Source: a virus (taxonomy: Duplodnaviria; Caudoviricetes). From it: a DNA stretch of 64,000 bases. Under the pieces are notes generated by a model. It was not told the origin of the DNA, made no database searches, and saw nothing but the letters and a program-made list of their open reading frames with translations. Shown here one piece after another: positions 1 to 64,000 of this stretch (positions within the stretch are counted from its first letter, which is position 1; the number at the start of each line of letters is the position of its first letter). Both the position numbers and the translations under genes were made by a program. The DNA is taken from the IMG/VR virus record IMGVR_UViG_3300032232_001064, positions 1 to 64,000 of that record; one strand, given 5' to 3'.

Positions 1-2
1 AG

Positions 3-1205
3 GGTGTCACTGGCGTGCAGGGTGTTACCGGTGTGCAGGGTGTCACAGGACCCATAGGCGTGACAGGGCCTGTTGGTGCGACAGGGCCTGTTGGCGTTAC
101 CGGTGTTCAGGGTGTCACTGGTGTGCAGGGTGTCACCGGTGTTCAAGGCGTTACCGGACCTACCGGGCCAATTTACAGACCTGGATACACGTTCTCCGCA
201 ACTACCAACGATGCTGATCCAGGTGGCGGAGTCTTTAAATTCAATAACGGACTCATCGGATCAGTTACAAACATCTTCATAGACAATGTCGATACCGGAA
301 ACGTGACACAGACATCGTGGTACGACATCTGGGACGATTCGACGTCTGCACTCAAAGGCGTGTTGACGTTTTTTACTTCAAACGCAACGACCGGCACTAT
401 TCAGTGCACCTTTAGAGTCGCCGGCACGGTTACGGTTGCTGCCGGATATTACAAAATTCCAGTCGCATTTGTAAGTGGAACATTGCCGACTGACAACACA
501 GTCTATTACATCAACTTTGACTCAAATGGAGACGCCGGTACGCAGGGTGTGACCGGGGCGACAGGTCCACAAGGAGCTGTTGGTGCTACTGGCGCTGGAG
601 TGTCTGGTGCAGCCGGCGCGGTAGGTGCGACGGGGCCCGCAGGCGCAACGGGTCCTGCCGGTGCGACTGGTCCGCAAGGTGTCACTGGACCAGACGGAGT
701 TACAGGTGTCACTGGCCCAGCAGGCGTGCAGGGTGTTACAGGTGCGACCGGTCCGCAGGGCACTATAGGCGCGACTGGTCCGCAGGGCACTGTAGGCGCG
801 ACTGGTCCTATCGGTCCTCAGGGGACAACCGGCGTTACTGGGCCAGCTGCCGGTGGCTCAATCACTTTTTCCATCATTGGACAGCCCATTGTCGGCAACG
901 GACCGCGATGGTACGCTCCAGTTTCTGGAACCATTCAGAAAGTAGTGCTTTCAGCCGGCGTGGCACCTATCGGCGGAACAGTTACAGCCGACGTGTTCAT
1001 CGACGAGTTCGATGCCGGTGGTTCAATTTTCACACCAAGTCCAATTCCCACTCTTACGAGCGGAATGTACTCAACCCATCCCGGGGTCACTCCAACAATC
1101 ACCTCATTCGTGAGTGGTGATTACTTTACGGTGCGTGTTTTAGCATCGGCAGGAACGATTGTTGGAAGCGACATCACGGTAACTATCACATACCTCGGAG
1201 TCTAA
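3..1205 (+). CDS. Collagen-like (Gly-X-Y) virion fibre protein, 5'-truncated by the window edge
   Basis: Frame open from position 3. Two Gly-X-Y tracts (GVTGVQ repeats at the start; [11 protein letters not shown] at ~535-855) flank a globular domain, with a C-terminal beta-rich domain. Confidence 0.85.
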
Positions 1206-1206
1206 G

Positions 1207-2052
1207 ATGCCTGGATTCACAAGTCGCGACAACATCATTTACAACAACACCGTTCTCGGTCAGCAAGAGTCCTATGGATTTTACAAAGTAGGAGCAGCGA
1301 CTACAGTTGTTGCTGGAAACTGGTATTCTCTTTGGACTTCAGCAGGACAGCCCGGGGTAGGAACAAACGTATCTGGCGCAACAATTTCCAATGTTGGCAG
1401 TCAGACAGCTGGCGCGATCTGGGTCAATGATCAAGCAGCGGCTTACAAGTTTCTGGTTTCTTTTGGAGCGACATCGACTCAACCGATCACGCTAATGCTG
1501 TACGACCGTCTTTCAGTTTCTGCAACACAGGCTTTAACTCCTGTCGGCAACCGTGCATTGACTGCAGCCTTGAGTAGCCCAAACCGCTATAACGGCGGCA
1601 CAGGCCAAGCACCCGCAGTAAATAACCAAGTATGGTTAGAGGTAACTACAGCAATAACTGGAACTGGAACTGTCACAGCACAGAACTACACAGCCGCAGA
1701 TGGCACAACCAATGCCGGCAGCGCTGTTCCGCTACCTGCGTTGGCTGTCACAGGAATGGTGCGGCTCGCCTTGAACGCCTCCAAGCGAGGAATTACTTCA
1801 ATGGGAACAGGTACAGTAGCTGCTTCCGCACTCAGCACAGCAACTATTACAGCTGGTGTTGCCAATGTTGTTTTGATTAGACCCATCGCGACAATCTCTC
1901 TCGCAACCAACCAGTGGAATGAAATTTCACTACTCGATGACACAATGGGTCTGCCACGTGTCTACGATGGCGCAACGCTCGGGCTTGCGTATCAGGCTGG
2001 TAGCACGGTCGGCCCGACAGTCCAAGGTTATCTAAACATGGTATGGGGATGA
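1207..2052 (+). CDS. Putative virion structural protein (281 aa, Thr/Ala/Gly-rich)
   Basis: Tightly packed after the collagen gene; beta-rich composition typical of tail/fibre accessory proteins. Confidence 0.6.
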   Translation: MPGFTSRDNIIYNNTVLGQQESYGFYKVGAATTVVAGNWYSLWTSAGQPGVGTNVSGATISNVGSQTAGAIWVNDQAAAYKFLVSFGATSTQPITLMLYDRLSVSATQALTPVGNRALTAALSSPNRYNGGTGQAPAVNNQVWLEVTTAITGTGTVTAQNYTAADGTTNAGSAVPLPALAVTGMVRLALNASKRGITSMGTGTVAASALSTATITAGVANVVLIRPIATISLATNQWNEISLLDDTMGLPRVYDGATLGLAYQAGSTVGPTVQGYLNMVWG

Positions 2053-2055
2053 ATT

Positions 2056-2358
2056 ATGAATCGCGGCCAGAGAAAAACTTTTCAAAGAACTCGTAAAAAG
2101 TTTAAAGTGGATCGTTTTGGTTACGATTCCACTTTACCGCTCACGCAGTTTCAGAGCATGGATCGAGGCATTAGCCAGAGTGTCTTTGGCTTGCCGAGTA
2201 ACGTTCTTCCTATGAGGTTTTATATGCAGTTGGCTTCTTTCTGGGGACAAGACATGACCCCTGGCTCAATTTCTACCTCTTTTCCATCTGGTCTTGTTGC
2301 TGGGCGTAGCGTCACCCAATCAGCAGGAACACAGTCTGTCAATTTGTTTCAGATCTAA
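2056..2358 (+). CDS. Hypothetical protein (100 aa)
   Basis: Fills the gap; its stop overlaps the next ATG (TAATG). Confidence 0.55.
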   Translation: MNRGQRKTFQRTRKKFKVDRFGYDSTLPLTQFQSMDRGISQSVFGLPSNVLPMRFYMQLASFWGQDMTPGSISTSFPSGLVAGRSVTQSAGTQSVNLFQI

Positions 2359-2762
2359 TGGCTACGTACACACTCGGCGTTCGATCAGCTGTTTCTGTTT
2401 CCGGCGCACCAGGAACTTCAAATGTGAGAATAAGAACCTCGACGTTGAACGCTTTTGATAAAGATTTGATCTTGTGTTTTCTCTATGCAAAAGGCGGCGA
2501 CACGTCGGGTCTTCCGTCTGGGTTTACCAGAATCGTCAACACCACTAATGTTAAGATTGGTTGGATTCGGTATCTTGCTTCAAACGCACCGTCTTCGTAC
2601 AGATGCACAGACGGCGACAATGATCAAGGAATTTTCATGCAGATGGTAACGTGCTTCACTGAAACGCTCGATAACACGTTCATCATCAACGGCACGGTCG
2701 GCGGTCCGGTCATCGCAAAAACGTCCGCTTTAGAAATCCACACACAAGCAACAGACACGTAA
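2358..2762 (+). CDS. Hypothetical virion-associated protein (134 aa)
   Basis: Translationally coupled; small beta-type sequence (GD-like 'DKDLILCFLY' strand). Confidence 0.55.
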   Translation: MATYTLGVRSAVSVSGAPGTSNVRIRTSTLNAFDKDLILCFLYAKGGDTSGLPSGFTRIVNTTNVKIGWIRYLASNAPSSYRCTDGDNDQGIFMQMVTCFTETLDNTFIINGTVGGPVIAKTSALEIHTQATDT

Positions 2763-2770
2763 GGATCGAA

Positions 2771-3238
2771 ATGGCAACTGGTCACTGGGTTACAAATAAA
2801 GGCAAGCTGTACATCGCTTCAGGCAACTTTGTTGACGCGAGCGGAACATGGCGAATGGGCTTGATCAAAGATGCGCAGCCGGCAGCGTACGACACACAAG
2901 CTGAAGTTCAACAACTGAACTTCGTAAGCGATCTCTTGTCAAGCGGAACCGGAACTGCGGTTGAAGCTACGTTCAGCGGATACGTGCGCAAAACTTTGGC
3001 TTCGCTGACTCTTGAAGAAGATGACACAAATAACCGCATCAACTTTAAAGCCACATCTGTGACTTGGACTGCAGCAGGAAGCGGCAACACTCTTTACGGT
3101 GCTTTCATCTATGACACTTCGGTAGGTTCTGCTGACACTTCATATCCGCTGATTTCCGTGGACTGGTTCATCACACCTGTAGCCACCAATGGCGGCGACG
3201 TCACCTACACCATCACGGATCTTTATCGGTTGACATAG
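2771..3238 (+). CDS. Small phage structural/minor tail protein (155 aa)
   Basis: AAGGA-type RBS; pattern 'EATFSGYVRKTL...DDTNNR..F.A.SVTW...YGAFIYD...TNGGD' typical of phage virion proteins. Confidence 0.7.
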   Translation: MATGHWVTNKGKLYIASGNFVDASGTWRMGLIKDAQPAAYDTQAEVQQLNFVSDLLSSGTGTAVEATFSGYVRKTLASLTLEEDDTNNRINFKATSVTWTAAGSGNTLYGAFIYDTSVGSADTSYPLISVDWFITPVATNGGDVTYTITDLYRLT

Positions 3239-3240
3239 TC

Positions 3241-3432
3241 ATGTCTGTCTATAAAGCTTTTGTGGATGGGGCTGAGGTTTGGTCACAAACGGTTGACTTT
3301 TATCAGGGTGTTGTGCTTTTCCCAGATCAATACTTGCATCGACCTTCTAGTGGTGAAATCACGTTGATGTTCGACGACGAGACTATCTCCGTTTTGCGAC
3401 CACTAGAAGTTGATGAACCGATAGGAGAATAG
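3241..3432 (+). CDS. Hypothetical protein (63 aa)
   Basis: Operon-like spacing between neighbours. Confidence 0.5.
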   Translation: MSVYKAFVDGAEVWSQTVDFYQGVVLFPDQYLHRPSSGEITLMFDDETISVLRPLEVDEPIGE

Positions 3433-3438
3433 TTCTTT

Positions 3439-3819
3439 ATGACTCTTGGCTTTTCAACGGCTGCAAGAGCCGCGCGGATGAATGCTCTGGCGACACAGGC
3501 TGGATCAAACGCATGGTTGAGAATATACTCGGGGACGCGTCCAGCTACAGGAGGGACTGCGACCACGCTTCTGGTTGAACTGCAATGTACGACAACGCTT
3601 GCTCCCACGACCTCTACCGCCACGATAACACTAAACCCTTTTTCGACTGCTCTTATCTTAAATAGTGGAACAGCAACTTGGTTTAGGATTGCAACTTCGG
3701 CAAGTGTTGCCGTGATAGACGGCCAGTACGGTACAGACTTACAAGGATCAACGGCAACATTTGTTCAAGGTAGTCAGACCGCATTAACCTCATTCACGTT
3801 GACAGACGGCAATCCATAA
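3439..3819 (+). CDS. Small phage virion protein (126 aa)
   Basis: Pattern 'LRIYSGTRPA...GTATWFRI...VIDG..G.DL...SFTLTDGN' of a common phage structural family. Confidence 0.7.
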   Translation: MTLGFSTAARAARMNALATQAGSNAWLRIYSGTRPATGGTATTLLVELQCTTTLAPTTSTATITLNPFSTALILNSGTATWFRIATSASVAVIDGQYGTDLQGSTATFVQGSQTALTSFTLTDGNP

Positions 3820-3840
3820 AATCTAAAAAAGGATGCCAGT

Positions 3841-5967
3841 ATGGCCTATCCCACATTTGTAGCGGCTTCAGCGCTTAGATCGACAGGAAACGGCTCTACT
3901 CTCTCAGCAGCTTGGCCGACCCATCAAATAGGTGACCTAGCCTTTTTAGCAGTTGAACGAGACACAGGAACAACCTCTCTTTCGACAGCGAACGGTTTTG
4001 TGATTTTTGGATCACAGATAACCGCCACAGGAACAACCTTGACAGTTTTCTACTGTCGTGCCACTTCGGCTGCAATGCCTGCTCCTGTTATTGCTTCTGG
4101 AACCGATCACCTTGCTGCTGTCATGGTGACGTTCAGAAACGCTGCGCTTCCTAGAATCAGTGCTACCTCTACAAAGAACACAGCGTCAACTAGTTTGACG
4201 ATGCCGTCGATCACAACAGAGATTGCAACAAGTCTTGTTGTTGGGTTCGCATCTACTTCTTTAGACAATGCTGGCAGCTGGGTCAGCGCCATAACAAACG
4301 CGAACCTGACAAGCATCACTGAACGTTTCGACAACGGAACAAGTTCTGGTAACGGTGGCGGTCTTCTTGTCTGGACCGGACAAAAGGCTGTCGCTGGGTC
4401 AACAGGAACCACGGCCGTCACTGTAACTTCTTCGACAAATGCCATGCTGACTTTGGCTTTGGCTGAAAGATTGCCGGGTTACGCCGTTAGCTATAGCAGC
4501 GGCCTAGGAACCGCGCCAACAATCGGTCTGGCTGTAACCTGGGACAGAGATTTAGATAACACCGGGTCAGGCACAATTGTCCAGGTCATAAGTGGAAACG
4601 CCGCTTCAGGACAAGTAATTGTTCAACCTAATGACATCGGCATTGACGGATCGCCGTATGGCGCAGGTGCTTCGATCTTCAGTGCTGGACTGGCTTGGCA
4701 AGCTCAAGTCACAGCAGTCGCTACAGAAGGTGTTCTTGCGTACCGCAGCACAGACATTGATTCTTTTTTTCCGGTAGATACAACTACTTCTACTGGGTCT
4801 GTAACTGTTTCCGCGACAGGCGTGACCATTGATGGTCAGGTTGGTTCGGTTAGTTTAGCTGGAAACGCTAACCCTGTTTCTCGGCTTATAACGGCGCAGC
4901 CCGGGACCCTATCTGTTGATGGTGGATCTACCTCTTGCACTATTGTTCTAAATCTTTTTATATATGGTTCTACAGCTACATTAAATGCTGTAACTCGTAC
5001 TGTAAGTGCAGATGGGCAATATTTGATTGGAGGCATGGACGGTGGAGACACCTACAATGTCTCATTTACAACCGTAACGAACAATATCGGATACTTTCCA
5101 AAGGAAGGCGACGTTTTAACCTTTGCTTCCATTGAAAACACTGGACTGGGAACCATAGTTGAAGTCGTTTCTTACGATGGTGTAAGCGGCGTTTTGCACA
5201 TTGATCCACTGAATGACACGCAGTCCGAAGAATCGGTTTCTGGTGCAACGATTGTCGATTTTGGTGGGTCTGGAGGTTGGCTCGCCAACTGCATCGGCTC
5301 TGTATTAAGAAACCAAAGACTGCGTAATGGTGATGCTTTTTATGGTGGCTTAAATAGCCTTAAAGCTTACGTTGAAGTAGTCGGTGTAGAAGGAGCCATA
5401 GATCCTGGTCTCTCTGCAGTCCCACAGTTCTTTGAGTCGTCTGTTGCTGATCTCGATTTTTCATCTTTAACAGCAGAAATACTTGGAAACTACTTAATAG
5501 AAAAAGCTGATCCAGATGATTTTCTTATTGAGGGAATTTCTGGAAACGTCTTGGTTCCACAACCACAAACCATAGACGCTCAATCAAGTGAACTCAGCTT
5601 TGACTCACCAGGCGGTGTAGTTAGGCTCGACACAGCTATCTCAGCTCAACCTGCACAAATCGGATTGACTCCTATTCGCGGTCGATACAACTATCGAACC
5701 GCAGATATCTACACGCCGCCGATTCCTGGCTACACTACAGACGCAAAGGCCATGGTGATCCGCTGGTTTGTCAGAACCGGAACGTCTGATACTTTTACAG
5801 TCCAGCCTGGTGTAACACCATTAACTGCTCAAACATCCGTTGGAATGTCAATAGTTACAGCAGAAAGATTTGACAGTTCAAAGGGAGCGAATTCGCTGTC
5901 CGCCACGCCTTCAACTGAATCTGGAGACGCCGGAAATAACTACGGCTTCACCATAATTATTCAGTAG
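3841..5967 (+). CDS. Modular minor tail/fibre-like protein (708 aa) with internal duplication
   Basis: Ser/Thr-rich beta modules; duplicated segment LDNTGSGTIVQV / IENTGLGTIVEV. Confidence 0.65.
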   Translation: MAYPTFVAASALRSTGNGSTLSAAWPTHQIGDLAFLAVERDTGTTSLSTANGFVIFGSQITATGTTLTVFYCRATSAAMPAPVIASGTDHLAAVMVTFRNAALPRISATSTKNTASTSLTMPSITTEIATSLVVGFASTSLDNAGSWVSAITNANLTSITERFDNGTSSGNGGGLLVWTGQKAVAGSTGTTAVTVTSSTNAMLTLALAERLPGYAVSYSSGLGTAPTIGLAVTWDRDLDNTGSGTIVQVISGNAASGQVIVQPNDIGIDGSPYGAGASIFSAGLAWQAQVTAVATEGVLAYRSTDIDSFFPVDTTTSTGSVTVSATGVTIDGQVGSVSLAGNANPVSRLITAQPGTLSVDGGSTSCTIVLNLFIYGSTATLNAVTRTVSADGQYLIGGMDGGDTYNVSFTTVTNNIGYFPKEGDVLTFASIENTGLGTIVEVVSYDGVSGVLHIDPLNDTQSEESVSGATIVDFGGSGGWLANCIGSVLRNQRLRNGDAFYGGLNSLKAYVEVVGVEGAIDPGLSAVPQFFESSVADLDFSSLTAEILGNYLIEKADPDDFLIEGISGNVLVPQPQTIDAQSSELSFDSPGGVVRLDTAISAQPAQIGLTPIRGRYNYRTADIYTPPIPGYTTDAKAMVIRWFVRTGTSDTFTVQPGVTPLTAQTSVGMSIVTAERFDSSKGANSLSATPSTESGDAGNNYGFTIIIQ

Positions 5968-6569
5968 CCAAAGAACGTTCCGTAGAACGCGCGCTGATCG
6001 CAGCCATTTTCTGGCGCCTTTCGCATGTCTTCAACAGTGCCGAAGCTGCCGAGCCATTGACACAGCGTATCCGCCTTTAGCTCGTGCGGGTGGCCAGGAT
6101 GCGGTGGAATGTCGATCCACTCAAACAACCGCACCGTTCGAGCAAGAGTGCGCGCGTTATGAATGACGCGTGCCGGGTCCTCTGTATGCTGAAGAACGTT
6201 GTAAATCCATGCCTCGTCAAATCGAACGCCTTGTAGCGCAGTAACCTCGCTAAGTGTTTCACCAGGCTCAGAGACGAATTCAACGCCAGCGACTTCATAT
6301 CTGGTTCTAATCCATGCTGGGAAATTGCACGGATCCGCAACAACGCGTCGACCGCCGCTGTGGCACTTGAGAAGAATCGATGTAGGACCGCCACCGATGT
6401 CAATCACTGACTTTCCAGCGAGATCATAGTACGGCCAATGCTCGCCGTCTGTAATGTTGACCATCCCCATACGATGCGCATAGGTGATCTGCTTCGTTTC
6501 CTCAGCAAACGTGTTGGTGCAGTCGCCCCACCATTTCCGCTCGTACTCTTGATTCTCATGCCATGTCAT
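5961..6569 (-). CDS. Class I SAM-dependent methyltransferase (small-molecule/sugar type)
   Basis: Motif I 'VIDIGGGP', acidic 'VVADP', and 'YNVLQHTEDP' typical of Methyltransf_11/23-like enzymes. Confidence 0.8.
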   Translation of the reverse strand: MTWHENQEYERKWWGDCTNTFAEETKQITYAHRMGMVNITDGEHWPYYDLAGKSVIDIGGGPTSILLKCHSGGRRVVADPCNFPAWIRTRYEVAGVEFVSEPGETLSEVTALQGVRFDEAWIYNVLQHTEDPARVIHNARTLARTVRLFEWIDIPPHPGHPHELKADTLCQWLGSFGTVEDMRKAPENGCDQRAFYGTFFGY

Positions 6570-6637
6570 GATTGAATACTACATTGGTTTAGCAGACAAA
6601 TGCGTTCTCAAAAGAGTGTTCCATGTAGAATATTTCC

Positions 6638-7738
6638 ATGGGTCGCATTCATCTTGTTGGGTTGCCGCATACACAGTTCGATGACGTAAACTTTTCATTC
6701 TGCGCATTCACAGCAAAGGCCGTGAGACTTGCGCGAATGCTTCGAGCTGCAGGACGCGAAGTTGTAGTCTACTGGGGCGGTGACATGGCCGATGTCTCGC
6801 TTCTTTCCGTCGAAGAACAGCAAAAATACTTCGGCACTTGGGAACCTAACCAATTGCCGTCGATTGAATGGAACGGAAAATTGCCATACTGGCAACAGTT
6901 TCACGTTCGCGCACTGGGCGCAATAAACGATCGACTAGACGGTGACGACATCATCGGTTTTATCGGCGGATCAATCTCTTATGAGCTAATTGACCGTTTC
7001 AAGCAGACCCATACAGTGATTGAACCAGGAGTTGGATATGAAGGTATCCACTTGGACACGTTCGCCTGTTATGAGTCATACGCTTGGATGCATAATCGCT
7101 ATGGCGCATATAACATCGGAGACGGTCGCGCGTTTGATACTGTGATTCCGAACGCTGTTGTTCCGGATGAGTGGGAAATGTCGGAATCGAAAGGATATGC
7201 GCTTTTCGTAGGGCGACTGATCTCACGAAAAGGCCCGCACGCTGCAGCCCGCATTGCGAATGAGTCTGGACTAAAGCTTCTTCTTGCTGGCGGTGGAGTC
7301 GCAAGCCAAGAGCCAGGGCGCATCGTGGCAACAGACGGCACAATTATTGAAGGTGATGTCGAGCATGTTGGTGCTGTTGTAGGAGACGCGCGGCGCAAAT
7401 TGTTTGCAGGCGCCGAAGTATTTATTTGTCCGACGCTCTACATCGGCCCGTGGGAAGGCGTGCACGCCGAGGCGATGATGTCAGGCGTCGGCGTTGCTGC
7501 ACCTGACTACGGCGTATTCACTGAAACATTGCCAGAGGTGAATCGGTATCGGTCGCTACGACAAGCGCTTGTCAGTGTTGAAAATGCAAGAGCGACACGA
7601 GGCGAGGAATGGCGTCAGCGCGCGATCGACATCTGTGGGACAGAAGTTTGCACAGCAAAATACGATAAGTGGATCGACCAGTTAGAATCTCTTCGCGGTG
7701 GCCGACTCGGCTGGTACGACCTTTCACCGTCTCGATAA
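6638..7738 (+). CDS. GT-B glycosyltransferase (GT4-like)
   Basis: 'LFVGRLISRKG', 'PTLYIGPWEGVHAEAMMSG..V...DYGVFTE' nucleotide-sugar-binding region. Confidence 0.85.
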   Translation: MGRIHLVGLPHTQFDDVNFSFCAFTAKAVRLARMLRAAGREVVVYWGGDMADVSLLSVEEQQKYFGTWEPNQLPSIEWNGKLPYWQQFHVRALGAINDRLDGDDIIGFIGGSISYELIDRFKQTHTVIEPGVGYEGIHLDTFACYESYAWMHNRYGAYNIGDGRAFDTVIPNAVVPDEWEMSESKGYALFVGRLISRKGPHAAARIANESGLKLLLAGGGVASQEPGRIVATDGTIIEGDVEHVGAVVGDARRKLFAGAEVFICPTLYIGPWEGVHAEAMMSGVGVAAPDYGVFTETLPEVNRYRSLRQALVSVENARATRGEEWRQRAIDICGTEVCTAKYDKWIDQLESLRGGRLGWYDLSPSR

Positions 7739-7780
7739 AAGACACCCAACTACGCGCACTGACAACTGGAGACAGAGAAA

Positions 7781-7933
7781 ATGAAAGACCTGCAGCTCGA
7801 CATCAACAACATTGTTAGCAGCTTGACTCGGCAGATCTCAGAACAAGCACAAAAGATCGCTGTTCTTGAGGCGACTGTCGACGCTCTCAACAACGAGCTC
7901 GACTCGATTGAACAGTCGACGGACGAAGATTAG
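7781..7933 (+). CDS. Small coiled-coil protein (50 aa; not in ORF track)
   Basis: ATG at 7781 after GGAGA; reads MKDLQLDINNIVSSLTRQISEQAQKIAVLEATVDALNNELDSIEQSTDED*, heptad pattern. Confidence 0.55.
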   Translation: MKDLQLDINNIVSSLTRQISEQAQKIAVLEATVDALNNELDSIEQSTDED

Positions 7934-8409
7934 TCTGGCTTTTTAGCCTTATTTTTAGCCTTGGCGCGCGCGGTGTGATACGCGGTAACGGCGTTCGCGC
8001 TTGTGCGACTTCTCCAAGTGAACTCGCATTCTTCGCACTTGACTAGCTTCATTGTCGCCCAGCGGCCACCTTCAGGCGTCGGTGCAATGACGACAACTAG
8101 CTTCGACGGTCGCGCGCCGCAGTACGGGCAATTTGGAAAGCGAGTTCGACGCACCTCTTTGCCGTCAAATGTGACCGACAGTGCGCGTCGTATCTCAGCT
8201 TCGTCCTTACCGCCCCAAACGCCCCAAAGTTCTTTGTTTTCCAGAGCGTACTTAAGACACTTGTCACGGACGGGACAAGAAAAGCACAGGTTGCGCGCGT
8301 CGTATTTTTCTCGCGGGACGCTTGAGAAAAACAGTGGAGCCATGTGTTTGTTTTCCGGCTGCGCGCAGGTACCGGACTCTTGCCACGAGTGATCTCTTAT
8401 TCCTGCCAC
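7930..8409 (-). CDS. whiB: WhiB-family Fe-S transcription factor with C-terminal zinc ribbon
   Basis: Four Cys (C-x-C..C-x5-C) plus 'WGVWGG' turn; extra CPYC...CEEC.F.W ribbon. Confidence 0.9.
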   Translation of the reverse strand: MAGIRDHSWQESGTCAQPENKHMAPLFFSSVPREKYDARNLCFSCPVRDKCLKYALENKELWGVWGGKDEAEIRRALSVTFDGKEVRRTRFPNCPYCGARPSKLVVVIAPTPEGGRWATMKLVKCEECEFTWRSRTSANAVTAYHTARAKAKNKAKKPD

Positions 8410-8744
8410 CGGAGCTCCGCCAACGTGATCTCAAAGAGGTCGTCGGTCGTATCTCCGTTGTAGGTCATTCCATCGTCGTCGCACAGTGACAGATCAAGTG
8501 AATCGTCGACATATCCCGCATATGTAAATGTAATGTCGGCAGATTCGGCAAGCTTGTAGCCTTCTCCAAGCGTAACCGCAATTCCGTCACGCTGAAGAGC
8601 TGAAGCAAGCGCACGCTTTACTACATCGTGCTCAATATCGACGTGGGTCAGCGTGTAATACGCGGTTGATGAATCCGAAAGCTCGCCGAAACTGTCTCCA
8701 GTCCACTCGAGCCAGAGCGATTCACCAATTCTTGAATCTTTCAT
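8397..8744 (-). CDS. Hypothetical acidic protein (115 aa)
   Basis: ORF overlapping whiB start; upstream TACAAT element. Confidence 0.6.
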   Translation of the reverse strand: MKDSRIGESLWLEWTGDSFGELSDSSTAYYTLTHVDIEHDVVKRALASALQRDGIAVTLGEGYKLAESADITFTYAGYVDDSLDLSLCDDDGMTYNGDTTDDLFEITLAELRWQE

Positions 8745-8844
8745 GGTAAGAGGTATTGTATACCGTACGGCGGTCGAACTAGCGCCATATCGACATGCAA
8801 ATGCGCCTCGTTGAAGGGCTTAGAGAGGGACAGAGGGCCTCTAA

Positions 8845-9351
8845 TTACGGGGCAAACCCGTCCTGATGCGGCCACACGTACTCGTAGGTTGCCGGCGCGG
8901 TGCCGCTGTCCTCGGCCCATCCGAACTGGCTGTACCAGTCGTAGTTTTTGCACAGCAACGCTGTCCGATGCGACGAACACAGCGTCTCGAAGTACGCTTT
9001 GTCAGTCATCCACGGCGGGAGAACCATTGCCGAGTCGATGCGGCCAAGCTGCACAGCAGTGTCGTAGGTATGCAAGATTTTTGGCAACATGGTCGACTTG
9101 TAGCCGCGCGACTTCCATTCGACGTACGTTGCTGCCATGTACGCGACAAACGCGGATTCGTAGCCTCGCCACATTCGAACGACAGGATGCGTCGTCCAGC
9201 CTTTTGGCGTCCGGTGATTTCCATCGGGATCTAGCTCGGTGATCGTCAGCAGACACTGCCACGCTTCGAGCGTTTGCTTGTGCAAGCGTTTGTTGTCGAG
9301 CACTGATGCTGTCTCGACAAACGAGTCGGTAGAGATGAGAAAAGACTGCAA
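8845..9351 (-). CDS. Pyrimidine-dimer DNA glycosylase/endonuclease V-like (MSMEG_6728-type) protein
   Basis: 'LDNKRLHKQTLEA.Q', 'HP...MWRGYE', 'SHRTALL.K..DWY' motifs; TTG start after AAGGAG. Confidence 0.8.
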   Translation of the reverse strand: MQSFLISTDSFVETASVLDNKRLHKQTLEAWQCLLTITELDPDGNHRTPKGWTTHPVVRMWRGYESAFVAYMAATYVEWKSRGYKSTMLPKILHTYDTAVQLGRIDSAMVLPPWMTDKAYFETLCSSHRTALLCKNYDWYSQFGWAEDSGTAPATYEYVWPHQDGFAP

Positions 9352-9391
9352 GCGTCACTCCTTGTTTGCGTCGTTGCGTTGAAACTATATA

Positions 9392-10639
9392 TTACTTAGT
9401 TTCAAAGTACGTTTTACGCACGAAGGATCGACTGAATCCTTTGTCCGTTTCAAGCAGGTACTCGCGATCGCCGATCAACTGTCCTTGTGGCCCGTTGGGT
9501 TGGCCGTCAAGTGCGGCAACAGTTGCCTCGCCGATCCACGTAGCGGCCTGCACAGCAACGGCCTTACCCCATGTCGCGCCGAGGGCGGAGTAGTTCTTTG
9601 CCTCGACAAATGACCAATCGTCAGGAAGTCCTTGAATTCTTGCAGCCTCACGATGCGTGATGCGGCGTGGTAGCGTCGGATGGACGATATGGTCCATGGC
9701 TCCACCGGTTAGCACGTGACAGAATGAATCAGCATCCCAGCGAACAGCTGTCGAGAATCCAAGATAGAAATCCTTTCTACGAACTTTCTCTTCTTGACTA
9801 AGCCATGACTGCGGGAACTTGTCGCCGTTCTTTTCGACAGCTTGCTTAAGCGCGCCGGCAAGATCGACCATCGGACCCCACCCGTCATTGCCGATGATCT
9901 CAAAGATCTCGTCAATTCGTCTGGTGTCCATGCTGATCTTGTTCATGTGGCCGTCGACGATACCCGTTTTAGTCCGAAGGCCGGCAACAAATGGACTAGG
10001 CTCTGACTGGCCATAGCTTTGCGGCTCCCACTGGACTTCGAGGTTCTCGAGGTCGCCGATGATGTCTCTCATTCGAGGAATCTCGGTGGGATTCGTCACT
10101 GATGCGCCAAACGGCATTCCTTGCTCGACAGCTACCCAAAAATAGCGCATCCGGTATGAGAATCCACCGACCTGCAGGTTGTTGTGCTTTACGTGGTACA
10201 GGTCATACTTCTTACCTGACAGTTCTTCAAGCATGTTGCGATATTGAAGCATCACGGCGCGACCTTGCGTATACGCCTGCTGCACACACTCGAACACTAC
10301 GATCTTTGGCTTTACGCGAGCTGCGTAGCGCATGAATGCGCGCGTGTGCTCGTGCGCAGCCGAGTCAGGTCCGCGCTTATCAGCGCCTGACCACACAGAC
10401 CAGCCAGAACATGGTGGACATCCGATGACAGCGTCTACGTTTGCTGTGGGCCAGTCGTTCGGATCGTCACCAAACGCGGCACTCCAGTTGTCGCCCAGAT
10501 GATGTCTGTTCAACTCGGCGACAGGGTTGCCAAAGTTCAATGTCCCAGTGCGGAGCTGCATCTCCATGCCGGACTTGACAAAGCCAAGACTCATGAACGC
10601 AGCTAGTCCATTGCAGTCGATAAATGTGTGATCGCTCAT
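9392..10639 (-). CDS. DNA cytosine-C5 methyltransferase homolog with degenerate SAM-binding motifs
   Basis: Motif IV GCPPCSG, VI FECVQ, VIII SYRMRYFW, IX ITHREAARIQGLPDDW and X WGKAV present; motif I is DCNGLAAF rather than DxFxGxGG. Start moved to ATG 10639 (GGAG upstream; aligns with MTase N-terminus). Confidence 0.85.
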   Translation of the reverse strand: MSDHTFIDCNGLAAFMSLGFVKSGMEMQLRTGTLNFGNPVAELNRHHLGDNWSAAFGDDPNDWPTANVDAVIGCPPCSGWSVWSGADKRGPDSAAHEHTRAFMRYAARVKPKIVVFECVQQAYTQGRAVMLQYRNMLEELSGKKYDLYHVKHNNLQVGGFSYRMRYFWVAVEQGMPFGASVTNPTEIPRMRDIIGDLENLEVQWEPQSYGQSEPSPFVAGLRTKTGIVDGHMNKISMDTRRIDEIFEIIGNDGWGPMVDLAGALKQAVEKNGDKFPQSWLSQEEKVRRKDFYLGFSTAVRWDADSFCHVLTGGAMDHIVHPTLPRRITHREAARIQGLPDDWSFVEAKNYSALGATWGKAVAVQAATWIGEATVAALDGQPNGPQGQLIGDREYLLETDKGFSRSFVRKTYFETK

Positions 10640-10671
10640 TGCGTGCTCCGTATGCGGACGATGATACTTAC

Positions 10672-10680
10672 AACCTATCA
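10672..10680 (-). promoter_or_regulatory. Extended -10 promoter candidate (TGATAGGTT)
   Basis: TGnTAnnnT in the gap upstream of the MTase homolog. Confidence 0.35.
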
Positions 10681-10697
10681 TGGCCCGGGGGAGAACA

Positions 10698-11009
10698 TTA
10701 CATGAGCAGGCTGTTTTCCTTGATACCGACCTCGTAGCCGCACGCGGCGTATCCCGCAATGTCTGTCCAAGTGTCTGGCTGGAATCCAGCGCCCGCGGCG
10801 TATCTAGCCATCTTCACTCCGACCATCGCCATCGCAACATCTTCACGTGAAAACTTGCGATCGAATAGCACTGTCCAGATCCTGGCGATCTTTTCGAAGT
10901 TGTCCTCTGGCCCGCCGTACTGCTCATCACGTTGGCCAGAGATGATACGTGCAACTTCGAGTAGCATTTCCTCACGCGCACTTTTCTTGCTGACGGCTGG
11001 CTTTGTCAT
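10698..11009 (-). CDS. DUF6378-like all-alpha (NTP-pyrophosphatase-like) protein
   Basis: 'R.EQYG.PEDNF..IA..W...DVAM.M..VKMAR...DTW.DIAGYAA' pattern. Confidence 0.75.
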   Translation of the reverse strand: MTKPAVSKKSAREEMLLEVARIISGQRDEQYGGPEDNFEKIARIWTVLFDRKFSREDVAMAMVGVKMARYAAGAGFQPDTWTDIAGYAACGYEVGIKENSLLM

Positions 11010-11227
11010 ACTGGCCGCACCTTTGGGTCAACCTTAATTCGTGCTACATACGAGATCCTGTACATCGGCGGATCGTATTTTGAAGATTCGCGTGTGAGGT
11101 GCATTTCAGCGTCAGTTGGCAGCATCGCGGTTTCATCATCTACGATTACGCGCCACTCTTCAACGAGAGCCTTGATCGCTTCGTCCATAGTCGCGCCCGT
11201 TTCTTCGATTGTCACCGTGACTCTCAT
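11006..11227 (-). CDS. Hypothetical protein (73 aa)
   Basis: 4-nt overlaps with both neighbours. Confidence 0.6.
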   Translation of the reverse strand: MRVTVTIEETGATMDEAIKALVEEWRVIVDDETAMLPTDAEMHLTRESSKYDPPMYRISYVARIKVDPKVRPV

Positions 11228-11442
11228 GATCCGCTTTCCTCTTCGTATTCCGCTAGATCTTTGAACATGGCGCTGTCCCCAAATCCAAGGCGCCGGTAGT
11301 CAAGGCCGCCGTCGACAAACACCCGTGTCTGCGAATCTGGCGGGCAACTGCACGTGACGAAATCGTGAACATGCTTGGATTCGATCGTTGTGTTGCAGTG
11401 AGCACAGTGAACTGCGTTGCGCTTTAGACGGCGACTACTCAT
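11224..11442 (-). CDS. Small Cys/His-rich zinc-binding protein (DUF7695-like)
   Basis: 'CAHCNTTIESKHVHDFVTCSC...VDGG.DY.R' pattern. Confidence 0.7.
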   Translation of the reverse strand: MSSRRLKRNAVHCAHCNTTIESKHVHDFVTCSCPPDSQTRVFVDGGLDYRRLGFGDSAMFKDLAEYEEESGS

Positions 11443-11684
11443 AGTTCTGCTACTTTCTTTTCAAGCCGGTACGGAGCATGTCGCGCACCGGATACGTAGG
11501 GAAGTCTTAGGTCAATTGTCGTGACGTGTACATCGCCGTCTTTTACGTCGATCACTCGGACAAGCCGCCCGTTGTGTATCTTTCCGGCCGCGGTTTTATA
11601 AGCATCGAACTTTACGCGGAGAACGTCACCGGTTTTAAGGTCACTGGCCGAAACATCAGCCCACAAGGAGTTCACAGCGCTCAT
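11439..11684 (-). CDS. Hypothetical SH3/Tudor-like small protein
   Basis: 'LKTGDVLRV...GRLVRVIDVKDGDVHV'; start at ATGA overlap with the upstream gene. Confidence 0.55.
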   Translation of the reverse strand: MSAVNSLWADVSASDLKTGDVLRVKFDAYKTAAGKIHNGRLVRVIDVKDGDVHVTTIDLRLPYVSGARHAPYRLEKKVAEL

Positions 11685-12154
11685 CGCTGAGGACACTGCA
11701 CTTCAGTGCACGCTGACGTGTCATAGTCGTCGAGAGCCCGAGCGCACTGTGCGCACTTCATTCCTGTATCAAGAACTCGGTATCCCTTTTTCTGTCGATC
11801 AGCGTTGAGCTGCATCTTGTTCAAGTATGCGAGGTCAAGTTCGTCGTCTGTTGCGCCAGCTGCGCACAGAATGTTCGCGACAAAGTGCAGAACATCGACG
11901 CATTCTTTGAGGATTTCACGACGATCGGCGTACGGGTCGTCGTGCTGCCACGGCTTCCAAGAAATTGCCTTACGCACCTCGGCAAGTTCGTCGTCAATGG
12001 CAAGCATGTTCCAACGAATATACTCGATGAGTGCGCGAAGATTTTCTGGTTCGTCGCTGTGAAAGACTGTGTAATCGACTCCGTAGGCTGTTTGCTGCAA
12101 CTTTCGCGTAGCGTCTAGCCACTTGTGAAACAGGTAGTTGTTTGTCTCGCTCAA
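11681..12154 (-). CDS. Dimeric dUTPase/dCTPase-like (MazG superfamily) pyrophosphatase with C-terminal Cys cluster
   Basis: 'DELAE.....WKPW.....EILKECVDVLHF.AN' motif; 'N..RQ..GY' end; C-terminal CxxC..C..C. Confidence 0.8.
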   Translation of the reverse strand: MSETNNYLFHKWLDATRKLQQTAYGVDYTVFHSDEPENLRALIEYIRWNMLAIDDELAEVRKAISWKPWQHDDPYADRREILKECVDVLHFVANILCAAGATDDELDLAYLNKMQLNADRQKKGYRVLDTGMKCAQCARALDDYDTSACTEVQCPQR

Positions 12155-13161
12155 AACCCTAGCTCCTTGATCAATGCTTCGACAGAGTCATCGACCTTAG
12201 GCGTCGATGATAGAAAATCTTTTCGTTGCGCCATGGCGATCTCGAACCTGTCGATCTGTGACATGTCCTCGATGGTTGACGGTAAGCACGTCCATGATTC
12301 GCCAAGCCAGCTCGCCGACCGCCAGTCGGTCGCTACGACAGTGCCGGTGTTTACAGCTTGGATCATGCGAGGATTCCACCATAAAAGCCCTCCGTCGCTC
12401 GGAGCAATCATAACACCAGAGCACGTCAAAAGCCGTGCCTCAATGGCGTCATCAATCTCACCTTTGTGTTCTTTGGCCGGCATCCAATTCCAAGTGAGCC
12501 CGTGTTTCACAGTCTCGAACCACTTTGACTTCGGCGTGTCGACGCACCAGAATGGACTTCTACCTCCTGGCAAAAAGCCACCGCCGACCTTGACTAACGC
12601 GGCGTCGACGTTGATAGCAACCACGGACGACGGGTCAGCATCAATACGTCTAGCGACATCAGTGTTGCTTACGCCAACAGACGCCGGAAAGATTGTTCGC
12701 GGCGTCCAACCAGTAAGCATTCGCGCGGCTGTCCAGTCGAGTCGCGCGCGTAGCTCGGTATCATCGAGAACGGCGCCATAGCCCTTTCTAGCGCGGTAGA
12801 GAGGCTTGACAAGATTGTCTGGCACACGATTTATCGCGCGAAAACTGGCCGGGATTTTGTCTGGGTCCGGTGCGTCAATCAGTAGCCGCAACTTCTCGCT
12901 ATAGAAAAGAGAGTCTATTACGCTAAGTGCACCGTAGGCGTTGTTTGCACTAAGACTCAGGACTGGCGATACTCCAACAATGACAGAGTCGTACTCGTCG
13001 AATTCCGTAGCGTCTTTTGCAATCCACGGTTCACGATGATCGACTTCAATGTCTGCTTTTTGAAGTAACTTGGCGACAGCACCAGAGAATGTAGCATTCC
13101 TCTTTGCCAAACGTGCAGATGTCTGAGGAGCTGCCATTCCGGTGATAAGAACTTTTTTCAT
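12151..13161 (-). CDS. GT-B glycosyltransferase-like protein resembling T4 beta-glucosyltransferase
   Basis: N-terminal 'KVLITGM', 'EFDEYDSVIV', 'LLIDAP', C-terminal 'WWNPRMIQAVNTGTVVATD', read by eye as parallel to T4 BGT motifs. Confidence 0.6.
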   Translation of the reverse strand: MKKVLITGMAAPQTSARLAKRNATFSGAVAKLLQKADIEVDHREPWIAKDATEFDEYDSVIVGVSPVLSLSANNAYGALSVIDSLFYSEKLRLLIDAPDPDKIPASFRAINRVPDNLVKPLYRARKGYGAVLDDTELRARLDWTAARMLTGWTPRTIFPASVGVSNTDVARRIDADPSSVVAINVDAALVKVGGGFLPGGRSPFWCVDTPKSKWFETVKHGLTWNWMPAKEHKGEIDDAIEARLLTCSGVMIAPSDGGLLWWNPRMIQAVNTGTVVATDWRSASWLGESWTCLPSTIEDMSQIDRFEIAMAQRKDFLSSTPKVDDSVEALIKELGF

Positions 13162-13901
13162 TACGCGTTGTCATTCTGTTGTTGGATATAGACAGACGGG
13201 ATTCCTACATCAAATGCCTCAACGTCAAACAGTGACGTGTCGACGCTCATGATTTGGTCAAGGTGCGGACCGATCTTAATTTCTGCACCGTCATTTGTGA
13301 TGTGACTATTCAGAAACGCGCGAGAAAGCACACTCGAGGCGACCTCAGTGTCGAATACGAGTGGTCCGCACCAGACTACAGATTCGCGAGTGAGTGGCCA
13401 GACATCTTCTTGGTTGATTTCAACGCCTTCAACGTATGAGTACAGTCCGCTAGGACGCAGCCTGACTCTCGTGAACCTAGCTGCCTTGTCAAGCTCGACA
13501 TACCTGATCCCGACGGCGTCACAGTCCGTTCTTCTTACAGTGTCGGCCATTTCTACAATGGTGTCGGTATTCATGATGTTGTCGCTCATCAAAAGCATCG
13601 TCTTTTTCGAAAGAACTTGTTCAATCCCGAGCATCGCTGCATGGCCAGGGCCAAATGGATGCTCTTGAACTATGGTCGAAACCCAGGGACCGTATTCTGC
13701 AGTGATCTGCTCAATGTCGTCGGCGTTGCTCGGCGAAACAACAATGGTCACATGGTCTACTTGCGCGGCGTCAGCGTATTGAATTGCGTATTTCAGTAGC
13801 GGAATGCCGTTCAATTCAAGAAGTGGCTTAAAGAATGGCTTTGCTAGTCCTTCCATCCGTTGACCACGACCTGCCGCAAGTATTACTGCTTCCAATGCCA
13901 T
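13161..13901 (-). CDS. Sugar-phosphate nucleotidyltransferase (NTP_transferase)
   Basis: 'VILAAGRGQRM...KPLLELNGIPLL', 'QEHP.GPGHA', 'MSDN' motifs. Confidence 0.85.
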   Translation of the reverse strand: MALEAVILAAGRGQRMEGLAKPFFKPLLELNGIPLLKYAIQYADAAQVDHVTIVVSPSNADDIEQITAEYGPWVSTIVQEHPFGPGHAAMLGIEQVLSKKTMLLMSDNIMNTDTIVEMADTVRRTDCDAVGIRYVELDKAARFTRVRLRPSGLYSYVEGVEINQEDVWPLTRESVVWCGPLVFDTEVASSVLSRAFLNSHITNDGAEIKIGPHLDQIMSVDTSLFDVEAFDVGIPSVYIQQQNDNA

Positions 13902-14401
13902 TCCTGCTTTGCCCAGATAAAGTCCCAGCCTGCAAGCATTGCAGGCCTGTGACCCTCGATCCTGTCGTCGACGTACGTTCCAGTGTCGCTGATGTTTTGC
14001 ATGATCATGAGCCGGTCGTCTGTCGAGATGCTCGACGCGAGTAGCGCATGGTGGTCTAATCCCAGTTCCGACAGGATGGTCTTAGCGACCTCCTGGGTTG
14101 CACCAGTCACATAAAAGACCTGAGTGTCGTTGCGCTGTTCGAGCGCGGCCATGATCTGCGCGAAAGGAAGAGCATTTCGCTTGACTGCGCCGCTCTTCAG
14201 TACCTTTACGTACTCGCGTGTCTTTGTCGCATGGAGTTGCTCAGCGAGTTCATACGAGCCAACCGCACCTGGCAGCCACGTGTTCCACGGATGACCCCAA
14301 GCTTCGAGCGGCATGTCAACGCCGATGTGCTTGTACGATTCGCGCACAAGTTCACGTGAGTCAATGAGAACGCCGTCAATGTCTGAACACCAATACTTCA
14401 T
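13883..14401 (-). CDS. HAD-superfamily phosphatase
   Basis: Motif I 'DIDGVL', motif II 'VTG', motif IV 'YVDD'. Confidence 0.85.
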   Translation of the reverse strand: MKYWCSDIDGVLIDSRELVRESYKHIGVDMPLEAWGHPWNTWLPGAVGSYELAEQLHATKTREYVKVLKSGAVKRNALPFAQIMAALEQRNDTQVFYVTGATQEVAKTILSELGLDHHALLASSISTDDRLMIMQNISDTGTYVDDRIEGHRPAMLAGWDFIWAKQEWHWKQ

Positions 14402-14403
14402 TT

Positions 14404-15171
14404 TTATCTCCGTTCAATCGCTCTATCGAGAACAGAAAGCACAGATTTTACCGAGTTCGGCATGTTCTGAATGACGTATGGAAGAGCACGAACCACGTGG
14501 ATAGTCGCCCACGCTTCGCCGACTGCGAAAAGCTCATCATCGGCTATCGCCTTTTTGAGATCTCGCCTTGTAAAGGCTGAAAAACCGGTTGCGTACTTGG
14601 CGTGCTCCCAACCGCACGCGCTTTGCAGCATTTTTCCGATGTCGACAGCCGGTGAATCCGGGACTACCTCAGTTGCTTGGATTGGATCAATGAGAACTTT
14701 ACCAAAGCCTGGTCTGTACATCACGTTTTCAGCTGTCGGATCGCCGTGCGTCAATGCGTGGTGCATCTCAAATGCGCCGGCGGCTGCTGTCTCTGCGTCA
14801 CTCAGTATCTGACTTTTTGTTGTGTCTGAAATTATACCACTTAGCCACGTATCTATCGTGATCTGCATCTTCTCGAGAAGTAGACCAAGAGTCGACTGTG
14901 TAGGTGGTGCGACCGGAGGTTGAATCCAAACGTAGCTACGAAGCATCTCGACCATCTCGCTCGGATCAACTTCCCAGTAGTCGATGAACTCTAGCTTTTC
15001 CATGATGTATCCATCGGAAAGAAGAGCATAGACATGGGGAAACATTGAACCGACGCTATGTATGACGATCCACTCGCCCTGCGCGCGCGTTCTTGCGCCG
15101 TCGCCGCCTTGCTTGGTGACGGTGTGTCCGTCGCCGTTATTGGTGACTACCGCGCCGGACAATCCTCTCAT
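14404..15171 (-). CDS. APH/choline-kinase-like small-molecule kinase
   Basis: Brenner motif 'HGDPTAENV', 'LIDP', 'DIGKMLQS'. Confidence 0.85.
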   Translation of the reverse strand: MRGLSGAVVTNNGDGHTVTKQGGDGARTRAQGEWIVIHSVGSMFPHVYALLSDGYIMEKLEFIDYWEVDPSEMVEMLRSYVWIQPPVAPPTQSTLGLLLEKMQITIDTWLSGIISDTTKSQILSDAETAAAGAFEMHHALTHGDPTAENVMYRPGFGKVLIDPIQATEVVPDSPAVDIGKMLQSACGWEHAKYATGFSAFTRRDLKKAIADDELFAVGEAWATIHVVRALPYVIQNMPNSVKSVLSVLDRAIERR

Positions 15172-16409
15172 GAGAACGCACTCTCGATCATCACCTCAGC
15201 GGTCTTTCGAGGATCGTTTCTTGTGCGAAGAACTTCGCGGTTGTGCTGCGCGATTGCGATGTGGTCAGCTTCTGGGATTTCAAGGCATGTCTGAAATGCG
15301 TCAGCGCACTTCTTGATTACCTCTATTCCTTCGTCTTTTACAAGACGACCCTGCGTCGGGGAACCTTTATACCAGTCGAGCACCATCATACGGAACTGAG
15401 AATCTGAAAGGTGGCCGGGCACGATACAGAGTGCGCCGGCATCTGCGGCCTCAAGCGTCGAGTATTCGACAAGCCCGCGCGCGAAATTGTGCGCGGTCAA
15501 ATTCATGTGAACGCGGAACCGCTGAGCGATCTTTGACGAATCAACATAGTTCCCGAGGTACCGAACAAGCGCGTGACCTTCGACACGCGCATCCCACGGA
15601 TACGGCGTGATGATATTGCCGTCGGTTCGTTCAGTCTCTGTATCGAGATTCTTGTGATAACGAAGCACCTTCGCGCCAAAGTGTTCTCTAAGAAGTTCAT
15701 AGACGATGAACGTCGGCGACGGGCCAAGTCCGACAGAGCATGATCCCCAGACCTCAACGGTGACGTCTGGGTCTAGGAACACGCCGGTCATAGCGACAAC
15801 AGGCTGCCCCTTGTTGTAGATAAACCGGCCTGACGTGCCAACGATCTTTTCGCGCTGGACCGGGGCGTCGATCTCGAACTTCGGGATATAGGGCATAGGA
15901 CCCTTAATCCAATCGACAGCCTTGAAAATGTCATTGCTATAGAGCGCAGAATCTTCGCTCATCGTGACAAGCTTGGTCCCACGCGATGGCGACTCAAGAA
16001 GCTTCGCAACGAACGGCACATCTTTGTCCGGGTAGAACGAACCGTGCAGCGACGTTGTCCACGGGGTCTTGGTCCGTAGGAGCGCGTCGACGTACTCAGG
16101 CAACGCGCCGCCACCTGCCTTTATCGCGGTCTTGTCGTGAAGCGGGATCTTAATTTCTGGAAGTACAACCATGTCATAGGTGTCAAGGCATTGAACAATG
16201 TCGACTGTTTTGACTGTGACGTCGGGAGCTTCACTCCACCACCGTCCACCAGGCTGTGGCTTTCCCCACGACGAACGCGCACGACCACTCTTCGTGTACG
16301 ACACGACATCTGCTTCGTGACCAAGTGCCTTGAATCCGTAACGCAGACGAAACGCCCACGCCGTCGGTCCCTTTACTCCAGGCTCTGGCTCAAGAATAGC
16401 GACTTTCAT
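15168..16409 (-). CDS. GT-B glycosyltransferase resembling T4 alpha-glucosyltransferase
   Basis: N-terminal 'GPT.WA..LR..F...GHEADVV' and C-terminal 'VEYSTLEAADAGALC', matching by eye T4 AGT 'G.T.F......GHEV' and 'LEY..LE..ACG'. Confidence 0.7.
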   Translation of the reverse strand: MKVAILEPEPGVKGPTAWAFRLRYGFKALGHEADVVSYTKSGRARSSWGKPQPGGRWWSEAPDVTVKTVDIVQCLDTYDMVVLPEIKIPLHDKTAIKAGGGALPEYVDALLRTKTPWTTSLHGSFYPDKDVPFVAKLLESPSRGTKLVTMSEDSALYSNDIFKAVDWIKGPMPYIPKFEIDAPVQREKIVGTSGRFIYNKGQPVVAMTGVFLDPDVTVEVWGSCSVGLGPSPTFIVYELLREHFGAKVLRYHKNLDTETERTDGNIITPYPWDARVEGHALVRYLGNYVDSSKIAQRFRVHMNLTAHNFARGLVEYSTLEAADAGALCIVPGHLSDSQFRMMVLDWYKGSPTQGRLVKDEGIEVIKKCADAFQTCLEIPEADHIAIAQHNREVLRTRNDPRKTAEVMIESAFS

Positions 16410-16444
16410 TCCATCTCCAAAACGTCTTTATCTCTTCAGTGTGT

Positions 16445-16453
16445 AAGCTATCA
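16445..16453 (-). promoter_or_regulatory. Extended -10 promoter candidate (TGATAGCTT)
   Basis: TGnTAnnnT upstream of the AGT-like gene, downstream of a hairpin. Confidence 0.35.
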
Positions 16454-16491
16454 CGGATTGATTGGCGAATCATGCAAAGCTCGCCAAAATG

Positions 16492-16539
16492 CAACGTGGA
16501 GGGCGTACTCGTTTGCACGAGCAGAGGCCCTCCACGTTG
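16492..16539 (-). terminator. Hairpin/terminator after the SSB-like gene
   Basis: 13-bp inverted repeat caacgtggagggc/gccctccacgttg with inner ctcgt-GCAA-acgag stem-loop (minus strand), followed by CATTTT. Confidence 0.6.
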
Positions 16540-16555
16540 ACTGGGTGTTCTTGGC

Positions 16556-17134
16556 TCAGAACGGAGCGCTGGGCGGAGTGTCGCCTGCAGCCGCCGGCTG
16601 CTCGGCAACTGCCTCAACGACAGGTGCAGGGGCCGGTGCAGGGGCCGGTGCGGGTGCCGGTGCAGGGGCCGGTGCGGGTGCCGGTGCAGGCGCAGGAGCG
16701 GGTGCCGCTGCAGCCACAGTGCCGGCTGCCGTTGTGGCGTAGTACGCCTTGACCTCGTTCTTCTTCTGTCCCTGCCACACACGGCTGCCGACCTGTGCGC
16801 GGAACGAGCGTCCCTTGAGCGCCTGCTCGATCTGAGCGTTGGTCGGGTTGGTCGAGAAGAATTCACGACCCAGGCCGAGTGCGCCCATCTTGCGGAAGAA
16901 AATGCCGAGCGCGTTGGGGTTGTCGGTCGAGACGACCAGGTTGTCCCACACGAGGCGCTTGGCGTGCGCGCCGGTGAGGACCTGCGCCTTGATGGCGAAC
17001 ATCGTCTTGCCGGTCTGTGTCTGCTTGGCGGTTGCCTCCATGATTGTGAGGTCGTAGTCGCCGTCGGGCAGCGGATCATAGCTGCCGACGTCGCCTGCGT
17101 CCTTGATGAGGTCGCCCCAGTTGAGTGTGCTCAT
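16556..17134 (-). CDS. DUF669-like ssDNA-binding protein
   Basis: 'YDPLPDGDY.L.I..A','R.VWDNL', OB-fold-like core, (Ala-Pro)n linker, C-terminal ...DTPPSAPF tail. Confidence 0.75.
   Translation of the reverse strand: MSTLNWGDLIKDAGDVGSYDPLPDGDYDLTIMEATAKQTQTGKTMFAIKAQVLTGAHAKRLVWDNLVVSTDNPNALGIFFRKMGALGLGREFFSTNPTNAQIEQALKGRSFRAQVGSRVWQGQKKNEVKAYYATTAAGTVAAAAPAPAPAPAPAPAPAPAPAPAPAPAPAPVVEAVAEQPAAAGDTPPSAPF
16622..16706 (-). repeat. (Ala-Pro) dipeptide tandem repeat, about 14 copies
   Basis: GCN-CCN hexamer array. Confidence 0.9.
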
Positions 17135-17158
17135 TGGAATGTGTCTTTCTCTTGTTGC

Positions 17159-17929
17159 TTACTTGGACTTTGCTGTGGACGTGGGCGCCGCTGCGCGGGG
17201 CCCGAAGACGATGTCGAGCATGTTTTCGACACCGAGATTTTGCTGCTCTACGATCTTACCGAGCCTGCCTTGAACGCGCTCACCGGCTTCATACTGCGCA
17301 GTGCGCTCGACGTACATGCGTCGTGCCTTGTACGGCGGTTGCGTCGGGTCCTGGCTCGGAAATTCCTCGACGGACAGAGCGCCAAGGATATCATAGAAGT
17401 AGGGCGCCTGGATCGCAAGCTGTCCCTGAAGATACGGACGATACCGACCGTCCTGGCCTTGACGCGCCATGGCTGTTAGCACGACTGCCTCGAGCGGGTT
17501 GACAGGGTGCATCGTGAGGTCACGAAGATCGCGAAGAAGAGCACCCATGTGACGAAGAAGTTCGCCCCACTGCTGCATCTGCATCTGATTCTTGCCGGCG
17601 ATGTTGTCAACGCACTTGACCTGAAGCTCTGACACTGAGTCGATGATCAACGACTTGAACTGATGCTTGCCCAGCTGCAGCCACTGGTACGCCTTGAGCA
17701 CCGTGTCATACTGCGTGACGTTCACGACGCAAGTGTCCCAGGTGCCGTCAGCGACGGGCGGTTCCTCGCGAAGCGGGTCCCAGTACTTGACGTTGATCGG
17801 CAAGAACCGGTGTCCACCTTCCACGTCGAGCATCAGCCGAGGATACGGAGCTGTGACCGCAAATGTCGACTTACCGACCTTGGATTCACCGTAGACCATG
17901 ATGGTCAACGATCTCTGTACTTCTGCCAT
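17159..17929 (-). CDS. Sak4/AAA_24-like P-loop ATPase (recombination)
   Basis: Walker A 'YGESKVGKST', 'LDVEGG', Walker B 'LIIDS'. Confidence 0.8.
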   Translation of the reverse strand: MAEVQRSLTIMVYGESKVGKSTFAVTAPYPRLMLDVEGGHRFLPINVKYWDPLREEPPVADGTWDTCVVNVTQYDTVLKAYQWLQLGKHQFKSLIIDSVSELQVKCVDNIAGKNQMQMQQWGELLRHMGALLRDLRDLTMHPVNPLEAVVLTAMARQGQDGRYRPYLQGQLAIQAPYFYDILGALSVEEFPSQDPTQPPYKARRMYVERTAQYEAGERVQGRLGKIVEQQNLGVENMLDIVFGPRAAAPTSTAKSK

Positions 17930-18888
17930 TATTCACTTCCTTTCATCTCTGGGGTCTTGTAGTAGTCATACGGATCGCCGGCCGAGTACAGCTCGACAAT
18001 CGCGTGCTCCGCCGCACTGCCGTCGTCAAACAACGGGCACACAGCAAAGAAATTGCACTTCCACTTGCAGTCTCGACTCGGACGCGGATACGCCACATAG
18101 TGGTGATCGCCTCCTTCGTCAAGCGCCTTGCGTACGGCCATCATGTCTCGGACTTCTCCATGAAGCCGGTTCCAGAATGCACGCAATGCGAACGTGTTGT
18201 GTCGAACTTCGATCTGATCATAGAACGGCGGCTTTGCGTTTGCGGTACGCTTGACCTTTTTGAGCATCGTGAAGATGCCGCCATCGCAACGTTCGCCCTC
18301 GGGATTATTCGCTGCTTCAAGGATCATGTACGTGAGGATCTGCTCGTTCATGTGTGCCATGGAACCGAATTCAGCGAACGAACCGCCAACGGTCTTGAAG
18401 TCACGGAAGAGTCGAACACCGTCAGCCTTGCGACGAACACGCATGTCGAGCTTGCCTTGCAGCTCGACTTGGCCACCGAACATCGGCATCGCAATGATTT
18501 CCTCTGTCGAGATCATCTCGAGCTCGGCGTCAATCCCGTCTTCGTCAACCCACTGGAGGTATCCTTCGAGCATGATGCGTCCAAGTTCGGCCTCAGTGTC
18601 GAGTTCGTTTGTGTCACGAAATGACTGGCGAAGAAGGTCGCGATCGTTTTCCACGTGAGCCGCGTACGCATCCAAGAGTGGAATATTCTTGGAGTAGTAG
18701 TCATCCAACGCGGCGTGTACCCGTGAACCGAGTGCGAGCGCGCCGGTGAAATTCTGCTGGAGAGGCTTTAGGTTGCGGTAGTAGTTCAACCACCACTTCC
18801 GTCGGCAATCCTTAAATGTCTGGATTTCACTGTTCGAGATGCGGATAGGCCCGCGAACCTCGACAGGTGTTTCGATGATGTCTGTCAC
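17929..18888 (-). CDS. PD-(D/E)XK Cas4-like/RecB-family exonuclease
   Basis: 'SEIQTFKDCRRKW', 'GKLD', 'DFKT', 'Q...Y', C-terminal 'C.W.C.F..VC'. Confidence 0.85.
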   Translation of the reverse strand: MTDIIETPVEVRGPIRISNSEIQTFKDCRRKWWLNYYRNLKPLQQNFTGALALGSRVHAALDDYYSKNIPLLDAYAAHVENDRDLLRQSFRDTNELDTEAELGRIMLEGYLQWVDEDGIDAELEMISTEEIIAMPMFGGQVELQGKLDMRVRRKADGVRLFRDFKTVGGSFAEFGSMAHMNEQILTYMILEAANNPEGERCDGGIFTMLKKVKRTANAKPPFYDQIEVRHNTFALRAFWNRLHGEVRDMMAVRKALDEGGDHHYVAYPRPSRDCKWKCNFFAVCPLFDDGSAAEHAIVELYSAGDPYDYYKTPEMKGSE

Positions 18889-20681
18889 TTGCGACCTTTC
18901 TCGTCCTTGAGCATGTCAAGAAGCCTTGCCTTGTCTTTCACGATCTGTTCGAAGTTATCGGCCTTCGTGTCGAGCACTTGAATCACGCGCTCCTCGATTG
19001 TGCCCTCAGTGACATAGTCGATGATGAGAACAGAATCGTGAATTTCGCTACCGATGCGGTGCACGCGATCGAGCGCCTGCTTGTAATCAACAAGCGACCA
19101 AGGGCGCTGAAGCATCACCATCTGCCGTGCGGCCGTAAGCGTCACGCCGACGCCTCCAGCCTGTGCCGTAAACAGAATCCACTTGATGCGGCCGTTTTGG
19201 AAATCGTCGATCGCCTGTTGACGTTCGTCCTCGGACTGCGCGCCGGTGATCAACCCATGCGGAATCTTTGCCTTTGTCATTTCATCGCTAAGCAACTCGA
19301 TAAGCTGGCGTGACACGGCGCAGACCGCAACAGAATCATCGCCAAAGTCGCCATTCTTGATGTCGTCCATCAGCGCGTCGACCTTGCATGACGGTGCGGT
19401 TAGCTGCACCTCTGTGGTGCCATCAAACTCGTCGACGGAAATCTCGGCGTATGAACTAGCGAACTGCAGCAACCGGATAGTCTGCGTCAATGGACTAGGA
19501 GCAGTAAGTGCGTCCCCACCTTCAAGTTCTGCAATCATGAGATCGCGCATCTGCTGATACGCTTTCTTTTGCTTTGTCGACATCTCGACATCGCGGCGTT
19601 CCTTGATGACAGGCGGCAGCCACGGCAACACACGTGCTTTCAACATGCGCCGCATACGTGGATTGATTGACGAGTAGAACTCGGATTCCATGTGAGGCTT
19701 GACACCGATGACCATGAGACCGCCAAAGGCGTTCATCATGGTGTCGACCATGCGATCAATCCATCGAGTCTTGCTCGGCCAATCTTCCGGCGAAATCCAG
19801 TGCAAGATCGCCCAGAGGTCGAGAACGTTGTTCGCAATTGGCGTACCTGTGAGAGCAAATCGAATGTCAGCGTCACCGGTTGCAGCCCAAAGCGCACGCG
19901 TCTGCTTGCTCTTCGGTTCCTTTGACCGGTGAATCTCATCAGCTACGACCGCTTTGAAGTCAATGCAGTTCAACTCACGACGATGAACTTCGCAGCGGTT
20001 TTCAGTGACCTTGTCGTCGTGCCCGCCGCAGGCAACGCAGCGCGCAAGCGCGACGGATCCGTAGGATGCGAGCTTCGAGTGAGCGCGAAGAGATTCCCAG
20101 TTGATAACGAACACGTCAGCGTTCTCTTCGAATTGCTTACGCCGAGCAGTAGCAGAACCGCTGATCACCTGCACGTTAGTGCCAGGCCACCACATCTCGA
20201 ATTCGCGCTTCCAGTTCTTCTTCAGCGTGTTTGGGCAGACGACTAGCGCGGGGAAGACTTCTCCGCCTCGGTCTTGAATCTCTTTCAAGGCGCGGATTGT
20301 CTGCGCGGTCTTTCCCAGACCCGGCTCGTCGGCCAGAAGTGCCCGACGCGCCGTAGCCAGAAACTGGACGCCTGCGCGTTGGTGCGGGAACAGTTTCTCA
20401 TCGCCCTCTGCATCTTCTAGATCACGCAACTCGTTGCACGGGTTGATTCTTGTTGTAACTTCGTTCGAAGCCCAGGCCGTGAGCCGTGGACCGATCTGAA
20501 GTTCTGTCTTGAAGACTGAACGAAGCGCCAAGCATGTCGACCACGCGAGTGGGGCACTCCAGTGCTTGTCAGTCGCTGACCATGTCGCGCCTGGAATGCT
20601 CTTGCAGAGCTCCTTGTAGCGCCACTCTGTGTCGATCTTGATCTTCGTCCCTGCGTCATTCAGTTCTACGTCAACCGGCAT
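18885..20681 (-). CDS. SNF2-family helicase with N-terminal HARP-like domain
   Basis: 'LADEPGLGKT', 'VADEIH', 'LTGTP', 'QALDRVHRIG'. Confidence 0.9.
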   Translation of the reverse strand: MPVDVELNDAGTKIKIDTEWRYKELCKSIPGATWSATDKHWSAPLAWSTCLALRSVFKTELQIGPRLTAWASNEVTTRINPCNELRDLEDAEGDEKLFPHQRAGVQFLATARRALLADEPGLGKTAQTIRALKEIQDRGGEVFPALVVCPNTLKKNWKREFEMWWPGTNVQVISGSATARRKQFEENADVFVINWESLRAHSKLASYGSVALARCVACGGHDDKVTENRCEVHRRELNCIDFKAVVADEIHRSKEPKSKQTRALWAATGDADIRFALTGTPIANNVLDLWAILHWISPEDWPSKTRWIDRMVDTMMNAFGGLMVIGVKPHMESEFYSSINPRMRRMLKARVLPWLPPVIKERRDVEMSTKQKKAYQQMRDLMIAELEGGDALTAPSPLTQTIRLLQFASSYAEISVDEFDGTTEVQLTAPSCKVDALMDDIKNGDFGDDSVAVCAVSRQLIELLSDEMTKAKIPHGLITGAQSEDERQQAIDDFQNGRIKWILFTAQAGGVGVTLTAARQMVMLQRPWSLVDYKQALDRVHRIGSEIHDSVLIIDYVTEGTIEERVIQVLDTKADNFEQIVKDKARLLDMLKDEKGRK

Positions 20682-20711
20682 TCATGTCACCTCTTCTCGT
20701 TAGCGAGGATG

Positions 20712-20720
20712 ACTATACCA
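20712..20720 (-). promoter_or_regulatory. Extended -10 promoter candidate (TGGTATAGT)
   Basis: In the 87-bp AT-rich gap upstream of the helicase; gap also has an 8-bp inverted repeat atactaag/cttagtat. Confidence 0.45.
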
Positions 20721-20768
20721 CATACTAAGTCAAATGTATGACGCTTGCAAAATTTTTCTTAGTATCTT

Positions 20769-21239
20769 TTACTGAAGTAGTCTGCGAGGCGTCCAACCGT
20801 GCTTTGCCAGATACAGCAAGGCGTGGCGAATCGCGTCAAGTGCGTGTCCTTCGCCTCCACGGTGCCAGTACTCAAGCTTTTTAAGCGCTTCGTTTGGAAA
20901 CATGCGCTTTGCGTCTGCAGGTGACTGCAGCACAATGCAGTCCGGGTCGATTCCGTTGCTCAAAAGCAGATACTTCAAGATGCCGATCTGCTCAAGGCTG
21001 AACGGCGCCTGCGAATTCTTGACCGTCTGCGCGTTGATCGTGAATCGCTCGCAGACTATTTCGAGGTCGGCGCCAAGCACCATAGCGTCGGTGATCGCGC
21101 GCAAGATTGGCACGTGGTACTCGCGCATCATGTACTCACCAGAGTACAAAAGCTCAGGCTCTCCGTCTGCAAACTTAAACACGCAGATACCGCTCTTCTT
21201 GCCCGGGTCTACTGAAAGTACTAGTCTGTTCACGTCCAT
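20769..21239 (-). CDS. RuvC-like Holliday junction resolvase
   Basis: 'SVDPGKKSG', 'IVCE.F', 'HALDAIRH' RNase H-fold acidic residues. Confidence 0.8.
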   Translation of the reverse strand: MDVNRLVLSVDPGKKSGICVFKFADGEPELLYSGEYMMREYHVPILRAITDAMVLGADLEIVCERFTINAQTVKNSQAPFSLEQIGILKYLLLSNGIDPDCIVLQSPADAKRMFPNEALKKLEYWHRGGEGHALDAIRHALLYLAKHGWTPRRLLQ

Positions 21240-21556
21240 ACCACCCTAGCTACTCCAGCTCGAACGAGCATGCTCTCACACTTCTTGCATGGCTTTGACG
21301 GTGCTGGTTCGCCGTCCGCGCCAACTCTCGCAATGTAGACGTGCGCGCCGGTCGCACGCGAACCGGCAGCAATGATAGCGCCAAATTCCGCGTGGATGTG
21401 CGACACACGCCAAGCGGTGCTTGGGTCACCGACCTTCTTATTTGTCGCCATCGCGATGATACGACCGTTCTTGGCGACGACACATCCATGACGATGTCTA
21501 CACTTGCTCTTAGCTGCAAGCTGCAGCGCCTTTGTCATGTACTTACTTACCGCCAT
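21230..21556 (-). CDS. Small zinc-dependent cytidine/dCMP deaminase-like protein
   Basis: 'HAE' and 'SKPCKKC'; start placed at ATG overlapping polymerase TGA. Confidence 0.8.
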   Translation of the reverse strand: MAVSKYMTKALQLAAKSKCRHRHGCVVAKNGRIIAMATNKKVGDPSTAWRVSHIHAEFGAIIAAGSRATGAHVYIARVGADGEPAPSKPCKKCESMLVRAGVARVVWT

Positions 21557-23379
21557 CAGTATTTGTCTCCCCACGTCTCAAGCGGACCGTCGACGTCAGC
21601 AGTTAGCGGCACAGCCCAACCTTCACGCGTTGTCATGCATTCACGAACAACTTGCATGATCTCGCGGGCGTCCTTGCGCGGCGCCTGTAGCACGATTTCG
21701 TCGTGCACTGGAACGATCAGCATCTCAGTCAGATCTGCTTGGTCGAGCTTTACGAGGTTCGCCTTGAAAACCTCCGCGGCACCACCTTGAATGAGATAGT
21801 TGACAAGCGTGTACACGCGACCTTCGTCGCAAGGAAGTCGCCGACCTGTCCAAGTATAGACGTAGCCTTGGCCTTCCTCGCGAACACGACGCATCCCAAT
21901 GTCTTCAATCTGTCGCTGGAAGTACGCCATTCCAGGGAATCGACGATCAAACTCGTCTGACGTGTGCTTCATTGCGGATTCGTGGACGCCGGCGGTAAGC
22001 GCCTGTTTCGCAACGCCGGCACCGTAAAGACGGCCATAGATCATGCTCTTGATAAGGCCACGGCGCTTATCGGATTTCTGCATGTCTGGCTCGCTGTACA
22101 CTTCACGGCCGATCTCGGTGAACGGATCAGAGCCGGTGCTATCTGCGACGTTGAACAGCGAGATCAGGTTTTCGTCGTTAGAGAGACTCGCAAACATTCT
22201 GAACTCGACCTGGTCAAGGTCAGAGGTGATGATGACGTGATCGTCGTCCTTCGGAATGAAGGCACGACGAACCGTTGCGTCACCCTTTGGCAGTGTTTGA
22301 AGCGCCGGGTTCGTAATCGACATGCGACTTGTTCGAGCGCCGAGCGTCTTTACAGACGGATGCACAAAGCCGTCAACAGATTCAGTCAAGAAGTTGCTGA
22401 AGTACGTGTTCGCAAGCTTGTCAGCCTTGCGCTGCTTAAGAACAGTGTCGGCAAGTGTCTTGACTTCGTCGTTGCCGTCGCGAAGAAGAATCTTCAGCTG
22501 ATCTTTAGTGCATGACTTTTGCCCAGTCGGCGTTGTTTCCGTAATCTCTGCACCAAGGCGCTCGAAAAGCCGAACGAGCTGGACGTTGCTCGTGATCGAC
22601 ACACCTTCATACTTTTGCTTGGCCCACGTCTTTACGCTATTAGTGTATGCGCTCAGCTCATCATACTTCTGGCGTGAGTAGCCAAGGTCAACGCGTGCGC
22701 CGTTGATTTCCATGCGTGTGACGATTCGCCGCGCGGCCATTTCCAGCTCGTACGGACGGCTATACGCGCCGCTAGGGCCGCACTTGTCCCAGAACATTTC
22801 CCACAGTCTGGTCGTCAGCACGCAGTCGAGAGCGCCATATGACCAGTACGGTTGAAAGTTTGTCGGAACTGTTCCCCACGTCCAACCGTTCTTTACGAGC
22901 TCGGTATCGAGCGTCTCTTGAAGAGCCACAGCGCGACTATCGACGTGCAACGCCGCAAGACGCTTTAGCGCGCCGGAACCAAGAGGATCTACGACATGCG
23001 CCATGATCATTGTGTCATGCGCTCTATGCCACGGAATATCCCACCGAGACTGGACATCGAACCATCGCGCCTCAAAGGCGATGTTGTGGCAGATCAACGG
23101 ACCATCGAACTTGTTCATGGCCTCATAGAACACACCTGACCATTCGTCCCACGGAATCGACCAGCCCTGCTCACCGTCACCGACTTGCACAAGTCGAAGC
23201 CGGCCGTGCCATGGAGAAAACGCATGGTCTCGAGGGTTGCCGGGCAGTTCTCCGGTTTCAGTGTCGACAGCCAGCGCGTTGTGCGGCCGTCTTTGCCCAA
23301 TCCAGTGGATGAACTCCGCAGCCTTTTCGACATTGTCGACCAGATGAAGCTGGACGTTGGAAAGATCAGTCGTTGTCAT
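21556..23379 (-). CDS. polA: Family A DNA polymerase (3'-5' exonuclease + polymerase, no 5'-3' exo)
   Basis: Exo 'AVDTETG', 'HNIAFE', 'Y..LD'; motif A 'SDLDQVEFR', motif B 'RGLIKSMIYG', motif C 'VHDEI'. Start moved to ATG 23379. Confidence 0.95.
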   Translation of the reverse strand: MTTTDLSNVQLHLVDNVEKAAEFIHWIGQRRPHNALAVDTETGELPGNPRDHAFSPWHGRLRLVQVGDGEQGWSIPWDEWSGVFYEAMNKFDGPLICHNIAFEARWFDVQSRWDIPWHRAHDTMIMAHVVDPLGSGALKRLAALHVDSRAVALQETLDTELVKNGWTWGTVPTNFQPYWSYGALDCVLTTRLWEMFWDKCGPSGAYSRPYELEMAARRIVTRMEINGARVDLGYSRQKYDELSAYTNSVKTWAKQKYEGVSITSNVQLVRLFERLGAEITETTPTGQKSCTKDQLKILLRDGNDEVKTLADTVLKQRKADKLANTYFSNFLTESVDGFVHPSVKTLGARTSRMSITNPALQTLPKGDATVRRAFIPKDDDHVIITSDLDQVEFRMFASLSNDENLISLFNVADSTGSDPFTEIGREVYSEPDMQKSDKRRGLIKSMIYGRLYGAGVAKQALTAGVHESAMKHTSDEFDRRFPGMAYFQRQIEDIGMRRVREEGQGYVYTWTGRRLPCDEGRVYTLVNYLIQGGAAEVFKANLVKLDQADLTEMLIVPVHDEIVLQAPRKDAREIMQVVRECMTTREGWAVPLTADVDGPLETWGDKY

Positions 23380-23875
23380 TGTTGTCGTCCCTATCCCAGA
23401 AAATAGTGTAGTCGATGCCAGTCTCTTTGAGATACGCAAACACTAGTTCAGGTCGTCTATGAGCGTCATTCTCACTCGCGCGGCAGACGACACGGCGTAT
23501 TCCAGAGTTGCTGATGAGCTTGGCGCACTGCATGCAAGGAACGCCAGTGACGTACAACGTACCACCATCGATGCTCGATCGGTCGACATACAGCAAAGCG
23601 TTCGCCTCCGCGTGGATGGCGGGGCACAGGTCATACGTGTTGTCGAGTGTCCCCTCGCCTCTCGCTCGAGGGCACCACCCAGAACACATGCCGTCGTGAG
23701 GCCACGAAGCAGCAGGCCCGTTGTAGCCTGTTGCTGCGATCCGCTGGTTTCCTGAAACGATGACGGCGCCGATTCGGGCGCGAGAGCAGCGTGACTTTTT
23801 TGCTACGACGTCAGCTACAGCTATCCAGGTATCGTCCCACGAAGGAATGTCATCATTCGTCGTCTTCTGTGTCAT
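23366..23875 (-). CDS. dCMP deaminase (ComEB/DCD type)
   Basis: 'C.R..IGAVIV...TGYNG', 'HAEANA', 'PCMQCAK.I'. Confidence 0.9.
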   Translation of the reverse strand: MTQKTTNDDIPSWDDTWIAVADVVAKKSRCSRARIGAVIVSGNQRIAATGYNGPAASWPHDGMCSGWCPRARGEGTLDNTYDLCPAIHAEANALLYVDRSSIDGGTLYVTGVPCMQCAKLISNSGIRRVVCRASENDAHRRPELVFAYLKETGIDYTIFWDRDDNNDND

Positions 23876-24053
23876 ATTGTTCCTCGTCCGACACCTCGTT
23901 CATTCCCATGACGAGCATTCTCGCTACGAGTTCCAGGGCGTCTCTTCGTGTAAATCCGGCTCGGCGCAGTGTCACATACATCTCATGCATGCTGATTGCC
24001 GCCTCTTCCATCGGCGATGCGTACTCGTAATCGTCATCGCCGTTGTTGCTCAT
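23853..24053 (-). CDS. Hypothetical protein (66 aa)
   Basis: 'HE.Y..L..AGFTR..AL.L' small phage helical protein. Confidence 0.65.
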   Translation of the reverse strand: MSNNGDDDYEYASPMEEAAISMHEMYVTLRRAGFTRRDALELVARMLVMGMNEVSDEEQYDTEDDE

Positions 24054-24913
24054 GTCGCGTTCTTTTGACTGTTCTTATAGAACGCAGAGATCATCGAATC
24101 TGCGTACCAAGCTTCGGCATTGCCAAGAGACTCGTACGCTCTTTGCGAGTAGACAGCTGCAAGTGCGGTCTGCGCCATAGTCTTAATATTATCCCACGAT
24201 GAACCAACGATCGGTGGAGGCGGTGACACAATCTCAGTCTTTTGAAGCTGCGTCGCCGCTTCGAAATTCGTCTCGTAGATGTGAAGCGAACCGACGTGGT
24301 GAGCATACTGACCAGGCTCAATCCCGAGGACACTGGCCATTGCGATCTGCACTCGCGTGAACTGAAAGAAATCATACGCGGCGCCAAGCCACACGTCGTT
24401 CGACCGCATGTACACGCTCATGTTGAGCTTTCCATTGCGTATCCGAAACTGATGCATGACGGTGCACGGGTAGTCTCGCTTATGCGGAGTGTTGTCCTTA
24501 GACGGATCCCAAAGCGTGACGACCGCCTGCCGCGAATCAGTGTCATTTTTGAGCTTTTCGATCACAGCTTCATACTGTCCGCTGGTTCGCGTACCGTACG
24601 ACCCGTGAAACTTGCCGTCTTCTTCTGCGTAGTTCTTAAACTGCGGACCGATCGCGATCACGGTTTCCGGTACCGCAACTCCGCCGAGAAGTTGGCACGC
24701 TTCGACGGCACCAATGCCTGCGACCGGGTTGCGCTTGACGCCGACGGGCAATGTCGCAAAGACGTTGTCGATGTAGACAACCGCGTCTTCAATCTCAAGA
24801 GTGCCGAGCCCTCGAGGAGCTACTCGGTCGCCGTAGATAAGGACATGGTTGACAAGATCAACATAGCCGTTGACGCCGTCTTCGATTTCAATGGACTTTA
24901 TGGAAGCTCCCAA
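24050..24913 (-). CDS. Thymidylate-synthase-fold enzyme with Asp specificity residue (probable dCMP hydroxymethylase/methylase)
   Basis: 'DSRQAV', catalytic 'PCT', 'MRSNDVWLGAAYDFFQF', 'SLHIY'. Confidence 0.85.
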   Translation of the reverse strand: MGASIKSIEIEDGVNGYVDLVNHVLIYGDRVAPRGLGTLEIEDAVVYIDNVFATLPVGVKRNPVAGIGAVEACQLLGGVAVPETVIAIGPQFKNYAEEDGKFHGSYGTRTSGQYEAVIEKLKNDTDSRQAVVTLWDPSKDNTPHKRDYPCTVMHQFRIRNGKLNMSVYMRSNDVWLGAAYDFFQFTRVQIAMASVLGIEPGQYAHHVGSLHIYETNFEAATQLQKTEIVSPPPPIVGSSWDNIKTMAQTALAAVYSQRAYESLGNAEAWYADSMISAFYKNSQKNAT

Positions 24914-25902
24914 TGCGCAAACCTTTCACTGTGAATCTTGTCGTTGAGTGCGAAACTTTCAATCGCTAGACCGTACTCGAACTTATCTCGATGATGAAAG
25001 CGTCGTACGTATTGCGGATGAGGCAGCACGCTATAGCCGTGAGCATGCAGTCCACACGAACGAACTTCTCGCTCGGCCATCCGACCAAGAGCGACGATTT
25101 GTGGACAGCCTAGCGCACCCCACAGCTCTACGAGACGCGCGTCATGAACGTCGCCTGCATTGACAATTCCAACGCTGCGCCACAGACTTTCGGGAAGCGC
25201 GCTCAAAAGAAAGTCGCCAGAGTTTCCGTCAACTGGCATAAATGGAAGGCATGTTACCGACGGGTCATTTCGCTTGTCGCCGACAAGAAGAACTGTAGGC
25301 ATTGCAGATCCGATGTATTCAGGAAATTGAGCAAGAGGCTTCGTAAACTCTGAAACGATCGACGCCACGTGAACAATGTCGGCGGCAAGTGCGCTGAGGT
25401 TGTCTAGTCCTTCTGGTGGAACTACCTCTTGTGCGTTGAATGAACTCATTGTCGCGGCTGACTCGTATCTTGAGAGAATCCCACGAAGGTCTGACGATGA
25501 CACAAAGTCGTCACCGCGAGACGCCAACCTACTCACGATAACATCAAGCGGCTGATGAACCCAGAACTGTGCCACACCACGTGACGCAAGAAACAGCTCT
25601 ACCCAACGCCAACCTGCGACCCCGAGCAGGCCATAGCCGTCTTTGTTTGTTTCTGGCCGCTTTGTCGGCGCGTATGTAATCTCGCCCCAGTGCCACCTAT
25701 CGGCGATCGCGTCCTCGCGCCACGTGTCGAGGTTTTCAATCGAGATGGCGTACTCAGTGAGCGCCCAACGCCTCGTAAGCTCGTCAGGGCGTCCTTTATG
25801 GAACTCTAGAACCTTACTCGACGACGCGTCGAGCAGCTTCTTGATCTCAAGAGCAAGCGAGGACTTACCAGATGCGTCGGTACCCTCAAGTACAATGAAC
25901 AT
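24898..25902 (-). CDS. dNMP (thymidylate-kinase-like) kinase fused to a uracil-DNA-glycosylase-like domain
   Basis: P-loop 'EGTDASGKSS', 'DRWHWGE..Y'; C-terminal 'LVGD','PF....SG.FL','IVALG..A','HPQYVRRF'. Confidence 0.8.
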   Translation of the reverse strand: MFIVLEGTDASGKSSLALEIKKLLDASSSKVLEFHKGRPDELTRRWALTEYAISIENLDTWREDAIADRWHWGEITYAPTKRPETNKDGYGLLGVAGWRWVELFLASRGVAQFWVHQPLDVIVSRLASRGDDFVSSSDLRGILSRYESAATMSSFNAQEVVPPEGLDNLSALAADIVHVASIVSEFTKPLAQFPEYIGSAMPTVLLVGDKRNDPSVTCLPFMPVDGNSGDFLLSALPESLWRSVGIVNAGDVHDARLVELWGALGCPQIVALGRMAEREVRSCGLHAHGYSVLPHPQYVRRFHHRDKFEYGLAIESFALNDKIHSERFAHWELP

Positions 25903-25929
25903 TCGTCTCTCCGTTATAGGTCTGAAGCC

Positions 25930-25938
25930 AGTATAACA
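25930..25938 (-). promoter_or_regulatory. Extended -10 promoter candidate (TGTTATACT)
   Basis: Upstream of kinase gene; GGAG RBS follows. Confidence 0.45.
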
Positions 25939-25961
25939 CAGGTGCGGTTTGGGTTGATGAT

Positions 25962-26438
25962 CTACGGGATCACTTCGACACGGTAGGCAGCTTCAATCGC
26001 TTTGTCGAGCTTCGACGCATCGGCCATAAGTCGTTGCGCAACATGCGTCAGGTATCGCGCGCCGCTGTCGTCGTACTTGTAGAGTGCTTCGAGAACGGCA
26101 TTTGGGTCATCGCTCACCTGAGCCCAGTTACGGTCTTTCTCTGGAAATATTACACCTGCCGCGAGTGAAGGACTGCAGACTTCGCACGGTACTAAATCGC
26201 GAGGGTTGTTGATGTTTCCAACAGGAATTTCCGTGAGGTTGTAGCGCTTTACGAGGTGACACGCGCCGGCATGGTACACCACAGAGACGCCAACTCGAGA
26301 AAGCACATATGACCCATTCTCGGTCTTGTACAGCTCAAACTCGATCCATCGAAGTGAGTCACGGCGCCAAGACGACGATTTACCGAGTAGCTTGCCGTTG
26401 AACTGTAATGTTCTGTCGCCGTCTTTGACCTGAATCAT
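25962..26438 (-). CDS. Conserved-type phage hypothetical protein (158 aa)
   Basis: Clean ORF with GAAGGA RBS; 'RW.EF.LYKT..GSYVL'. Confidence 0.65.
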   Translation of the reverse strand: MIQVKDGDRTLQFNGKLLGKSSSWRRDSLRWIEFELYKTENGSYVLSRVGVSVVYHAGACHLVKRYNLTEIPVGNINNPRDLVPCEVCSPSLAAGVIFPEKDRNWAQVSDDPNAVLEALYKYDDSGARYLTHVAQRLMADASKLDKAIEAAYRVEVIP

Positions 26439-26502
26439 TGTCTGTTGTCATCCTTCCAGAGATCTATCCACATTGTAATCTATTCACGACGCGCTGTGCG
26501 CA

Positions 26503-27411
26503 TTAACTCGCTGGAAAGCAGCGCTCGTACAGCACGTCAATGTTTTCGTGGAAAGTATTCTGAGCAACCCAGCTTCGAGCAACATTTGTTATGAGTGCTA
26601 CTTCAGAGATGTCCGGCCTTGCTCGCGCGTTTGGATTGTTTTTAAGGTACCGAGCGATCTGCATATCGCATTGATTCGCAAGCGCATCGTCAATGACAGC
26701 CTGGGTCATCTTTGTTTCTGAGAAAAACTGATTGACAACCGTGGCAATTTCGTCGATGCTGTTGTCCCACGGTGAATCAGCGACGAGCTTCCACTCGATG
26801 AGAAGTCGCAGTAGTTCAAAGAATGTTCTTGCCGTTTTCGGCATGTTGTTCTCGTTGACGTCAAAATCTTCTTTACTCGGGTCAGCAAGTATTGCGTAGA
26901 AAAGATGACCAACATTGTCAACAGAAATGATCGGAGCGTACGTCTTAATGTCTCCCATTGACCCTACTAGTGTGCTGTTGAAGATATCGGAGACTGCAGA
27001 GTCAGTTGCTCTTGTAAAAACGTATGGCCCTTTCATTGACGTGTCGCAGCGGCCCGATGACAGGTCCTGTGTAGATCGTGAGCCAGTAAACGTAAATATT
27101 CCTGTTGAAGAACTTGGTGGTATTGCCAAGTATCTTGAAGCATCTGCGTGATCAATGCTATTTATCGAATAGGTTGTGCCGTTGTAGTCCAGCGTGTACG
27201 TATAGGTCTTCACCAACCCGCTAAGGCCAAGAAAGATGTTTCCTCTATCGTCGACAAAAAGACCGCTAGGCTTGTCATAAGTAGGACGAGGGCCACGGTT
27301 AACTGTGATCGAGTATTCGCTCGGATCTATAGCCGTGTATGTCGTCGCCGGTGTTGATAGCCCGTCATGTTGAACGACAAAGATACTTGCATAGTCGTTT
27401 AGAGCCGTCAT
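26503..27411 (-). CDS. Hypothetical protein downstream of tail fibre (302 aa)
   Basis: ATGA-type overlap with fibre gene; last gene of the structural operon. Confidence 0.7.
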   Translation of the reverse strand: MTALNDYASIFVVQHDGLSTPATTYTAIDPSEYSITVNRGPRPTYDKPSGLFVDDRGNIFLGLSGLVKTYTYTLDYNGTTYSINSIDHADASRYLAIPPSSSTGIFTFTGSRSTQDLSSGRCDTSMKGPYVFTRATDSAVSDIFNSTLVGSMGDIKTYAPIISVDNVGHLFYAILADPSKEDFDVNENNMPKTARTFFELLRLLIEWKLVADSPWDNSIDEIATVVNQFFSETKMTQAVIDDALANQCDMQIARYLKNNPNARARPDISEVALITNVARSWVAQNTFHENIDVLYERCFPAS

Positions 27412-29639
27412 AACATCGCCACCTTTTGCTTAAGTTCTTCTATCTCTTTGTACAGGTCTTGGATCAATGCAAGCATCGGTGGAATCATGATCGGCGCACT
27501 CCAACCCTCTGCTTCGCCGTCATCATTTATGTCGCACGCGATAGGGTATTTGTCAATAAGAGTGTCAGCGATAAATCCAGGAATATCCATTCCTTTTCGC
27601 TTATCGCCTTCAATTAAGATCTCGTCTTTGTACTTGAATTGGACAACTTCGATGTCCAGAAGTCTTTTAGGATCAAGATCACTATTTGTAAGCGGAATAA
27701 TGTCTCGTTTGTACCTTGCCGCGCTGCTAAATCTGCAAAGCGTTCCGCCTGTTGTTGCATTGCCCCAATAGGCCGCGGCCGCAGCACTAGTCGACAACGT
27801 CGATGTATTAAAGAATGAGGCAGCAGCAAGCTGACCAGAGCACGTGTCGCCTACGTCGCTTCGAAGAAACGAACTTGCGTGCAAGGTGTCTAGCTTGTCG
27901 GCGTCAAGCCCTGTACCAGCGCCGTCATTCTCAGATGTCCAAATTTTAGCGCCTACACCCGTTGAAGACCAAAACGGTGACACGCCGTCTGTGTAAAAGC
28001 CGTCATTGGTCGCCGCAAACCTATAGGCTGGCGCTGCTGCGCTGCCGTTACCTGTTGCTCTAACCGCAGCCCCTGTTGCGAGACCAGTCACTGTGACCGT
28101 GGCCCCTGTCACGGCACCAGTCGCAGCGACAGAGGCACCTGATATAGCGCCAGTCGTTGCGATCGGCAGTCCTACAAGGCTAATGCCGGCCGGGCCGACG
28201 GTGATATTCGGCGTTCCTGTATCGACTCTGCCGACAAATCCAGTCGAAGCACTCAACGAAAAGTTGATGCCCGTATTTCTGTTAGCTCCTGCGCTTCCAT
28301 AGATGATGTTAGCACCCATGTATATCGCGTCATTGAGGTTGAGGCACGTACCAGTTATACCTACGACAACCGACGATCCAGTGACCACACCAACTCTAAT
28401 TGCTCCAGTGTTTGGAGTCAGTAGAAATGGTGCAGTAGCTTGACTGCCTTTTGCGACACCAGAGTAGACTTGACCTGTATTGCTAATGTGAAGCGACGTA
28501 ATGTCATTACCGCCAACATCAAGCGATCCGTCATTGCTGATTTTAAGAGGCGCTGCATCAAAGCCGGATACACCGGCGCCGGCCCAAATGTTCCCAAGCG
28601 GTGAAATATGCAATGACTCCGCATCGTTGCCGCCAATGTCGATCTGGCCTGTCGGAGAAACTTTAAACTCGCCAGTGCCGGCGGCTGTGCCGATCGTAAT
28701 GCCGCCGCTATTGGTTATGAAAAGCGCGGTACTCTCGATTGTTCCGACTGCGTCAGTTACCGCTCCGGTTTCTGTATTGGCTACTCGGATCGTGTTCGAT
28801 GTCACAGCTGTGACAACAAATGTGCCGTTATAGCCAGCAGGCGCGAGGCCAGAGATGGTTACAGCATCGCCGGCGACAAGTGCGTGAGTCGCAGTTGTCG
28901 TATACGTAACACTTCCTGCAGCCGGGCTACTCGGCGTGACGGCGCTCGTCGTGTAGTCACGTCGCGGTCCGATTCGCACATCGCCCGTCGTGTCAATACG
29001 GAATTCTGCATCAGCGAATGAAACACCGCCGGTCCACACTTGACCAGCGTTGTTGACTCGTAGCCAGTTCGGAGACGTGCCGACAGACAGTTCACCAGTT
29101 GCCGACACTTGAAACGGAGCGGTCGAGTATGTAGCTGAGCCGAAGTAGATACCAGTGTCTTTTACGAAGAATGTCGCCGCACCGGAACCAGCCTGCAACG
29201 TTCCTGTGATCGTGACAATTGCAGAAAGCGTTCCTGTCGTGATCTTTCCTGCATTGAGGTTAGCGATGGCCGCGTTGCCGAGGCCGAATGCCGTCCACTG
29301 CTCGGTCGCACCGACAAGTTCCCATCGTGAGATCGCGTTGTCGTTGTCGGTGTCAAACCATAGGTCGCCGATGACGTAAGCGCCGCCGACAGGTTCGGTT
29401 GCTTGTCTATAGATCGCATTTTTGCCGTCAGCTGTTGCTTGAATGAAGTTGTTGACCTCATTGCTCAGCTCGCCAAAGTCGACTTGATTCGGCGCAATCA
29501 TCGTTCCGATGATTACACGTTGACCAATACTTCTCGGCGCCGGCCGACGCCGAACGGTGCTGAGGTTTGCCTCTGCTGTAAGAAAGCGCTGCGTGAACGT
29601 GCGGCGACTGCGGCGTAAGTTACTGGCCAACTGCGTCAA
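27408..29639 (-). CDS. Tail fibre/spike with C-terminal intramolecular chaperone (peptidase S74-like)
   Basis: Beta-repeat shaft, 'LDADKLD' motif, 'SAARYKRDI..L...F.YK...GFIA' and terminal coiled coil. Confidence 0.85.
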   Translation of the reverse strand: MTQLASNLRRSRRTFTQRFLTAEANLSTVRRRPAPRSIGQRVIIGTMIAPNQVDFGELSNEVNNFIQATADGKNAIYRQATEPVGGAYVIGDLWFDTDNDNAISRWELVGATEQWTAFGLGNAAIANLNAGKITTGTLSAIVTITGTLQAGSGAATFFVKDTGIYFGSATYSTAPFQVSATGELSVGTSPNWLRVNNAGQVWTGGVSFADAEFRIDTTGDVRIGPRRDYTTSAVTPSSPAAGSVTYTTTATHALVAGDAVTISGLAPAGYNGTFVVTAVTSNTIRVANTETGAVTDAVGTIESTALFITNSGGITIGTAAGTGEFKVSPTGQIDIGGNDAESLHISPLGNIWAGAGVSGFDAAPLKISNDGSLDVGGNDITSLHISNTGQVYSGVAKGSQATAPFLLTPNTGAIRVGVVTGSSVVVGITGTCLNLNDAIYMGANIIYGSAGANRNTGINFSLSASTGFVGRVDTGTPNITVGPAGISLVGLPIATTGAISGASVAATGAVTGATVTVTGLATGAAVRATGNGSAAAPAYRFAATNDGFYTDGVSPFWSSTGVGAKIWTSENDGAGTGLDADKLDTLHASSFLRSDVGDTCSGQLAAASFFNTSTLSTSAAAAAYWGNATTGGTLCRFSSAARYKRDIIPLTNSDLDPKRLLDIEVVQFKYKDEILIEGDKRKGMDIPGFIADTLIDKYPIACDINDDGEAEGWSAPIMIPPMLALIQDLYKEIEELKQKVAML

Positions 29640-31839
29640 CCTTCCACTCTGGAATCAGAAGAACCTCGACGCCTTCAGGAAATGCAACACCGTCTGGCAC
29701 CGAAACTTTTACGTTCTCGATCTTGCGGACGATCAACGTGTCGCGAATCTCGAGGTCGCTCGCAAGACGCATTTTCACAAATGCATCGTCAACGATGACA
29801 GCGCACCAGTCACCAGGTTTGTATGTTCCTACGATCGGTGAGATCGAACCGTTGATCGAGATCTTTATGTCAGACACTGGAGGGCGAAATTCGTCTAAGT
29901 ACCGCTGCGCTTGGCTATACAGCACGGCCTCGTCCGCCTCATCTTGCTTTGTCTCGTCGAGGTCAAGAAGTGGCCAACCAGAGAGCAGAAGATCTGTAGC
30001 TGTCGCCGCCGCATACGGTTGGCTAATGTCATCGCCGAGGTCGCTGACGTTGCCGACAACAAAGAATCGAGTAGCCGCGTTTTCAGCAGACTCGTCAATC
30101 GTCACCTCATTGACATTGCCTGGGTACTCGAACACGAACTTGTCAGCACCGTATCGGCTAAGTGGTGCAACCTCGCCAGCGGCCGGCGGGTTTGGAAAGT
30201 TGATCGGTAGAAACACGAACGTGCGCGTAAATGACCCAGTGACCGGATCATAGTCGCAGTCAACACGGTACTCAAAGCCGTCGATGACGTCAGAGTATTG
30301 GTCAAGTTCTTCGCCGATTGACCGAAGTTCATAGCCACGGTATGTCTTATTGTCGACCTTGACCGTGCTGTAGTCGCTCGTTGAGTAGTCAAACCCGATG
30401 TCTGAATATCCGGGATATGCACCGTACGTGCCACTTATTGCTTGTGGGTACACCGTTCCGGATCCGGAGACAGTCGTCAACGCAATGTCTGGAGACACGA
30501 CGTACGGATAGTACGTAAACTTTCTCGATGCCTGTGCCGAGCCTGTTGCTGTAGTAACAGCCGTCGTAGTAGCATTTGTCACGCTAAATGTGTACGGCGC
30601 GACATCGACGTGAATGTCCGTCACGGTGAATGACCCGTTGTATCCAGCCGGGGCGGTGCCAGAGACAACGACCGTGTCGCCAACGATCAGCGAATGCGGT
30701 GCGTCTACTGTATACGTGACCTTACCAGCCGTAGGCGAGCTAGGAGTGACGGCAGTGACATTGAATGTCGGAATTGACACGATCTGATGCGAACCGTTGA
30801 ATACGACATACGTGTCAGTAGAACCATCGACTCCACTTATCTCGATGCGCTGGCCGGCGGTGAATCCATGAGCAACAGACGTTGTCAACGTTGCGACATT
30901 GCTAGTAAGCTGCTTTTTAGTGATCGTTCTTGTCACGCCTGTGACAGCAGTGCTCGCGACGTCTGTTGCAGTTTTAGCGTACGAGATCGTGTTTTCGGTT
31001 ACTGATTGAATCTCAAAGTCGCCGTTGAACGTGGCGTCTAGGTTTTGTACCGAGACAGACTGCCCTGGGATCAGCTCGTGATCTAGTAGCGTCGTAATCG
31101 TTGCGACGTTGCCAGTCAACTGCTTATTTGTGATCGAGTACGAATATCCAGCACTTGGTTGAATATCGCCGTTCGGGAACGAGATATCAGAAAAGTCGAT
31201 GCCCATCTCGTCGATCAACGCTCGAATATACTCGTACGTGTCGACGCGCACTTTGACTGTTGTGTTCGAGTGAATTCCGTCAGGAAGCCCAGGCACGGTG
31301 ACTGTAAATGTCGTACTACTTAGACCTGGAGAAAGAATCGTGTAGTAGCCGTTGAATTGAAAGTTTCCGACCTCGTAAAACTCAAGCTTGACAGGTCCAC
31401 CAGCTGAAAACGGAAATGACGCGAAGTCCAAACCGACCGCCGTAAGACCAGAGCCGCCGGTTGTTACTGCTGTTGCACTGAAGTCGTGACTATACGTCTT
31501 CCAGATATTTCTATGGTGAAGGTAGCTTGTGAACTCGGACGCGTTGACGCTCAGAGTCTTCGAAGACGCCGCGTATGACCGACTCCATATGATTCCGCCC
31601 CAAACGCACGCATCGTTTCTTACAACATACAATGCAGTCCTTCCTGGCATTGTGTTGTTGTAGAGACTCAGTGCCGCGGTATCATCGAATACACCGATGC
31701 TTCCTGAAAAAGAACCAGCGCTTTTCAACGCTCTTTCATACGAAACACCGATAAAAGGAATCTCTGCAAGAACGGTATTTGTCATCAGATCAACTGTGAA
31801 ATACCGATATGTTGGAACTATCGAATCAAATGTCGACAT
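29620..31839 (-). CDS. Minor tail/baseplate hub protein with inserted beta modules
   Basis: Position after Dit; 'YRY...DL.T..VLAE.P...VSY.R.L..AGSFS' N-terminus and 'D.AATR' C-terminal region. Confidence 0.75.
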   Translation of the reverse strand: MSTFDSIVPTYRYFTVDLMTNTVLAEIPFIGVSYERALKSAGSFSGSIGVFDDTAALSLYNNTMPGRTALYVVRNDACVWGGIIWSRSYAASSKTLSVNASEFTSYLHHRNIWKTYSHDFSATAVTTGGSGLTAVGLDFASFPFSAGGPVKLEFYEVGNFQFNGYYTILSPGLSSTTFTVTVPGLPDGIHSNTTVKVRVDTYEYIRALIDEMGIDFSDISFPNGDIQPSAGYSYSITNKQLTGNVATITTLLDHELIPGQSVSVQNLDATFNGDFEIQSVTENTISYAKTATDVASTAVTGVTRTITKKQLTSNVATLTTSVAHGFTAGQRIEISGVDGSTDTYVVFNGSHQIVSIPTFNVTAVTPSSPTAGKVTYTVDAPHSLIVGDTVVVSGTAPAGYNGSFTVTDIHVDVAPYTFSVTNATTTAVTTATGSAQASRKFTYYPYVVSPDIALTTVSGSGTVYPQAISGTYGAYPGYSDIGFDYSTSDYSTVKVDNKTYRGYELRSIGEELDQYSDVIDGFEYRVDCDYDPVTGSFTRTFVFLPINFPNPPAAGEVAPLSRYGADKFVFEYPGNVNEVTIDESAENAATRFFVVGNVSDLGDDISQPYAAATATDLLLSGWPLLDLDETKQDEADEAVLYSQAQRYLDEFRPPVSDIKISINGSISPIVGTYKPGDWCAVIVDDAFVKMRLASDLEIRDTLIVRKIENVKVSVPDGVAFPEGVEVLLIPEWKVDAVGQ

Positions 31840-31860
31840 GTTCGTCTCTCCATGATGTCG

Positions 31861-33057
31861 CTAACCTATCCAGCCGGACCTATAGAAAATCCTAAGTGTT
31901 GCAGTAGAATTCACTGCGCCTTGATCTACAAACTTTATCTCATTCACGCCTGAACTAAGTGTTATCCAGTCGGTCAGTGTGTCGACATACGTACGCGCGC
32001 CAAGTGTTACTCCATTGAGCGCTACTTCTTTAGTGTACGTGTCGATCTCGAGAATGTCCTTATCTCGTGACACTAAGCCAGTGACTGCTGAAGGACCAAA
32101 GTTTGTCGCCGTGACGCTGTACTTGAATGTTGTTGTTGTTGGCGTATCAGTTACTTCAAAGACACCGTTTGCAGATGATCCAACGTTTTCTACAACAACT
32201 ATGTCACCTGGAACCAGCCCGTGAGCTGTGGATGTTGTCAATGTTGCGACATTAGCGACGATTTGTGCTGTAGTTACTGACCAGGATCCAGCTTCTCGAA
32301 GAGGTGAAACTATTGTCAGCACGGTACTTGTTGTTGTGTTTTTTATTGTTGCCGGCGCTGTGATCGGCCCAGCGACCTCAAGGAACATAGTGACGGCTGT
32401 ATTTCCAAGATTTTGGATCTGCACGGCGCCTGTCGCAGACGTCGAATTGTTGAAGCACGGCAAAGTGACGATGTCATAGCCGTCAACATCTGCGTTGTTC
32501 CAAGAATATTTGACAGGATCGGCGGCTCGTAGTCCAACTGAAAACTCCGTACGGCCTTTCGCGTTGACTGTTTGAAGCTCTGGACGTCCGCTAAGCCGTA
32601 CGTACGACGCGCGCGTGGGATTCTCGTTTGTCTTCAGCCAAGCGCCACGACGAACAAGATCCAGTTCACGAATAAACGTGTCTCGAGCGGCCGGAAGATA
32701 CTGCGGTTCTGGTGGAAGAATCACACCCTTTAGAGTTATCTGCCGCGCAGCCCATCTTCCTGATGCATCATATGAACCGTCGCCCCAGCCTCTTGGCACG
32801 TCTGGAAGTTCCGGATCAGGATGCTGCCACCAGCCCTCGATGTCAGTGCAAACCCAGATGACGTTGTTACTGTCAATCTTGTTGAGCACAAGGCTGCCGA
32901 TTGAAACGTCCTGCTGGAGCTTCATGCCGGTGAACACCGGCGGAGGTAGCGGAGTCAGTGACTTATTGACTACGGCCGTTTCTCTACCCTGCTCAGTAAA
33001 CGCAGGATACGCGCCGTCGCCATACCCTCCTGCACCGTACGCGGGATACGTAGCCAT
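31861..33057 (-). CDS. Distal tail (Dit-like) protein
   Basis: 'GW...P......R.WGDG...GRWAAR.ITL.G', 'F..GLRA.DP.KY', ends 'YRSGW'. Confidence 0.75.
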   Translation of the reverse strand: MATYPAYGAGGYGDGAYPAFTEQGRETAVVNKSLTPLPPPVFTGMKLQQDVSIGSLVLNKIDSNNVIWVCTDIEGWWQHPDPELPDVPRGWGDGSYDASGRWAARQITLKGVILPPEPQYLPAARDTFIRELDLVRRGAWLKTNENPTRASYVRLSGRPELQTVNAKGRTEFSVGLRAADPVKYSWNNADVDGYDIVTLPCFNNSTSATGAVQIQNLGNTAVTMFLEVAGPITAPATIKNTTTSTVLTIVSPLREAGSWSVTTAQIVANVATLTTSTAHGLVPGDIVVVENVGSSANGVFEVTDTPTTTTFKYSVTATNFGPSAVTGLVSRDKDILEIDTYTKEVALNGVTLGARTYVDTLTDWITLSSGVNEIKFVDQGAVNSTATLRIFYRSGWIG

Positions 33058-33073
33058 CTAAGTACCTTCGCGC

Positions 33074-33694
33074 TTACGCCACGTCGCCGTGGGTAATGTT
33101 TGTTGTTCCGCCTGTGGACAGCCCGAGGTCAGTAAACTGAAGCCAGCTTCCAGCCTTCGGTGTTAGTGTTCCAGAAGCTACAGAAACTTGAAGAGGTAGG
33201 CGACCTGTGGCCGTGCCTTTTAAGATCATCCCTTTAGCACGTATGACATAAATTGCTGCCGTGTTTCCACCAGTAATCGCCTTGTTTGTTGTCGAGTTGA
33301 ACTCGTTAACGCCAGTGTACGATGTCGACGTTCCAACGACTGTTTCAAGTGAAACCTGCACGTTTGCTTGAAAGAGTGTTGCCGCTGTTGCAGCCCAGCC
33401 AAGTGTGATCGCGCCGGTAGCAGAGTTTGCCACGCGCAAGAAGTACTCGAAGGCGTAAAGACGATTCAAAGTCAAGTTCGGAGAAACGCCATATGCGTTT
33501 GTCGCAACAGTTGTGATCGCTGCGCCGTCAGTTGCTCTGTAGAAAAATTGAGTGTTTGCAAGTTGATAACTCGTTGCAGCACTTGAATACTTGAATCGGC
33601 CATCCAGCGCGTTGATGACTGCGTTGAGAGTAGTTCCCCAAGTGAGGTCACCGTTGTTCGGGATCGGTGTCACACCGTCAATGAGATTTGCCAT
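33074..33694 (-). CDS. Hypothetical minor tail protein (206 aa)
   Basis: Between tape measure and Dit; 'WG..LN....ALD' N-terminus. Confidence 0.65.
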   Translation of the reverse strand: MANLIDGVTPIPNNGDLTWGTTLNAVINALDGRFKYSSAATSYQLANTQFFYRATDGAAITTVATNAYGVSPNLTLNRLYAFEYFLRVANSATGAITLGWAATAATLFQANVQVSLETVVGTSTSYTGVNEFNSTTNKAITGGNTAAIYVIRAKGMILKGTATGRLPLQVSVASGTLTPKAGSWLQFTDLGLSTGGTTNITHGDVA

Positions 33695-33728
33695 GTTCGC
33701 TCCGTTTCAGCGTTGAAGTAATCATAAC

Positions 33729-36700
33729 CTACGCAGCTCCTCGACGAAGCTGGAAGGCAAGTTGTCGCGACACCATCGCCGCAAGTTCAGCCTCGTCCAT
33801 GCCCTTAGACGGATAGACATTCAAGTGGATTATGGTGCCACCGGAACGGTCTCTATTTAGCGGATCATTTTTAACCATCTCTGCTAGACCACTTTGTTTC
33901 ATGATCTGCATCGCGCGCGCTTGGTTCGTCAATGGAATTATGGCCTCACGACCTGCTTCACCTATAAGAGCCAGAGTCGCTTTATTGACAATTCCACCAT
34001 CAGCAAAAAGAGGGATATCTGGCACATCAAAGCCTTTGCCGCCAATGAGCGGCACCCAGTCTGGAATGTGGAACGACAACTTTCCGACCGTGTTGTTCCA
34101 CACGCTTGCTACAGCGTTGAACGCGGATTTGGCCGCGTTTTTTATTCCGTCAAAGAGTCCAGATGCGAATTTACTTATTCTGTCGGGTATGCCTTTGACA
34201 AAGTTGACAATGTTGTCGATTCGATCGCTGACCCAGTCTTTTGCCTCTGTCATTTTGTCTTTGATCCAATAGAAGCCTCTCGCAAAGCCCGTGGCTATTC
34301 TTCCAGTAAGTCCAGAGACAAAACCAACAATGTCGCCGATTCTGTCACTGACCCAATTTTTTGCCTCGGTCATCTTGGTCTTTATCCAAGAAAACCCATC
34401 GGCGAACGCTGAACCGATGCGCCCTGGAAGGTTAATGAAAAAGTTGACTACATCAGTGATTCGAAGCGCAATCCAGTCTTTCACTGCTGTGAACTTTGTA
34501 CGTAGCCACATGAAGCCATCTGCGAATGCTTCTCCAAGTCGACTGGGCAGCCCTCTATAAAACGCGATGATGTCAAGAATGCGTTGCCAGAGCCAATCTT
34601 TTACTTCAGTGAACTTGTCACGTAGCCACATGAAGCCATCTGCGAATGCCGCACCGATCTTGCCTGGAAGACCGGTAAAGAAGTCGATGACGTCAAGAAT
34701 CCGTGCCCAAAGCCAGTTTTTTACGGCGATAAACTTATCGCGTAGCCACATGAAGCCATCAGCAAAGGCTGCGCCAATCTTGCTAGGTAGGTTCTTGAAG
34801 AAGTCAATGACCGCAACAAACGCATTGACAATAAAGTCTTTACCGGCGCTAAAGGCTTTTTTAATGTATTCCCAGACTTTGGAAAATGCTCCACTTATTT
34901 TATTCCAGATGTCAATAAAGAATGTCTTTATGGCACCCCATACCAAGAAGAACGCGTCTTTAATAGCTCTCCAAGCGGCTGAAAAGTGTTTCTTGACACC
35001 GTCCATGTCGCCTCTAAAAAGAGAAAAGATCCCTTGAACGACTTCCCACATGGCTGAAAAGATTTTTATGACAGCAGCGACGATTGGGATGAAAAACTTT
35101 ATTGCAGCTTTCAGTCGATCGATGACAATCAACAGTCCAAACTTGATGATCGGAACTACATATTTACCGAGCACGTCGCCGATAGTCTTAAATATGCTAT
35201 TAAGACTCTTCATAGCGCCTTCGGTTCCACCGAATTTGCTAAGAACGTCGTCAAGCACCGCCTTTATTTCGTTGAATGCGTCAACAAGTGCGCCCCAAAC
35301 GACGTCTACAAGATCTTTAATCGCCTTCCTAAAGACCTCGCTCTTTTTGTACGCCATGACAAGGATAGCAACCACCGCAGCTATAGCTGCTACGACCGCT
35401 AGGCCGATACCGGCGCCTCCACCGAACAGCATTCCAATACCCTCAAACGCCTTAATGAGGAAGCCCACTATCTTTACAGCTTTGAGTATGTATCCGCCGA
35501 TAACTCTAAATACGAATCCCACTGCCTTGCTCATGAGACGAAAAGCTTTAACGCCTCCCATGATTCCTGCTGCAAACAAAAGAACCTTTTGCACAGACTC
35601 ATTGCCAAAGACTTTATTGACAACACCTAGTGCTTTTGTCAAGATGCCAAAGAAAACTTCTAGTGACTTTGTCTCAGTGAATTGCTTAAAGAAAATAACT
35701 GCTTGATCTGCAAAATCGGCCAAGTACGGCGATCCTGATGTAAGCGTGTCGATGATCGTCCCAACGTCTGGAACAACGTCCTTGATCTTGTCGGCAAACG
35801 TGCCGATACTTTGGTTATCACCGAGCTTGAGAAATTCCTTGACAACAGTTGTCGCAAGTGATCCAAGCTTCTCGGTGTTCTTTGAAGTGTCGAGGAAGAA
35901 CTTTTCAAGTCGACCGTCTTTAAGAAGTTTGTCCGTGAACTCGCTGAATTTCTTTGTAGCGCCCTCAAACGAGTCCATGAGCAACTGGCCACCGCTACCT
36001 GGGCCGGCGGCAGCTTCGCCGATATCCTTAAGGCCTTCCCAGATATTTCTAAAAATTCTTCCAAGTTGCTTGGCTACGTCGCCGGCCTTCATGAACATGT
36101 CACGAAGTTCGCCAGTCTTATTCTTAGTTTCTAGTGTCTCTTTCCAGCCCGTTGTTAGGGTCGCAATCCATCCTGAAAATTCAGTGATCAGCGGGCCGGC
36201 TGCTGTAAGCAGCGAAAGCATCATGTCGTACAGGTTGCCGAAAGCTGTACCCAGATCTTTAATGACTACATTGTTCGTTTCGCCGATTTCTTCAAGCTCG
36301 CTCAGGTTCGACGACTCGGTGACTACGTCAGCAAGGTTGACGGCAACTTCACCGATTGCCTTGCCCGTCTCTTGGAACATAGGCACAAGAACGGGAAAAA
36401 GCTTATCAACAAGCGTCTGCATCGCCTGCGTCAATAGCGGAAATAGATCCTTACCGGCAGCAGCACGAAGTTCTTTAAACTTGCCTTTGATAGAAACTAT
36501 GTACTTTACGAAGTCTTGAGCTTCTTTTGAAAGATCGGCAAGCGGATCTGCGCCTCCGCCGGCTGCGGCAGTTCCCTTTTTAGCGTCTGCTAGCGCTTCT
36601 TCAGCATCGACCTGCGAGCGTAGCGCATCGCGCTCAGCCCTGGCTTTCGCATCCGTTGCTTCTTCTACGGCCTCGGTTGCGGCGACGACTTCTTTTGAAC

Positions 36701-37538
36701 CTTCAACACCAGCCGCATTGGCTGCGGCGGTTTCCTTTGCAAGATCCGAATTGCGATCCTTGGCTCGACGAAGGTTTAGATCGGCCTCTGCATACGCGAG
36801 TTCTGCCTCACGACGCGCTCTTGAGTTCGGCGGAAGATCTTGTACTCTTGCAAGCCGCTCACGAGCTTTCTCGAGTTCGATCGCTGCTTTCTTTTCGCTG
36901 ATCGCAGCGTCTTCAGCGTCAAAGTTGAGTTGTTGGAGACTTTCAGCAGCGCTCTTTCGCGCTTCAGTTAGCCGATCTTCAGCGTCCGCAAGGTTCTCAT
37001 CTGCCCGTGCGAGCGCCTCTCTATTCGATTCAAGAACTCTTGCTAGATTCTTTTCAGCTGTTTCAATTTGTTTTTGTTGATTAGCTCCACCGCCGCCGCT
37101 CTTTTGTTTTCCAAGCGCTTTTATTGCAGCGCCGACACCGCCAAAAGCAACCTTGGCGACAATTGCCGCCTGTGCTATTGAAGCTAGAACGCCTGGTATG
37201 ACAATAAGAGCAGGAATTGCCGCGCCTGCCTGGGCGACCAAAGCAACAAAACCAGATACCAAGCTCGAGATTCCACTGATAGCAACACTGATTGCTGGCC
37301 CGAGAAAGTACCCGGTGGTCACCATCTTAGAAAAGGCGTCGTTGGCTGCTAGAGCTTCTTTCTTAAAACTAGAAAGTCCGCCAGAACCCTGACTTAACCC
37401 TCGCGTAAAAGAACTACCAGCTTTATTGCCAGACTCAGCGAACTTCCCGTCCATGCCGCTAAGACTTTTGTCGACGCTGTCTTTAAAGCCTTTCGTCAAC
37501 GCACGGACGACAATAAACGCGTCACCGATTATCGCCAC
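33729..37538 (-). CDS. Tape measure protein (1269 aa)
   Basis: Long helical Ala/Gly/Lys-rich ORF after tail chaperones; aromatic periodic repeats; C-terminal 'FADGGIV...GEAGREAIIPL'. Confidence 0.92.
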   Translation of the reverse strand: MAIIGDAFIVVRALTKGFKDSVDKSLSGMDGKFAESGNKAGSSFTRGLSQGSGGLSSFKKEALAANDAFSKMVTTGYFLGPAISVAISGISSLVSGFVALVAQAGAAIPALIVIPGVLASIAQAAIVAKVAFGGVGAAIKALGKQKSGGGGANQQKQIETAEKNLARVLESNREALARADENLADAEDRLTEARKSAAESLQQLNFDAEDAAISEKKAAIELEKARERLARVQDLPPNSRARREAELAYAEADLNLRRAKDRNSDLAKETAAANAAGVEGSKEVVAATEAVEEATDAKARAERDALRSQVDAEEALADAKKGTAAAGGGADPLADLSKEAQDFVKYIVSIKGKFKELRAAAGKDLFPLLTQAMQTLVDKLFPVLVPMFQETGKAIGEVAVNLADVVTESSNLSELEEIGETNNVVIKDLGTAFGNLYDMMLSLLTAAGPLITEFSGWIATLTTGWKETLETKNKTGELRDMFMKAGDVAKQLGRIFRNIWEGLKDIGEAAAGPGSGGQLLMDSFEGATKKFSEFTDKLLKDGRLEKFFLDTSKNTEKLGSLATTVVKEFLKLGDNQSIGTFADKIKDVVPDVGTIIDTLTSGSPYLADFADQAVIFFKQFTETKSLEVFFGILTKALGVVNKVFGNESVQKVLLFAAGIMGGVKAFRLMSKAVGFVFRVIGGYILKAVKIVGFLIKAFEGIGMLFGGGAGIGLAVVAAIAAVVAILVMAYKKSEVFRKAIKDLVDVVWGALVDAFNEIKAVLDDVLSKFGGTEGAMKSLNSIFKTIGDVLGKYVVPIIKFGLLIVIDRLKAAIKFFIPIVAAVIKIFSAMWEVVQGIFSLFRGDMDGVKKHFSAAWRAIKDAFFLVWGAIKTFFIDIWNKISGAFSKVWEYIKKAFSAGKDFIVNAFVAVIDFFKNLPSKIGAAFADGFMWLRDKFIAVKNWLWARILDVIDFFTGLPGKIGAAFADGFMWLRDKFTEVKDWLWQRILDIIAFYRGLPSRLGEAFADGFMWLRTKFTAVKDWIALRITDVVNFFINLPGRIGSAFADGFSWIKTKMTEAKNWVSDRIGDIVGFVSGLTGRIATGFARGFYWIKDKMTEAKDWVSDRIDNIVNFVKGIPDRISKFASGLFDGIKNAAKSAFNAVASVWNNTVGKLSFHIPDWVPLIGGKGFDVPDIPLFADGGIVNKATLALIGEAGREAIIPLTNQARAMQIMKQSGLAEMVKNDPLNRDRSGGTIIHLNVYPSKGMDEAELAAMVSRQLAFQLRRGAA
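34180..34860 (-). repeat. 40-aa (120-nt) tandem repeats in tape measure
   Basis: Identical 20-mer cgtagccacatgaagccatc at 34501, 34621 and 34741; FADGFMWLR unit. Confidence 0.9.
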
Positions 37539-37589
37539 GTGTACTCGCCTCCTTGCGTTACGTCAAACAGAATTCTACAACGAATTAGA

Positions 37590-38036
37590 CTACCCTAGTG
37601 GAGCGTCAATTCCGGCGCCAAAAGGTAGTCTAGATGCGGTATTCGGTGTCGTTGCGGGGATAAAGCGTTTTGGAGGAATGGCAAATGCCTTGTCCTCCAT
37701 CTCGACAGGCACCGGCACGTCGCCGATGTCGTCGTCGTGGCTGAGTTCGTCGCCGATCTCTGACGGATCAAAACCTGAAGTAGACGCGCTCTTTCCATAG
37801 TCATAGTTGCGACCATACATTTCTTGATACAGAGTTGTACGGACGTTTTCTTTGACGTCCAAAGCTTCTTTAGTAGAAGACGACGTCACATCTTCTTCGA
37901 AAATGAAATGAATAACGTCAAGCATGTCGCTTAGAAGAAGTTCTGCTAGTCGAACATTTGACATTATCGCTTTGCCGTTAACATACGGCCAGAGGTCTAT
38001 TGCCCAGCGGGTGAGACCTCTGACCGTGTCGTAGGG
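37590..38036 (-). CDS. Tail assembly chaperone, post-frameshift (GT) part
   Basis: -1 frame open from just after a TGA at ~38040 through PYDTVRGLTRWAIDLWPYVNGKAI into the 37964 ORF; no good RBS at ATG 37964. Confidence 0.65.
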   Translation of the reverse strand, partial: PYDTVRGLTRWAIDLWPYVNGKAIMSNVRLAELLLSDMLDVIHFIFEEDVTSSSTKEALDVKENVRTTLYQEMYGRNYDYGKSASTSGFDPSEIGDELSHDDDIGDVPVPVEMEDKAFAIPPKRFIPATTPNTASRLPFGAGIDAPLG

Positions 38037-38350
38037 CGCTCACCGTACGTCTCCATCAACCATGACACGATCTCCATGAGCTGCTCGATCGTGACGATTC
38101 GATCGGGATCCATGCACAGTGTTGAAAAGCGAGCAGCACTCTCAGGAAGAAGAACAAAGTCAAAGAAATCAGTGATGACCTGCGCGTTTGCCGCGGCATC
38201 ATTTTCATCTGCAGACCGTGTAGCAAGGTCAAGCATGACCTTGCCCGGAATCTGCGCGCGGCACTGGAAGTCTTCGCCGTACAGCTTAAATGAAATTGCC
38301 TCACTGTTGTCAGCTGTTACAGGTGAGCCAAAGTCTCTAAACTTTGTCAT
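37997..38350 (-). CDS. Tail assembly chaperone (G)
   Basis: ATG 38350 after GGAG; ends ...YGERPTTRSEVSPAGQ*; position before tape measure. Confidence 0.75.
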   Translation of the reverse strand: MTKFRDFGSPVTADNSEAISFKLYGEDFQCRAQIPGKVMLDLATRSADENDAAANAQVITDFFDFVLLPESAARFSTLCMDPDRIVTIEQLMEIVSWLMETYGERPTTRSEVSPAGQ

Positions 38351-38459
38351 TTTCACATCTCCATGTGTGTCGTGGTATGTCGTGTAGACATCCGTCTGCT
38401 GGTAATTGTATACTGTCGTCTTCTTTGTAGTTGAAAAACTACACGTCACTCAGCGATGA

Positions 38460-38846
38460 CTATATTAGAGCCAGCGGCAGGTTATCTGTAAGATACTTGT
38501 TCCCGCGGGTGCCAGGGTGCATAACTACGTGAGTGTATACCATTCCACCGCGGCCACGAAACTTCAGCATGTGTGGCGGCTTTGAAACGATCACGTGTGG
38601 CTTTGTGCCTTCGTGCGCCATTAGTGCATAACTCAAAGGTGAGCCGACGCGGACTCCAGGTCCTATGGCGCTTCGATCAAAGTTCTTATTTATAGAAATC
38701 TTCAACGCGCCTGTTCTGGAGCCGGCCTGCGCCTTGGCCGCCATCATAACTTTATTCGCGCGAGATTCCATGTTGCGTCCGACCATACCTGATCTGCTAT
38801 TTAGCATATGATCAAGTTCTGCATAGCGCCAAACTATTACTGTCAC
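38460..38846 (-). CDS. HK97 gp10-like neck/tail-completion protein
   Basis: 'RTGALK.SI', 'YA..AHEGT.PH', 'V.HPGT.GN.YL'. Confidence 0.8.
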   Translation of the reverse strand: MTVIVWRYAELDHMLNSRSGMVGRNMESRANKVMMAAKAQAGSRTGALKISINKNFDRSAIGPGVRVGSPLSYALMAHEGTKPHVIVSKPPHMLKFRGRGGMVYTHVVMHPGTRGNKYLTDNLPLALI

Positions 38847-39355
38847 GGCACTGCCATCGTCAACTGCAACGTGACTAGTTGAAATCCACCTTCTGGAGGA
38901 GGAAGTTCCAGTGTCCCGATGGTTCCAATAGAAAAACCGAGTGACTCATCCCACATATCAAGTTCGTTGATTGACTGAAGCAAGATCCACGAGTCGATCG
39001 CACTGATCCGTGACGCGTCCTCGATAGCTGTTGCGGCAGGAGGACGACCGCCGGCGCCAACCGTGGGAATCTGTCTTGCAACAGTGATCAGCACAACAAC
39101 TGTGCGTGGCATGTTGCATTTTTGCGGCATCGACTCCTGTGACCCAGGTGGACCAAGATACCCCTGCACAAGCGTCACCGTGAGTTGCTCGCAGTCAATC
39201 GCGGACTGTCCTGTTGCCCAATAACGTCGTGACGGCAGCGGCATCGAATACGACGCGTACGTGTTTATCACGCGCTCGAGGATACCGTCCATCATGTCGG
39301 CGATGTTCATTGCGTCGGGTGAGACGCCTGAGATGTCGATGAGCGCCACGATCAC
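38843..39355 (-). CDS. Tail terminator/head-tail connector
   Basis: Position; 'DCEQL.V', 'R..P' pattern of actinophage neck proteins. Confidence 0.65.
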   Translation of the reverse strand: MIVALIDISGVSPDAMNIADMMDGILERVINTYASYSMPLPSRRYWATGQSAIDCEQLTVTLVQGYLGPPGSQESMPQKCNMPRTVVVLITVARQIPTVGAGGRPPAATAIEDASRISAIDSWILLQSINELDMWDESLGFSIGTIGTLELPPPEGGFQLVTLQLTMAVP

Positions 39356-40728
39356 ACCACCGAGTACGCGTTGATTGCCGAACCAGACAGCGCCACGCGG
39401 AGGTTTCCAGAGCAGACGTAAGTGTAGTCTTGGCCACCTGAAATGTTCGGTCGGACAGCGTAAAGATCCCAGGTACCTGGGTCGATCATGCCGAGCACGG
39501 CAAGTGTCTCGCTATAGCCGATCGTGATCGCGATTCTGTTATCGCTACTTGTCGAAGTCACGGTTCCAGATGCGGACGTTTCTGCGACATTGGCTGCAGT
39601 TTTTTGGTACTGAACAGTTGTTGGAGAAGGCACATTGTGAACCACGTATGAACCGTTGAATGTCGCATCGACGCCAGCGACAGTTATCTGCACTCCCGGA
39701 TACAGCCCGTGCGCCGTTGACGTTGTGAGAATTGCCATGTTGCTGGTCAACTCTTTGCGTGCAACAGTCGATGAGGACGTTGTCGGGTCGCTGATGATAG
39801 CGGCCGCGGCTGCTAAAACCGCTGTCGTGGTTTCAGAGTAGTTATTGATGCGGACCTCAGGAGTCCATCCGCTACCGTCTATGAAGAATGATGCGTTGAT
39901 GTCAGACAACGCAACGTCAATTCCACCTGTTCCGCTTGTTGCAGCTGTGACATTGATATCGAGGTCGCTCGTTGCGAGCTTTCGATCCTTAGGAGTGTTC
40001 CGTCGTGCGCGAGGAACGTCAGGAGAAAATACCCGGGCCTTTGCTCGCGCCTTGTCGGGATTTACTGACTTAAGAAACATGTCGACAACGTACAGACCAG
40101 TGCGAAGGTCTTCGACAAAGTCCTGTGAATCGAGCAGCGTGTATGAGACACCCTGTCGAGCGATTGATGTAACGCGTTGCGGAAGTTCGCAGACATCACC
40201 TGACCACAACTTAGCGAACTCGATCGCAAGCGTGCGTGCGGCCATCTTTCCAAGTGTCGGCGGTTCAATGCCGTACGAGTATGTGATCTCAATGTTGCAC
40301 GGGGTCCACGGAACGCCGACCGCCGCCTGCATCGTCGAGTGGTCGACAAGATAATACTTATTCGGACTGATGATCTTGCCGGACCGGTCGCGCACTGTGT
40401 GAATCTTAGTCACAGGCCGTCCACGCAGTCGAATTCGCGACGATGACGTTGTGCCATCGGCAGTTATGCCTTCATAGAAGTCGAGGTTGTCGCTGTAGAA
40501 GTTAGCGACGTCTCCGTCAACAAGCACGGCCTGGGTATTATTGGTCGACGGGCCATAGCGATACACGCGACCGGCGCAGATATAGCGCTCAGTGACAGTG
40601 GTGATGCCGCTGTACTTGCGACCGGACAGCGCCCACATAAGGTTCGACGCAGCTTTTGCCGCCTCGTATGAAAATTCGGTTTCTGCGTACGCCCCGAGTT
40701 CCTCAGGAGTGACCCACAGGTTCGACAT
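39352..40728 (-). CDS. Head-to-tail adaptor with C-terminal extension
   Basis: 'AS..MWALSGR.Y', 'LP.RVTS..RQGVS', 'RTGL..VD.FL..VNP' plus appended beta module. Confidence 0.75.
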   Translation of the reverse strand: MSNLWVTPEELGAYAETEFSYEAAKAASNLMWALSGRKYSGITTVTERYICAGRVYRYGPSTNNTQAVLVDGDVANFYSDNLDFYEGITADGTTSSSRIRLRGRPVTKIHTVRDRSGKIISPNKYYLVDHSTMQAAVGVPWTPCNIEITYSYGIEPPTLGKMAARTLAIEFAKLWSGDVCELPQRVTSIARQGVSYTLLDSQDFVEDLRTGLYVVDMFLKSVNPDKARAKARVFSPDVPRARRNTPKDRKLATSDLDINVTAATSGTGGIDVALSDINASFFIDGSGWTPEVRINNYSETTTAVLAAAAAIISDPTTSSSTVARKELTSNMAILTTSTAHGLYPGVQITVAGVDATFNGSYVVHNVPSPTTVQYQKTAANVAETSASGTVTSTSSDNRIAITIGYSETLAVLGMIDPGTWDLYAVRPNISGGQDYTYVCSGNLRVALSGSAINAYSVV

Positions 40729-40758
40729 CTTTCCTCGTCTTTCTCAGTGCAGACTGAA

Positions 40759-40797
40759 ACGGCGCGTCCTATGTATTCTATACACAGAACGCGCCGT
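40759..40797 (-). terminator. Hairpin after major tail gene
   Basis: acggcgcgt/acgcgccgt 9-bp arms with inner tgtat/ataca stem. Confidence 0.5.
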
Positions 40798-40815
40798 CTA
40801 CAGTTAGGTGCTTGA

Positions 40816-41874
40816 TTAGACTGTCGGATCGAGCGCCGATGCGATGATGAAGTCGATCGGCAGATCAGCGTTGTAGTTGACGTTACCAGGCGTGTTGTAC
40901 GCTGTGGTCGAAATTTGCGTAGCAGCAGCGAAGTCATTGACGTCGCGGCTACCGGCCGTGCAAGTCGCCGTACCAGTGGCGGCACCGGCAGCGATTGTGC
41001 CGGTTGCTGCTGTGTTGTACGTGAACGTTGTCGTTGTCGGTGCGGCGACAATCGTGAACGTGCCGTTCAACGGAGCAAACGTCGTGGTAAGTCCGGAAAC
41101 CACAACAGTGTCGCCAGCCACGAAGCCGTGGGCAGCTGCCGTCGTGATTGTGGCGAGCGTACCTGTACGACCGGCGTTGTTGATCGTCGCAATGATGTCC
41201 GGGTGCCAGGTGTAGAAGCCCTTGCGACCGGTGGGAGCCCAGCTTGCACGAGCGTACGAGTACGGACGCTCCACTGCTGTCGGGAATTCCCAGCGATCAT
41301 CGAGGCCGTTGGCAAACGCGGTATTTCCAAGAGCGTAGCCTTCGAATGTTGTGGCGATCATGCCGTTTTCGATCACACGGTCACCGGACAGGCGGAGGCG
41401 GCAGTACGGGAACACCCAGTAGAAGTAGGGGTTGCTTGCCGCGCGCTTGCCGCTCGCTACCGCGAACGACCACACCTCAATCGCAACACCGAGACCAGCC
41501 GGGTCGTCGCCTACGGCAGGAGATGCCCAGCCGATGCTCTTGCGGTTGGGAACGGAGAACGTTCCGTAGTTCTTACGAAGTAGCAGACCACCAGAGATAA
41601 GGTTGGTAAGCTCGGGATCGGGTTCGCAGATGGCGAGTTCCATGGTCACGCGCTTCAGCGTGTCAGGCGACTGATACGAAACGCAGATTGTGCCGTTAGC
41701 GGACTTCTCTACGATTTCATCGCCTTGTTCGTACTCAGGCGTAAACGACAGACGCATGAACGCGCTGGTCGTGTAGCTATCGCCATCGTTGTTCAGCAAG
41801 TTACCAGCGGCATCAAGACGCGTGACGCGAATTGATACGCCCTGAATACTCGCGGCATAGTCTTGAGTTGCCAT
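40816..41874 (-). CDS. Major tail (tube) protein with appended beta module
   Basis: 'R.TRLD..G', 'E..G.EI..K.A.G..C', 'Y.YWVFP' pattern of actinophage tube proteins. Confidence 0.8.
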   Translation of the reverse strand: MATQDYAASIQGVSIRVTRLDAAGNLLNNDGDSYTTSAFMRLSFTPEYEQGDEIVEKSANGTICVSYQSPDTLKRVTMELAICEPDPELTNLISGGLLLRKNYGTFSVPNRKSIGWASPAVGDDPAGLGVAIEVWSFAVASGKRAASNPYFYWVFPYCRLRLSGDRVIENGMIATTFEGYALGNTAFANGLDDRWEFPTAVERPYSYARASWAPTGRKGFYTWHPDIIATINNAGRTGTLATITTAAAHGFVAGDTVVVSGLTTTFAPLNGTFTIVAAPTTTTFTYNTAATGTIAAGAATGTATCTAGSRDVNDFAAATQISTTAYNTPGNVNYNADLPIDFIIASALDPTV

Positions 41875-41898
41875 CTGATTCTCCTCAGTAAAGGTGTG

Positions 41899-42993
41899 TT
41901 ACGCAGTCAAGTTGACTTTGACAGCGAGGTGGATCGAAGGATCGAAGTACGCCGCGGCTGGCCGCATCGCCTTGATCTTCATGTCGTTCTTGTTACCTGA
42001 TACATCATATCCCTGTGCCAGACTGTCGTTTGTGACGGTGATCTCGCCCAGGAATGCGTGTACAGCTCCTGTTGCGTAGATCCACTTTGCCGTGTCGCTA
42101 CCTTGCATCTGCGCTGTCGCGTAGCCGGTAGGCGCAGTTGCTGTGAAGTTAGACGTGGTCTTGGCAAATGTAAACGTCGTGCTGTTTACAACTGTCACAG
42201 TGTAGATACCACCAAAGTCGACTGCACCGACAATAGCGTCGATGTCGACCGATTCGCCGGTAACTAGGTAGTGCGGCGTCGCGGTCACGACCGTAACCAG
42301 GTTTCCACCTGATACAGCGACTGTAGAGATATTTGTGTGCGGGCCGTCACCGGTATAGCCGGAGCCGATAACACACGGCGTGCCTGTTGCGGTTTGAATG
42401 TGCTCTTTACCCTCACTATGGATAAACACACCGCTGTTTGTAGCGATCAAAAAGAAAGCGTCACGGGTGAGGTGAATCACTCCGTGCTCGCCTGCAGGCG
42501 ACATTTCGCCGGCGTAGTGCTCAAGAAGCGACATCGCGCGGGTCGGCGAAAACGCGGCACCTGCACCGATAACTGTGACTGTCGACTTCGATAGATAGAC
42601 GTTAGGAAGCGACTTCGCGAGAATGATCTCGCCGTTCCAGAGTTCGTATTCGAGCGCCTTCTGAGTACAACCCTCAAGTTGTTTTGTGACGCGGTCGAAG
42701 CGATCTTCACCAGGAATATCAAATGTCGAACGCTGATCTTCTACTTCAATAAAGATAGGCTCGACGCGCTCGTAAATTGCCACGCCGGGGTTTGAAGAAA
42801 TGACGAATGACACATTCGAGGTTTCGTCCCAGTTGCGGACGTAGTTCGGTCGTGTGAGGTATTCTTGCGAAAACCCACGAACCCAGCGGTTGCCTGTGTC
42901 GCTGTCGTCAGTAAGTGTAGGCTTGGCATAGGCAAATAGGCCAAATTCAGTGGGCTCAATTTTCGGAGCTTTTTGGATTCCATTGAATGCCAT
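41899..42993 (-). CDS. Minor capsid/head-decoration-type protein with inserted beta module
   Basis: Follows major capsid; 'E..LW.G', 'G.IH', 'TA.GTP.V.GSGY' pattern. Confidence 0.6.
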   Translation of the reverse strand: MAFNGIQKAPKIEPTEFGLFAYAKPTLTDDSDTGNRWVRGFSQEYLTRPNYVRNWDETSNVSFVISSNPGVAIYERVEPIFIEVEDQRSTFDIPGEDRFDRVTKQLEGCTQKALEYELWNGEIILAKSLPNVYLSKSTVTVIGAGAAFSPTRAMSLLEHYAGEMSPAGEHGVIHLTRDAFFLIATNSGVFIHSEGKEHIQTATGTPCVIGSGYTGDGPHTNISTVAVSGGNLVTVVTATPHYLVTGESVDIDAIVGAVDFGGIYTVTVVNSTTFTFAKTTSNFTATAPTGYATAQMQGSDTAKWIYATGAVHAFLGEITVTNDSLAQGYDVSGNKNDMKIKAMRPAAAYFDPSIHLAVKVNLTA

Positions 42994-43036
42994 GATCCCT
43001 GGTCCTTACTTATTCGTTCGAGTAACAAATTCGTCT

Positions 43037-43068
43037 TGGGGAGGTGCCCCTTGCGGAGCACCTCCCCA
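43037..43068 (-). terminator. GC-rich hairpin with GCAA tetraloop after major capsid gene
   Basis: Minus strand ggggaggtgctcc-GCAA-ggggcacctcccc; no U-tract. Confidence 0.6.
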
Positions 43069-43088
43069 GCGACGATAGTTGCTTTGGA

Positions 43089-44930
43089 TCAGTACTCGAT
43101 CGCGGCGGCTGTGGCGCCACCAGTGGTGTCACGGAGGGCGGCAGCCACACCGTTGACGCTCACTGTCGAGGTGATCTTCAGGGACTCGACGCCGACCTTG
43201 GCGACACCTTCGAAGGTCTCAACGAACATGCGGTAGTCGTTGGTTCCGAGGAGGGTAGAGTCGCGGACGATGCCCAGGTCGAGAGTACCGCCGTCGAGGA
43301 ACAGGAACGTGCCCTCGGCGAAGATGTACCAGTCGAACGAGTCCGGGAACTCGAGCATCGCGCCAGCGCTCTGTGCACCGAACACTGTCATGTCAGGCGA
43401 CCAAGTGATGTCCACGCCGCGAACCGCGAGGTAGCCCTCGATCTCCGCGTCGGTCGCCGCGATGCTATTGTCACCGGGCATCGCGAGCGCGAGGTCAGCA
43501 CGCATGGCGTTCTTTACCCAGGCGGGAGCGACTACGGTGAGCTGCATGTTGGGATCGAGACGGTGACGGCTGCGGTACGCAGCAGCTGCACGGCCGATCT
43601 GCACGAGGTAGTCGCGAGCAACGCCGATGAGGCTCGTCGACGTCACAGCTGTCGAGCCAGCGTCGAGCTTCGACACTAGATACTGCTCAGCTTCGCGAGC
43701 GTGCTGGATAAGAGCAAGCTCGTTGTGACGGGCGATGAGTTCCGGGTACGCACGTGTCATGAGGTTGCCGAACTTGAGCTGTAGGGTCACAGCGTCGGTC
43801 GCGACAGTGGTCTCAGTAGCAGCCGAGACGCTGAGGCTGTTCTTCACGGTGGTGCCGGGGCTGGTATCAACCACGTTCGTCCACACGCCGATGGCCGAGT
43901 CGTAGTCGCTGAGCACGGGCGGGACGATGTAGCGGATACCGCCACGGTCGGCCTGGAAGCGGGGAAGCGAGTCGCGGATCGGACGCTCGTTCGTACCGAA
44001 ACCGAAGATGTCGTACTTGACCTCGAACGGTGTGCTGTGGCCACCTGAAGCGACTAGGGCCTCGGGGCTAGCAACTGCCTTGATCTTGCTGACGTTGGTG
44101 TCGGTGTCTTGGTTGAGGATCCGGGCTTCCGGATACTTGGTCGTGAGTGACGCCACGATGTGCTGTTCGCCGTCGCCGCCCTTTACACGGCGAAGACCGT
44201 GTAGACGTGCGGCCATGGCCTCGGCGACTTCAGTGGCTGAGCTCATCTGCGAGCCGGCGGTGTATCCAGGAATGTCAGCGCCTGCGGTGATGACCACCGG
44301 AGCCGTTGCCTTCTGGATCGGACGACGGTCAGCAGGAGCCTGGATCTCTACTTCGAGAGCTCCGTCTTCGGCTGCGGCAGTCATTGGTGCCTCCTGATCT
44401 TTCTGCTCTTCCTGAGCTACTTCAGTGTTGGTGAGTTCGGCCACTTCGGCCACTTCGACAGCAGCTTCCGCTACGGCCGGTGTTTCTGTACTTGCTACTT
44501 CTTCGGTCGAAAGCTCAGATGCTTCCACAGTCTCAGTTGACGCCATAGCAGGAGCAGCCGGAGCTGTCTTCTTCTCCTCTTCCTCTGACGCAGGAGTCTC
44601 AGCGGCGGGCATCTCTTCAGCTGCCGGCTTCTCCTCTTCGCCTTCGCCTTCGTAGGCTTCAGGCATATCTTCCTCGACGGCTGCATGTACACGGCTGGCT
44701 GCCTCGGCTGCACGAGCTGTAAGCTCCTGAGCCTGGGCCTCGCGACGCTTTGCCTCGCCGCGCACCGTGTCAAGCATGTCGGCAAGAGTCGTCATGGTCT
44801 CAACTGTTTCTGGGGTAGGATCTTCGCCCTCGACCGTATCGAACTCGGTCACAATCGCGGTTTGCAGCTCGACGATTTGGTCGTCGGTCAGCGTGTCAAT
44901 CGTGTCGAGCATCTGCTTGATACGGTCCAC
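43089..44930 (-). CDS. Major capsid protein with N-terminal scaffold (delta) region
   Basis: Coiled-coil/acidic N-terminal ~190 aa then capsid-like domain ('LVASGG', 'RDSLPRFQADRGG', 'LDLGIVRDSTL..TNDY..F.ETFEG'); strong SD AGGAGG. Confidence 0.88.
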   Translation of the reverse strand: MDRIKQMLDTIDTLTDDQIVELQTAIVTEFDTVEGEDPTPETVETMTTLADMLDTVRGEAKRREAQAQELTARAAEAASRVHAAVEEDMPEAYEGEGEEEKPAAEEMPAAETPASEEEEKKTAPAAPAMASTETVEASELSTEEVASTETPAVAEAAVEVAEVAELTNTEVAQEEQKDQEAPMTAAAEDGALEVEIQAPADRRPIQKATAPVVITAGADIPGYTAGSQMSSATEVAEAMAARLHGLRRVKGGDGEQHIVASLTTKYPEARILNQDTDTNVSKIKAVASPEALVASGGHSTPFEVKYDIFGFGTNERPIRDSLPRFQADRGGIRYIVPPVLSDYDSAIGVWTNVVDTSPGTTVKNSLSVSAATETTVATDAVTLQLKFGNLMTRAYPELIARHNELALIQHAREAEQYLVSKLDAGSTAVTSTSLIGVARDYLVQIGRAAAAYRSRHRLDPNMQLTVVAPAWVKNAMRADLALAMPGDNSIAATDAEIEGYLAVRGVDITWSPDMTVFGAQSAGAMLEFPDSFDWYIFAEGTFLFLDGGTLDLGIVRDSTLLGTNDYRMFVETFEGVAKVGVESLKITSTVSVNGVAAALRDTTGGATAAAIEY

Positions 44931-45000
44931 TGTCCCTCCTCCGGGCCAGTCAGGACAGCGCAGGTTTGCGCTGTCTCGGGGTTCTGTCCAAGGGAGGGAC
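44931..45000 (-). promoter_or_regulatory. Structured 5' leader of capsid mRNA with anti-Shine-Dalgarno
   Basis: mRNA GUCCCUCC (45000-44993) complementary to GGAGGGAC SD (44939-44932); internal 9-bp hairpin 44954-44975. Confidence 0.5.
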
Positions 45001-45039
45001 TCTCATACACTGACGCATGGAGGCACTCACCTGTTGAAT

Positions 45040-45048
45040 ACAATAACA
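45040..45048 (-). promoter_or_regulatory. Extended -10 promoter candidate (TGTTATTGT)
   Basis: About 110 nt upstream of capsid start, upstream of the structured leader. Confidence 0.35.
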
Positions 45049-45054
45049 TAAGTT

Positions 45055-45627
45055 CTATGTAAGCAATCTTAAAAGTGTGCTCATCTCGGACGACACCTCT
45101 CTTTGAGAAAAGAGGTCGCTGCCGCCCTGGTAGCCGCGAAGCTTGCCGGTTGCTTCGTCCGCGTCTTCTTTGCCGATCTTTGCTTCGACGCGCTTTGTCA
45201 TCTCTTCAATGAGATCTTTCAGCACTGGCGGCAGGTCGGAAAACTTTACTTTGGCGGTGTCTTGACCAAAAGGCAGCGGAAGGTTGGCCATCACTTGGCC
45301 TAAAAGCCTTGCAGATTCACGCACATTCTCAAGAGATTGCGAGTTTAGTGCGCCAGTATCGAGTCTTTCAAGCAACGACTTAAGCTGTTGCGCCGACGAA
45401 GCAGCTTGCTTATAGTTGCCGGCGTTCAGCATGATGTCAAGTTCTTCAGCGCGTTCAAGAGATCGTTGTAGCCCAGACACGCCAAGGTTTTCCTTGATAC
45501 GCGCAAGGACCACACGGAATTTGCCCTTAGCGTCTCGGGGTTGATCCTTGCCAGACGTGTAGATCGTGTTCTCACGATCGTATTTTGCCGCAGCTAAAAC
45601 TGCATCTGGACTAAAAGCCTCAGTCAT
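45055..45627 (-). CDS. Hypothetical head-associated protein (190 aa)
   Basis: Between protease and capsid; 'DQPRDAKGKF' motif. Confidence 0.7.
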   Translation of the reverse strand: MTEAFSPDAVLAAAKYDRENTIYTSGKDQPRDAKGKFRVVLARIKENLGVSGLQRSLERAEELDIMLNAGNYKQAASSAQQLKSLLERLDTGALNSQSLENVRESARLLGQVMANLPLPFGQDTAKVKFSDLPPVLKDLIEEMTKRVEAKIGKEDADEATGKLRGYQGGSDLFSQREVSSEMSTLLRLLT

Positions 45628-48600
45628 TTCTTGCCTACCAGTCCATCAGGAATCAGAGCAAATCTGCAGGTTCCAAGAGGTTCGACAGGCATTGCAAGAA
45701 TCTTGCACTCAGAGCCACCGGCGTACAAGATGCAGTTGCTGCAATTTACGCCTATCTCTGAATTTTTGTTCTCGCTTGCTGGAGTGTATCCAGCCCAAAC
45801 GCCGGTGTCGTCCTCGTTAAACTTGCCGTATTTGCCGGCAATGTCAATCAGCGCCTTAGCGAGATCGCTTTCTTCAGCGATGACTGTTCCAGAACCAGCA
45901 ACTAGTGCTTGATCAGCTAACGCCTTGGGGATATCGACTTCATCAGTTGCCGCTGCAGCCGACTTCTTGTCTTTCTTAGCAGCGTTGATGTTGTCGATCA
46001 TGTTCGGATACGGCCTACCGGCTTTCTTAGCAGCTGCCTTTGCTGCGGCCTTTTGCGCCGGCGTTAGCGGAGTGCTTTCATCTTTTGGATTATCTTTTTC
46101 CCAAACCTTCTTGTCATCACTCTTGTTCGCAAGTTCAGCCCGCGCAGCCGCGACTCGCGCCTTCAACACAGCGACCTCCGGCGTGCTCGTCGCTGTTTCG
46201 ACAGTCGAACGAGCTGAAGCAACACGAGCCTGCAGGTCGTCAACGACATTGTCGTCGATGAGCCCAGCAGTCTTCCACCCCTCGGGGATCAAATCGGCCT
46301 TCTTAAGCGCGCGCGCACGCTTCATGATGTGACGCCGAACAGCTGCACGCTTGCTAGGCTTGGAGCGACCGTACGCTTGAATTGCGTCTTTTAGCTCAGC
46401 AACATCGCGGATCGGGTAAGAACCGTCGGGAAGTGCTTTTCCTTCGCCAGCAAGCTTTTCACGGGTCTTGGTCGAGATGTACCCAAGCTCATCATACGGA
46501 ATACCTGCACGCATCTTGATCGCTAGTGCCTCGGCCTTAGCTGAAAGATCTGCAACGTGCGGAGTATCTTTTGATCCGTTGCGCAGCGCGCGGATCTGGT
46601 CAAGTGTCGAAAGCCCGGCGTGCTCCTCGAGCTTTTCGAGACGCTTTGACAGTTCCTGCAGCGGATCCGTCTTCATCTTTGCAAGCGTCATAGCGCCGGC
46701 CGCAACGAGCGCGTACACCTGGCCACTCGCAACACGAGCGCGAGCGATTGGGAATCCGGGAACGTTGACTTGACAGACTGCCACAAGTTCAAGAGAACCC
46801 TTGATCGGGCGCCAGTCACCAGAAGGGGCTGAAGCGCGTAGCGCTCGAACCTGCTCTGGTCCAGCACCAGGCCGCAAGCTTCCAGCAACCCAGATGCCGT
46901 GCGCATCTTCTCCGGCGTGTACATCTGCGATCGCTGAGCCGGTGTCGTCGTAGTGGCGAGCCGCCTCGACAGCACTTGCCTCCAACGACGCATGCCCGCC
47001 GCTTAGAGTGAGTTGACCGACAGGGTAGTCCTTGCCGTTGTCGGCGCGGACTACGCCTGTGTGAAAGTACGCGTAGTTACTCTTGCTACGCGGAGGTTTG
47101 GTGCCGAACGCCATACCGATGTGGTCAACGTGCCAAGCAGCGATATGACCGAAGACGCGACCGGTGTCGTCTACAGTTAGCGGAGTCGGTCCTGTGAGCT
47201 TGGGGTTTTCAAACCATTCGGCAGGTGGAACGACAGGAATCGCATCAGCGATCATGCCGCACGCTACCAAGGCGTTTGCATCGAGTTCGTCGACCGAATC
47301 GACGTATACTCCGTCTGGAACATTTGCCATTTCGGCCTCCTGTGGACCTTGATTGCCGGCATCTTCGGCGATATAAATCTTGCATTCTTCGAATGCTGGC
47401 TTGGGAACGATAGTAACCGCCATCACTCGTGCCTTATCGACACTGATCTTCGAGTTGCTGATCTTCTTACTCGAAGCCTCGTCGTTTTCGTCCTCGTCTT
47501 TGTCTTCACTCGCCTCGAACTTGTCGAGGTCTGCAGAGACACCGCTGATGAATTTTTCACGGACTAGTCTTTCGGCTTCGCGACCGTACGCTCCGTAGTC
47601 AAACACACCGTGCGCGTTTCCAATGCCGCCGTCAATTCGCTCCATGTGATCAATGCGGCCGACAACGACTGAGCCGTCGTGCCCGTCACCGGTCTTGATC
47701 TGCCACAGTAGAGGCAGCGGAAGCGTGCGCGTGTTGATCGAACCCTTTCTAAAGATTCGACCATCGCCTGTCTCAGTATCTTCTGGAATTACAAGAGGAA
47801 TGACAAACTTTGCTCCGTACATCGGAGTCTCGATCCCGTTGCCGCTAGCGACGACTACACGATTCTTCGCATCTGCAATAGCGGCTCTGAGTCTTGCTTG
47901 CTCGATCACTTGAGCTTCGTCTGCGACATCAAATGCAGTAAACGCACTTGAACGGATATTCCGCTTGCCGACGTTGAACTTACTACCAGTCCACACGCCG
48001 GTTGCTTCCTTGTGGCGAAGTGCGCAGTAGCCTTTTGCGCGAACGCCCATGTACTTAATGAGGTGATGATAGCAACGCGTCCAGTCGCCAGGAGTGTTCC
48101 AGCGGATCTTCAACGCGCCGCGGCCATAGAGCCAGTAGTGACGTAGCTTTTCGGCATTGCCTCTGTTGCGATCAGCTCCACCTTCTGCAAGAAGAGGATT
48201 GATCTCAGCAGTCTGCAGTTCGAGAAGTCTTTTTCCAATGCTGCTAAGTTCAAGGTGTGCCGACGCTGTGACTACACTGTCGACCTGCTGAAGAACGTCT
48301 TGGTAGACCTCTTCGTTCAATGCAACGACAGGCGGTGGCGTCGCTGACTTGAGGTCAGACATGATCTGCTCATCCTGAACCCACTTGCCGTCAACACGCT
48401 TAAATGTTGTCGGTACCGTCGAGTTCGTCGACGCCGGAATTACAGCGACGAGATCCATGACAGCGGCGGGGTCATCAGGCGAAACAACTGCAATGTGAAG
48501 AGGCTGCACATCGCTTGTTTCAGGCGTCAGCGGCTCACCAAGGCCTTCAACAGGCTTTTGCTCAGCATCTACTTCAGGCTTTTCAGTCGTCGCAGCTGAA

Positions 48601-50300
48601 GTGATCGGGCTGTACCAGAGACTATTTCCAGGTTTCTTGAGCCAATTCTGAAGAAGAGGATGGTCGTATGCACTGTCGTATAGACGATGACCAGACGACT
48701 TTTCAAGACCCTTAAGGTAGTCGCTGCGCTCATGTTTCGGAGCATTGTCGCCAGGAGCTTGAACCGTCTTTGGCCCGTTTGCTGTGCTTCCTGCTGGCGT
48801 GGCGGGCGCGTTGGCTGGTTGAACTTTTCCACGCTGCGACGCGACCCACGCAGGGAAGTCAGAAATGATCTGCTGAAGATCAGCCGGACCAAGAGCCGGT
48901 AGTCCGCCAGGAATAGTGGCATTCGGTCGATCAATTGGCGCTCGCGGCTGGCCAAGAATTCCAGACGTATCGAGTGGCGCTTGATCTGTCTTCGGGTCCT
49001 CAGGTTGTTGCACCATTGTCGGAACGTTTTCAGGAGCGTACGCCTCTGTCTGCGTGGCCGGAACTTCCTGAGTCGAACCGTCGTCCATTTTCACGGTCAC
49101 GGTGCCGGTCTGCTGGTTGATTCTCGTGATGCTACCGGTCTTTGTCGGATCACCGCCGACAGAAACACGACCGCCCATCTTCGCGAACTTGCCGCCCTTA
49201 TCGCGGACTTGGCGCTTAGCGTTTGCTGCACGCTCTTTCGGAGTGTAGCCGTCAGGTGTAGCACTAGTCGGAGGAGCGGGAGGAAGCACTTCACCGGCCG
49301 CTATGATTGTCGAATCGACAAGTACCCAGTCAATTTCATCAGCGGCAGCGGCAACAAGTTCGGCCTCATAGTCGTCGAGGTCTTCGACCTGCACAGACGT
49401 GAACGGTCGCTCCTGAAGTCGTGCAGAAATGATCAAGGCAGATTCAGGATCAATAAGTATGTGATGCTTTTCGCACGTATCGTGTGGATGATCCAGCGAC
49501 CGGTCGAAGGTCGCAATGTCGGAACCTGAATGTCCTAGATCGTCCCAGCCGGCTCCGTCCCAAACGAACGCTTGGCCTTCTTGGTTGATCATATATAGAC
49601 GATCAATTCCGGCGCCGTCAAGTCGAACTCGTGCCGCAAACTCAGGCGCGTTTGGTTGGCCCTCGTATGCGCGACCCATCTCGAACATGTCGATATCTGT
49701 GCCGTAGTTTTCGTAGATATCTTCATTGTTCTTGGATACGAAGCCGCCTGCAGATACGGCCTTATTCTCGCGCTCGACGATCTGCTTAGCCCACTTCCAC
49801 GCCGCGTCGCCGCCCCAAAGAGCCCACGCAATCCGTCCGTTCGAGGGATAGTTCTTATGACCGGGTCTGTACCCAGGTGCCTTCTTGTCGACCTCGTGTC
49901 GCGGGAAGTACTTCGCAATGTGACGTACCTTATTGAGTCCGATCTGGCCACCGTTTGCAAGTATGCGTGCGGTGTTCAGTCCGACAGGAGTCCCGCCGCG
50001 ATGATGCTCCTTGTGCCATTCAAGGGCCTTTTTAGCCTCTTCCTGAGCACCCTTAGGAATTGTGTACATCCTAGCAGAAGCGGTAATTGTCTGCACTGAA
50101 AGATCAGAAAGTGCGCCGGCAGCTAGCTCAGAATGAATATCATCTGCTTGCTGAACATCTTGGTTCCACGGCTGTAGCACGAGAAGGTCAGACAGCAGTC
50201 CGACCTCTTCAACCATATTCATTAGCTTGTCGATAACGACGGCGTTAGACCCATCAGCAAAAAGCGCGTAGCGCTCTGCTTCTCCGTAGAGCTCGATCAT
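45624..50300 (-). CDS. Capsid maturation protease polyprotein (1558 aa)
   Basis: Actinophage protease-like region 'PED.ETGDGR.F...LPLPLLWQ...GHDGSVVVGRID', 'SGDWR...LEL.A...VN.PGFP', plus multiple accessory domains. Confidence 0.8.
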   Translation of the reverse strand: MIELYGEAERYALFADGSNAVVIDKLMNMVEEVGLLSDLLVLQPWNQDVQQADDIHSELAAGALSDLSVQTITASARMYTIPKGAQEEAKKALEWHKEHHRGGTPVGLNTARILANGGQIGLNKVRHIAKYFPRHEVDKKAPGYRPGHKNYPSNGRIAWALWGGDAAWKWAKQIVERENKAVSAGGFVSKNNEDIYENYGTDIDMFEMGRAYEGQPNAPEFAARVRLDGAGIDRLYMINQEGQAFVWDGAGWDDLGHSGSDIATFDRSLDHPHDTCEKHHILIDPESALIISARLQERPFTSVQVEDLDDYEAELVAAAADEIDWVLVDSTIIAAGEVLPPAPPTSATPDGYTPKERAANAKRQVRDKGGKFAKMGGRVSVGGDPTKTGSITRINQQTGTVTVKMDDGSTQEVPATQTEAYAPENVPTMVQQPEDPKTDQAPLDTSGILGQPRAPIDRPNATIPGGLPALGPADLQQIISDFPAWVASQRGKVQPANAPATPAGSTANGPKTVQAPGDNAPKHERSDYLKGLEKSSGHRLYDSAYDHPLLQNWLKKPGNSLWYSPITSAATTEKPEVDAEQKPVEGLGEPLTPETSDVQPLHIAVVSPDDPAAVMDLVAVIPASTNSTVPTTFKRVDGKWVQDEQIMSDLKSATPPPVVALNEEVYQDVLQQVDSVVTASAHLELSSIGKRLLELQTAEINPLLAEGGADRNRGNAEKLRHYWLYGRGALKIRWNTPGDWTRCYHHLIKYMGVRAKGYCALRHKEATGVWTGSKFNVGKRNIRSSAFTAFDVADEAQVIEQARLRAAIADAKNRVVVASGNGIETPMYGAKFVIPLVIPEDTETGDGRIFRKGSINTRTLPLPLLWQIKTGDGHDGSVVVGRIDHMERIDGGIGNAHGVFDYGAYGREAERLVREKFISGVSADLDKFEASEDKDEDENDEASSKKISNSKISVDKARVMAVTIVPKPAFEECKIYIAEDAGNQGPQEAEMANVPDGVYVDSVDELDANALVACGMIADAIPVVPPAEWFENPKLTGPTPLTVDDTGRVFGHIAAWHVDHIGMAFGTKPPRSKSNYAYFHTGVVRADNGKDYPVGQLTLSGGHASLEASAVEAARHYDDTGSAIADVHAGEDAHGIWVAGSLRPGAGPEQVRALRASAPSGDWRPIKGSLELVAVCQVNVPGFPIARARVASGQVYALVAAGAMTLAKMKTDPLQELSKRLEKLEEHAGLSTLDQIRALRNGSKDTPHVADLSAKAEALAIKMRAGIPYDELGYISTKTREKLAGEGKALPDGSYPIRDVAELKDAIQAYGRSKPSKRAAVRRHIMKRARALKKADLIPEGWKTAGLIDDNVVDDLQARVASARSTVETATSTPEVAVLKARVAAARAELANKSDDKKVWEKDNPKDESTPLTPAQKAAAKAAAKKAGRPYPNMIDNINAAKKDKKSAAAATDEVDIPKALADQALVAGSGTVIAEESDLAKALIDIAGKYGKFNEDDTGVWAGYTPASENKNSEIGVNCSNCILYAGGSECKILAMPVEPLGTCRFALIPDGLVGKK

Positions 50301-51025
50301 TGTTCAGCACCCTCGCTCTTAGTAGATTCATCAGTGATCGGGCCACCAACGGCCCACGCGTCACATGTGCGGCTTGCCGCGCACTTGAAATCGAATGCCT
50401 CACAGTAGCCAAGTTCGGCCGCATCAATTGCGTCCCACGCATTCTGCCTACTGGAGTCGCCTTGCTCGAGCCCGCTCGCGATGCAGTCTCTCATCTTCGT
50501 AGTGACCACAAAAAAGACGCAATTACCGCAGAGACTCTTTTTTGCTTCGTCAGGAGTTACCGACCAGTTGTCAGCTTTTTGCTGCCAAAATTCGTCGTTG
50601 TCTTCGTTCGGATTTAGAGGACCGTACGCAGCGGCTTTTATTGCGCGTTTGCGATTCTTTAGGTTGACTGTGATGTCCGATGTTGCGACAGGGCACTTGT
50701 CGTCGGCAGCCGCCGTGACAGCGCTTTTCGCAGGCTTCTGTTGAATTCGATCAACAGGGATTGACATCTGCATTTTGTCATATTGATCAATGAACTCAGC
50801 ATCGACAAAGTCTAGAGAGTACTTTGGATCGTCAATGTCATTGATGAACTCCGCATCAACCTTTATCCAACCACCGCGCTCGCGGACAAATGTCGCGCGC
50901 TTTTCAATGCTTGAAAAAACTAGGTATTCGACCTCGCCAGTGTCTGTATCTTCTACTGCATACAGGTCATCGCCTTGTTGCAATTGCTGTGGCCACCTAA
51001 GTTTTTGACCGGTATCTGTAGTCAC
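50297..51025 (-). CDS. Hypothetical protein with C-terminal 4-Cys HiPIP-like domain
   Basis: 'CGNC.FF...GYC..FDFKCAASRTCDAW'. Confidence 0.7.
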   Translation of the reverse strand: MTTDTGQKLRWPQQLQQGDDLYAVEDTDTGEVEYLVFSSIEKRATFVRERGGWIKVDAEFINDIDDPKYSLDFVDAEFIDQYDKMQMSIPVDRIQQKPAKSAVTAAADDKCPVATSDITVNLKNRKRAIKAAAYGPLNPNEDNDEFWQQKADNWSVTPDEAKKSLCGNCVFFVVTTKMRDCIASGLEQGDSSRQNAWDAIDAAELGYCEAFDFKCAASRTCDAWAVGGPITDESTKSEGAEQ

Positions 51026-51393
51026 TTTTCGGTGTCCTTACTTGAATCATCAGCGATTTTGACGCCAGGAATGTCGTCATCCTCGATTGCTCTAATCATA
51101 TACTCAACGCCACCGCTCGAGAATTTAAAGAGACCCTGTTCTTCGCTAAAGACAAACTTTGAGTTTTTGTCTAGAGGATACTGTCCTTGCCCTGTTGGAC
51201 TGACGATCATTACAGCGCCGTTCGGGCCGTACATTAAAGAATTAGGCGATTTGCTTAGATCATATGCAGCGTAGATGACACGTTTTCTACCGTCATACGC
51301 GCCAGACAGGCACTCGAAAATTGCTACTTCAGAAAGTTCATTTCTGTCAGCATTCGGCCCAGACGTGTCGAGTAGCTTTAGTTTACGAGTCAT
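51022..51393 (-). CDS. Hypothetical protein (123 aa)
   Basis: Operon-packed ORF. Confidence 0.6.
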   Translation of the reverse strand: MTRKLKLLDTSGPNADRNELSEVAIFECLSGAYDGRKRVIYAAYDLSKSPNSLMYGPNGAVMIVSPTGQGQYPLDKNSKFVFSEEQGLFKFSSGGVEYMIRAIEDDDIPGVKIADDSSKDTEK

Positions 51394-51411
51394 GCTTAGA
51401 TTCTCCCACGA

Positions 51412-54400
51412 CTAGCGGTAAGCTGGACCGAATTTCTTCAATCCACCGGAGCTTCCATATAGGTAATTAACAATCATTGTTCTGACATCGTCTGGGAGAT
51501 CAAGACGAAGCATTACTAGAAGAGCGTCGTACACATCCTCTCCACTCATTTGACCGCCCCTAAACGCGTACATAATCGCATCGACTGTTTTAAGACGATC
51601 TTGAGCTAGGTCAAATCCTGCTAGTTCCTCACCTGAATGTCCGTATTTTCCAAACTTTACCCATTTAGGACTGTCAGGATCTAAAGCTTGTACTTCTTGA
51701 AGACCAAGTATTGCAAGTCTTCTTGGCTCAGTACTGTTGAAACTCTCTATGCGAAAGACTAATGGAGTGCCGTTGCCTGTTGTTTTGTACGCAATAATTT
51801 GACCTGTCTTTGGATTGTAGAGTGCGATCTTTGGGACGCCTGTTACGCCACCCAAATTATCCATGCCCCAAAGGTCGTAGTTATTAGAAAGAGGGCCGTT
51901 TCGATCGTCTCTTGCCGATTCAATAAAGTCACGAGCGTTCGGCGCGTCCTCTACTAAGCGCTCTCCAAATTTTTCAAGTTCTGCTTTCTCAAAACGGCCT
52001 CTTTCAGTTACTGGTCCTCGTCCTGCGATTCCAATGAAATCTTCAATTGGGATTCCGTTGATTTCGGAGACGTTTCTTTGTCTAAGAAGATCAAGGACCA
52101 CAGTTCTTTGGTCTTCACTGACAACGATGGCTGTTGCGTCCAACAGCGACGCGTGGTTCTTGAGCATAAACTCGTAGTATCCAGTGCCAATGTTAGCAAG
52201 ATAGTCGTCATGTGCTGCGGTAGCGCCAAATAGATCATCGCTGTTGGCCCACGTGTCAACTCTACGAAGCACTTTGTGATCATCGAAGATCACTGTAGCT
52301 GTTCCAGAATATGTTAGGTGCTCGTCTATGAGATGCGGACTCTGCATCTCTCCTTTTTGAGAAAGAAACACGTAGTCACCTGCACCTGACTTAAGGTCGT
52401 CAGACGTGCTAAGACCTTCGTAAATGAGTCCAAGTTGGAATCGCTGAGCCGCTGACATCAAAGCTCCCGGGCTGTTGTCCCCGTTCAAAATGATGTTTAC
52501 AAGATATTCGGCTTTTCTTTCAGCTGTTACGCCATGCAGACTAAAGTCGTGAGTTAGACCGCTTAATTTAGTTTTTTCAATGATCTTGTCAGCTAACTCT
52601 TGTGGACCGAGAACGTCGATAAAACCAGATGAGTTGGTTCTGACTGTAAAGTCTTCAGGTGCTACGCCAAAATCTTTTTTAATCTGAGCAAGGTAGTATT
52701 CTGCATCAGTTGGATTTCGAACTCCAGAAAGTGATCGTATGAGTTTTTTTCCAACAGCAAGATGAAGATCAGCCGGCGCGGCCTGACGTGGTTCTTTGAC
52801 CCCTAACACAGCAAGCGCGTCTTGGACTGCCTCGTCTGACGGATACGTTTCACTAAACTCTATGTTGACAGCGTTAGCCGTCACACTAGGTTTCTGGCCA
52901 TGCAGTTGCGAAAAATCTCTTGGCATCGCAACGATACGAAATCGCTTGTCAGGATCGAGATACTCAAATGCTTCTGTATTTGCGCCGTACACGTAATCAG
53001 ACCAAGACATTTTGCTTGGGTCTGAACTAAATGTTCCTGATACAGGATCGAATGTTCTGTATTCGATTCCTGAACCTTCTTTATGCTGTTTCCATCCGTC
53101 TTTTTTGCCACGCGCCTTGTTGTAGAGCTTAAATCCAGTAGCTTCAGTAAGCTTTAATGTCATTACGTGGCGAAGTTCCTGTCCACCGAGGTCGTCCGAC
53201 TTTGAGCCGAACCTCTCAAGTACGCTGACTTTTACCACAAGGTCCTCAATGTCATCGCCGTCGACAAGTGACGCCATGATCGCTTGCGGCGTCCCTGACG
53301 TCTTACTCATTGCCTCTTGAAGCGACCCAGAACCTTCAATGTGCGATGAACTAAAGTCACCGATAGGAAGCACGTTTGGATCGACTTCAGGTGCTTCTAC
53401 GGGCTCGGGCGCGACAGGTTCTGGAGTTTCAGTAGCGGGTGGCTTGTCTATTGATTCAAGACGAATTCTTGTTGTTGGAAGAAACTCTGTGATCTCGCCG
53501 TATTCTTCGTCAACAGAGAGTGGCATCATGTACGGCTCAACCGAAACGACGCGGTATTTGCCGTTTGACACGACAGACTCGACTTCGTAGGGGAGTGCTG
53601 ACGTTCCAGAAATATTAAATGCTTGAACACCATCAACTACGAGTACGACATCTCCAGTGTCCAAAAGCTGTGACTTAGCATAGTCAGACGGCGATCCTTG
53701 AAAAGCGCCATTGTCAAATTCTCTGACTACGTTTCCTAGGTTGTTCTCGAAAGTCCACGAAGACGGACGAAGATCGAACTCTTGGCCGACGTACGACAAC
53801 TGATGCAGCGGGTGCGATTCATCATTGAGCGGCACGTCAAACTTGACCCAACGGGCGTATGACGTGTTCTCTTTTACGCCAGCCGAACGCATTGCCCGCA
53901 GGAATGCTGACGCCGGCGTCATCTCTTTGTCAATCAGCGATGGATCGTCGTAGTACCGAGCAAGGTCAGTGTAGAACGACTCAGGCGTGAGCTTTCCTTT
54001 ACCGATCATGGTCATGTAGACGTAATCTTCAACGCCCGTTATCGGCTTGTCTTTTGGAGTTCTTTTGAATGTTGAAGTCTCCTTCATTGCTTCTTGCGGA
54101 CCAGCCTCTGTGAATATTGCTATTCCAGCGCGTAGGTTCTGCAGCAACGCGAATTCTTCTGATGCGGCATAGAGTGCGTCAGAATCTCCAAGCATTTCAA
54201 TCATCTCTATCGCATTTGTAGCTTCTTGATCAACTACTCCAGAATCTCTAAACTCAGCGAGGTGATTGACCCAATTTGCGGTGAACTCTGATCCAACGGC
54301 GTTCGGTCCCTCGGCGATCATCTTTTCGAGCAACTCTTTGTCGCGCGGTGTGTGATCTGGAGCGGCGTTCGAACCCTCCTGCGTGAGGTCGGGTGTCGCG

Positions 54401-57400
54401 ACGTGCGTACCGAGCTTTGTTGTCATTTCAGGCGTGTTGACTGGGGCGCCTGACGGAGGAGCGAAAGCTGGTTTTGGCTTCTCTTCAGCTTTTTTTATTG
54501 ATTCGATTTGGTCGTTATAGCCCCAAAATTCTGTTCCATCGCTATTGCGGATTACAAAACCCGGTTCGCCATTTTTGACATCATCTTGGATCTCGACAAC
54601 GGTGCCTGTTCTTAGATCACCACCTGTGGCACGATATGTGAGAGTGTCGCCGACGCTAAATCCGTACTTGCCGTCGTTTGGCGACGGCTTTAGCGGTCCA
54701 GGCTCGGCATCAGTCGCTGGTACTTGCTGAATTCCATTGCTTGGCGCCGGCTTGCGTTCCTCTTCGCCGCCGGCCCAAGCCTCTTCCTTTTTCTGCTCTT
54801 CGACATTCTCACGTAGAGCTTCTGTTGTACCGGCTTCAGGCTCTCCAGCCTCTCCTCCGCCTCCACTATCAGGCGCGGGGCCGGGTTCAACAACACCGAC
54901 GGGACCCTCGCCGTCATCACGGCCATTCATTTCTTCGAGCAGTCGTAGTTGCTCTTCGAGGTTCTTAGGCTTCTTACTTTCGGGAACCTTGCCAGTGTCC
55001 AGCCACGGAGAATTGTCGTCGCCTTCCTTGATCACAGTCAAGGTCTTTGTGTTCTTTGAAGTGGTGTTGGCCTTCGGGCCCCACTTACCTTTCTTGACCT
55101 TGTCCGGATCACGAGGATCGACGTCTTGAATGATGTAGACGTTGATGTAGTCTGCTTCATTGTAGCGAATAACGGTTCCAGCAAATCCCCACTTGTCTCG
55201 GACACGCATGCCGGGAGTGATGAAGATTCCTTCCTTGCTATAGCCGAGGCCGCTGCCGTCAGGAGGAAGACCCTTTCCGATCGGACGGTCAGCGAAGAGA
55301 CGATGCAAGTTAGTGATGCTCGCACGAGTGAATATAGTGTTTGGTCCCTTTTCAGGCAACCCGTCGAGCTTGGCGCTGAGATCTTGAAGCTCGCTTGCGG
55401 CCTCTTCGAACGTGATGTCGCCCTTTGTATAGCGATCAGCGATGTCAAGTGCTTCGTTAAGAAGGTCCTTGAACTGCTTCGTTTGGCTTGGCATTCCCTT
55501 TAGAGCATCGAGTGTGTCATTGAGATCTGCAACGATCTCTGACATTTGCTCGTCGAATTCGGGAGTGTTGACAGGCGGCAGACTACCAGTCGGCTCTACA
55601 CCGTCCGGCGTCTCAGGGGTACCGGTTTCGCCGGCAGAAACTTCCTCATGAGGAACTTCAGGTGTGGCGGCATTTCGCTCTTCTGTAGACTGCAGCTCTG
55701 CGTTGAGCTTCGCGTCGACAGCCTCAGCGACTTTTTCGTTGTAGAACGCCTGTGCCTCTTCGAGAGTCTTCTTGTTTCCAACATTGACGTTGTCAACTGT
55801 GACGTCCCAATTGCCGTAGTAGTCTTCGCGCAGGTAGCTTGATTCGTTGCCCTTAGCGTCCCACTCACCGTCACCATTGTCAACAAGTTCGTACTTGTCG
55901 AGCTCAGCTTTACGAACAGCTGGGTCAATGGCGGCAGGCGCCTCAGGAGCTTGCGGAGTCTCTACAACTTCAGGCGCATTAGGCGCTTCAGATACCTCAG
56001 GTACCTCAGGCGCTTCAGGTGCCTGCGGAGTTTCTGGAACCTCCGGCGCGTTAGGTGCCTCGGGTGCGCCAGGTGGCGGAAGGTCAACGGCGGGACCTGT
56101 CGGCGGAGCCATGAAATCAACGGGCTCGCCTGTCGGCGGCGCGAATCCTTCAGGCACGTTCTTGCCCGGAACATTCGGCAACTCGTCGTCATTCGATGTG
56201 TAGCCATAGACCCAGTCCAGCGCACCAGGATCGAGACGCTTCTTAGCGCGAGTTACAGCGACATACGCGAGACGCATTTCTTCGGGAGACGGCATGATCG
56301 TCTCGCCAGTGTTCTTGTCAATGCGCGGGCCCCAGAAGTCGTCATAGATCTTGACATTGTCCCATTCAAGACCCTTTGAGCGGTGTGCTGTCGTGACAAC
56401 AACATCGATGCCTTCATCTCCACCTGAAAGCGATTTCTTCAGCTTGTTGACTGCATCCGCTCGGCCTTCAGGGGACGAAACGCTGCGAACCCAGGTCTTG
56501 TTGTCCTTATTCCAAGCAAATCCAGCAGCTTTGATCTGATCTTTTACGTCAAACGTGGCGCCACCAAGAGCGATGGTGTCGCCAGTTACAGAGTAGTTCA
56601 ACGGGCCCTTTGGCGTATCAACGACAAGGCCACTCATGCCGCTGCTCATGTCTACAGCATCGACAAGATCGACTGGCTTTGCTTTACCGTCTTCACCGCC
56701 CTTATGGACTTTGACCCGGCTAAGCATGTCGTTTAGACCGTCGATACCAATCTCGTCGATCAGGTCTACGAACAGTTTGAGGCGGCGATTTTCGCCGTCT
56801 TTCGCATCCTTGAGAACCTCATCCCAGGAACGGTACTGCGCCAATTCATCGCTTATATTCTTTGGCTTTTCAGCAGGGAAGGCACCGTCCATCAGCCAAC
56901 GAGCTGTGTCGCTGAAGTCCTCAAGGCTGTTCTTGTAGTTAGCAGAAACGCCAACCGTACGACCAAGTTCGAGTTGATCAAAGATCGCCTTTATGGCACC
57001 GGCGTTTGAACGCACGAGCACGGCATCTGCGTTGTCCATCGATCCACGGTCAACTATTTCGCCATCAGGCCCAGCACCCTCGATGCGGTACTTTGAACCT
57101 AGAAGCGACAAGAACCTGTTGCCGATTCCAGCGACTTGAGGACCAAATCTCCAAGACTTCGTCAGTGGTAGATCGTGAGTTGCCTCGACCTTTTGAAGTT
57201 CGTCTTCCGCTCCACGGAATGCGTAAATCGCTTGATTGCCGTCGCCGACATACACCTTTTGGATGCTCTGGTCGGCGATAACCTTACCGATGACGGGGTT
57301 GATGTCTTGTGCTTCGTCGAAGAAGATTGTATTGGCAGGAGTCTTAAGCCCGGCGCCCTGCTTTGACAGATCGGGACGAGAAAGAGCCCACATCTTAGTG

Positions 57401-60400
57401 ACGTGCGTGTTTGTGACTGGTAGCCAACCTTTGGGATCGTTTAGGTCGTCCCACATCATGTTTGCCCAGTCGACGAGCTCCTGTGGCGGATCGACTAGAT
57501 CGAAGTGGCGCGGACTAATTTCATCATCGGCACTGATTCCAAAGTTGTTGATCCCTTTCTTTACGAGAGCGACGGTCTCGCGAGGGGTCAGTGTCTGCTC
57601 TTCGTCAGTGCCACGATTTATCGTGATACTTGTGATACCAAAGCGCTTTGCAACTTCAGACGGAAAGACATTTGACTTATTATTTTTACGCTTGTCAGTG
57701 ATATCTTTGCCGACAGCAGCCCAAGCAATTGAGTCAGCGGTACGCGCTTCAACGTTGTCTGGGAACTTTCCAGCAGCTTCTTCTTGGATTCCCTTGTTGA
57801 ATGCTACGTAGATGATTCGATCTTTTGGCTTTTCCTTCTTGAATCGACGCGCAATAAGCTGAAGCGTGCTTGTCTTTCCAGTTCCAGCAAGTGCACGAAC
57901 AACCGTGTCTTCGCCTGTCATCACAGCATCGATGATCTCGCGCTGCTGTTCTGTCGGCGGGAACTTTTCATCAGCGTACGGATCGCGTACATCAACGCCG
58001 TCACCGCTATGGTGGTCAATGTTTTGCGATCCAGCAAGGCTAGACGGCAAGCCGTCAGGGTCCACGCCGTCGTCCGGCTGCGGCGTCGCAGCTTTGATGA
58101 GATCGTCGGGGTCAGGCGTCGAGCACGGGCCGTTTGATCCGATGGAGGCGGTTAGTCCGGCAGTGCCGCAGTTCCAAGCGGCGGCGACAGCCTTGTCCAT
58201 CTCGTACTGAGCAAGATCGTCTTTGTACTGCTCAAGTGCTGCGTCATACTCGGCCTTATCGAGCTTTCTTGCTTCGAATCTGCCGTCAGCGTCCAGTAGA
58301 TCTGTAGGCGTGTCCGGCTTATCAATAGCACGTGTAAGCATCGCGTCGATGATGTTCCAAGACGCTTCGGCATCGACATCAGCACTGTGCCAGCCAGAGA
58401 TGCCGACATTTAGGTAGTCAGCAACCGGGCCAAGAGACTTACTTGCGCGGATCTGACCAGAAGATGTCTCAATGAAAGGCCCGTCTGGATTGGCCTTTGT
58501 CCACTTTGGAAGCGTAGAACCTGCCATGTCCATCGAGTCGATGGTGCCGGCGATGTTCATCTCTAGACCCTGCTCACTCAGCGTTCGCTGAAGAACCTCA
58601 AGATCAAATGGCACGTTTTGGCCACCGAGAATTGGGCTTTCGCCTGCGAACTCAATGAACTGCCTGTGAGCTTCGGCCATGCTCATTTGCTGTGCCAAGA
58701 ACTCGTCTGTAACAGGCTGTCCATCACCTTGGAAAAGGTTGTCTCTTGACCAACCAGAAAGGCGGAACTCAGGATTCATGTAGACGTTGAATCGCTCGAC
58801 AACCTTTCCGTCGCGGACGCGAACAGCGCCAAGTTGCACAGGTCGATTCAGCTCGTCCGGAGTGTCTGCTGTGCGGATTCCTGTAGTCTCATAATCAAAG
58901 AAAACCATTTCTGTGCCACGAATGACATCAGCTGCTTCTTGCCAGTTGTCGACACCTGTCAGCATTTCTTCCATCTGACCAGTGAAGCCACCTTGCTTTG
59001 GCTTCTTTGGCGCAGACGGACGGTGAAGTGCAGGCTTATCGCCCTTTGGCGGCAAAGTGCTGCCACGAGCAGCGTCGATTGTTGTCGACTCGTTCCACTC
59101 TTTGCGTTGTGATTCGTGCCCGGGGTAATAGCCCTGAACGCTTACCTTGCCCTTAGGAGTGGACTCGTCGCGGAAGACTTTTTCAATGACGAAAGAATCT
59201 CCGGCTGTGATGTCTCCAGGCTGAAGGTCCTGCGCCTCAAAGCCCATGGACTCCGTGAGCGGTACGGGTTCGGGGAAGAGGTTCGGATCTTCATTTCCTT
59301 CAGGAAGGTTGAACCGATCGATGATGTCTTGACGGCGAGACTTCAACTTATCTTTGATCAGCGCCGCTTGCTCTGGATCGCTGATCATCTGATCAACCAT
59401 CTCGTCAATGCGAGACGGTGCGATGTCTCTGACCTTCATCGCACCGATGCGAAGCTGCTCGTCTGTCGCGCCTTCGAACACCCGGGCCGCTTGCGGATAC
59501 GTATCAGGATCACGCATGATGTCGAGGTGGTTCGCGTTACGAGCGAAGAGCCCACCCTTAGGCTTTCCTGTTGCCGACCAAATAAGAGTGCCGCCCTGGT
59601 CAACGCGAACGGGCTCTCCATTCTTGTCGAGAACGATGTTTGTTGAACCATCGGCAACATAGCCAATAACGTCGTAGTTTCCTAGCCACGCGTCAACAAC
59701 AAAGTCCTCGCGAACTGCATCAAGAATCTTCGAATCATTGACGTCCATCGCGTCGATAAAGCCGCTAGTGTCAGCATTTGGAACTAGAGGAGAGACGATT
59801 CTAAGTTCGCCGTTCTTGTCTCCTAGTCCGGTGCCTGCAACGTTGACGCCGAGTTCTTCATAGAATGACGCGGCAAGCGCCTCTACCTCAGCGTGCGATT
59901 GCGACCTAGGAACCTTTACATAGTACTCATTGCCTTGCGGATCCCTAAAGAACCCACCTTGGTTGCTACCAGTTCCAGCTGCAAACTGTTTCCAGTTTTC
60001 CATCCCAGTGTACGCAATTTTGCTGGGAGCTTTTTGTTCTTGAGCACTCGGCGCGTTAGGAGTTTCTTCTGGAACAGCAGTTTCTACAACCTCTTGTGCA
60101 GAAGGCTGTTTCGGCGTGCGGCGAACTTGCACGACGTATTCATCGCCGGTTTTCCCATAGGCTAGAGGTTGCTTGCGCACAGAAACTACTTCAAGATCGC
60201 CATATCCGAAGTGCTCATTTTCAGGGAACCACGAGAATTTTTTAGCCTCGATCGAATCAAGTTCTCCAGGTAGCGCTTCAAAAACTACACGAGAGCCTGG
60301 ACGACCAGCGTGGATCATCTGCGAATCCCATGATCCATCTGTAAGATCGCGGTCTCCCCAGGACCTAGGCTCAAACCCGAACCTTGAACCTTCAGTCGTA

Positions 60401-63400
60401 TATAGATCAAGAAGATCTGAATCATTGTTATCTACATAGACAACGCGATACAGAGGTACTTCATTTGGCTTTGCTGCAGCCTTCGTCAAACGGAAGAAGT
60501 GGCCGACGGTATCGCCGCGTTCGAACGGAAGGTAGCCATTAAGAATGTCATTACGCTCTCGATTGAAGTGGTCGAAGCCACCGTAGTCTGCGCCTATTTG
60601 ATCGTAAAGTTGCTTTGCTTCGTTGACAAGATTCTCGTCAACATTAGTATCGTCGCCGCCAATATGCCTAAAGATCGCATTGAAAATTTGATCAGTACTC
60701 TCTTCAGAGCCGGGTCTTGGCCACGGCGTCTTGAGGTGCTCTTCAATGCCTGAATCGCCGCCGTCGAGAGAAAGCAACATTCCCCAGAAGCCAGCGAATG
60801 CCGCATTCTCTTCTGAATTTTTACTTAGAGCGTACGGTAGAAGTTTTTCAAGAGTATTCTCAAGATCTCTTCCAATATTCCAACTCGTAGGCTCTTTAGT
60901 TAGGTCTTGCAGATCTTGTAGAACCTTGCCTATTTCGGCGTATTTGTCGTTTGTCTCGACAAAATCCATGATTTCATGAGTCACGCGATCGACGTTCGCG
61001 GCAAATGGCGTCATCTTTGGCTGCTGACGAATCTCCGGCTCGCGAAGTCGCTCCAGCGTTTCGTTCGTTACCGGAATTTCATTGCGGAACGGGTTTGACT
61101 CAGGCTTATCAAGCATGCCGGTGACTTCGGCATTGATCCGCTCAACGTTGGTCATTTCGCGGTTTGGATCGAGCTTTGAGTCATATATTGCCGCGACAAT
61201 CAAGTCACCGTCATGGCCTTGGTTGTTGATCGCCTCGAACAGGGCCTCGGCTTTTACAGATTCTGGACCATCTCTGAACTCAAGTGTTCCTGATCCTGAA
61301 GCCGGTTCTCCGTTACTTGAAGGAAGAATAGCCTCTTTAAGAGCCTGGGCCAGTTCGTCGACTTCAAACATAGAGGAAAGTACGACGGGGTCGTCTGTAA
61401 AGTCTGCACTCTTCTCGTTTGTGCGTCCCTGCGGTTGGTACTCTCTAAAGATATCTACCTTGTACGCGCCAGGAGGCGTGTCCATGATGCTGTCAAATGC
61501 AGCGTCAAACGCTGATTTATCCATGGTGTCGTCCACTGACGCATCGTTTACCTCTACAGGTAGCGCGTCAATCTTGTCAACGATAAATGTACGATCTTCT
61601 CCGTCACCATGGCTAAATCCAACAACATTAGTAGTTCCAGTGTTTGGATTGGTGTAGATGCGTTCCGGAGTGAACACACGTTCTTTTCCGTTATAGTCAA
61701 ACCGAATTGGTGACTTGCTTCCTATAGCATCTTCAATTTGCGAACGAAGATTGCCGACTGTTTCGCCGATAAGAGGCGATGCGTCTTCCGGGATTTCTGG
61801 AGCGGTCTTCTTTTCGACCATCTTTTCGACAGTAAACGTTCGCTTTTCGCCGCTATCATCAATGCCGATGACATTGGTGTTTCCGGTCTGATTGTTGACC
61901 CACGAGCCAGTCGGCGTGAATGTGCGCTCTTTACCGTTGTAGTCGAATCGAACCTGAGTGCCGTCGGCGATTGCTTGTTCGATCTGCGCGATCTTGTCCT
62001 GTGGCGACTTCCCGGTAATATCTCTTGGGCTACCTGTCGGCAGCGCAGCAGCAGCAGGTTCAGCGGCCTCCGGAGCGTTTACTTCTGGAGCGACCTGTTC
62101 GGGAGCGCCGGCTTCAGCCTGCTTTAGAATATCGTCAATCGTGTCCGCGACCGCAGGGTGCAGCTCACCGCGATCGCGCATGGCGAGAATCTCATCGGCT
62201 GTGAAGTATCCAGCGTCAGTTGTTTCATAGCCGTCGATCTTGTACTTGTCTTTGTCCTCAGGCTTGATATCAGCGATGACAGTGCTGTATCCCCAACCGG
62301 GCTCGACTTGGTTTACATGCACACCCTTTACTTCAGGTGTGTAGTCGAGGTTCATGTTCAGCTCTTCGCTGAGTTCCTCGAGTGCAGTTCCTACGGGATC
62401 ATTCGCAGAGTCGCGGTCCTTGTACGCGCCGCCTGGGAAGCCCCACTTGCCGCCGCCACCGGACACCCACGTCGCACGCTTGCCAAGCATGTAGCGGGGG
62501 ACACCGTCTTCGCCTACGGTGCGAGGAAGAATGCCGGCGCCACCGTACTTACCCCAGTAGCGCTTTCCGTTTTCAGCGAAGTAGTAACCTTCGCCGTTTT
62601 CGTCTGACTTTGTGTCGCCTTCAAGTGGAATGAACAGCGGCAATACGGGAGGCGTCAAACTTCCATCACGAATTTGATCGGCTGTGCCCCATGAGTAGCC
62701 GTAGCCAACCGCGATCCCGTCCTTGTCGGCGCGGATCGTTCCACCGTTCCAAGAGATCGGCTTAGCCGGCTCGGGCTCGGGTGTCGGCGCGGTCTCTGCA
62801 GGCTTTTCGAGCTCTGGAATATCAGCAGCAGGGGCATCACGCAGTGACGGATCAAGACCGGCGCTTTCCACCTGATCTTGCGTCAGAGGATCGCCGCTCG
62901 GGTCGGTGTACTCGCCCTTTGTAGCGTCCCAGCGCACTTCATCGCGATCAATTTTTGCAGCGCTCGGCGCTTCGGCAGCCGGAGGTAGCGTGGGCGGAGG
63001 AAGCGGTTGCTTTTGCTCGCCGGGCGTGGGCGGAGGAAGTACCTGACGCTCGGCTACGCTAGGCGGAGGAAGTTGTTCTTTCTTCTGATCTTTGCCTTCG
63101 GGCGGGTAGATCTTCGTTTCAGGAAGAACGTCTACTTCTTTTGCGTTACGGACAGCTTCAATGTCTGCAACTAGATTTTCGTGCCCTGTACGATCCTCAG
63201 GCTTTGCGCGTGTACCATCGAGGACGCGACCGATGAGATCGCTCCACGTCTGTGCTCTTGAAAGCATGAATTCACGGAACTTAGACCCAAGCGGCGCATC
63301 GTCAGCGGCGTCAAGGGCGTCATCAGCCTTGTCCATGGCTCCTGAAACCATTGACGGTTCGTAGTCCGGCAGATCAACGCCAGCAAAGTCCTGCATCACA

Positions 63401-63999
63401 TAGGGGCTTTTGGCTTCACCAGAGATGTAGCCGGCACCATTTGGCGTAACTGAACTTGTTGTCTTGCCGTAAGGCGTGTCAAGTGCACGCTTAGCGTCGG
63501 CCATCCGATACCAAGTGTTCGTGCTGATGTAGTCGCCATCTGACATCGCCTGCACGAAGTTGCTTATATTCGTTGCAACGCTCAGAGAGATGCCGTTCGA
63601 GATGATCTGGTTGCTGTCCGTTGAGAAGTACGGACGATCAATTGTTCCACCGTCGAGACCTCCAGCCCATGCGACAAGGTCGGCTTTGCCGGCTTCATCT
63701 AGAATGCCAGGCGTGCCGTCAAACGACGCGTACGCAGGATCCTTTGAGACATTCTTAAGTAGCGCCTTGTACTGCTTAGGCGTAAACATGTCAGACTTGC
63801 TGTTGGCGATCTTCTTTCGAAGATCGTCTGTCGGGTTCTGACGAGCAAAGTCAACAGCCTTTTGCCACTCGGGATTGTCGAACGAAGAAAATGTCGGATT
63901 CTTTATCTGCTTCTGAATCCAAGCTTCAGCTTTCTTCTCTGAATAGCTTGGCTTTTCATCATAAAGCCGTTTCTTAAATTCTGCCTTAAAGCCGGGAGC
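51412..63999 (-). CDS. Giant multi-enzyme (polyvalent) head-operon protein, at least 4195 aa, N-terminus outside window
   Basis: The frame is open from 63999 (APGFKAEFKK...KSDMFTP) to TAG at 51412. Domains: Nudix, 2x WYL-like, ART, HipA/PI3K-like kinase, DEDDh exonuclease, UvrD-like helicase, second ART. Confidence 0.9.
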   Translation of the reverse strand, partial: APGFKAEFKKRLYDEKPSYSEKKAEAWIQKQIKNPTFSSFDNPEWQKAVDFARQNPTDDLRKKIANSKSDMFTPKQYKALLKNVSKDPAYASFDGTPGILDEAGKADLVAWAGGLDGGTIDRPYFSTDSNQIISNGISLSVATNISNFVQAMSDGDYISTNTWYRMADAKRALDTPYGKTTSSVTPNGAGYISGEAKSPYVMQDFAGVDLPDYEPSMVSGAMDKADDALDAADDAPLGSKFREFMLSRAQTWSDLIGRVLDGTRAKPEDRTGHENLVADIEAVRNAKEVDVLPETKIYPPEGKDQKKEQLPPPSVAERQVLPPPTPGEQKQPLPPPTLPPAAEAPSAAKIDRDEVRWDATKGEYTDPSGDPLTQDQVESAGLDPSLRDAPAADIPELEKPAETAPTPEPEPAKPISWNGGTIRADKDGIAVGYGYSWGTADQIRDGSLTPPVLPLFIPLEGDTKSDENGEGYYFAENGKRYWGKYGGAGILPRTVGEDGVPRYMLGKRATWVSGGGGKWGFPGGAYKDRDSANDPVGTALEELSEELNMNLDYTPEVKGVHVNQVEPGWGYSTVIADIKPEDKDKYKIDGYETTDAGYFTADEILAMRDRGELHPAVADTIDDILKQAEAGAPEQVAPEVNAPEAAEPAAAALPTGSPRDITGKSPQDKIAQIEQAIADGTQVRFDYNGKERTFTPTGSWVNNQTGNTNVIGIDDSGEKRTFTVEKMVEKKTAPEIPEDASPLIGETVGNLRSQIEDAIGSKSPIRFDYNGKERVFTPERIYTNPNTGTTNVVGFSHGDGEDRTFIVDKIDALPVEVNDASVDDTMDKSAFDAAFDSIMDTPPGAYKVDIFREYQPQGRTNEKSADFTDDPVVLSSMFEVDELAQALKEAILPSSNGEPASGSGTLEFRDGPESVKAEALFEAINNQGHDGDLIVAAIYDSKLDPNREMTNVERINAEVTGMLDKPESNPFRNEIPVTNETLERLREPEIRQQPKMTPFAANVDRVTHEIMDFVETNDKYAEIGKVLQDLQDLTKEPTSWNIGRDLENTLEKLLPYALSKNSEENAAFAGFWGMLLSLDGGDSGIEEHLKTPWPRPGSEESTDQIFNAIFRHIGGDDTNVDENLVNEAKQLYDQIGADYGGFDHFNRERNDILNGYLPFERGDTVGHFFRLTKAAAKPNEVPLYRVVYVDNNDSDLLDLYTTEGSRFGFEPRSWGDRDLTDGSWDSQMIHAGRPGSRVVFEALPGELDSIEAKKFSWFPENEHFGYGDLEVVSVRKQPLAYGKTGDEYVVQVRRTPKQPSAQEVVETAVPEETPNAPSAQEQKAPSKIAYTGMENWKQFAAGTGSNQGGFFRDPQGNEYYVKVPRSQSHAEVEALAASFYEELGVNVAGTGLGDKNGELRIVSPLVPNADTSGFIDAMDVNDSKILDAVREDFVVDAWLGNYDVIGYVADGSTNIVLDKNGEPVRVDQGGTLIWSATGKPKGGLFARNANHLDIMRDPDTYPQAARVFEGATDEQLRIGAMKVRDIAPSRIDEMVDQMISDPEQAALIKDKLKSRRQDIIDRFNLPEGNEDPNLFPEPVPLTESMGFEAQDLQPGDITAGDSFVIEKVFRDESTPKGKVSVQGYYPGHESQRKEWNESTTIDAARGSTLPPKGDKPALHRPSAPKKPKQGGFTGQMEEMLTGVDNWQEAADVIRGTEMVFFDYETTGIRTADTPDELNRPVQLGAVRVRDGKVVERFNVYMNPEFRLSGWSRDNLFQGDGQPVTDEFLAQQMSMAEAHRQFIEFAGESPILGGQNVPFDLEVLQRTLSEQGLEMNIAGTIDSMDMAGSTLPKWTKANPDGPFIETSSGQIRASKSLGPVADYLNVGISGWHSADVDAEASWNIIDAMLTRAIDKPDTPTDLLDADGRFEARKLDKAEYDAALEQYKDDLAQYEMDKAVAAAWNCGTAGLTASIGSNGPCSTPDPDDLIKAATPQPDDGVDPDGLPSSLAGSQNIDHHSGDGVDVRDPYADEKFPPTEQQREIIDAVMTGEDTVVRALAGTGKTSTLQLIARRFKKEKPKDRIIYVAFNKGIQEEAAGKFPDNVEARTADSIAWAAVGKDITDKRKNNKSNVFPSEVAKRFGITSITINRGTDEEQTLTPRETVALVKKGINNFGISADDEISPRHFDLVDPPQELVDWANMMWDDLNDPKGWLPVTNTHVTKMWALSRPDLSKQGAGLKTPANTIFFDEAQDINPVIGKVIADQSIQKVYVGDGNQAIYAFRGAEDELQKVEATHDLPLTKSWRFGPQVAGIGNRFLSLLGSKYRIEGAGPDGEIVDRGSMDNADAVLVRSNAGAIKAIFDQLELGRTVGVSANYKNSLEDFSDTARWLMDGAFPAEKPKNISDELAQYRSWDEVLKDAKDGENRRLKLFVDLIDEIGIDGLNDMLSRVKVHKGGEDGKAKPVDLVDAVDMSSGMSGLVVDTPKGPLNYSVTGDTIALGGATFDVKDQIKAAGFAWNKDNKTWVRSVSSPEGRADAVNKLKKSLSGGDEGIDVVVTTAHRSKGLEWDNVKIYDDFWGPRIDKNTGETIMPSPEEMRLAYVAVTRAKKRLDPGALDWVYGYTSNDDELPNVPGKNVPEGFAPPTGEPVDFMAPPTGPAVDLPPPGAPEAPNAPEVPETPQAPEAPEVPEVSEAPNAPEVVETPQAPEAPAAIDPAVRKAELDKYELVDNGDGEWDAKGNESSYLREDYYGNWDVTVDNVNVGNKKTLEEAQAFYNEKVAEAVDAKLNAELQSTEERNAATPEVPHEEVSAGETGTPETPDGVEPTGSLPPVNTPEFDEQMSEIVADLNDTLDALKGMPSQTKQFKDLLNEALDIADRYTKGDITFEEAASELQDLSAKLDGLPEKGPNTIFTRASITNLHRLFADRPIGKGLPPDGSGLGYSKEGIFITPGMRVRDKWGFAGTVIRYNEADYINVYIIQDVDPRDPDKVKKGKWGPKANTTSKNTKTLTVIKEGDDNSPWLDTGKVPESKKPKNLEEQLRLLEEMNGRDDGEGPVGVVEPGPAPDSGGGGEAGEPEAGTTEALRENVEEQKKEEAWAGGEEERKPAPSNGIQQVPATDAEPGPLKPSPNDGKYGFSVGDTLTYRATGGDLRTGTVVEIQDDVKNGEPGFVIRNSDGTEFWGYNDQIESIKKAEEKPKPAFAPPSGAPVNTPEMTTKLGTHVATPDLTQEGSNAAPDHTPRDKELLEKMIAEGPNAVGSEFTANWVNHLAEFRDSGVVDQEATNAIEMIEMLGDSDALYAASEEFALLQNLRAGIAIFTEAGPQEAMKETSTFKRTPKDKPITGVEDYVYMTMIGKGKLTPESFYTDLARYYDDPSLIDKEMTPASAFLRAMRSAGVKENTSYARWVKFDVPLNDESHPLHQLSYVGQEFDLRPSSWTFENNLGNVVREFDNGAFQGSPSDYAKSQLLDTGDVVLVVDGVQAFNISGTSALPYEVESVVSNGKYRVVSVEPYMMPLSVDEEYGEITEFLPTTRIRLESIDKPPATETPEPVAPEPVEAPEVDPNVLPIGDFSSSHIEGSGSLQEAMSKTSGTPQAIMASLVDGDDIEDLVVKVSVLERFGSKSDDLGGQELRHVMTLKLTEATGFKLYNKARGKKDGWKQHKEGSGIEYRTFDPVSGTFSSDPSKMSWSDYVYGANTEAFEYLDPDKRFRIVAMPRDFSQLHGQKPSVTANAVNIEFSETYPSDEAVQDALAVLGVKEPRQAAPADLHLAVGKKLIRSLSGVRNPTDAEYYLAQIKKDFGVAPEDFTVRTNSSGFIDVLGPQELADKIIEKTKLSGLTHDFSLHGVTAERKAEYLVNIILNGDNSPGALMSAAQRFQLGLIYEGLSTSDDLKSGAGDYVFLSQKGEMQSPHLIDEHLTYSGTATVIFDDHKVLRRVDTWANSDDLFGATAAHDDYLANIGTGYYEFMLKNHASLLDATAIVVSEDQRTVVLDLLRQRNVSEINGIPIEDFIGIAGRGPVTERGRFEKAELEKFGERLVEDAPNARDFIESARDDRNGPLSNNYDLWGMDNLGGVTGVPKIALYNPKTGQIIAYKTTGNGTPLVFRIESFNSTEPRRLAILGLQEVQALDPDSPKWVKFGKYGHSGEELAGFDLAQDRLKTVDAIMYAFRGGQMSGEDVYDALLVMLRLDLPDDVRTMIVNYLYGSSGGLKKFGPAYR

Positions 64000-64000
64000 A

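What the first reader, a model, noticed from the sequence alone, without database searches (positions are those of the whole stretch)
9392..25902. Candidate new cytosine-hypermodification system in an actinophage
Seen: one minus-strand block holds an Asp-type TS-fold enzyme (dCMP modifier), a dNMP kinase, a dCTPase/dUTPase-like pyrophosphatase, a DUF6378-like protein, two deaminases, PolA, two DNA-type GT-B enzymes (AGT-like and BGT-like), a kinase/HAD/nucleotidyltransferase trio and an atypical C5-MTase homolog. Known: T4 uses gp42 (dCMP hydroxymethylase), gp1 (kinase), gp56 (dCTPase) and AGT/BGT to make glucosyl-hmC. Inference: this phage replaces C with a 5-modified C at the nucleotide level and then adds a sugar it activates itself (not host UDP-Glc), possibly in two steps or two anomers. 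I do not know a characterised actinophage with this exact gene set.
Basis: partly seen in the sequence, partly recalled or inferred. Interest (0 to 1): 0.9.

Follow-up and report, generated by a model that had tools for sequence, protein, structure and literature searches.

The report
Actinophage sugar-decorated hydroxymethylcytosine gene set
An uncultured freshwater phage of actinobacteria carries a T4-like gene kit that most likely replaces the cytosine in its DNA with 5-hydroxymethylcytosine and then hangs a self-made sugar on it; this is a new variant of a known anti-nuclease trick and has not been shown chemically.

Summary

- **TS homolog.** It carries the three-residue signature of T4-type 5-hydroxymethyl-dCMP synthases. 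T4 gp42, RB69 gp48 and SPO1-type enzymes sorted correctly as controls.
- **NTPase.** The all-alpha NTPase is a gp56 (dCTPase/dUTPase) relative.
- **Glycosyltransferases.** Both unknown proteins fold as GT-B. T4 beta-glucosyltransferase is the best solved match for one. The other is GT4-like and ties with T4 alpha-glucosyltransferase.
- **Sugar genes.** An APH-type kinase, a HAD enzyme and a sugar-1-P nucleotidyltransferase lie between the two transferases. A 2023 preprint shows that such a set with a BGT-like enzyme puts heptose on 5hmC.
- **Distribution.** The kit occurs in at least 45 IMG/VR contigs, DSL-LC01, cultured Gordonia phages (GodonK, GMA2 and relatives) and Micrococcus phage Kurnik.
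- **Variable and fixed parts.** The sugar cassette varies between relatives. A C5-methyltransferase-like gene without TET is always present, and its role is unexplained.
- **Caveat.** Two related lineages keep the BGT-like gene but lack the cytosine-replacement genes.

No chemistry exists for any of these phages. This scan has reported the same kind of kit on other DNA. Verdict: a new variant of a known kind, of moderate interest.

The parts
24898..25902 (-). dNMP kinase (P-loop, residues 1-~180) fused to a UDG-superfamily-like C-terminal domain (residues ~185-334). Predicted to phosphorylate 5hm-dCMP.
   Evidence: phrog_761 'thymidylate kinase', E 1.2e-11, over residues 1-152. GxxxxGKS P-loop. 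Overlaps the TS gene by 16 bases. C-terminal domain: Atlas feature score 0.93 to clusters in which 18-36% of members carry PF03167 UDG, and TM 0.65 to a UDG family cluster. No Pfam or PDB sequence hit.
24050..24913 (-). Thymidylate-synthase-fold enzyme with the dCMP hydroxymethylase (5hm-dCMP synthase) signature.
   Evidence: PF00303, 89 bits. Best PDB sequence hit is MilA CMP hydroxymethylase. Catalytic Cys is kept. At the E. coli ThyA positions: L143 is D, D169 is D, N177 is D, the same as T4 gp42. The RB69 gp48 control reads E/N/D and the SPO1-type controls read D/D/N. It is the only PF00303 match in the contig.
23366..23875 (-). dCMP deaminase (169 aa).
   Evidence: PF00383, 72 bits. phrog_174, E 5.5e-44. 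HAE and PCxxC zinc motifs.
21556..23439 (-). Family A DNA polymerase with a 3'-5' exonuclease domain.
   Evidence: PF00476, 187 bits.
21230..21574 (-). Second, small cytidine/dCMP deaminase-fold protein (114 aa). Present in only some relatives.
   Evidence: PF00383, 49 bits. Homolog found only in L005/L006 among the loci compared.
16556..21239 (-). Replication and recombination genes inside the block: SSB-like (16556-17134), AAA_24/Sak4-like (17159-17929), PD-(D/E)XK exonuclease (17929-18888), SNF2 helicase (18885-20681), RuvC-like (20769-21239).
   Evidence: DSL-LC01 annotation.
15168..16409 (-). GT4-type GT-B glycosyltransferase (413 aa). Candidate user of the phage-made NDP-sugar.
   Evidence: No Pfam, PHROG, NCBIfam or PDB sequence hit. 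AlphaFold pLDDT 91. VIA Z 24-25 to GT4 enzymes, including T4 AGT at Z 24.1 with 329 residues aligned. All copies linked to the three sugar genes form one clade.
14404..15171 (-). APH/ELK-fold small-molecule kinase (255 aa). Predicted sugar or sugar-phosphate kinase.
   Evidence: PF01636, E 5.7e-4, below cut-off. HGDxxxxN...ID catalytic motif. Atlas score 0.99 to viral APH clusters.
13883..14401 (-). Small HAD-superfamily phosphatase or phosphomutase (172 aa).
   Evidence: PF00702, 23 bits, below cut-off. DIDGV motif I and a DD motif IV.
13161..13901 (-). Sugar-1-phosphate nucleotidyltransferase (246 aa).
   Evidence: PF12804, 59.5 bits, and PF00483, 38.5 bits. Partial NCBIfam matches to RmlA, AglF, GlmU and HddC, all far below their cut-offs.
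12151..13161 (-). BGT-like GT-B glycosyltransferase (336 aa), fast-evolving.
   Evidence: No sequence family. pLDDT 94. T4 BGT is the top solved structure: Foldseek E 5e-6, VIA Z 18.6 with 297 residues aligned, and first of 48,161 chains at Z 17.1, with the next at 16.0. No profile similarity to T4 BGT. Invariant D96 among 30 homologs.
11681..12154 (-). gp56-like all-alpha NTP pyrophosphatase. Predicted dCTPase/dUTPase.
   Evidence: PF08761, 45 bits against a 22.9 cut-off. phrog_18650 dUTPase. 27% identity over 136 residues to T4 gp56, pairwise E 1e-11.
10698..11696 (-). Four small genes: DUF6378 (10698-11009), 73 aa (11006-11227), DUF7695 zinc-ribbon-like (11224-11442), 85 aa (11439-11696).
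   Evidence: PF19905, E 3.8e-24. PF24749, E 2e-19. DUF6378 is inherited together with the gp56-like and MTase-like genes.
9392..10639 (-). Cytosine-C5 methyltransferase-like protein with altered motifs. Role unexplained.
   Evidence: PF00145, 76 bits, but only profile positions 56-321 are matched. Motifs read PPCS, FECV, RxRYF and GK.V, and motif I reads NGLAA. Homologs occur in only 15 of 50,697 phage records. The four genomes among them that I inspected carry an Asp-type TS homolog, and the rest are among the best matches of that homolog.

Best explanation
The block is a T4-type cytosine replacement and decoration system in a phage of actinobacteria.

**Inferred pathway**
1. The gp56-like pyrophosphatase turns dCTP (and dUTP) into the monophosphate. 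This lowers the dCTP pool and feeds the next step.
2. The Asp-type TS-fold enzyme converts dCMP to 5-hydroxymethyl-dCMP, using methylene-tetrahydrofolate and water.
3. The neighbouring kinase phosphorylates that product. Host enzymes finish the triphosphate, and the phage PolA builds 5hmC into phage DNA.
4. dCMP deaminase diverts part of the dCMP to dUMP for dTMP synthesis by the host.
5. After replication, one or both GT-B enzymes put sugar on the hydroxymethyl group.
6. The kinase, HAD enzyme and nucleotidyltransferase make the NDP-sugar donor. A kinase, phosphatase and nucleotidyltransferase route of the heptose type is the leading guess. The donor most likely serves the GT4-like enzyme. 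The BGT-like enzyme may use the same donor or a host UDP-sugar.

**Shown here**
- Gene content and operon-like packing.
- Signature residues of the TS homolog, with controls.
- Folds of the two GTs.
- Homology of the NTPase to gp56.
- Co-inheritance of the gene set.

**Inferred only**
- Every enzymatic activity.
- DNA as the sugar acceptor.
- The identity of the sugar.

The C5-MTase-like protein belongs to the system by co-inheritance, but its step is unknown.
For: **TS homolog**
- It has D at the ThyA L143 position, D at D169 and D at N177, with the catalytic Cys. In the same alignment T4 gp42 (5hm-dCMP) reads D/D/D, RB69 gp48 (5-hydroxy-dCMP) reads E/N/D, and the SPO1-type and SP10 dUMP hydroxymethylases read D/D/N. 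The criteria are from PMC13326640.
- HMMER alignment to a canonical TS confirms the position mapping.
- GMA2 carries ThyX as well as the Asp-type homolog, as T4 carries td beside gp42.

**Other nucleotide genes**
- The kinase gene overlaps the TS gene by 16 bases.
- The NTPase aligns to T4 gp56 at E 1e-11 and is PF08761.

**Glycosyltransferases**
- The 336-aa protein is GT-B. T4 BGT is the best of 48,161 chains, at Z 17.1, and scores Z 18.6 in the Foldseek-seeded run.
- The 413-aa protein is GT4-like GT-B, and T4 AGT scores Z 24.1.

**Sugar genes**
- Precedent: HAD/APH plus a cytidylyltransferase plus a BGT-like GT-B made mono- and di-heptosyl-5hmC in E. coli. GT-B hits in IMG/VR were associated more often with ThyS than with TET.
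- Precedent for a UDP-galactopyranose mutase in a DNA-glycosylation cluster, as in DSL-LC01.

**Comparative evidence**
- Among 50,697 phage records, BGT-like homologs occur in 12 and MTase-like homologs in 15. These records coincide with the best matches of the TS homolog plus Kurnik.
- I read the Asp-type residues directly in DSL-LC01, GodonK, GMA2 and Kurnik. Kurnik's TS is of the gp42 subtype, so the accessory genes go with two TS lineages.
- The order GT cassette, gp56-like, MTase-like, WhiB recurs in GodonK, GMA2, Kurnik and 45 IMG/VR loci, with different GT cassettes.
- TS, kinase and deaminase at one site, and gp56-like, DUF6378 and MTase-like at another 12-15 kb away, are absent together in L003 and L066.
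- No marked avoidance of 4-base palindromes: observed/expected 0.74-1.19. This is only consistent with the reading.
Against: - No chemical or sequencing-signal evidence exists for this phage or any relative.
- The BGT-like protein has no sequence-profile similarity to T4 BGT (hhalign probability 2%). It leads the next GT-B structure by only about 1 Z unit.
- The GT4-like protein resembles lipid, teichoic-acid and small-molecule GT4 enzymes as well as it resembles T4 AGT.
- Two related lineages keep a BGT-like gene at the same syntenic place but lack the TS, kinase, deaminase, gp56-like and MTase-like genes. For L003 this holds over 50 kb. For L066 it holds over 21 kb. So this GT does not strictly need that set.
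- Actinophages are known to glycosylate virion proteins (from my own knowledge, not checked here).
- A C5-methyltransferase-like enzyme has no obvious substrate if C5 is already occupied everywhere. Replacement may therefore be partial, or the scheme may differ from T4's.
- The signature residues separate hydroxymethylation from methylation only by correlation.
- No heptose isomerase was found in the contig, which is about 50% complete.
Confidence: 0.58

Rival explanations
1. The phage replaces C with 5hmC (or 5mC), but the glycosyltransferases and the sugar-activation genes serve another target, such as virion proteins, the host envelope or a small molecule. The DNA then carries no sugar.
For: - The GT4-like model matches PimA, TarM, BshA, MshA and HepE as well as it matches T4 AGT.
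- The BGT-like gene persists in L003 and L066 without the cytosine-replacement genes.
- In the 2023 preprint, about 65% of mined phage GT contigs had no base-modification enzyme nearby.
- A further GT1-family gene beside collagen-like genes (6638-7738) shows that this phage glycosylates other things too.
Against: - The GT genes lie inside the early replication and nucleotide operon and overlap the gp56-like gene by 4 bases.
- Different GT cassettes occupy the same slot next to gp56-like and MTase-like genes in Gordonia, Micrococcus and freshwater phages.
- In cultured phages, BGT-like homologs occur only in records that also rank as the best matches of the Asp-type TS homolog.
- T4 BGT is the top structural match.
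- There is an experimental precedent for the same enzyme set on 5hmC.
Confidence: 0.17
2. The C5-methyltransferase-like enzyme is a core catalytic step that acts on 5hmC (or on residual C) in DNA. It uses its Cys/Glu/Arg machinery to exchange or extend the C5 substituent, so the final base is a cytosine adduct not yet described, with or without sugar.
For: - The gene is strictly co-inherited with the Asp-type TS set. It occurs in 15 of 50,697 phage records, and these are the records that best match the TS homolog, plus Kurnik.
- It is lost together with that set in L003 and L066.
- There is no TET partner in the contig or in four complete relatives.
- The catalytic PC, E.V and RxR motifs are conserved, while PCQ reads PCS, GN reads GK, and motif I is altered.
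- The N-terminal 55 positions of the Pfam profile are unmatched.
Against: - The Gordonia and Micrococcus homologs keep a glycine-rich motif I (NGLGGG, HGFGGG), so ordinary SAM use is plausible for the family.
- No natural enzyme of this kind is known.
- A plain C5-methylase acting on residual or site-specific C would explain the sequence equally well.
Confidence: 0.13
3. The TS-fold enzyme makes another product, or its product is rerouted. One version is 5-methyl-dCMP, giving 5mC DNA as in Xanthomonas phage XP-12. Another is deamination of 5hm-dCMP to 5hm-dUMP by the phage deaminases, so that thymine rather than cytosine is the modified base.
For: - Two deaminase-fold genes are present.
- The L143 rule for methyl versus hydroxymethyl is a correlation.
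- The nearest phage homologs outside actinophages include dUMP hydroxymethylases.
Against: - D at the N177 position separates the known dCMP enzymes from the known dUMP enzymes in my alignment.
- D at the L143 position matches all the hydroxymethylating controls.
- dCMP deaminase is also part of the T4 hmC scheme and is typical of ThyS-linked clusters.
- GT genes imply a hydroxyl acceptor.
Confidence: 0.08
4. Ordinary nucleotide metabolism. The TS homolog is a true thymidylate synthase and the rest are housekeeping auxiliary genes with no DNA modification.
For: Public records annotate the homologs as thymidylate synthase, thymidylate kinase and dUTPase.
Against: - The specificity residues are those of dCMP hydroxymethylases, not of TS.
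- All NCBIfam TS equivalog models score far below their cut-offs.
- GMA2 has a separate ThyX.
Confidence: 0.03

Closest known systems
Phage T4 glucosyl-5hmC pathway (gp56 dCTPase, gp42 dCMP hydroxymethylase, gp1 dNMP kinase, Cd dCMP deaminase, alpha- and beta-glucosyltransferases)
   Same: - The same logical parts list.
- The TS homolog shares gp42's L143D / D169 / N177D signature.
- The NTPase is a detectable gp56 homolog (E 1e-11).
- There is one BGT-like and one GT4/AGT-like GT-B enzyme.
   Different: - The TS homolog is only 29% identical to gp42 over the aligned part and belongs to another sublineage. Kurnik, by contrast, has a gp42-type enzyme.
- The kinase is dTMP-kinase-like and fused to a UDG-like domain. 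It is not gp1/DNMK.
- The GTs share fold only with the T4 enzymes.
- The phage makes its own NDP-sugar.
- It always carries a C5-MTase-like gene, which T4 lacks.
- The host is an actinobacterium, and the polymerase is family A.
'Contig 53' cluster of the preprint 'Virus-encoded glycosyltransferases hypermodify DNA with diverse glycans' (bioRxiv 10.1101/2023.12.21.572611)
   Same: - HAD, APH-type kinase and nucleotidyltransferase together with a BGT-like GT-B.
- Those enzymes were shown to add one or two heptoses to 5hmC in DNA.
   Different: - There the 5hmC is made after replication by a C5-methyltransferase plus TET. Here a TS homolog makes it before replication, and no TET is present.
- HAD and APH are fused there and separate here.
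- A second, GT4-like GT is present here.
RB69 / DLP3 / RL38JI glycosylated 5-hydroxycytosine systems (Lee et al., NAR 2026, PMC13326640)
   Same: - TS-fold enzyme, dNMP kinase, phage-encoded NDP-sugar synthesis and DNA glycosyltransferases.
- An NDP-sugar mutase (UDP-galactofuranose) is proposed for RL38JI, as in the relative DSL-LC01.
   Different: - Those TS homologs carry D169N and hydroxylate C5 directly with a flavin.
- The window's enzyme keeps D169, so it should hydroxymethylate.
- The sugar genes are unrelated by BLAST to those of RB69.
Gordonia phages GodonK, Phendrix, Sixama, Forza, GMA2; Micrococcus phage Kurnik; Actinomycetia phage DSL-LC01
   Same: - They share homologs of the TS (Asp-type), kinase, deaminase, gp56-like, MTase-like and BGT-like or GT4-like genes in the same relative order.
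   Different: - Their GT and sugar cassettes differ: GT-A pairs, a UDP-galactopyranose mutase, and none has the three sugar-activation genes.
- None has been analysed for DNA modification in the papers I could search.

Membership tests
T4-type dCMP hydroxymethylase (5hm-dCMP synthase) within the thymidylate synthase fold | TS fold with a catalytic cysteine (ThyA C146) | tested here: met
   PF00303, 89 bits. The PC motif aligns to the TS catalytic Cys.
T4-type dCMP hydroxymethylase (5hm-dCMP synthase) within the thymidylate synthase fold | Asp at ThyA N177 (dCMP rather than dUMP) | tested here: met
   The motif RSNDVWLGAAYD has D at that position. The controls T4 gp42 (D) and SPO1-type and SP10 (N) behave as expected.
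T4-type dCMP hydroxymethylase (5hm-dCMP synthase) within the thymidylate synthase fold | Acidic residue at ThyA L143 (water access, hydroxymethyl product) | tested here: met
   The motif RDYPC has D three residues before the Cys, as in gp42. The criterion is from PMC13326640.
T4-type dCMP hydroxymethylase (5hm-dCMP synthase) within the thymidylate synthase fold | Formation of 5hm-dCMP from dCMP and methylene-THF | not testable with these tools
   Needs an enzyme assay or in vivo expression followed by LC-MS.
5-hydroxy-dCMP synthase (RB69 gp48 type) | Asn at ThyA D169 | tested here: not met
   The window and all relatives keep D. The RB69 gp48 control shows N in the same alignment.
gp56-type dCTPase/dUTPase (all-alpha NTP pyrophosphatase, PF08761) | Family-level sequence match and similarity to T4 gp56 | tested here: met
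   PF08761, 45.4 bits against a 22.9 cut-off. BLASTP to gp56: 27% identity over 136 residues, E 1e-11.
gp56-type dCTPase/dUTPase (all-alpha NTP pyrophosphatase, PF08761) | Hydrolysis of dCTP | not testable with these tools
   Substrate choice (dCTP, dUTP or other) cannot be read from the sequence.
T4 beta-glucosyltransferase family (GT63) | GT-B fold most similar to BGT | tested here: met
   Z 18.6 with 297 residues aligned at rmsd 3.8. First of 48,161 chains at Z 17.1, with the next at 16.0.
T4 beta-glucosyltransferase family (GT63) | Detectable sequence homology to BGT | tested here: not met
   hhalign probability 2% for the 30-sequence profile against T4 BGT. No Pfam, PHROG or NCBIfam hit.
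T4 beta-glucosyltransferase family (GT63) | Catalytic Asp equivalent to BGT D100 and transfer to 5hmC in DNA | tested here: inconclusive
   An invariant D96 follows strand 4 in all 30 homologs. No residue-level structural alignment was available, and the activity is untested.
T4 alpha-glucosyltransferase (GT72) / GT4 retaining GT-B enzymes | GT-B fold of GT4 type | tested here: met
   Z 24-25 to many GT4 enzymes. T4 AGT scores Z 24.1 with 329-335 residues aligned.
T4 alpha-glucosyltransferase (GT72) / GT4 retaining GT-B enzymes | Specific kinship with AGT rather than with GT4 in general | tested here: inconclusive
   AGT is tied with PimA, TarM, HepE and BshA within 1 Z unit. No sequence hit.
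Cytosine-C5 DNA methyltransferase (PF00145) | Catalytic motifs IV (PC), VI (E.V) and VIII (RxR) | tested here: met
   PPCS, FECV and RMRYF. PF00145, 76 bits.
Cytosine-C5 DNA methyltransferase (PF00145) | SAM-binding motif I (FxGxG) and motif X (GN.VP) | tested here: not met
   The window reads NGLAA and GKAVAV. Profile positions 1-55 are unmatched. GodonK and Kurnik keep GGG, so the loss is specific to the freshwater clade.
Post-replicative MT + TET (5mYOX) + GT cytosine hypermodification clusters | A TET/JBP dioxygenase beside the C5-MTase | tested here: not met
   No PF12851 match in the contig or in DSL-LC01, GodonK, Kurnik or GMA2. The contig itself is only about 50% complete.
Phage NDP-heptose-type sugar activation (kinase, HAD phosphatase, nucleotidyltransferase) | All three enzyme classes adjacent to a DNA-type GT | tested here: met
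   APH-type kinase, HAD and nucleotidyltransferase lie between the two GTs, abutting or overlapping each other by up to 19 bases.
Phage NDP-heptose-type sugar activation (kinase, HAD phosphatase, nucleotidyltransferase) | Heptose as the sugar (GmhA-type isomerase, HddC/HldC-type transferase) | tested here: inconclusive
   No SIS isomerase in the contig. The HddC model matches only weakly, at 26.5 bits against a cut-off of 300, and less well than RmlA or AglF.

The most novel reading that the evidence does not exclude
The always-present C5-methyltransferase-like protein has an intact cytosine-activating Cys/Glu/Arg core, an altered cofactor pocket and no TET partner. It could be a new kind of DNA enzyme that works on 5-hydroxymethylcytosine or its glycoside, or that hydroxymethylates leftover cytosines. 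In that case these actinophages would carry a cytosine hypermodification not yet described, combined with a phage-made sugar attached by two different GT-B enzymes.
Probability: 0.15. Interest if true: 0.8.

Novelty: new variant of a known kind. Interest (0 to 1): 0.5.

Why it matters
- **Defence evasion.** If the reading is right, a large and widespread group of freshwater and soil actinophages hides its cytosines under sugars, as T-even coliphages do. That bears on how restriction, type IV nucleases and CRISPR shape phage-host dynamics in Actinomycetota. It also bears on biases in sequencing and cloning of these phages.
- **Swappable cassette.** The slot between the SSB gene and the gp56-like gene holds a different sugar cassette in different relatives: GT4-like plus three sugar genes, GT4-like alone, a mutase plus a second BGT-like gene, or GT-A pairs. 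With the fast-evolving BGT-like gene, this looks like an arms-race hotspot and a source of new DNA glycosyltransferases.
- **Testability.** Sequenced, cultured phages carry the same core: Gordonia GodonK, GMA2 and Sixama, and Micrococcus Kurnik. The prediction, and the unexplained role of the C5-methyltransferase-like enzyme, can therefore be tested directly.

Tried and rejected
- **Sequence-family searches of the two GTs.** Pfam, PHROGs, NCBIfam and PDB phmmer found nothing. Only the folds were informative.
- **Profile comparison with T4 BGT.** hhalign of the BGT-like family against T4 BGT gave probability 2%.
- **Related loci for the BGT-like gene.** The search for related loci failed with the single protein and with alignment A1. 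The GT4-like alignment worked.
- **TET-based reading.** Rejected: there is no Tet_JBP in the contig or in four complete relatives.
- **5-hydroxycytosine (RB69-type) reading.** Rejected: D169 is kept.
- **True thymidylate synthase.** Rejected on the specificity residues and on GMA2's separate ThyX.
- **Looking for a TS in L003.** I walked 50 kb of the L003 contig and found none. An exact-match search for that contig in IMG/VR found nothing.
- **Literature.** Searches for hydroxymethylcytosine or hydroxymethylase in actinophages found no characterised case. One search was wasted on a surname. The DSL-LC01 and GMA2 papers do not discuss DNA hypermodification.
- **Kinase C-terminal domain.** No Pfam or PDB sequence hit. 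Only the Atlas points to a UDG-like fold.
- **RB69 sugar genes.** The three sugar genes show no BLAST similarity to the RB69 arabinose cluster.
- **The 229-aa ORF at 16390-17079.** It has no homolog in any relative and is replaced by the SSB-like ORF.

Full report
**What the window is.** The window is 64 kb of a 72.9-kb IMG/VR viral contig that is about 50% complete. It encodes WhiB. Its nearest deposited relative is Actinomycetia phage DSL-LC01 from a freshwater lake, with 76% DNA identity over part of the block. It is therefore a phage of actinobacteria.

**Checking the observation.** A chain of minus-strand ORFs runs from 9392 to 25902. From 10698 to 16409 the genes abut or overlap by 1-19 bases, apart from one 2-base gap. 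Profile searches confirm most of the listed classes:
- C5-methylase homolog
- DUF6378
- dUTPase_2/MazG
- nucleotidyltransferase
- HAD (weak match)
- APH-type kinase (weak by Pfam, corroborated by its HGDxxxxN motif and by the Atlas)
- PolA
- two deaminase-fold proteins
- a TS homolog
- a P-loop dNMP kinase

Two gene calls need correction. The methylase-like gene probably starts at M41 (10639), as in its 413-424-aa relatives. The 229-aa ORF at 16390-17079 has no homolog anywhere, and an overlapping SSB-like ORF at 16556-17134 is the real gene.

**The TS homolog.** Its best PDB sequence match is MilA, a CMP hydroxymethylase. Lee et al. (NAR 2026, PMC13326640) give three diagnostic positions in E. 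coli ThyA numbering:
- N177D selects dCMP.
- An acidic residue at L143 goes with hydroxymethyl rather than methyl products.
- D169N marks the newly found 5-hydroxy-dCMP synthases.

I aligned the window protein with enzymes of known product, taken from public phage records:

| Enzyme | L143 / D169 / N177 positions | Known product |
|---|---|---|
| T4 gp42 | D / D / D | 5hm-dCMP |
| RB69 gp48 | E / N / D | 5-hydroxy-dCMP |
| SPO1-type gp29 and SP10 | D / D / N | 5hm-dUMP |
| Window protein and all its relatives | D / D / D | predicted 5hm-dCMP |

The window protein also keeps the RS of the RSND motif, which is typical of deoxynucleotide users. It therefore carries the signature of a 5hm-dCMP synthase. 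It is the only PF00303 match in the contig and in DSL-LC01. The relative GMA2 has a separate ThyX, which parallels T4's td beside gp42.

**The rest of the nucleotide set.** The kinase gene overlaps the TS gene by 16 bases. The all-alpha pyrophosphatase is PF08761 and aligns with T4 gp56 dCTPase/dUTPase at 27% identity over 136 residues (E 1e-11). The 169-aa deaminase is a typical dCMP deaminase. Together these are the T4 logic: lower the dCTP pool, hydroxymethylate dCMP, phosphorylate it, and supply dUMP.

**The two unknown proteins.** Neither has any sequence-family match. With alignments of 30 and 37 homologs, AlphaFold gave confident models, with pLDDT 94 and 91.
- The 336-aa protein is GT-B. 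T4 beta-glucosyltransferase is its best solved match in three searches: Foldseek, VIA Z 18.6 with 297 residues aligned, and an exhaustive run over 48,161 chains at Z 17.1, with the next hit at 16.0. The lead is narrow, and there is no profile-level sequence similarity. It works like a BGT-type enzyme but is not a demonstrable GT63 member.
- The 413-aa protein is a GT4-type GT-B. T4 alpha-glucosyltransferase scores Z 24.1, within one unit of PimA, TarM, HepE and BshA.

**The sugar genes.** An APH-type kinase, a small HAD enzyme and a sugar-1-phosphate nucleotidyltransferase lie between the two GTs. A 2023 preprint (10.1101/2023.12.21.572611) reports a metagenomic cluster with a HAD/APH fusion, a cytidylyltransferase and a BGT-like GT-B. 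Expression of all three was needed to put one or two heptoses on 5hmC in E. coli. That is a direct functional precedent for this enzyme set. It also explains why a phosphatase belongs in it: kinase, phosphatase and nucleotidyltransferase is the heptose-type route. The sugar here remains unknown. No heptose isomerase is in the contig, and the transferase matches RmlA and AglF models better than HddC, all far below their cut-offs.

**Comparative evidence.** The GT4-like alignment retrieved 45 IMG/VR loci. Wherever the contigs are long enough, the whole set recurs in the same order. The slot between the SSB gene and the gp56-like gene varies:
- GT4-like, kinase, HAD, transferase, BGT-like (the window and most loci)
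- GT4-like plus BGT-like
- GT4-like alone
- another 411-aa protein plus BGT-like (L005)
- a second BGT-like paralog plus UDP-galactopyranose mutase plus BGT-like (DSL-LC01)

Among 50,697 deposited phage genomes, BGT-like homologs occur in 12 records and methylase-like homologs in 15. These records are DSL-LC01, the Gordonia phages GodonK, Phendrix, Sixama, Forza, Boopy, BlueNGold, Mareelih and GMA2, and Micrococcus phage Kurnik. They coincide with the best matches of the TS homolog. I read the Asp-type residues directly in DSL-LC01, GodonK, GMA2 and Kurnik. Kurnik's TS is of the gp42 subtype, so the accessory genes accompany two different TS lineages. GodonK, GMA2 and Kurnik all show the order GT genes, gp56-like, methylase-like, then WhiB in the first two.

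In trees, all GT4-like copies linked to the three sugar genes form one short-branched clade. BGT-like branches are about ten times longer and do not follow the three genes. So the three genes more likely serve the GT4-like enzyme, and the BGT-like gene evolves fast.

**What argues against.** Two related lineages, L003/L004 and L066, keep a BGT-like gene in the same place. They lack the TS, kinase and deaminase genes at one syntenic site and the gp56-like, DUF6378 and methylase-like genes at the other. I walked 50 kb of the L003 contig without finding a TS homolog. This joint absence shows that those six genes form one unit. It also shows that the BGT-like enzyme does not strictly depend on that unit. 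No chemical data exist for any relative in the literature I could search, and read-level evidence could not be obtained. Palindrome statistics show no marked site avoidance, which is only consistent with a globally protected genome.

**The methyltransferase-like protein.** It keeps the catalytic PC, E.V and RxR motifs, but it has PCS instead of PCQ and GK instead of GN. The first 55 profile positions are unmatched. Motif I reads NGLAA in the freshwater clade, but NGLGGG and HGFGGG in GodonK and Kurnik. No TET is present in the contig or in four complete relatives. Its strict co-inheritance with a pathway that should leave no free C5 is unexplained. It may methylate residual or site-specific cytosines, or it may act on 5hmC.

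**Verdict.** The best reading is pre-replicative 5hmC followed by glycosylation with a phage-made sugar (confidence about 0.58), but DNA as the GT acceptor and the two-anomer idea are not shown. The kind of system is known from T4, RB69, RL38JI and contig 53, and ThyS-linked GT-B contigs have been mined in bulk. This scan has also reported similar actinophage kits on other DNA. What is particular here is the actinophage setting, the obligatory methylase-like partner without TET, the swappable sugar cassette and a UDG-like domain on the kinase. I rate it a new variant of a known kind, with interest 0.5.

Noticed in passing
window 24901-25350 (-), residues ~185-334 of the dNMP kinase: The kinase carries a C-terminal domain that the ESM Atlas places with UDG-superfamily proteins: feature score 0.93, and TM 0.65 to a PF03167 cluster named after the SPO1 DNA-polymerase-related protein. 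There is no Pfam or PDB sequence hit. The domain is present in DSL-LC01 but not in the Gordonia or Micrococcus kinases.
   Followed up: partly
window 16390-17079 versus 16556-17134 (-): The longest ORF here (229 aa) has no homolog in any relative. The overlapping 192-aa ORF matches phage SSB/DUF669-type families and is the likely gene.
   Followed up: yes
L003/L004 and L066 (metagenome contigs): Two related phage lineages lack six genes at two syntenic sites 12-15 kb apart (TS, kinase and deaminase; gp56-like, DUF6378 and MTase-like). They keep the BGT-like gene next to the SSB gene. L003 has a T4 gp1-type DNMK kinase elsewhere.
   Followed up: partly
L001 (DSL-LC01) 12356-15501: DSL-LC01 has two BGT-like paralogs flanking a UDP-galactopyranose mutase, which suggests a galactofuranose-type DNA sugar. 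The published paper read the mutase as a cell-wall auxiliary gene.
   Followed up: partly
window 12151-13161 versus 15168-16409: In the same set of genomes, BGT-like proteins have median tip branches of 0.55 and GT4-like proteins 0.049. The BGT-like gene therefore evolves, or is exchanged, far faster.
   Followed up: partly
window 6638-7738 (+) and 15-1205 (+): A separate GT1-family glycosyltransferase lies near collagen-repeat proteins on the other strand. It may be a second glycosylation system aimed at virion fibres.
   Followed up: no
window 8845-9351 (-) and 7930-8409 (-): A T4 endonuclease V-type pyrimidine-dimer glycosylase and a WhiB regulator follow the modification block. This pair is conserved in the freshwater relatives.
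   Followed up: no
whole window: ATCGAT occurs 7 times against 23.9 expected (z -3.5) and is the only clearly depleted palindrome. The 4-base palindromes lie at 0.74-1.19 of expectation.
   Followed up: partly
window 51412-63789 (-): A single 4125-aa ORF lies in the structural region. Other first-stage readers noted it as a multi-enzyme head protein. I did not examine it.
   Followed up: no
window 25962-26438 (-): A 158-aa protein of unknown family lies upstream of the kinase. Homologs sit in the same place in DSL-LC01, GodonK and GMA2, and it is retained in L003, which lacks the TS set.
   Followed up: partly
L068 (GMA2 44111-44686): Gordonia phage GMA2 encodes ThyX as well as the Asp-type TS homolog.
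   Followed up: yes

Follow-up and report, generated by a model that had tools for sequence, protein, structure and literature searches.

A phage clade of cytosine-C5-methyltransferase homologues with conserved catalytic residues, a rebuilt cofactor side and a probable hydroxymethylcytosine gene context

The locus and its genes

The window analysed here is a stretch of 64,000 nucleotides, positions 1 to 64,000 of the IMG/VR record IMGVR_UViG_3300032232_001064 (Caudoviricetes); the record itself is 72.9 kb long and 50% complete. Among its genes (Table 1) is one for a protein with the fold of the DNA cytosine-C5 methyltransferases (C5-MTases), hereafter P0001. The reading frame opens with an ATG, preceded at 7-8 nt by a GGAG, and the same start Met is used by 108 of 121 homologues.

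Table 1. Genes and sequence features discussed in the text, with positions in the window
Feature	Position	Strand	Evidence or remark
C5-MTase-fold gene, 415 aa (P0001)	9392..10639	(-)	PF00145 3e-21; AF2 pLDDT 96.5
Altered motif I, residues 6-17	10589..10624	(-)	Profile alignment to HaeIII
End of strand beta2, R-T-G-T, residues 30-33	10541..10552	(-)	Gly32 in place of motif II ribose-binding Glu
Motif IV GCPPCSGWS, residues 73-81	10397..10423	(-)	Invariant, 121/121
H-E-H-T, residues 96-99	10343..10354	(-)	Subfamily-specific; Glu-bearing group has N-x-C-M
Motif VI, residues 116-120	10280..10294	(-)	E-N-V replaced by E117-C-V
Motif VIII, residues 161-167	10139..10159	(-)	Arg163 and Arg165 (R-x-R)
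Motif IX, residues 325-342	9614..9667	(-)	Typical of DNA C5-MTases
Motif X, residues 357-361	9557..9571	(-)	G358-K359, not G-N
Pyrimidine-dimer DNA glycosylase (Pyr_excise, T4 endonuclease V-type)	8845..9351	(-)	PF03013 1.9e-14; directly downstream
DUF6378 protein	10698..11009	(-)	PF19905 3.8e-24; directly upstream of MTase-like gene
MazG-like all-alpha pyrophosphatase, gp56-like dCTPase	11681..12154	(-)	PF08761 1.4e-11
Variable sugar cassette	12151..16409	(-)	Pfam matches, atlas leads
dCMP deaminase	23366..23875	(-)	PF00383 3.7e-20
Thymidylate-synthase homologue, 5hmdCMP-synthase signature	24050..24913	(-)	D147, C150, D173, D181

Fold and motif state of the enzyme

Databases annotate P0001 as a methyltransferase, and the Pfam match is well over threshold (76.5 bits, cut-off 22). 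It is restricted, however, to profile positions 56-321, whereas in relatives that keep the motif II Glu the match begins at about position 8; the NCBIfam dcm model scores 39 bits, below its cut-off of 100.65. The AF2 model is nonetheless a complete two-domain C5-MTase fold, and its residues 1-380 compare with canonical members (M.HaeIII, M.HhaI, the prophage CP-933R protein 3G7U and DNMT1) at Z scores of 26-30, with 29.0 against HaeIII and 26.6 against HhaI. An additional conserved C-terminal element, residues ~381-415, sets P0001 apart from these enzymes.

Residue equivalences were derived from the family profile aligned to M.HaeIII, and they bear out a preliminary description in which motif I was held to have lost its Phe and two Gly residues, motif II its Glu (replaced by Gly) and motif X its G-N (now G-K), with the base-activating residues intact. 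The motif I signature F-x-G-x-G-G becomes N10-G-L12-A-A14-F15, so that Asn10 stands for Phe and Leu12, Ala14 and Phe15 for the three glycines; relative to canonical enzymes, two or three of these glycines are replaced. Ser78 occupies the position of HhaI Q82, the Gln that follows the catalytic Cys, and Lys359 is equivalent to HhaI N304, to CmoX R350 and to M.MpeI N374 (PMC12783734 for the latter two). The residues with which groups bulkier than methyl collide are Q82 and N304 (PMC10666283). In motif VI, the Asn is replaced by Cys in P0001 and by Ser in most of the family, and in total eight canonical cofactor-contact positions have been altered and then frozen.

What P0001 has in common with canonical C5-MTases is, in contrast, the catalytic side: Pro-Cys, the motif VI Glu (Glu117), the Arg-x-Arg of motif VIII, motif IX and the target-recognition region. 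The catalytic Cys77 is retained in 116 of 119 family representatives and Arg163 in 117 of 119, while Arg165 is invariant. The H-E-H-T segment co-varies with Cys74 and Cys118.

Conservation and selection across the phage clade

The altered motifs are retained by 120 homologues at 60-82% identity. Position 14, the second motif I Gly, is the exception: 96 of 121 close homologues have Gly there, and Ala is confined to a minority to which P0001 belongs; the rest of motif I is invariant in 114 of the 121, and within the subfamily R30, T31 and G32 show little or no variation. Among 40 full-length subfamily genes, all with an intact reading frame, dN/dS is 0.049 over the whole gene and 0.012 over codons 1-60; no part of the gene is under tighter constraint than the altered pocket motifs. 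The unique decay under relaxed selection that the preliminary description had considered is thus not seen. Since the altered motifs are invariant in homologues and dN/dS is low, chance and decay can be ruled out: the unusual motifs taken alone might suggest a decaying pseudogene, but with the frame intact in 40/40 genes and a dN/dS of 0.05 this is practically excluded.

P0001 is a member of a clade that is almost confined to phages and comprises ~143 clusters. Common to these are the loss of the motif I Phe, replacement of the first Gly by Leu or Phe, Ser at the Q82 position and Lys for Asn at the N304 position, so most of the changes first noticed in this gene are clade-wide rather than peculiar to it. 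Loss of the ribose-binding Glu has a different distribution. The beta2 Glu is missing from 45 of 119 representatives, in certain lineages only, and was lost in at least three clades (tree support 0.96-1.0); roughly 63% of the family, syntenic orthologues included, keep it together with the motif I G-G. The loss co-varies with motifs I, II, IV and X, where 13 of the 22 top mutual-information columns lie (hypergeometric p 4e-7, a statistic that ignores phylogeny).

Outside phages the family is scarce. When 185,579 species genomes of bacteria and archaea were scanned with a DNA pattern for the motif IV peptide, one true family member was returned; the other matches were chance occurrences in other frames. 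Given this single member, no restriction-modification pairing is apparent, and the clade differs from canonical C5-MTases both in being almost phage-only and in being unpaired with restriction enzymes. A search for longer fused forms among 5.8 billion proteins gave one uninformative match.

Genomic neighbourhood

In actinophages, the MTase-like gene is a constant member of a replication module that also carries a T4-type hydroxymethylcytosine (hmC) tool kit. The T4 pathway consists of gp56, gp42, cd and the alpha- and beta-glucosyltransferases, and the module shares with it a gp56-like protein (27% identity to gp56, E 1e-11), a gp42-like thymidylate-synthase homologue (E 3e-13, with the same diagnostic residues), a dCMP deaminase and GT-B enzymes; T4 itself has no C5-MTase homologue. 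The gene for the gp56-like protein, a predicted dCTPase, invariably accompanies the MTase-like gene on its upstream side (59 loci). Of the positions diagnostic for a 5hmdCMP synthase (PMC13326640), D147, D173 and D181 correspond to L143, D169 (kept) and N177 in E. coli numbering, and the closest solved structure is that of the CMP hydroxymethylase MilA. Because Asp169 is kept, a 5hodCMP synthase can be rejected. A homologue with the 5hmdCMP-synthase signature occurs in 13 of 14 genomes bearing a family member, a co-occurrence that falls mostly inside one phage lineage and is therefore phylogenetically non-independent. From this gene content, the virion DNA probably contains 5hmC.

The sugar cassette, which varies between related phages, here codes for a GT-B-like protein of 336 aa, a nucleotidyltransferase, a HAD protein, an APH-fold kinase and a GT-B protein of 413 aa. 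For the 413-aa protein, AF2 predicts a GT-B fold whose best structural matches are tied and include T4 AGT (E ~1e-9, TM 0.53-0.60). No sequence-level relationship of either GT-like protein to T4 AGT or BGT was found: PF11440 gave no match, and hhalign gave no signal against AGT or BGT.

Upstream, the DUF6378 gene occupies the same place in 44 loci. Downstream, the Pyr_excise gene adjoins the MTase-like gene in 41 loci, in the close subfamily only, and is absent from Gordonia and Micrococcus phages and more distant loci. The preliminary description had invoked a UDG-like domain; the 72.9-kb record contains no match to PF03167, and a UDG partner is thus not found there. Nor does PF12851 match in the record or in three complete relatives, and a TET/JBP-dependent route (methyltransferase, 5mC dioxygenase and glycosyltransferase) was rejected on that basis. 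CmoA (TIGR00740, E up to 1) has no match in the 50%-complete record or the three complete relatives. The literature on GMA2, DSL-LC01 and DUF6378 contains no data on DNA modification.

Fusions and alternative partners

One relative, P0244, carries a fused 5-hmdU DNA kinase domain (PF18723 5e-40); this fusion was seen once only, on a contig of 5.6 kb, and the contigs of P0244 and P0175 are too short to give gene context. Genomes of the P0001 subgroup contain no 5-hmdU DNA kinase, and such a partner was rejected for this subgroup. Other relatives are fused to class I methyltransferases of FkbM type or resembling UbiG, not CmoA. The Methyltransf_23 protein of such a fusion also occurs on its own beside the MTase-like gene of another clade (46% identity, E 3e-69), and upstream, beside the dCTPase gene, there is either a sugar/GT cassette or a Methyltransf_23 methyltransferase, depending on the phage. 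These partners - kinase, methyltransferases and sugar/GT enzymes - all act on hydroxyl groups.

Comparison with known systems

Among known systems, the N304 position is also basic in SpCmoX from Synechococcus phage S-B43 (PDB 8YF3), a DNA cytosine C5-carboxymethyltransferase dependent on carboxy-SAM (Cx-SAM), whose Arg350 contacts the carboxymethyl group; an engineered M.MpeI N374K likewise uses carboxy-SAM, and Arg (CmoX) or Lys (M.MpeI) at this position abolishes or strongly lowers SAM use (PMC12783734). Both SpCmoX and P0001 are phage C5-MTase homologues with P-P-C in motif IV, and the installation by SpCmoX of a handle for hypermodification may be counted as a further likeness. CmoX genes were sought by an S-P-P-C motif plus Arg at the N304 position (PMC12783734), whereas P0001 has C-P-P-C and Lys359. 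The adenosine contacts of SpCmoX are Phe25, Glu47, Phe48 and Asp69, and 5615 CmoX genes are accompanied by 4257 CmoA genes (PMC12783734). In P0001 the counterparts of Phe25 and Glu47 are Asn10 and Gly32, the Glu being kept in the Glu-bearing relatives (group A); its context is hmC and sugars rather than CmoA and a ligase; and by sequence and structure it is no closer to SpCmoX than to other C5-MTases. With no CmoA in the record or the three complete relatives, and with fused class I domains of UbiG or FkbM type, a CmoA/CmoX system was rejected.

A second comparison is with atypical, SAM-independent reactions of C5-MTases in vitro, namely addition or removal of aldehydes at C5 and coupling of thiols or selenols to 5hmC. 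These are test-tube side reactions of SAM-dependent enzymes, and we know of no natural enzyme dedicated to them; the mechanism that we prefer below invokes the same chemistry (Cys-C6 adduct, exocyclic methylene, capture by a nucleophile). A third comparison is one of works-like analogy. In thymidine hypermodification by 5-HMUDK and clade 2 aGPT-Pplase, a thiolate attacks C6 and a leaving group on the 5-methylene carbon is exchanged (PMC8989533). The kinase fusion of one family member recalls that system, but the P0001 phage has no 5-hmdU DNA kinase, and aGPT-Pplase has a helix-hairpin-helix fold and acts on 5hmU, as against a C5-MTase fold and cytosine here.

Possible functions of the enzyme

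Reading substrate, co-substrate and product from the fold, residues, selection, synteny and fusions observed, we tentatively propose that P0001 is a working C5-MTase-fold enzyme with a rebuilt co-substrate side that acts on hmC phage DNA rather than making 5mC. The earlier view, in which a cytosine-flipping enzyme has been turned to a new use with another, putative co-substrate, is reasonable for an intact gene under strong purifying selection with a conserved, remodelled pocket; action on 5hmC is a sensible candidate role because the genome carries the gp42-like synthase, gp56-like dCTPase, dCMP deaminase and GT-B enzymes. Given the rebuilt co-substrate side, we propose that SAM is not bound canonically, and a loss of SAM binding is plausible from the residues replaced. 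The company of hmC-synthesis genes in turn suggests that the chemistry probably goes beyond plain methylation.

Covalent activation of the pyrimidine would be retained, with Cys77 adding to C6, Glu117 protonating N3 and Arg163/Arg165 holding O2. The enzyme would most likely act after replication on the phage's own DNA, with its chemistry at the C5 substituent. In the sub-mechanism that we prefer, Cys77 would add to C6 of 5hmC; Lys359 and Ser78, which are placed where ordinary C5-MTases flank the transferred group, would handle an oxygen or anionic leaving group on the 5-methylene carbon; an exocyclic methylene would arise; and a nucleophile held in the former SAM pocket would capture it. Alternatively, a forward reaction on residual unmodified C, with a one-carbon donor other than SAM, would patch C to 5hmC. 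Liutkeviciute et al. reportedly found, in 2009 and 2011, that in vitro C5-MTases deprived of SAM add formaldehyde to C5 or remove it from there, and join nucleophiles to 5hmC. That P0001 represents the first natural, dedicated SAM-independent enzyme of this fold, exchanging or installing the C5 substituent of 5hmC through a Cys-C6 adduct and an exocyclic methylene, is a more specific and more doubtful proposition. Several observations count against our preferred explanation: Lys at the N304 position matches precisely what would be expected of a carboxy-SAM user, no supplier of the nucleophile or of an alternative one-carbon donor was identified among the genes, the kinase fusion is single, the thymidylate-synthase co-occurrence is largely that of one lineage, and 5hmC is read from genes. 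Retention of the beta2 Glu and motif I G-G by most of the family also points to a nucleoside-type cofactor, at least ancestrally.

A SAM analogue is indeed a serious alternative, since the clade-wide Asn-to-Lys replacement is the same position and kind of change as the CmoX Arg and M.MpeI N374K (PMC12783734). The family might then be natural alkyltransferases that transfer a bulky anionic group from carboxy-SAM or a similar donor to C5 of unmodified C, with the adenosine pocket remodelled in the P0001 subgroup. Ser78 in place of the second gate residue, Q82, fits such a role, as does the ribose-binding Glu kept by most of the family, and the class I methyltransferase found fused or as a neighbour would be able to esterify a carboxyl group. 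We nevertheless regard it as unlikely: P0001 has no counterparts of CmoX Phe25 and Glu47, SpCmoX is no closer than any other C5-MTase, there is no amide ligase nearby and no CmoA in four phage genomes (although a host could supply Cx-SAM), and phage DNA in which 5hmC fully replaces C would offer no free C5. If instead the enzyme merely methylates, its SAM motifs having drifted, it could make 5mC at residual C sites and shield them from restriction. The Pfam match and database annotation favour an ordinary methyltransferase, motif I is variable among C5-MTases, and T4 too has a DNA methyltransferase (dam) beside its dCTPase gene. Eight cofactor-contact positions changed and then frozen are hard to reconcile with drift, as are the effect of Arg or Lys at the N304 position on SAM use in CmoX and M.MpeI and the near absence of the family, without apparent restriction-modification pairing, from bacterial and archaeal genomes; we consider this reading quite improbable.

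The opposite target has also been suggested. A C5-MTase active site tells C from 5-substituted C, and an enzyme that engages unmodified cytosine only would be directed at host rather than hmC phage DNA, deaminating C to U or stalling covalently without a methyl donor, with breakdown of the host DNA. SAM inhibits deamination by C5-MTases, and the bulky Leu12 and Phe15 could exclude it; the phage probably has hmC DNA; and members of the T4 endonuclease V family, one of which adjoins in 41 loci, have AP-lyase activity. Yet the record holds no UDG, the glycosylase is missing from Gordonia and Micrococcus phages and distant loci and is explained equally by UV repair, and the very strong constraint on a polar pocket, together with kinase and O-methyltransferase fusions, suits biosynthesis better, so that a weapon against host DNA seems improbable. 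Fusion to other catalytic domains and the rebuilt pocket would also be compatible with a non-catalytic module that flips bases and presents 5hmC DNA to partners, or with an RNA-directed enzyme. With Cys77, Glu117 and Arg163/165 near-invariant over ~143 clusters, and motif IX and the target-recognition region typical of DNA enzymes, we judge either role very unlikely.

Implications

Few DNA-modifying enzymes are understood as well as C5-MTases, whose SAM-free side reactions have hitherto been laboratory curiosities used for epigenome labelling. A large clade with kept catalysis, a rebuilt cofactor side and the company of hmC synthesis suggests that hypermodification of phage DNA includes a step not yet described. 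Its cultured relatives include those of Gordonia phages Sixama, GMA2, Forza and GodonK and Micrococcus phage Kurnik, which makes the question directly testable. The gene content further identifies a set of actinophages from freshwater and soil as probable carriers of hmC DNA, which matters for restriction, CRISPR targeting and sequencing bias in viromes. If the more doubtful proposition of a dedicated SAM-independent enzyme is true, the enzyme would be a cytosine counterpart of the aGPT-Pplase step in thymidine hypermodification and actinophage DNA would contain a cytosine modification so far undescribed; the family could also give a new sequence-directed tool to derivatise C or 5hmC.

Conserved fold and altered cofactor motifs

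The C5-methyltransferase-like (MTase-like) gene opens with an ATG preceded at 7-8 nt by GGAG, and the same start methionine is found in 108 of 121 homologues. PF00145 matches the protein at 3e-21 in an alignment beginning only at profile position 56, and the NCBIfam dcm model scores far under its cut-off. The AlphaFold model, for which 130 homologues were used, has very high confidence (pLDDT 96.5), and its residues 1-380 superpose on DNMT1, ZMET2, CP-933R 3G7U, M.HaeIII, M.HhaI, M.MpeI and CmoX, the Cx-SAM-dependent C5-carboxymethyltransferase, with Z of 21-31. No part of the fold is missing: the N-terminal Rossmann half is there, though diverged in sequence. The C-terminal extension (residues about 381-415) forms a conserved hairpin and helix in which Glu393 is nearly invariant family-wide, and has no counterpart in HhaI, HaeIII, MpeI, CmoX or the other superposed structures.

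Motif equivalences were fixed by a family profile aligned to M.HaeIII, starting at its first residue. The canonical F-x-G-x-G-G of motif I is replaced by N10, G11, L12, A13, A14 and F15, and G32 stands where the canonical Glu ends strand beta2 (motif II). The catalytic loop is G-C-P-P-C-S, with Cys77 retained and Ser78 replacing the Gln that normally comes after the Cys; E-N-V of motif VI has become E117-C-V, R163-x-R165 is retained, and G-N of motif X is G358-K359. The preliminary description had reported altered motifs I, II and X alongside an intact PC, Glu and R-x-R, and the profile alignment bears this out. A quartet comprising Cys74, His96, His98 and Cys118 is specific to the subfamily (Asn, Asn, Cys and Ser in relatives that keep the beta2 Glu) and co-varies in the relative P0122 and phage DSL-LC01, and partly in a further relative, P0253; these residues could bind a metal or form a cluster of hydrogen bonds next to the catalytic loop.

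With an E-value limit of 1e-5, a large protein set yields 306 relatives, and the altered motifs are unchanged in the best 120 of these (61-100% identity, mostly on metagenomic phage contigs up to about 150 kb). Among 40 orthologous genes of IMG/VR loci, the median dN/dS is 0.049 (49 pairs, 80-97% nucleotide identity), and the value is lowest, 0.012, in codons 1-60, where altered motifs I to III lie. The conservation among homologues that had been proposed as a check is therefore present, and decay peculiar to this gene is ruled out by the unchanged motifs together with the dN/dS; we assign it an almost negligible probability. The protein is intact and strongly constrained, with the fold and catalytic residues of a C5-methyltransferase but with the canonical SAM contacts replaced.

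Features of the window and of compared loci
Feature	Position	Strand	Remarks
MTase-like gene	window 9392-10639	-	415 residues
C-terminal extension	window 9392-9499		residues about 381-415
C118	window 10286-10288		quartet residue
H96, H98	window 10343-10354		quartet residues
C74	window 10418-10420		quartet residue
Pyr_excise pyrimidine-dimer glycosylase	window 8845-9351	-	T4 endonuclease V-type; adjoins MTase-like gene
Variable cassette	window 12151-16409	-	between RecA-like and gp56-like genes
Thymidylate-synthase homologue	window 24050-24913		best solved relative CMP hydroxymethylase MilA; T4 gp42 E 3e-13
Collagen-repeat protein	window 15-1205	+	PF01391 6e-22; collagen-like genes in same DSL-LC01 region
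Single open frame	window 51412-63999	-	>4195 aa, running off window edge; DSL-LC01 counterpart carries only a spurious name
170-aa gene of DSL-LC01	L001 11428-11940		annotated class I SAM-dependent methyltransferase; at the place of DUF6378 in the window
T4 gene 56 and dam	L155 16270-17625		directly adjoining

Genomic context

We compared 80 IMG/VR loci, three annotated phages and the window. The common gene order is PolA, a small protein, SNF2 helicase, PD-(D/E)XK nuclease, RecA-like ATPase, a small protein, the variable cassette, a MazG-like pyrophosphatase, a few small ORFs including DUF6378, and the MTase-like gene, followed in the close subfamily by the Pyr_excise glycosylase and WhiB. 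The 170-aa gene of DSL-LC01 has no NCBIfam match and no similarity to the Methyltransf_23 partner described below.

A dCMP deaminase and a homologue of thymidylate synthase are encoded upstream of PolA, and a homologue of the latter kind is present in 13 of 14 genomes with a family member (the lone exception is only 80% complete). The thymidylate-synthase homologue has Asp at the positions of E. coli N177 and L143 and retains Asp169, the signature of 5hmdCMP synthases (PMC13326640), which is read in 11 of the 13 genomes; assignment as a thymidylate synthase or 5-hydroxy-dCMP synthase was rejected, as their signatures differ (PMC13326640). The MazG-like protein is homologous to the T4 gp56 dCTPase (27% identity, E 1e-11). 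The MTase-like gene is fixed in this module, which, judged by gene content, would replace C with 5hmC. In T4, dCTPase gene 56 directly adjoins the DNA methyltransferase gene dam; the gp56-like/MTase-like pair here has the same neighbourhood, which may be coincidence.

TET/JBP and CmoA (Cx-SAM synthase) genes were not found in the record or three complete relatives, nor a 5-hmdU DNA kinase gene in this subgroup. The preliminary description had also invoked a UDG-like partner, acting on host C deaminated by the enzyme. No UDG was found in this record; the adjoining gene is the Pyr_excise glycosylase, adjacent in 41 loci, all of the freshwater subfamily. A deaminase or trap directed at host DNA is in our estimation distinctly unlikely.

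Among otherwise syntenic phages (loci L008-L087) the cassette is hypervariable. Some have two paired GT-B-like proteins there; others, the window included, have a trio of kinase, HAD and nucleotidyltransferase, and others again an epimerase with a nucleotidyltransferase and a STELLO-like glycosyltransferase, or nothing at all. This variability looks like diversifying selection on a group attached to the DNA base. The model of a 413-aa window protein is that of a GT-B enzyme whose tied top matches include T4 alpha-glucosyltransferase, and language-model features likewise suggest AGT and BGT clusters; because HMM and hhalign tests for AGT/BGT homology were negative, DNA specificity is only a lead.

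The wider family

An exhaustive search that used no profile yielded 143 clusters at 50% identity (E below 1e-30). In nearly all of them Cys77, Glu117, Arg163, Arg165 and Lys359 are retained, Ser occupies the position of M.HhaI Q82, motif VI is E-S-V, and Gln/Asn/His plus Phe/Leu replace the usual Phe and first Gly of motif I. The beta2-end Glu is retained in 74 of 119 representatives, with K-R-E, G-G in motif I and a Pfam alignment starting near position 8, and is absent in 45. In the tree, rooted at its midpoint, Glu-bearing forms come out as paraphyletic, and the Glu-less forms fall into at least three clades: one with the window's gene, DSL-LC01 and Gordonia phage Sixama (support 0.999), a second R-T-G clade (1.0) and a large H-R-V-S clade (0.956). 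The changes that co-vary with Glu loss are K30->R, F12->L, N74->T/V/C, G360->N/C/Q/A and position 361->C, and motifs I, II, IV and X hold 13 of the 22 top mutual-information columns (hypergeometric p 4e-7, phylogeny not corrected for). The pocket has thus been remodelled coordinately and more than once.

The family is essentially viral. With queries drawn from all three groups, tblastn against 50,697 deposited phage genomes gave 15 clear records (DSL-LC01, 13 Gordonia phage records and Micrococcus phage Kurnik), plus a weak partial match, from a single query, to an unannotated faecal phage contig. A motif IV peptide pattern covering part of the family only found one true member, on a Coriobacteriia MAG contig, in 185,579 species genomes.

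In ten of the longer members the C-terminal part is a class I methyltransferase domain of the Methyltransf_23/UbiG-like or FkbM kind. One Methyltransf_23 domain, joined to a member that keeps the Glu, shares 46% identity (E 3e-69) with a separate protein at locus L098, of one Glu-less clade, encoded just downstream of the MazG-like (gp56-like) gene and before the MTase-like gene; this is a Rosetta-stone link. P0244, a Glu-less H-R-V-S protein on a 5.6-kb Logan contig, has a 5-hmdU DNA kinase domain as its fusion partner (PF18723, 5e-40), which suggests that phosphorylation of 5-hydroxymethylpyrimidine is coupled to Cys-mediated chemistry. Kinase, O-methyltransferases and glycosyltransferases all target hydroxyl groups. 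In the metagenomic relative P0212, an intein made up of Hint, LAGLIDADG and splicing domains starts at about residue 79, at P-P-C-S of motif IV; essential, highly conserved sites are the usual locations of inteins.

Candidate chemistry

We infer substrate, co-substrate and product by comparison with known enzymes. Q82 and N304 of M.HhaI clash with transferable groups bigger than methyl (PMC10666283), the Arg at the N304 position of CmoX touches the carboxymethyl of Cx-SAM, and Lys at this position turns M.MpeI into a carboxymethyltransferase (PMC12783734). The presence of Ser78 and Lys359 therefore suggests that the group near C5 is larger than methyl and either oxygen-bearing or anionic. We prefer to place this group on the substrate or product base, which would be 5hmC or an activated derivative, because free C5-H is probably missing from the phage's own DNA, the adenosine contacts have been lost, CmoA is absent and the partner enzymes act on hydroxyl groups. 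Non-SAM chemistry linked to the hmC pathway is accordingly favoured only tentatively, at somewhat less than even probability; exchange at 5hmC takes the larger share, though itself doubtful, and patching of C a small one.

The group could instead belong to a SAM analogue and be passed to unmodified C. The existence of Glu-bearing orthologues speaks for such an alkyltransferase, but the missing CmoA and lost adenosine contacts make it unlikely; moreover, the protein misses the published criteria for CmoX and is no closer to it than to other superfamily members. Structurally the protein belongs to the C5-MTase superfamily, but it fails the SAM-motif features that define methyltransferase function; ordinary 5mC formation we consider slightly less probable than a host-directed activity. 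A non-catalytic or other role, with the catalytic residues retained in nearly all clusters, seems improbable. A literature search found no published description of this clade, and there is a fair chance that its chemistry is new.

Follow-up and report, generated by a model that had tools for sequence, protein, structure and literature searches.

The question raised by this locus is whether a phage gene with the fold of thymidylate synthase (TS) serves the synthesis of dTMP or directs its chemistry to dCMP. The window (the whole stretch of 64,000 nucleotides that was analysed) belongs to an uncultured freshwater actinobacterial phage, the source contig being about 50% complete. Since 1992 it has been textbook knowledge that an Asn or an Asp at one active-site position of TS-fold enzymes decides between uracil and cytosine, and the principle was reportedly carried over to uncultured phages by metagenomic work of 2021; the window enzyme adds a member to a well-known enzyme class. 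We put at roughly 80% the probability that its gene (Table 1) specifies a deoxycytidylate 5-hydroxymethylase that uses folate and corresponds in function to gp42 of phage T4, a reading drawn from sequence comparison.

Table 1. Location of the TS-fold gene, its two active-site motifs, and the other genes discussed, in positions of the window
Feature	Position	Strand	Length	Basis
TS-fold enzyme, predicted dCMP hydroxymethylase	24050..24913	-	287 aa	Pfam, signature, tree
Motif RSNDVWLGAAYDFFQF: R170, S171, D173, predicted cytosine-specifying Asp181 (codon 24371-24373)	24359..24406	-		translation, alignments
Motif RDYPCT: Asp147, catalytic Cys150, Thr151	24461..24478	-		translation, signature table
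dNMP kinase (residues 1-189) fused to UDG-fold domain (~189-326)	24898..25902	-		phrog_761, AF2 model
dCMP deaminase	23366..23875	-	169 aa	Pfam dCMP_cyt_deam_1 E 3.7e-20; phrog_174 E 5.5e-44
Family A DNA polymerase	21556..23439	-		Pfam DNA_pol_A E 7.1e-55
GT-B glycosyltransferase, candidate DNA hmC glycosyltransferase	15168..16409	-		AF2 model pLDDT 91.5
Sugar-activation trio	13161..15171	-		Pfam, NCBIfam rmlA-like matches
Trio: APH-like kinase	14404-15171	-		Pfam APH E 5.7e-4, weak match
Trio: HAD hydrolase/mutase-like	13883-14401	-		Pfam Hydrolase E 1.2e-4
Trio: sugar-1-phosphate nucleotidyltransferase	13161-13901	-		Pfam NTP_transf_3 E 6e-16
T4 gp56-like all-alpha NTP pyrophosphatase, candidate dCTPase/dUTPase	11681..12154	-		Pfam dUTPase_2 E 1.4e-11
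C5-DNA-methylase-like gene	9392-10759			

The gene starts with TTG, 8 nt downstream of a Shine-Dalgarno-like stretch (GAAAGG), and shares 16 nt at its start with the end of the kinase gene upstream. In DSL-LC01 kinase and TS homolog are arranged likewise, with ATG as the start. The protein matches the Pfam family Thymidylat_synt (PF00303; E 2.9e-25), and its best PDB sequence match is the CMP hydroxymethylase MilA (5B6D/5JNH; E 1.5e-19). Its best score against the NCBIfam TS equivalogs is 78.8 bits, below all of their cut-offs (108 to 576), which agrees with the warning of an earlier note on this DNA that automatic annotation as thyA would be wrong. The same note had placed an Asp where E. coli ThyA has Asn177, and the alignments agree: Asp181 shares its column with Asn177 of ThyA (segment RSCDVFLGLPFNIASY), the residue by which ThyA recognises O4/N3 of uracil, and with Asp179 of T4 gp42. 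None of the 120 close homologs or of the 150 nearest 50%-identity cluster representatives departs from this Asp, which therefore is no product of chance.

The remainder of the active site points the same way. Cys150 aligns with the catalytic Cys146 of ThyA, Asp147 stands in the column of E. coli L143 and T4 D145, Thr151 stands in that of E. coli H147, and the core residues R34, E71, Y106, R128, R170, S171, D173, H211, and Y213 are intact. At five diagnostic positions (L143/H147/Q165/D169/N177 in E. coli numbering) the window protein reads D/T/M/D/D, identical to T4 gp42 and also to MilA within the part aligned in the PDB search. The 5-hydroxy-dCMP synthase RB69 gp48 reads E/T/M/N/D; E. coli ThyA and RB69 td read L/H/Q/D/N; and the four verified dUMP hydroxymethylases (SPO1-type gp29, M6, ViI, and phiW-14) read D/N/N or Q/D/N, with Asn or Gln at the third position. 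Asp occupies position 177 in all cytosine-acting enzymes compared (T4 gp42, RB69 gp48, and MilA), and Asn in six of the six uracil-acting ones, which have His or Asn at 147. Among the 150 nearest representatives, T147, M165, D169, and D177 are found in every one and D143 in 146. The columns of ThyA Trp80 and Trp83 hold Phe and Tyr, while Ser171 and Arg128 are of the deoxy type, MilA having Ala176 and Lys133 there.

Most of these positions have published meanings. The exchange N177D brings about a preference for dCMP (PMC13326640). In T4 dCH, Asp145 serves to activate the substrate water, and a D145N mutant has no activity; Asp179 specifies and protonates the cytosine, and D179N lowers kcat about 3600-fold (PMC6400193). 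An acidic residue at L143 goes, as a correlation, with products that carry a hydroxymethyl and not a methyl group (PMC13326640); in our own comparison the methyl-forming enzymes are E. coli ThyA and RB69 td. The exchange D169N is the mark of the 5ho-dCMP synthases, a family recognised only in 2026 (PMC13326640), and the MilA double mutant A176S/K133R switches its preference to dCMP (PMC5175136). Among phage contigs, positions 147 and 177 tell the cytosine-modified from the unmodified, and the former typically pair their TS homologs with a dCMP deaminase (PMC8670742). Since the D/T/M/D/D signature matches T4 gp42 and is accompanied by Ser171 and Arg128, the predicted product is 5hm-dCMP: a methyl product is argued against by Asp147, the putative water activator three residues before Cys150, and a 5-hydroxy product by the retention of D173, the equivalent of Asp169. 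The earlier suggestion of 5hm-dCMP, 5m-dCMP, or another 5-substituted dCMP can thus be narrowed, with the caution due to residue patterns, to the first of these. Because its active-site residues match those of the T4 enzyme for 5hm-dCMP, the protein most likely starts a cytosine-replacing pathway.

One part of the T4 hydroxymethylation signature, a Ser or Thr placed two positions ahead of the catalytic Tyr (Ser94-x-Tyr96 in gp42), is absent from the window protein, which has G104-S105-Y106 (H-G-S-Y) instead. Verified dUMP hydroxymethylases read HGAYG at this site (M6, ViI, and phiW-14 among them share the Gly), so that Ser94 is not universal among hydroxymethylases. Past the H-x-Y motif the window protein continues for 74 residues, compared to 28 in T4 gp42.

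In the tree, the window protein branches inside an Asp-type clade (SH support 0.87), within which RB69 gp48 groups with T4 gp42. This clade is the sister of the Asn-type dUMP hydroxymethylases and lies far from ThyA, in a tree built without MilA, of which only the PDB-aligned part was used, and without an XP12-type dCMP methylase. Residues, NCBIfam scores, and tree all agree with the earlier proposal of a TS-fold enzyme directed at dCMP. Hundreds of freshwater actinophage contigs belong to the clade of the window protein, along with cultured Gordonia phages such as Sixama, GodonK, and GMA2, and in all of them the homolog bears the label thymidylate synthase. The homologs of DSL-LC01 and the Gordonia phages carry this label in public records, where it is probably wrong; neither DSL-LC01 nor Sixama has a second TS or a ThyX in its complete genome. 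The PW916 homolog is labelled dUMP hydroxymethyltransferase, which makes no counter-example to the Asn/Asp rule since the label is annotation only. A literature search on hmC or hydroxymethylases in Gordonia phages, actinobacteriophages, and actinophages gave no report of the DNA chemistry of this lineage, and the paper on DSL-LC01 is silent on the gene for the TS homolog.

From the observed fold, residue pattern, clade, and gene context we infer what the enzyme acts on, what it makes, and how the whole pathway continues. Cys150 would attack C6 of dCMP, Asp181 would bind and protonate the cytosine at N3/N4 and in this way select C over U, and methylene-tetrahydrofolate would give one carbon to C5. 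Asp147 would activate a water molecule for addition to the exocyclic methylene, instead of the hydride transfer of true thymidylate synthases, so that dCMP, CH2-THF, and water would yield 5hm-dCMP and THF. The resulting 5hm-dCMP would be phosphorylated by the overlapping kinase, a predicted hm-dCMP kinase; the PolA of the phage would incorporate the modified dNTP, with dCTP being depleted by the gp56-like pyrophosphatase; and the AGT-like glycosyltransferase would probably decorate hmC on the DNA, using an NDP-sugar made by the phage.

The neighbouring genes fit such a T4-style pathway. The order kinase-TS-deaminase is common to the window and DSL-LC01, where the deaminase adjoins the TS homolog as well; in Sixama the adjacency of kinase and TS is kept and the deaminase lies further downstream. 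Two deaminase genes are present in the operon of the window, and T4 carries both a TS homolog and a dCMP deaminase. The pyrophosphatase is 27% identical to T4 gp56 (BLASTP, E 1e-11), with homologs in DSL-LC01 and Gordonia phage Sixama. Foldseek lists the T4 alpha-glucosyltransferase (1y6g/1xv5; E ~1e-10, TM ~0.6) among the top matches of the GT-B model, alongside generic GT4 enzymes. No homolog of this AGT-like glycosyltransferase is found in DSL-LC01, Sixama, or PW916, so the sugar-transfer step is not conserved together with the hydroxymethylase. The C5-DNA-methylase-like gene would sit oddly with full replacement of cytosine and speaks against it. ORF 12151-13161, compared to T4 beta-glucosyltransferase, lacks sequence similarity (BLASTP E 0.57), and a PDB sequence search with it gave no relative.

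Of the known systems, T4 gp42 (EC 2.1.2.8; PDB 1B5E family) resembles the window protein in the TS fold, the catalytic Cys, the Glu58 and Tyr94 equivalents, the R-S-N-D motif, the equivalents of Asp179 and Asp145 (D181 and D147), the Thr that follows the Cys, and a Met in the Q165 column. The T4 partners are alike as well: gp56-like pyrophosphatase, dNMP kinase, dCMP deaminase, and AGT-like glycosyltransferase. The two proteins are however only about 27% identical in the alignment, Ser94 is replaced by Gly104 in the HGSYG of the window protein, and the latter has the longer C-terminus; T4 moreover has an enterobacterial host, whereas the window phage has an actinobacterial one and encodes its own sugar pathway. 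MilA shares D/T/M/D/D in the aligned core, but its Ala176/Lys133 favour ribo-CMP where Ser171/Arg128 are deoxy-type, and it belongs to a Streptomyces gene cluster for the antibiotic mildiomycin rather than to a phage replication module. The dUMP hydroxymethylases of hmU phages (SPO1 gp29, SP-10, M6, ViI, and phiW-14), the sister clade, have in common with the window protein an acidic residue at the L143 position, the HG[A/S]YG motif, and similar deaminase/kinase neighbours; they differ by Asn177 and Asn147 in place of Asp and Thr. RB69 gp48 and DLP3 gp80 share Asp177, Thr147, Met165, and an acidic 143, in a pathway of DNA glycosylation from a phage-made NDP-sugar such as we propose here; they have D169N, while the window protein keeps D173 (PMC13326640). 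E. coli ThyA and T4 td (EC 2.1.1.45), finally, share the fold, the Pfam family, the nucleophile, and the phosphate-binding arginines, whereas N177, L143, H147, Q165, W80, and W83 of ThyA are all replaced.

Three other readings were weighed. A dCMP methyltransferase of the kind reported from Xanthomonas phage XP12 would form 5-methyl-dCMP by folate hydride transfer and lead to 5mC DNA. Asp at N177 would suit it, the ThyA mutants N177D/N229D being dCMP methylases as cited in PMC8670742; the kinase and deaminase neighbours would serve a 5-methyl-dCMP pathway equally well; and the Ser94 feature of the T4 hydroxymethylase is missing. We nevertheless consider it very unlikely: Asp147 occupies the L143 position, which is bulky and hydrophobic in methyl-forming enzymes and where the T4 mutant D145N is inactive; Phe and Tyr replace W80 and W83, which shield the ThyA site from solvent and, together with Leu143, keep water out so that hydride transfer yields a methyl group; HG[A/S]YG agrees with the verified hydroxymethylases; and an AGT-like glycosyltransferase with NDP-sugar genes requires a hydroxyl acceptor on the base. 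It is highly improbable that an enzyme directed at dCMP performs some other chemistry, be it as a flavin-dependent 5-hydroxy-dCMP synthase or as a source of hm-dCMP that is deaminated to hm-dUMP and replaces thymine. The diagnostic D169N is absent, as the window protein and every one of the 150 representatives retain D173, and the gp56-like pyrophosphatase and T4-like gene set suit cytosine replacement, with nothing specific for hmU. These points outweigh the kinship with RB69 gp48, which shares D177, T147, M165, and the Asp-type clade and shows the fold to be capable of unexpected chemistry, the late recognition of its family, and the second deaminase gene.

Very unlikely as well is a genuine thymidylate synthase or dUMP hydroxymethylase fed with dUMP by the adjacent dCMP deaminase, in which case the existing annotations would be right or nearly so. 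Pfam family membership, a deaminase in the same operon that produces dUMP, the labels of the homologs (including that of PW916), and a deaminase-TS-kinase logic also seen in SPO1-type hmU phages can be cited for it. But Asn177 is found in all six uracil-acting enzymes, against Asp with Thr at 147 in the window protein and 270 homologs, and the T4 mutant D179N shows how much kcat depends on this residue (a loss of about 3600-fold; PMC6400193). Nor do the labels carry far, with a score under all ThyA equivalog cut-offs and the PW916 entry being annotation only, and the pairing of a TS homolog with a dCMP deaminase is typical of cytosine-modified contigs, T4 included.

If the dCMP hydroxymethylase reading is true, a widespread group of phages of freshwater Actinobacteria, together with several Gordonia phages in culture, would exchange cytosine for 5-hydroxymethylcytosine, probably in glycosylated form. 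Their DNA would behave differently towards host restriction and CRISPR defences, and sequencing or library chemistries as well as metagenomic abundance estimates would be affected. A systematic annotation error would be corrected, dTMP synthesis probably being beyond these phages, and the residue rules by which substrates and products are predicted across the TS superfamily would gain a divergent data point. More tentative, with the odds somewhat against it, is the joint proposal that the clade represents the first cytosine-replacing hypermodification in phages of Actinobacteria, with an undescribed sugar on 5hmC and a hybrid active site. The sugar would then be made by the kinase/HAD/nucleotidyltransferase trio of the phage itself, and the combination of an hmU-type scaffold (HGSYG) with T4-type cytosine residues would mean that the Ser94 signature of T4 does not hold in general.

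The kinase gene upstream deserves a separate remark. For the AF2 model of its product (pLDDT 94) the hits listed by Foldseek are all kinases, the UDG-fold domain being surfaced solely by VIA-align: the kinase part aligns with YorR (2axp, Z 18.2) and dTMP kinase (1g3u, Z 14.6), the UDG-fold part with UdgX (6ail, Z 11.6) and UDG (1l9g, Z 11.3). This fusion is kept in more than 100 homologs.

The product of the TS-fold ORF at 24050-24913 is a predicted dCMP hydroxymethylase, a reading to which we give a probability of about 0.8. The ORF has a TTG start codon, preceded at 8 nt by a Shine-Dalgarno-like stretch (GAAAGG), and shares its first 16 nt with the end of the upstream gene. The nearest database relative, the Actinomycetia phage DSL-LC01, has the same gene arrangement but an ATG start. 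Among solved structures the best match of the window protein is the CMP 5-hydroxymethylase MilA (E 1.5e-19), and all true thymidylate synthases rank behind it. The earlier note had read RSNDVWLGAAYDFFQF with an aspartate in place of E. coli Asn177. This is borne out by translation (24359-24406, minus strand) and by alignments with the E. coli ThyA and T4 gp42 sequences from annotated records: Asp181 of the window protein shares a column with E. coli Asn177 and T4 Asp179.

The active-site signature was read at five E. coli positions in a MAFFT L-INS-i alignment with enzymes of experimentally established function, taken from annotated phage records: dTMP synthases (E. coli ThyA, RB69 td); dUMP hydroxymethylases (SPO1-type gp29 and the M6, ViI and phiW-14 enzymes); and, on the cytosine side, T4 gp42 (dCMP hydroxymethylase) and RB69 gp48 (5-hydroxy-dCMP synthase).

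Signature residues of the window protein and of characterised enzymes (E. coli ThyA numbering)
Enzyme	L143	H147	Q165	D169	N177
ThyA (E. coli, RB69 td)	L	H	Q	D	N
dUMP hydroxymethylases	D	N	N or Q	D	N
T4 gp42	D	T	M	D	D
RB69 gp48	E	T	M	N	D
Window protein	D	T	M	D	D

The window protein and T4 gp42 are identical at all five positions, and MilA has the same pattern within the portion aligned in the structure-database search. At position 177 all nine characterised enzymes compared follow one rule: Asp in those acting on cytosine, Asn in those acting on uracil. N177D makes dCMP the preferred substrate, hydroxymethyl (as against methyl) products correlate with an acidic 143 residue, and D169N is diagnostic of flavin-dependent 5-hydroxy-dCMP synthases (PMC13326640). 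The T4 ternary complex shows Asp145, which lies three residues before Cys148, as the activator of the water that adds to the exocyclic methylene; the D145N mutant has no activity, and in the T4 enzyme hydride transfer is blocked sterically (PMC6400193). Positions 147 and 177 are the best separators of cytosine-modified from unmodified phage contigs (PMC8670742). MilA owes its preference for ribo-CMP to Ala176 and Lys133 (PMC5175136), whereas the window protein carries the deoxy-type Ser171 and Arg128. Taken together, the signature residues and the published residue rules predict, from sequence, that the substrate is dCMP and the product 5hm-dCMP. The earlier note's cytosine-directed enzyme with a 5-substituted dCMP product is thus supported, and the five-position match to T4 gp42 narrows the prediction to 5hm-dCMP.

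One feature is out of line with T4. Ser94 of T4 gp42, two residues before Tyr96, was proposed as part of the hydroxymethylation signature (PMC6400193), whereas the window protein reads H-G-S-Y-G, with Gly104 at that position and the Ser one residue later. The verified hydroxymethylases of M6, ViI and phiW-14 read H/R-G-A-Y-G in this region and SPO1-type gp29 reads N-A-P-Y-G; the T4 serine is therefore a T-even feature and not a requirement. In the window enzyme an hmU-type scaffold seems to carry cytosine-type specificity residues, a hybrid signature of modest novelty which suggests that the Ser94 criterion does not hold generally.

Searching 5.8 billion proteins yielded 670 relatives at E < 1e-10. 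The best 120 (62-95% identity), many of them on phage contigs 100-145 kb long, share the Asp in the 177 column without exception. The 150 nearest (35-64% identity) of 447 matches at E < 1e-30, from an exhaustive HMMER scan covering 1.84 billion cluster representatives, all have it too, so that the residue is fixed throughout a large clade. In a FastTree LG+gamma tree of these 150 representatives and the references, rooted on ThyA, a long branch splits all hydroxymethylase-like enzymes from ThyA. The Asp-type enzymes form a single clade (SH support 0.87) that holds the window protein, T4 gp42, RB69 gp48, all 150 representatives and the copies of DSL-LC01, the cultured Gordonia phage Sixama and the Pseudoxanthomonas phage PW916; its sister is the group of four Asn-type dUMP hydroxymethylases. 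No order of events is claimed, because the internal support of the tree is weak. The Asn/Asp rule goes back to 1992, and how prevalent Asp-type TS homologs are in phage metagenomes was shown in 2021, so there is no new mechanism here. A further modest novelty is the clade itself, which is large, comes from freshwater actinophages and has cultured relatives among Gordonia phages; our literature search found no published report of modified cytosine for it.

Features of the window around the predicted hydroxymethylase gene and elsewhere
Feature	Positions	Strand	Remarks
Giant ORF, > 4195 aa	51412-63999	-	runs off the window; upstream of head and tail genes
dNMP kinase-UDG-fold fusion, 334 aa	24898-25902	-	directly upstream of the TS-fold ORF; model pLDDT 94
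TS-fold ORF, intact, 287 aa	24050-24913	-	Pfam Thymidylat_synt E 2.9e-25
Very acidic ORF, 66 aa	23853-24053	-	between predicted hydroxymethylase and dCMP deaminase genes
dCMP deaminase	23366-23875	-	downstream of the TS-fold ORF
Second deaminase-fold gene, 114 aa	21230-21574	-	between PolA and RuvC-like genes
GT-B glycosyltransferase, 413 aa	15168-16409	-	predicted structure
Pyrophosphatase	11681-12154	-	direct alignment with T4 gp56 dCTPase/dUTPase, 27% identity, E 1e-11
C5 cytosine DNA methylase homolog	9392-10759	-	Pfam E 4.3e-21
T4 endonuclease V-type pyrimidine-dimer DNA glycosylase	8845-9351	-	Pfam Pyr_excise E 1.9e-14
WhiB-like regulator	7930-8409		adjoins the pyrimidine-dimer DNA glycosylase gene
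GT1-family glycosyltransferase	6638-7738	+	
Collagen-repeat protein	3-1205	+	Pfam Collagen E 6.4e-22

The gene is located in a long minus-strand replication operon that continues, beyond the dCMP deaminase, with PolA, the second small deaminase, a RuvC-like protein, an SNF2 helicase, a PD-(D/E)XK nuclease and a RecA-like ATPase. In gene content the window reproduces the T4 scheme of dCTPase, hydroxymethylase, kinase, polymerase and DNA glycosyltransferase, and its dCMP deaminase has cd as T4 counterpart. TS homologs co-occurring with dCMP deaminase and MazG-like pyrophosphatases are typical of cytosine-modified contigs (PMC8670742). DSL-LC01 keeps the kinase-TS-deaminase order; in Sixama the kinase adjoins the TS homolog and the deaminase lies further downstream. 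Both phages have homologs of the pyrophosphatase. T4 alpha-glucosyltransferase is among the best structural matches of the GT-B model, beside generic GT4 enzymes, and this gene is followed by an APH-like kinase (weak match), a HAD hydrolase and a sugar-1-phosphate nucleotidyltransferase. No homolog of the glycosyltransferase was found among DSL-LC01, Sixama and PW916, and DNA decoration therefore probably differs from phage to phage. Given its WhiB gene, the phage probably infects an actinobacterium.

In the predicted structure of the kinase fusion, residues 1-189 have the YorR fold (Z 18.2; dTMP kinase, Z 14.6) and residues 189-326 a family-4/UdgX-type uracil-DNA-glycosylase fold (Z 11.6 and 11.3). 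The latter domain has a non-canonical first motif (GDKRN), with HPQYVRR replacing the HPS motif; its structural matches include a UDG-like domain from a family-A phage polymerase that was solved with a modified template (9qhs, Z 10.3). The fusion is kept in > 100 homologs of 330-340 aa; Sixama has just a 198-aa kinase. Neither the 114-aa deaminase-fold gene nor the acidic ORF is annotated at the counterpart site of DSL-LC01, where the flanking genes abut.

Other products were weighed against 5hm-dCMP. A dCMP methylase making 5mC is quite unlikely, given the acidic residue at 143 and the glycosylation genes in the operon. Synthesis of 5-hydroxy-dCMP, as by RB69 gp48, would call for the D169N marker, which the window protein lacks, and deamination of hm-dCMP on the way to hmU is without specific support; even jointly these two routes are very unlikely. 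Every specificity position contradicts a reading as true ThyA or as dUMP hydroxymethylase, which is highly improbable. The best score of the window protein against the eight NCBIfam ThyA equivalog models is 78.8 bits, far under every cut-off (108.35 to 576). Its homologs are labelled "thymidylate synthase" in GenBank and JGI; the earlier note's warning against automatic annotation as thyA was justified. DSL-LC01 (129 kb) and Sixama (115 kb), whose genomes are complete, hold no TS homolog besides the Asp-type one and no ThyX; the record from which the window comes (72.9 kb, about 50% complete) also has a single TS homolog and lacks ThyX.

The PW916 homolog (3280-4098 of that phage) shows the full cytosine-type signature D/T/M/D/D despite its label of dUMP hydroxymethyltransferase, which is annotation only. 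Its nearest tblastn relatives, in Stenotrophomonas phage AXL3 and Pelagibacter phages HTVC200P and HTVC119P, are labelled thymidylate synthase and may be misannotated dCMP hydroxymethylases too. The C5 methylase homolog lies in the same operon as the predicted cytosine-replacement pathway; an ordinary C5 methylase would seem redundant where cytosine is replaced before replication. The collagen-repeat and GT1-family genes form a plus-strand block apart from the DNA-metabolism operon, and may serve virion rather than DNA glycosylation.
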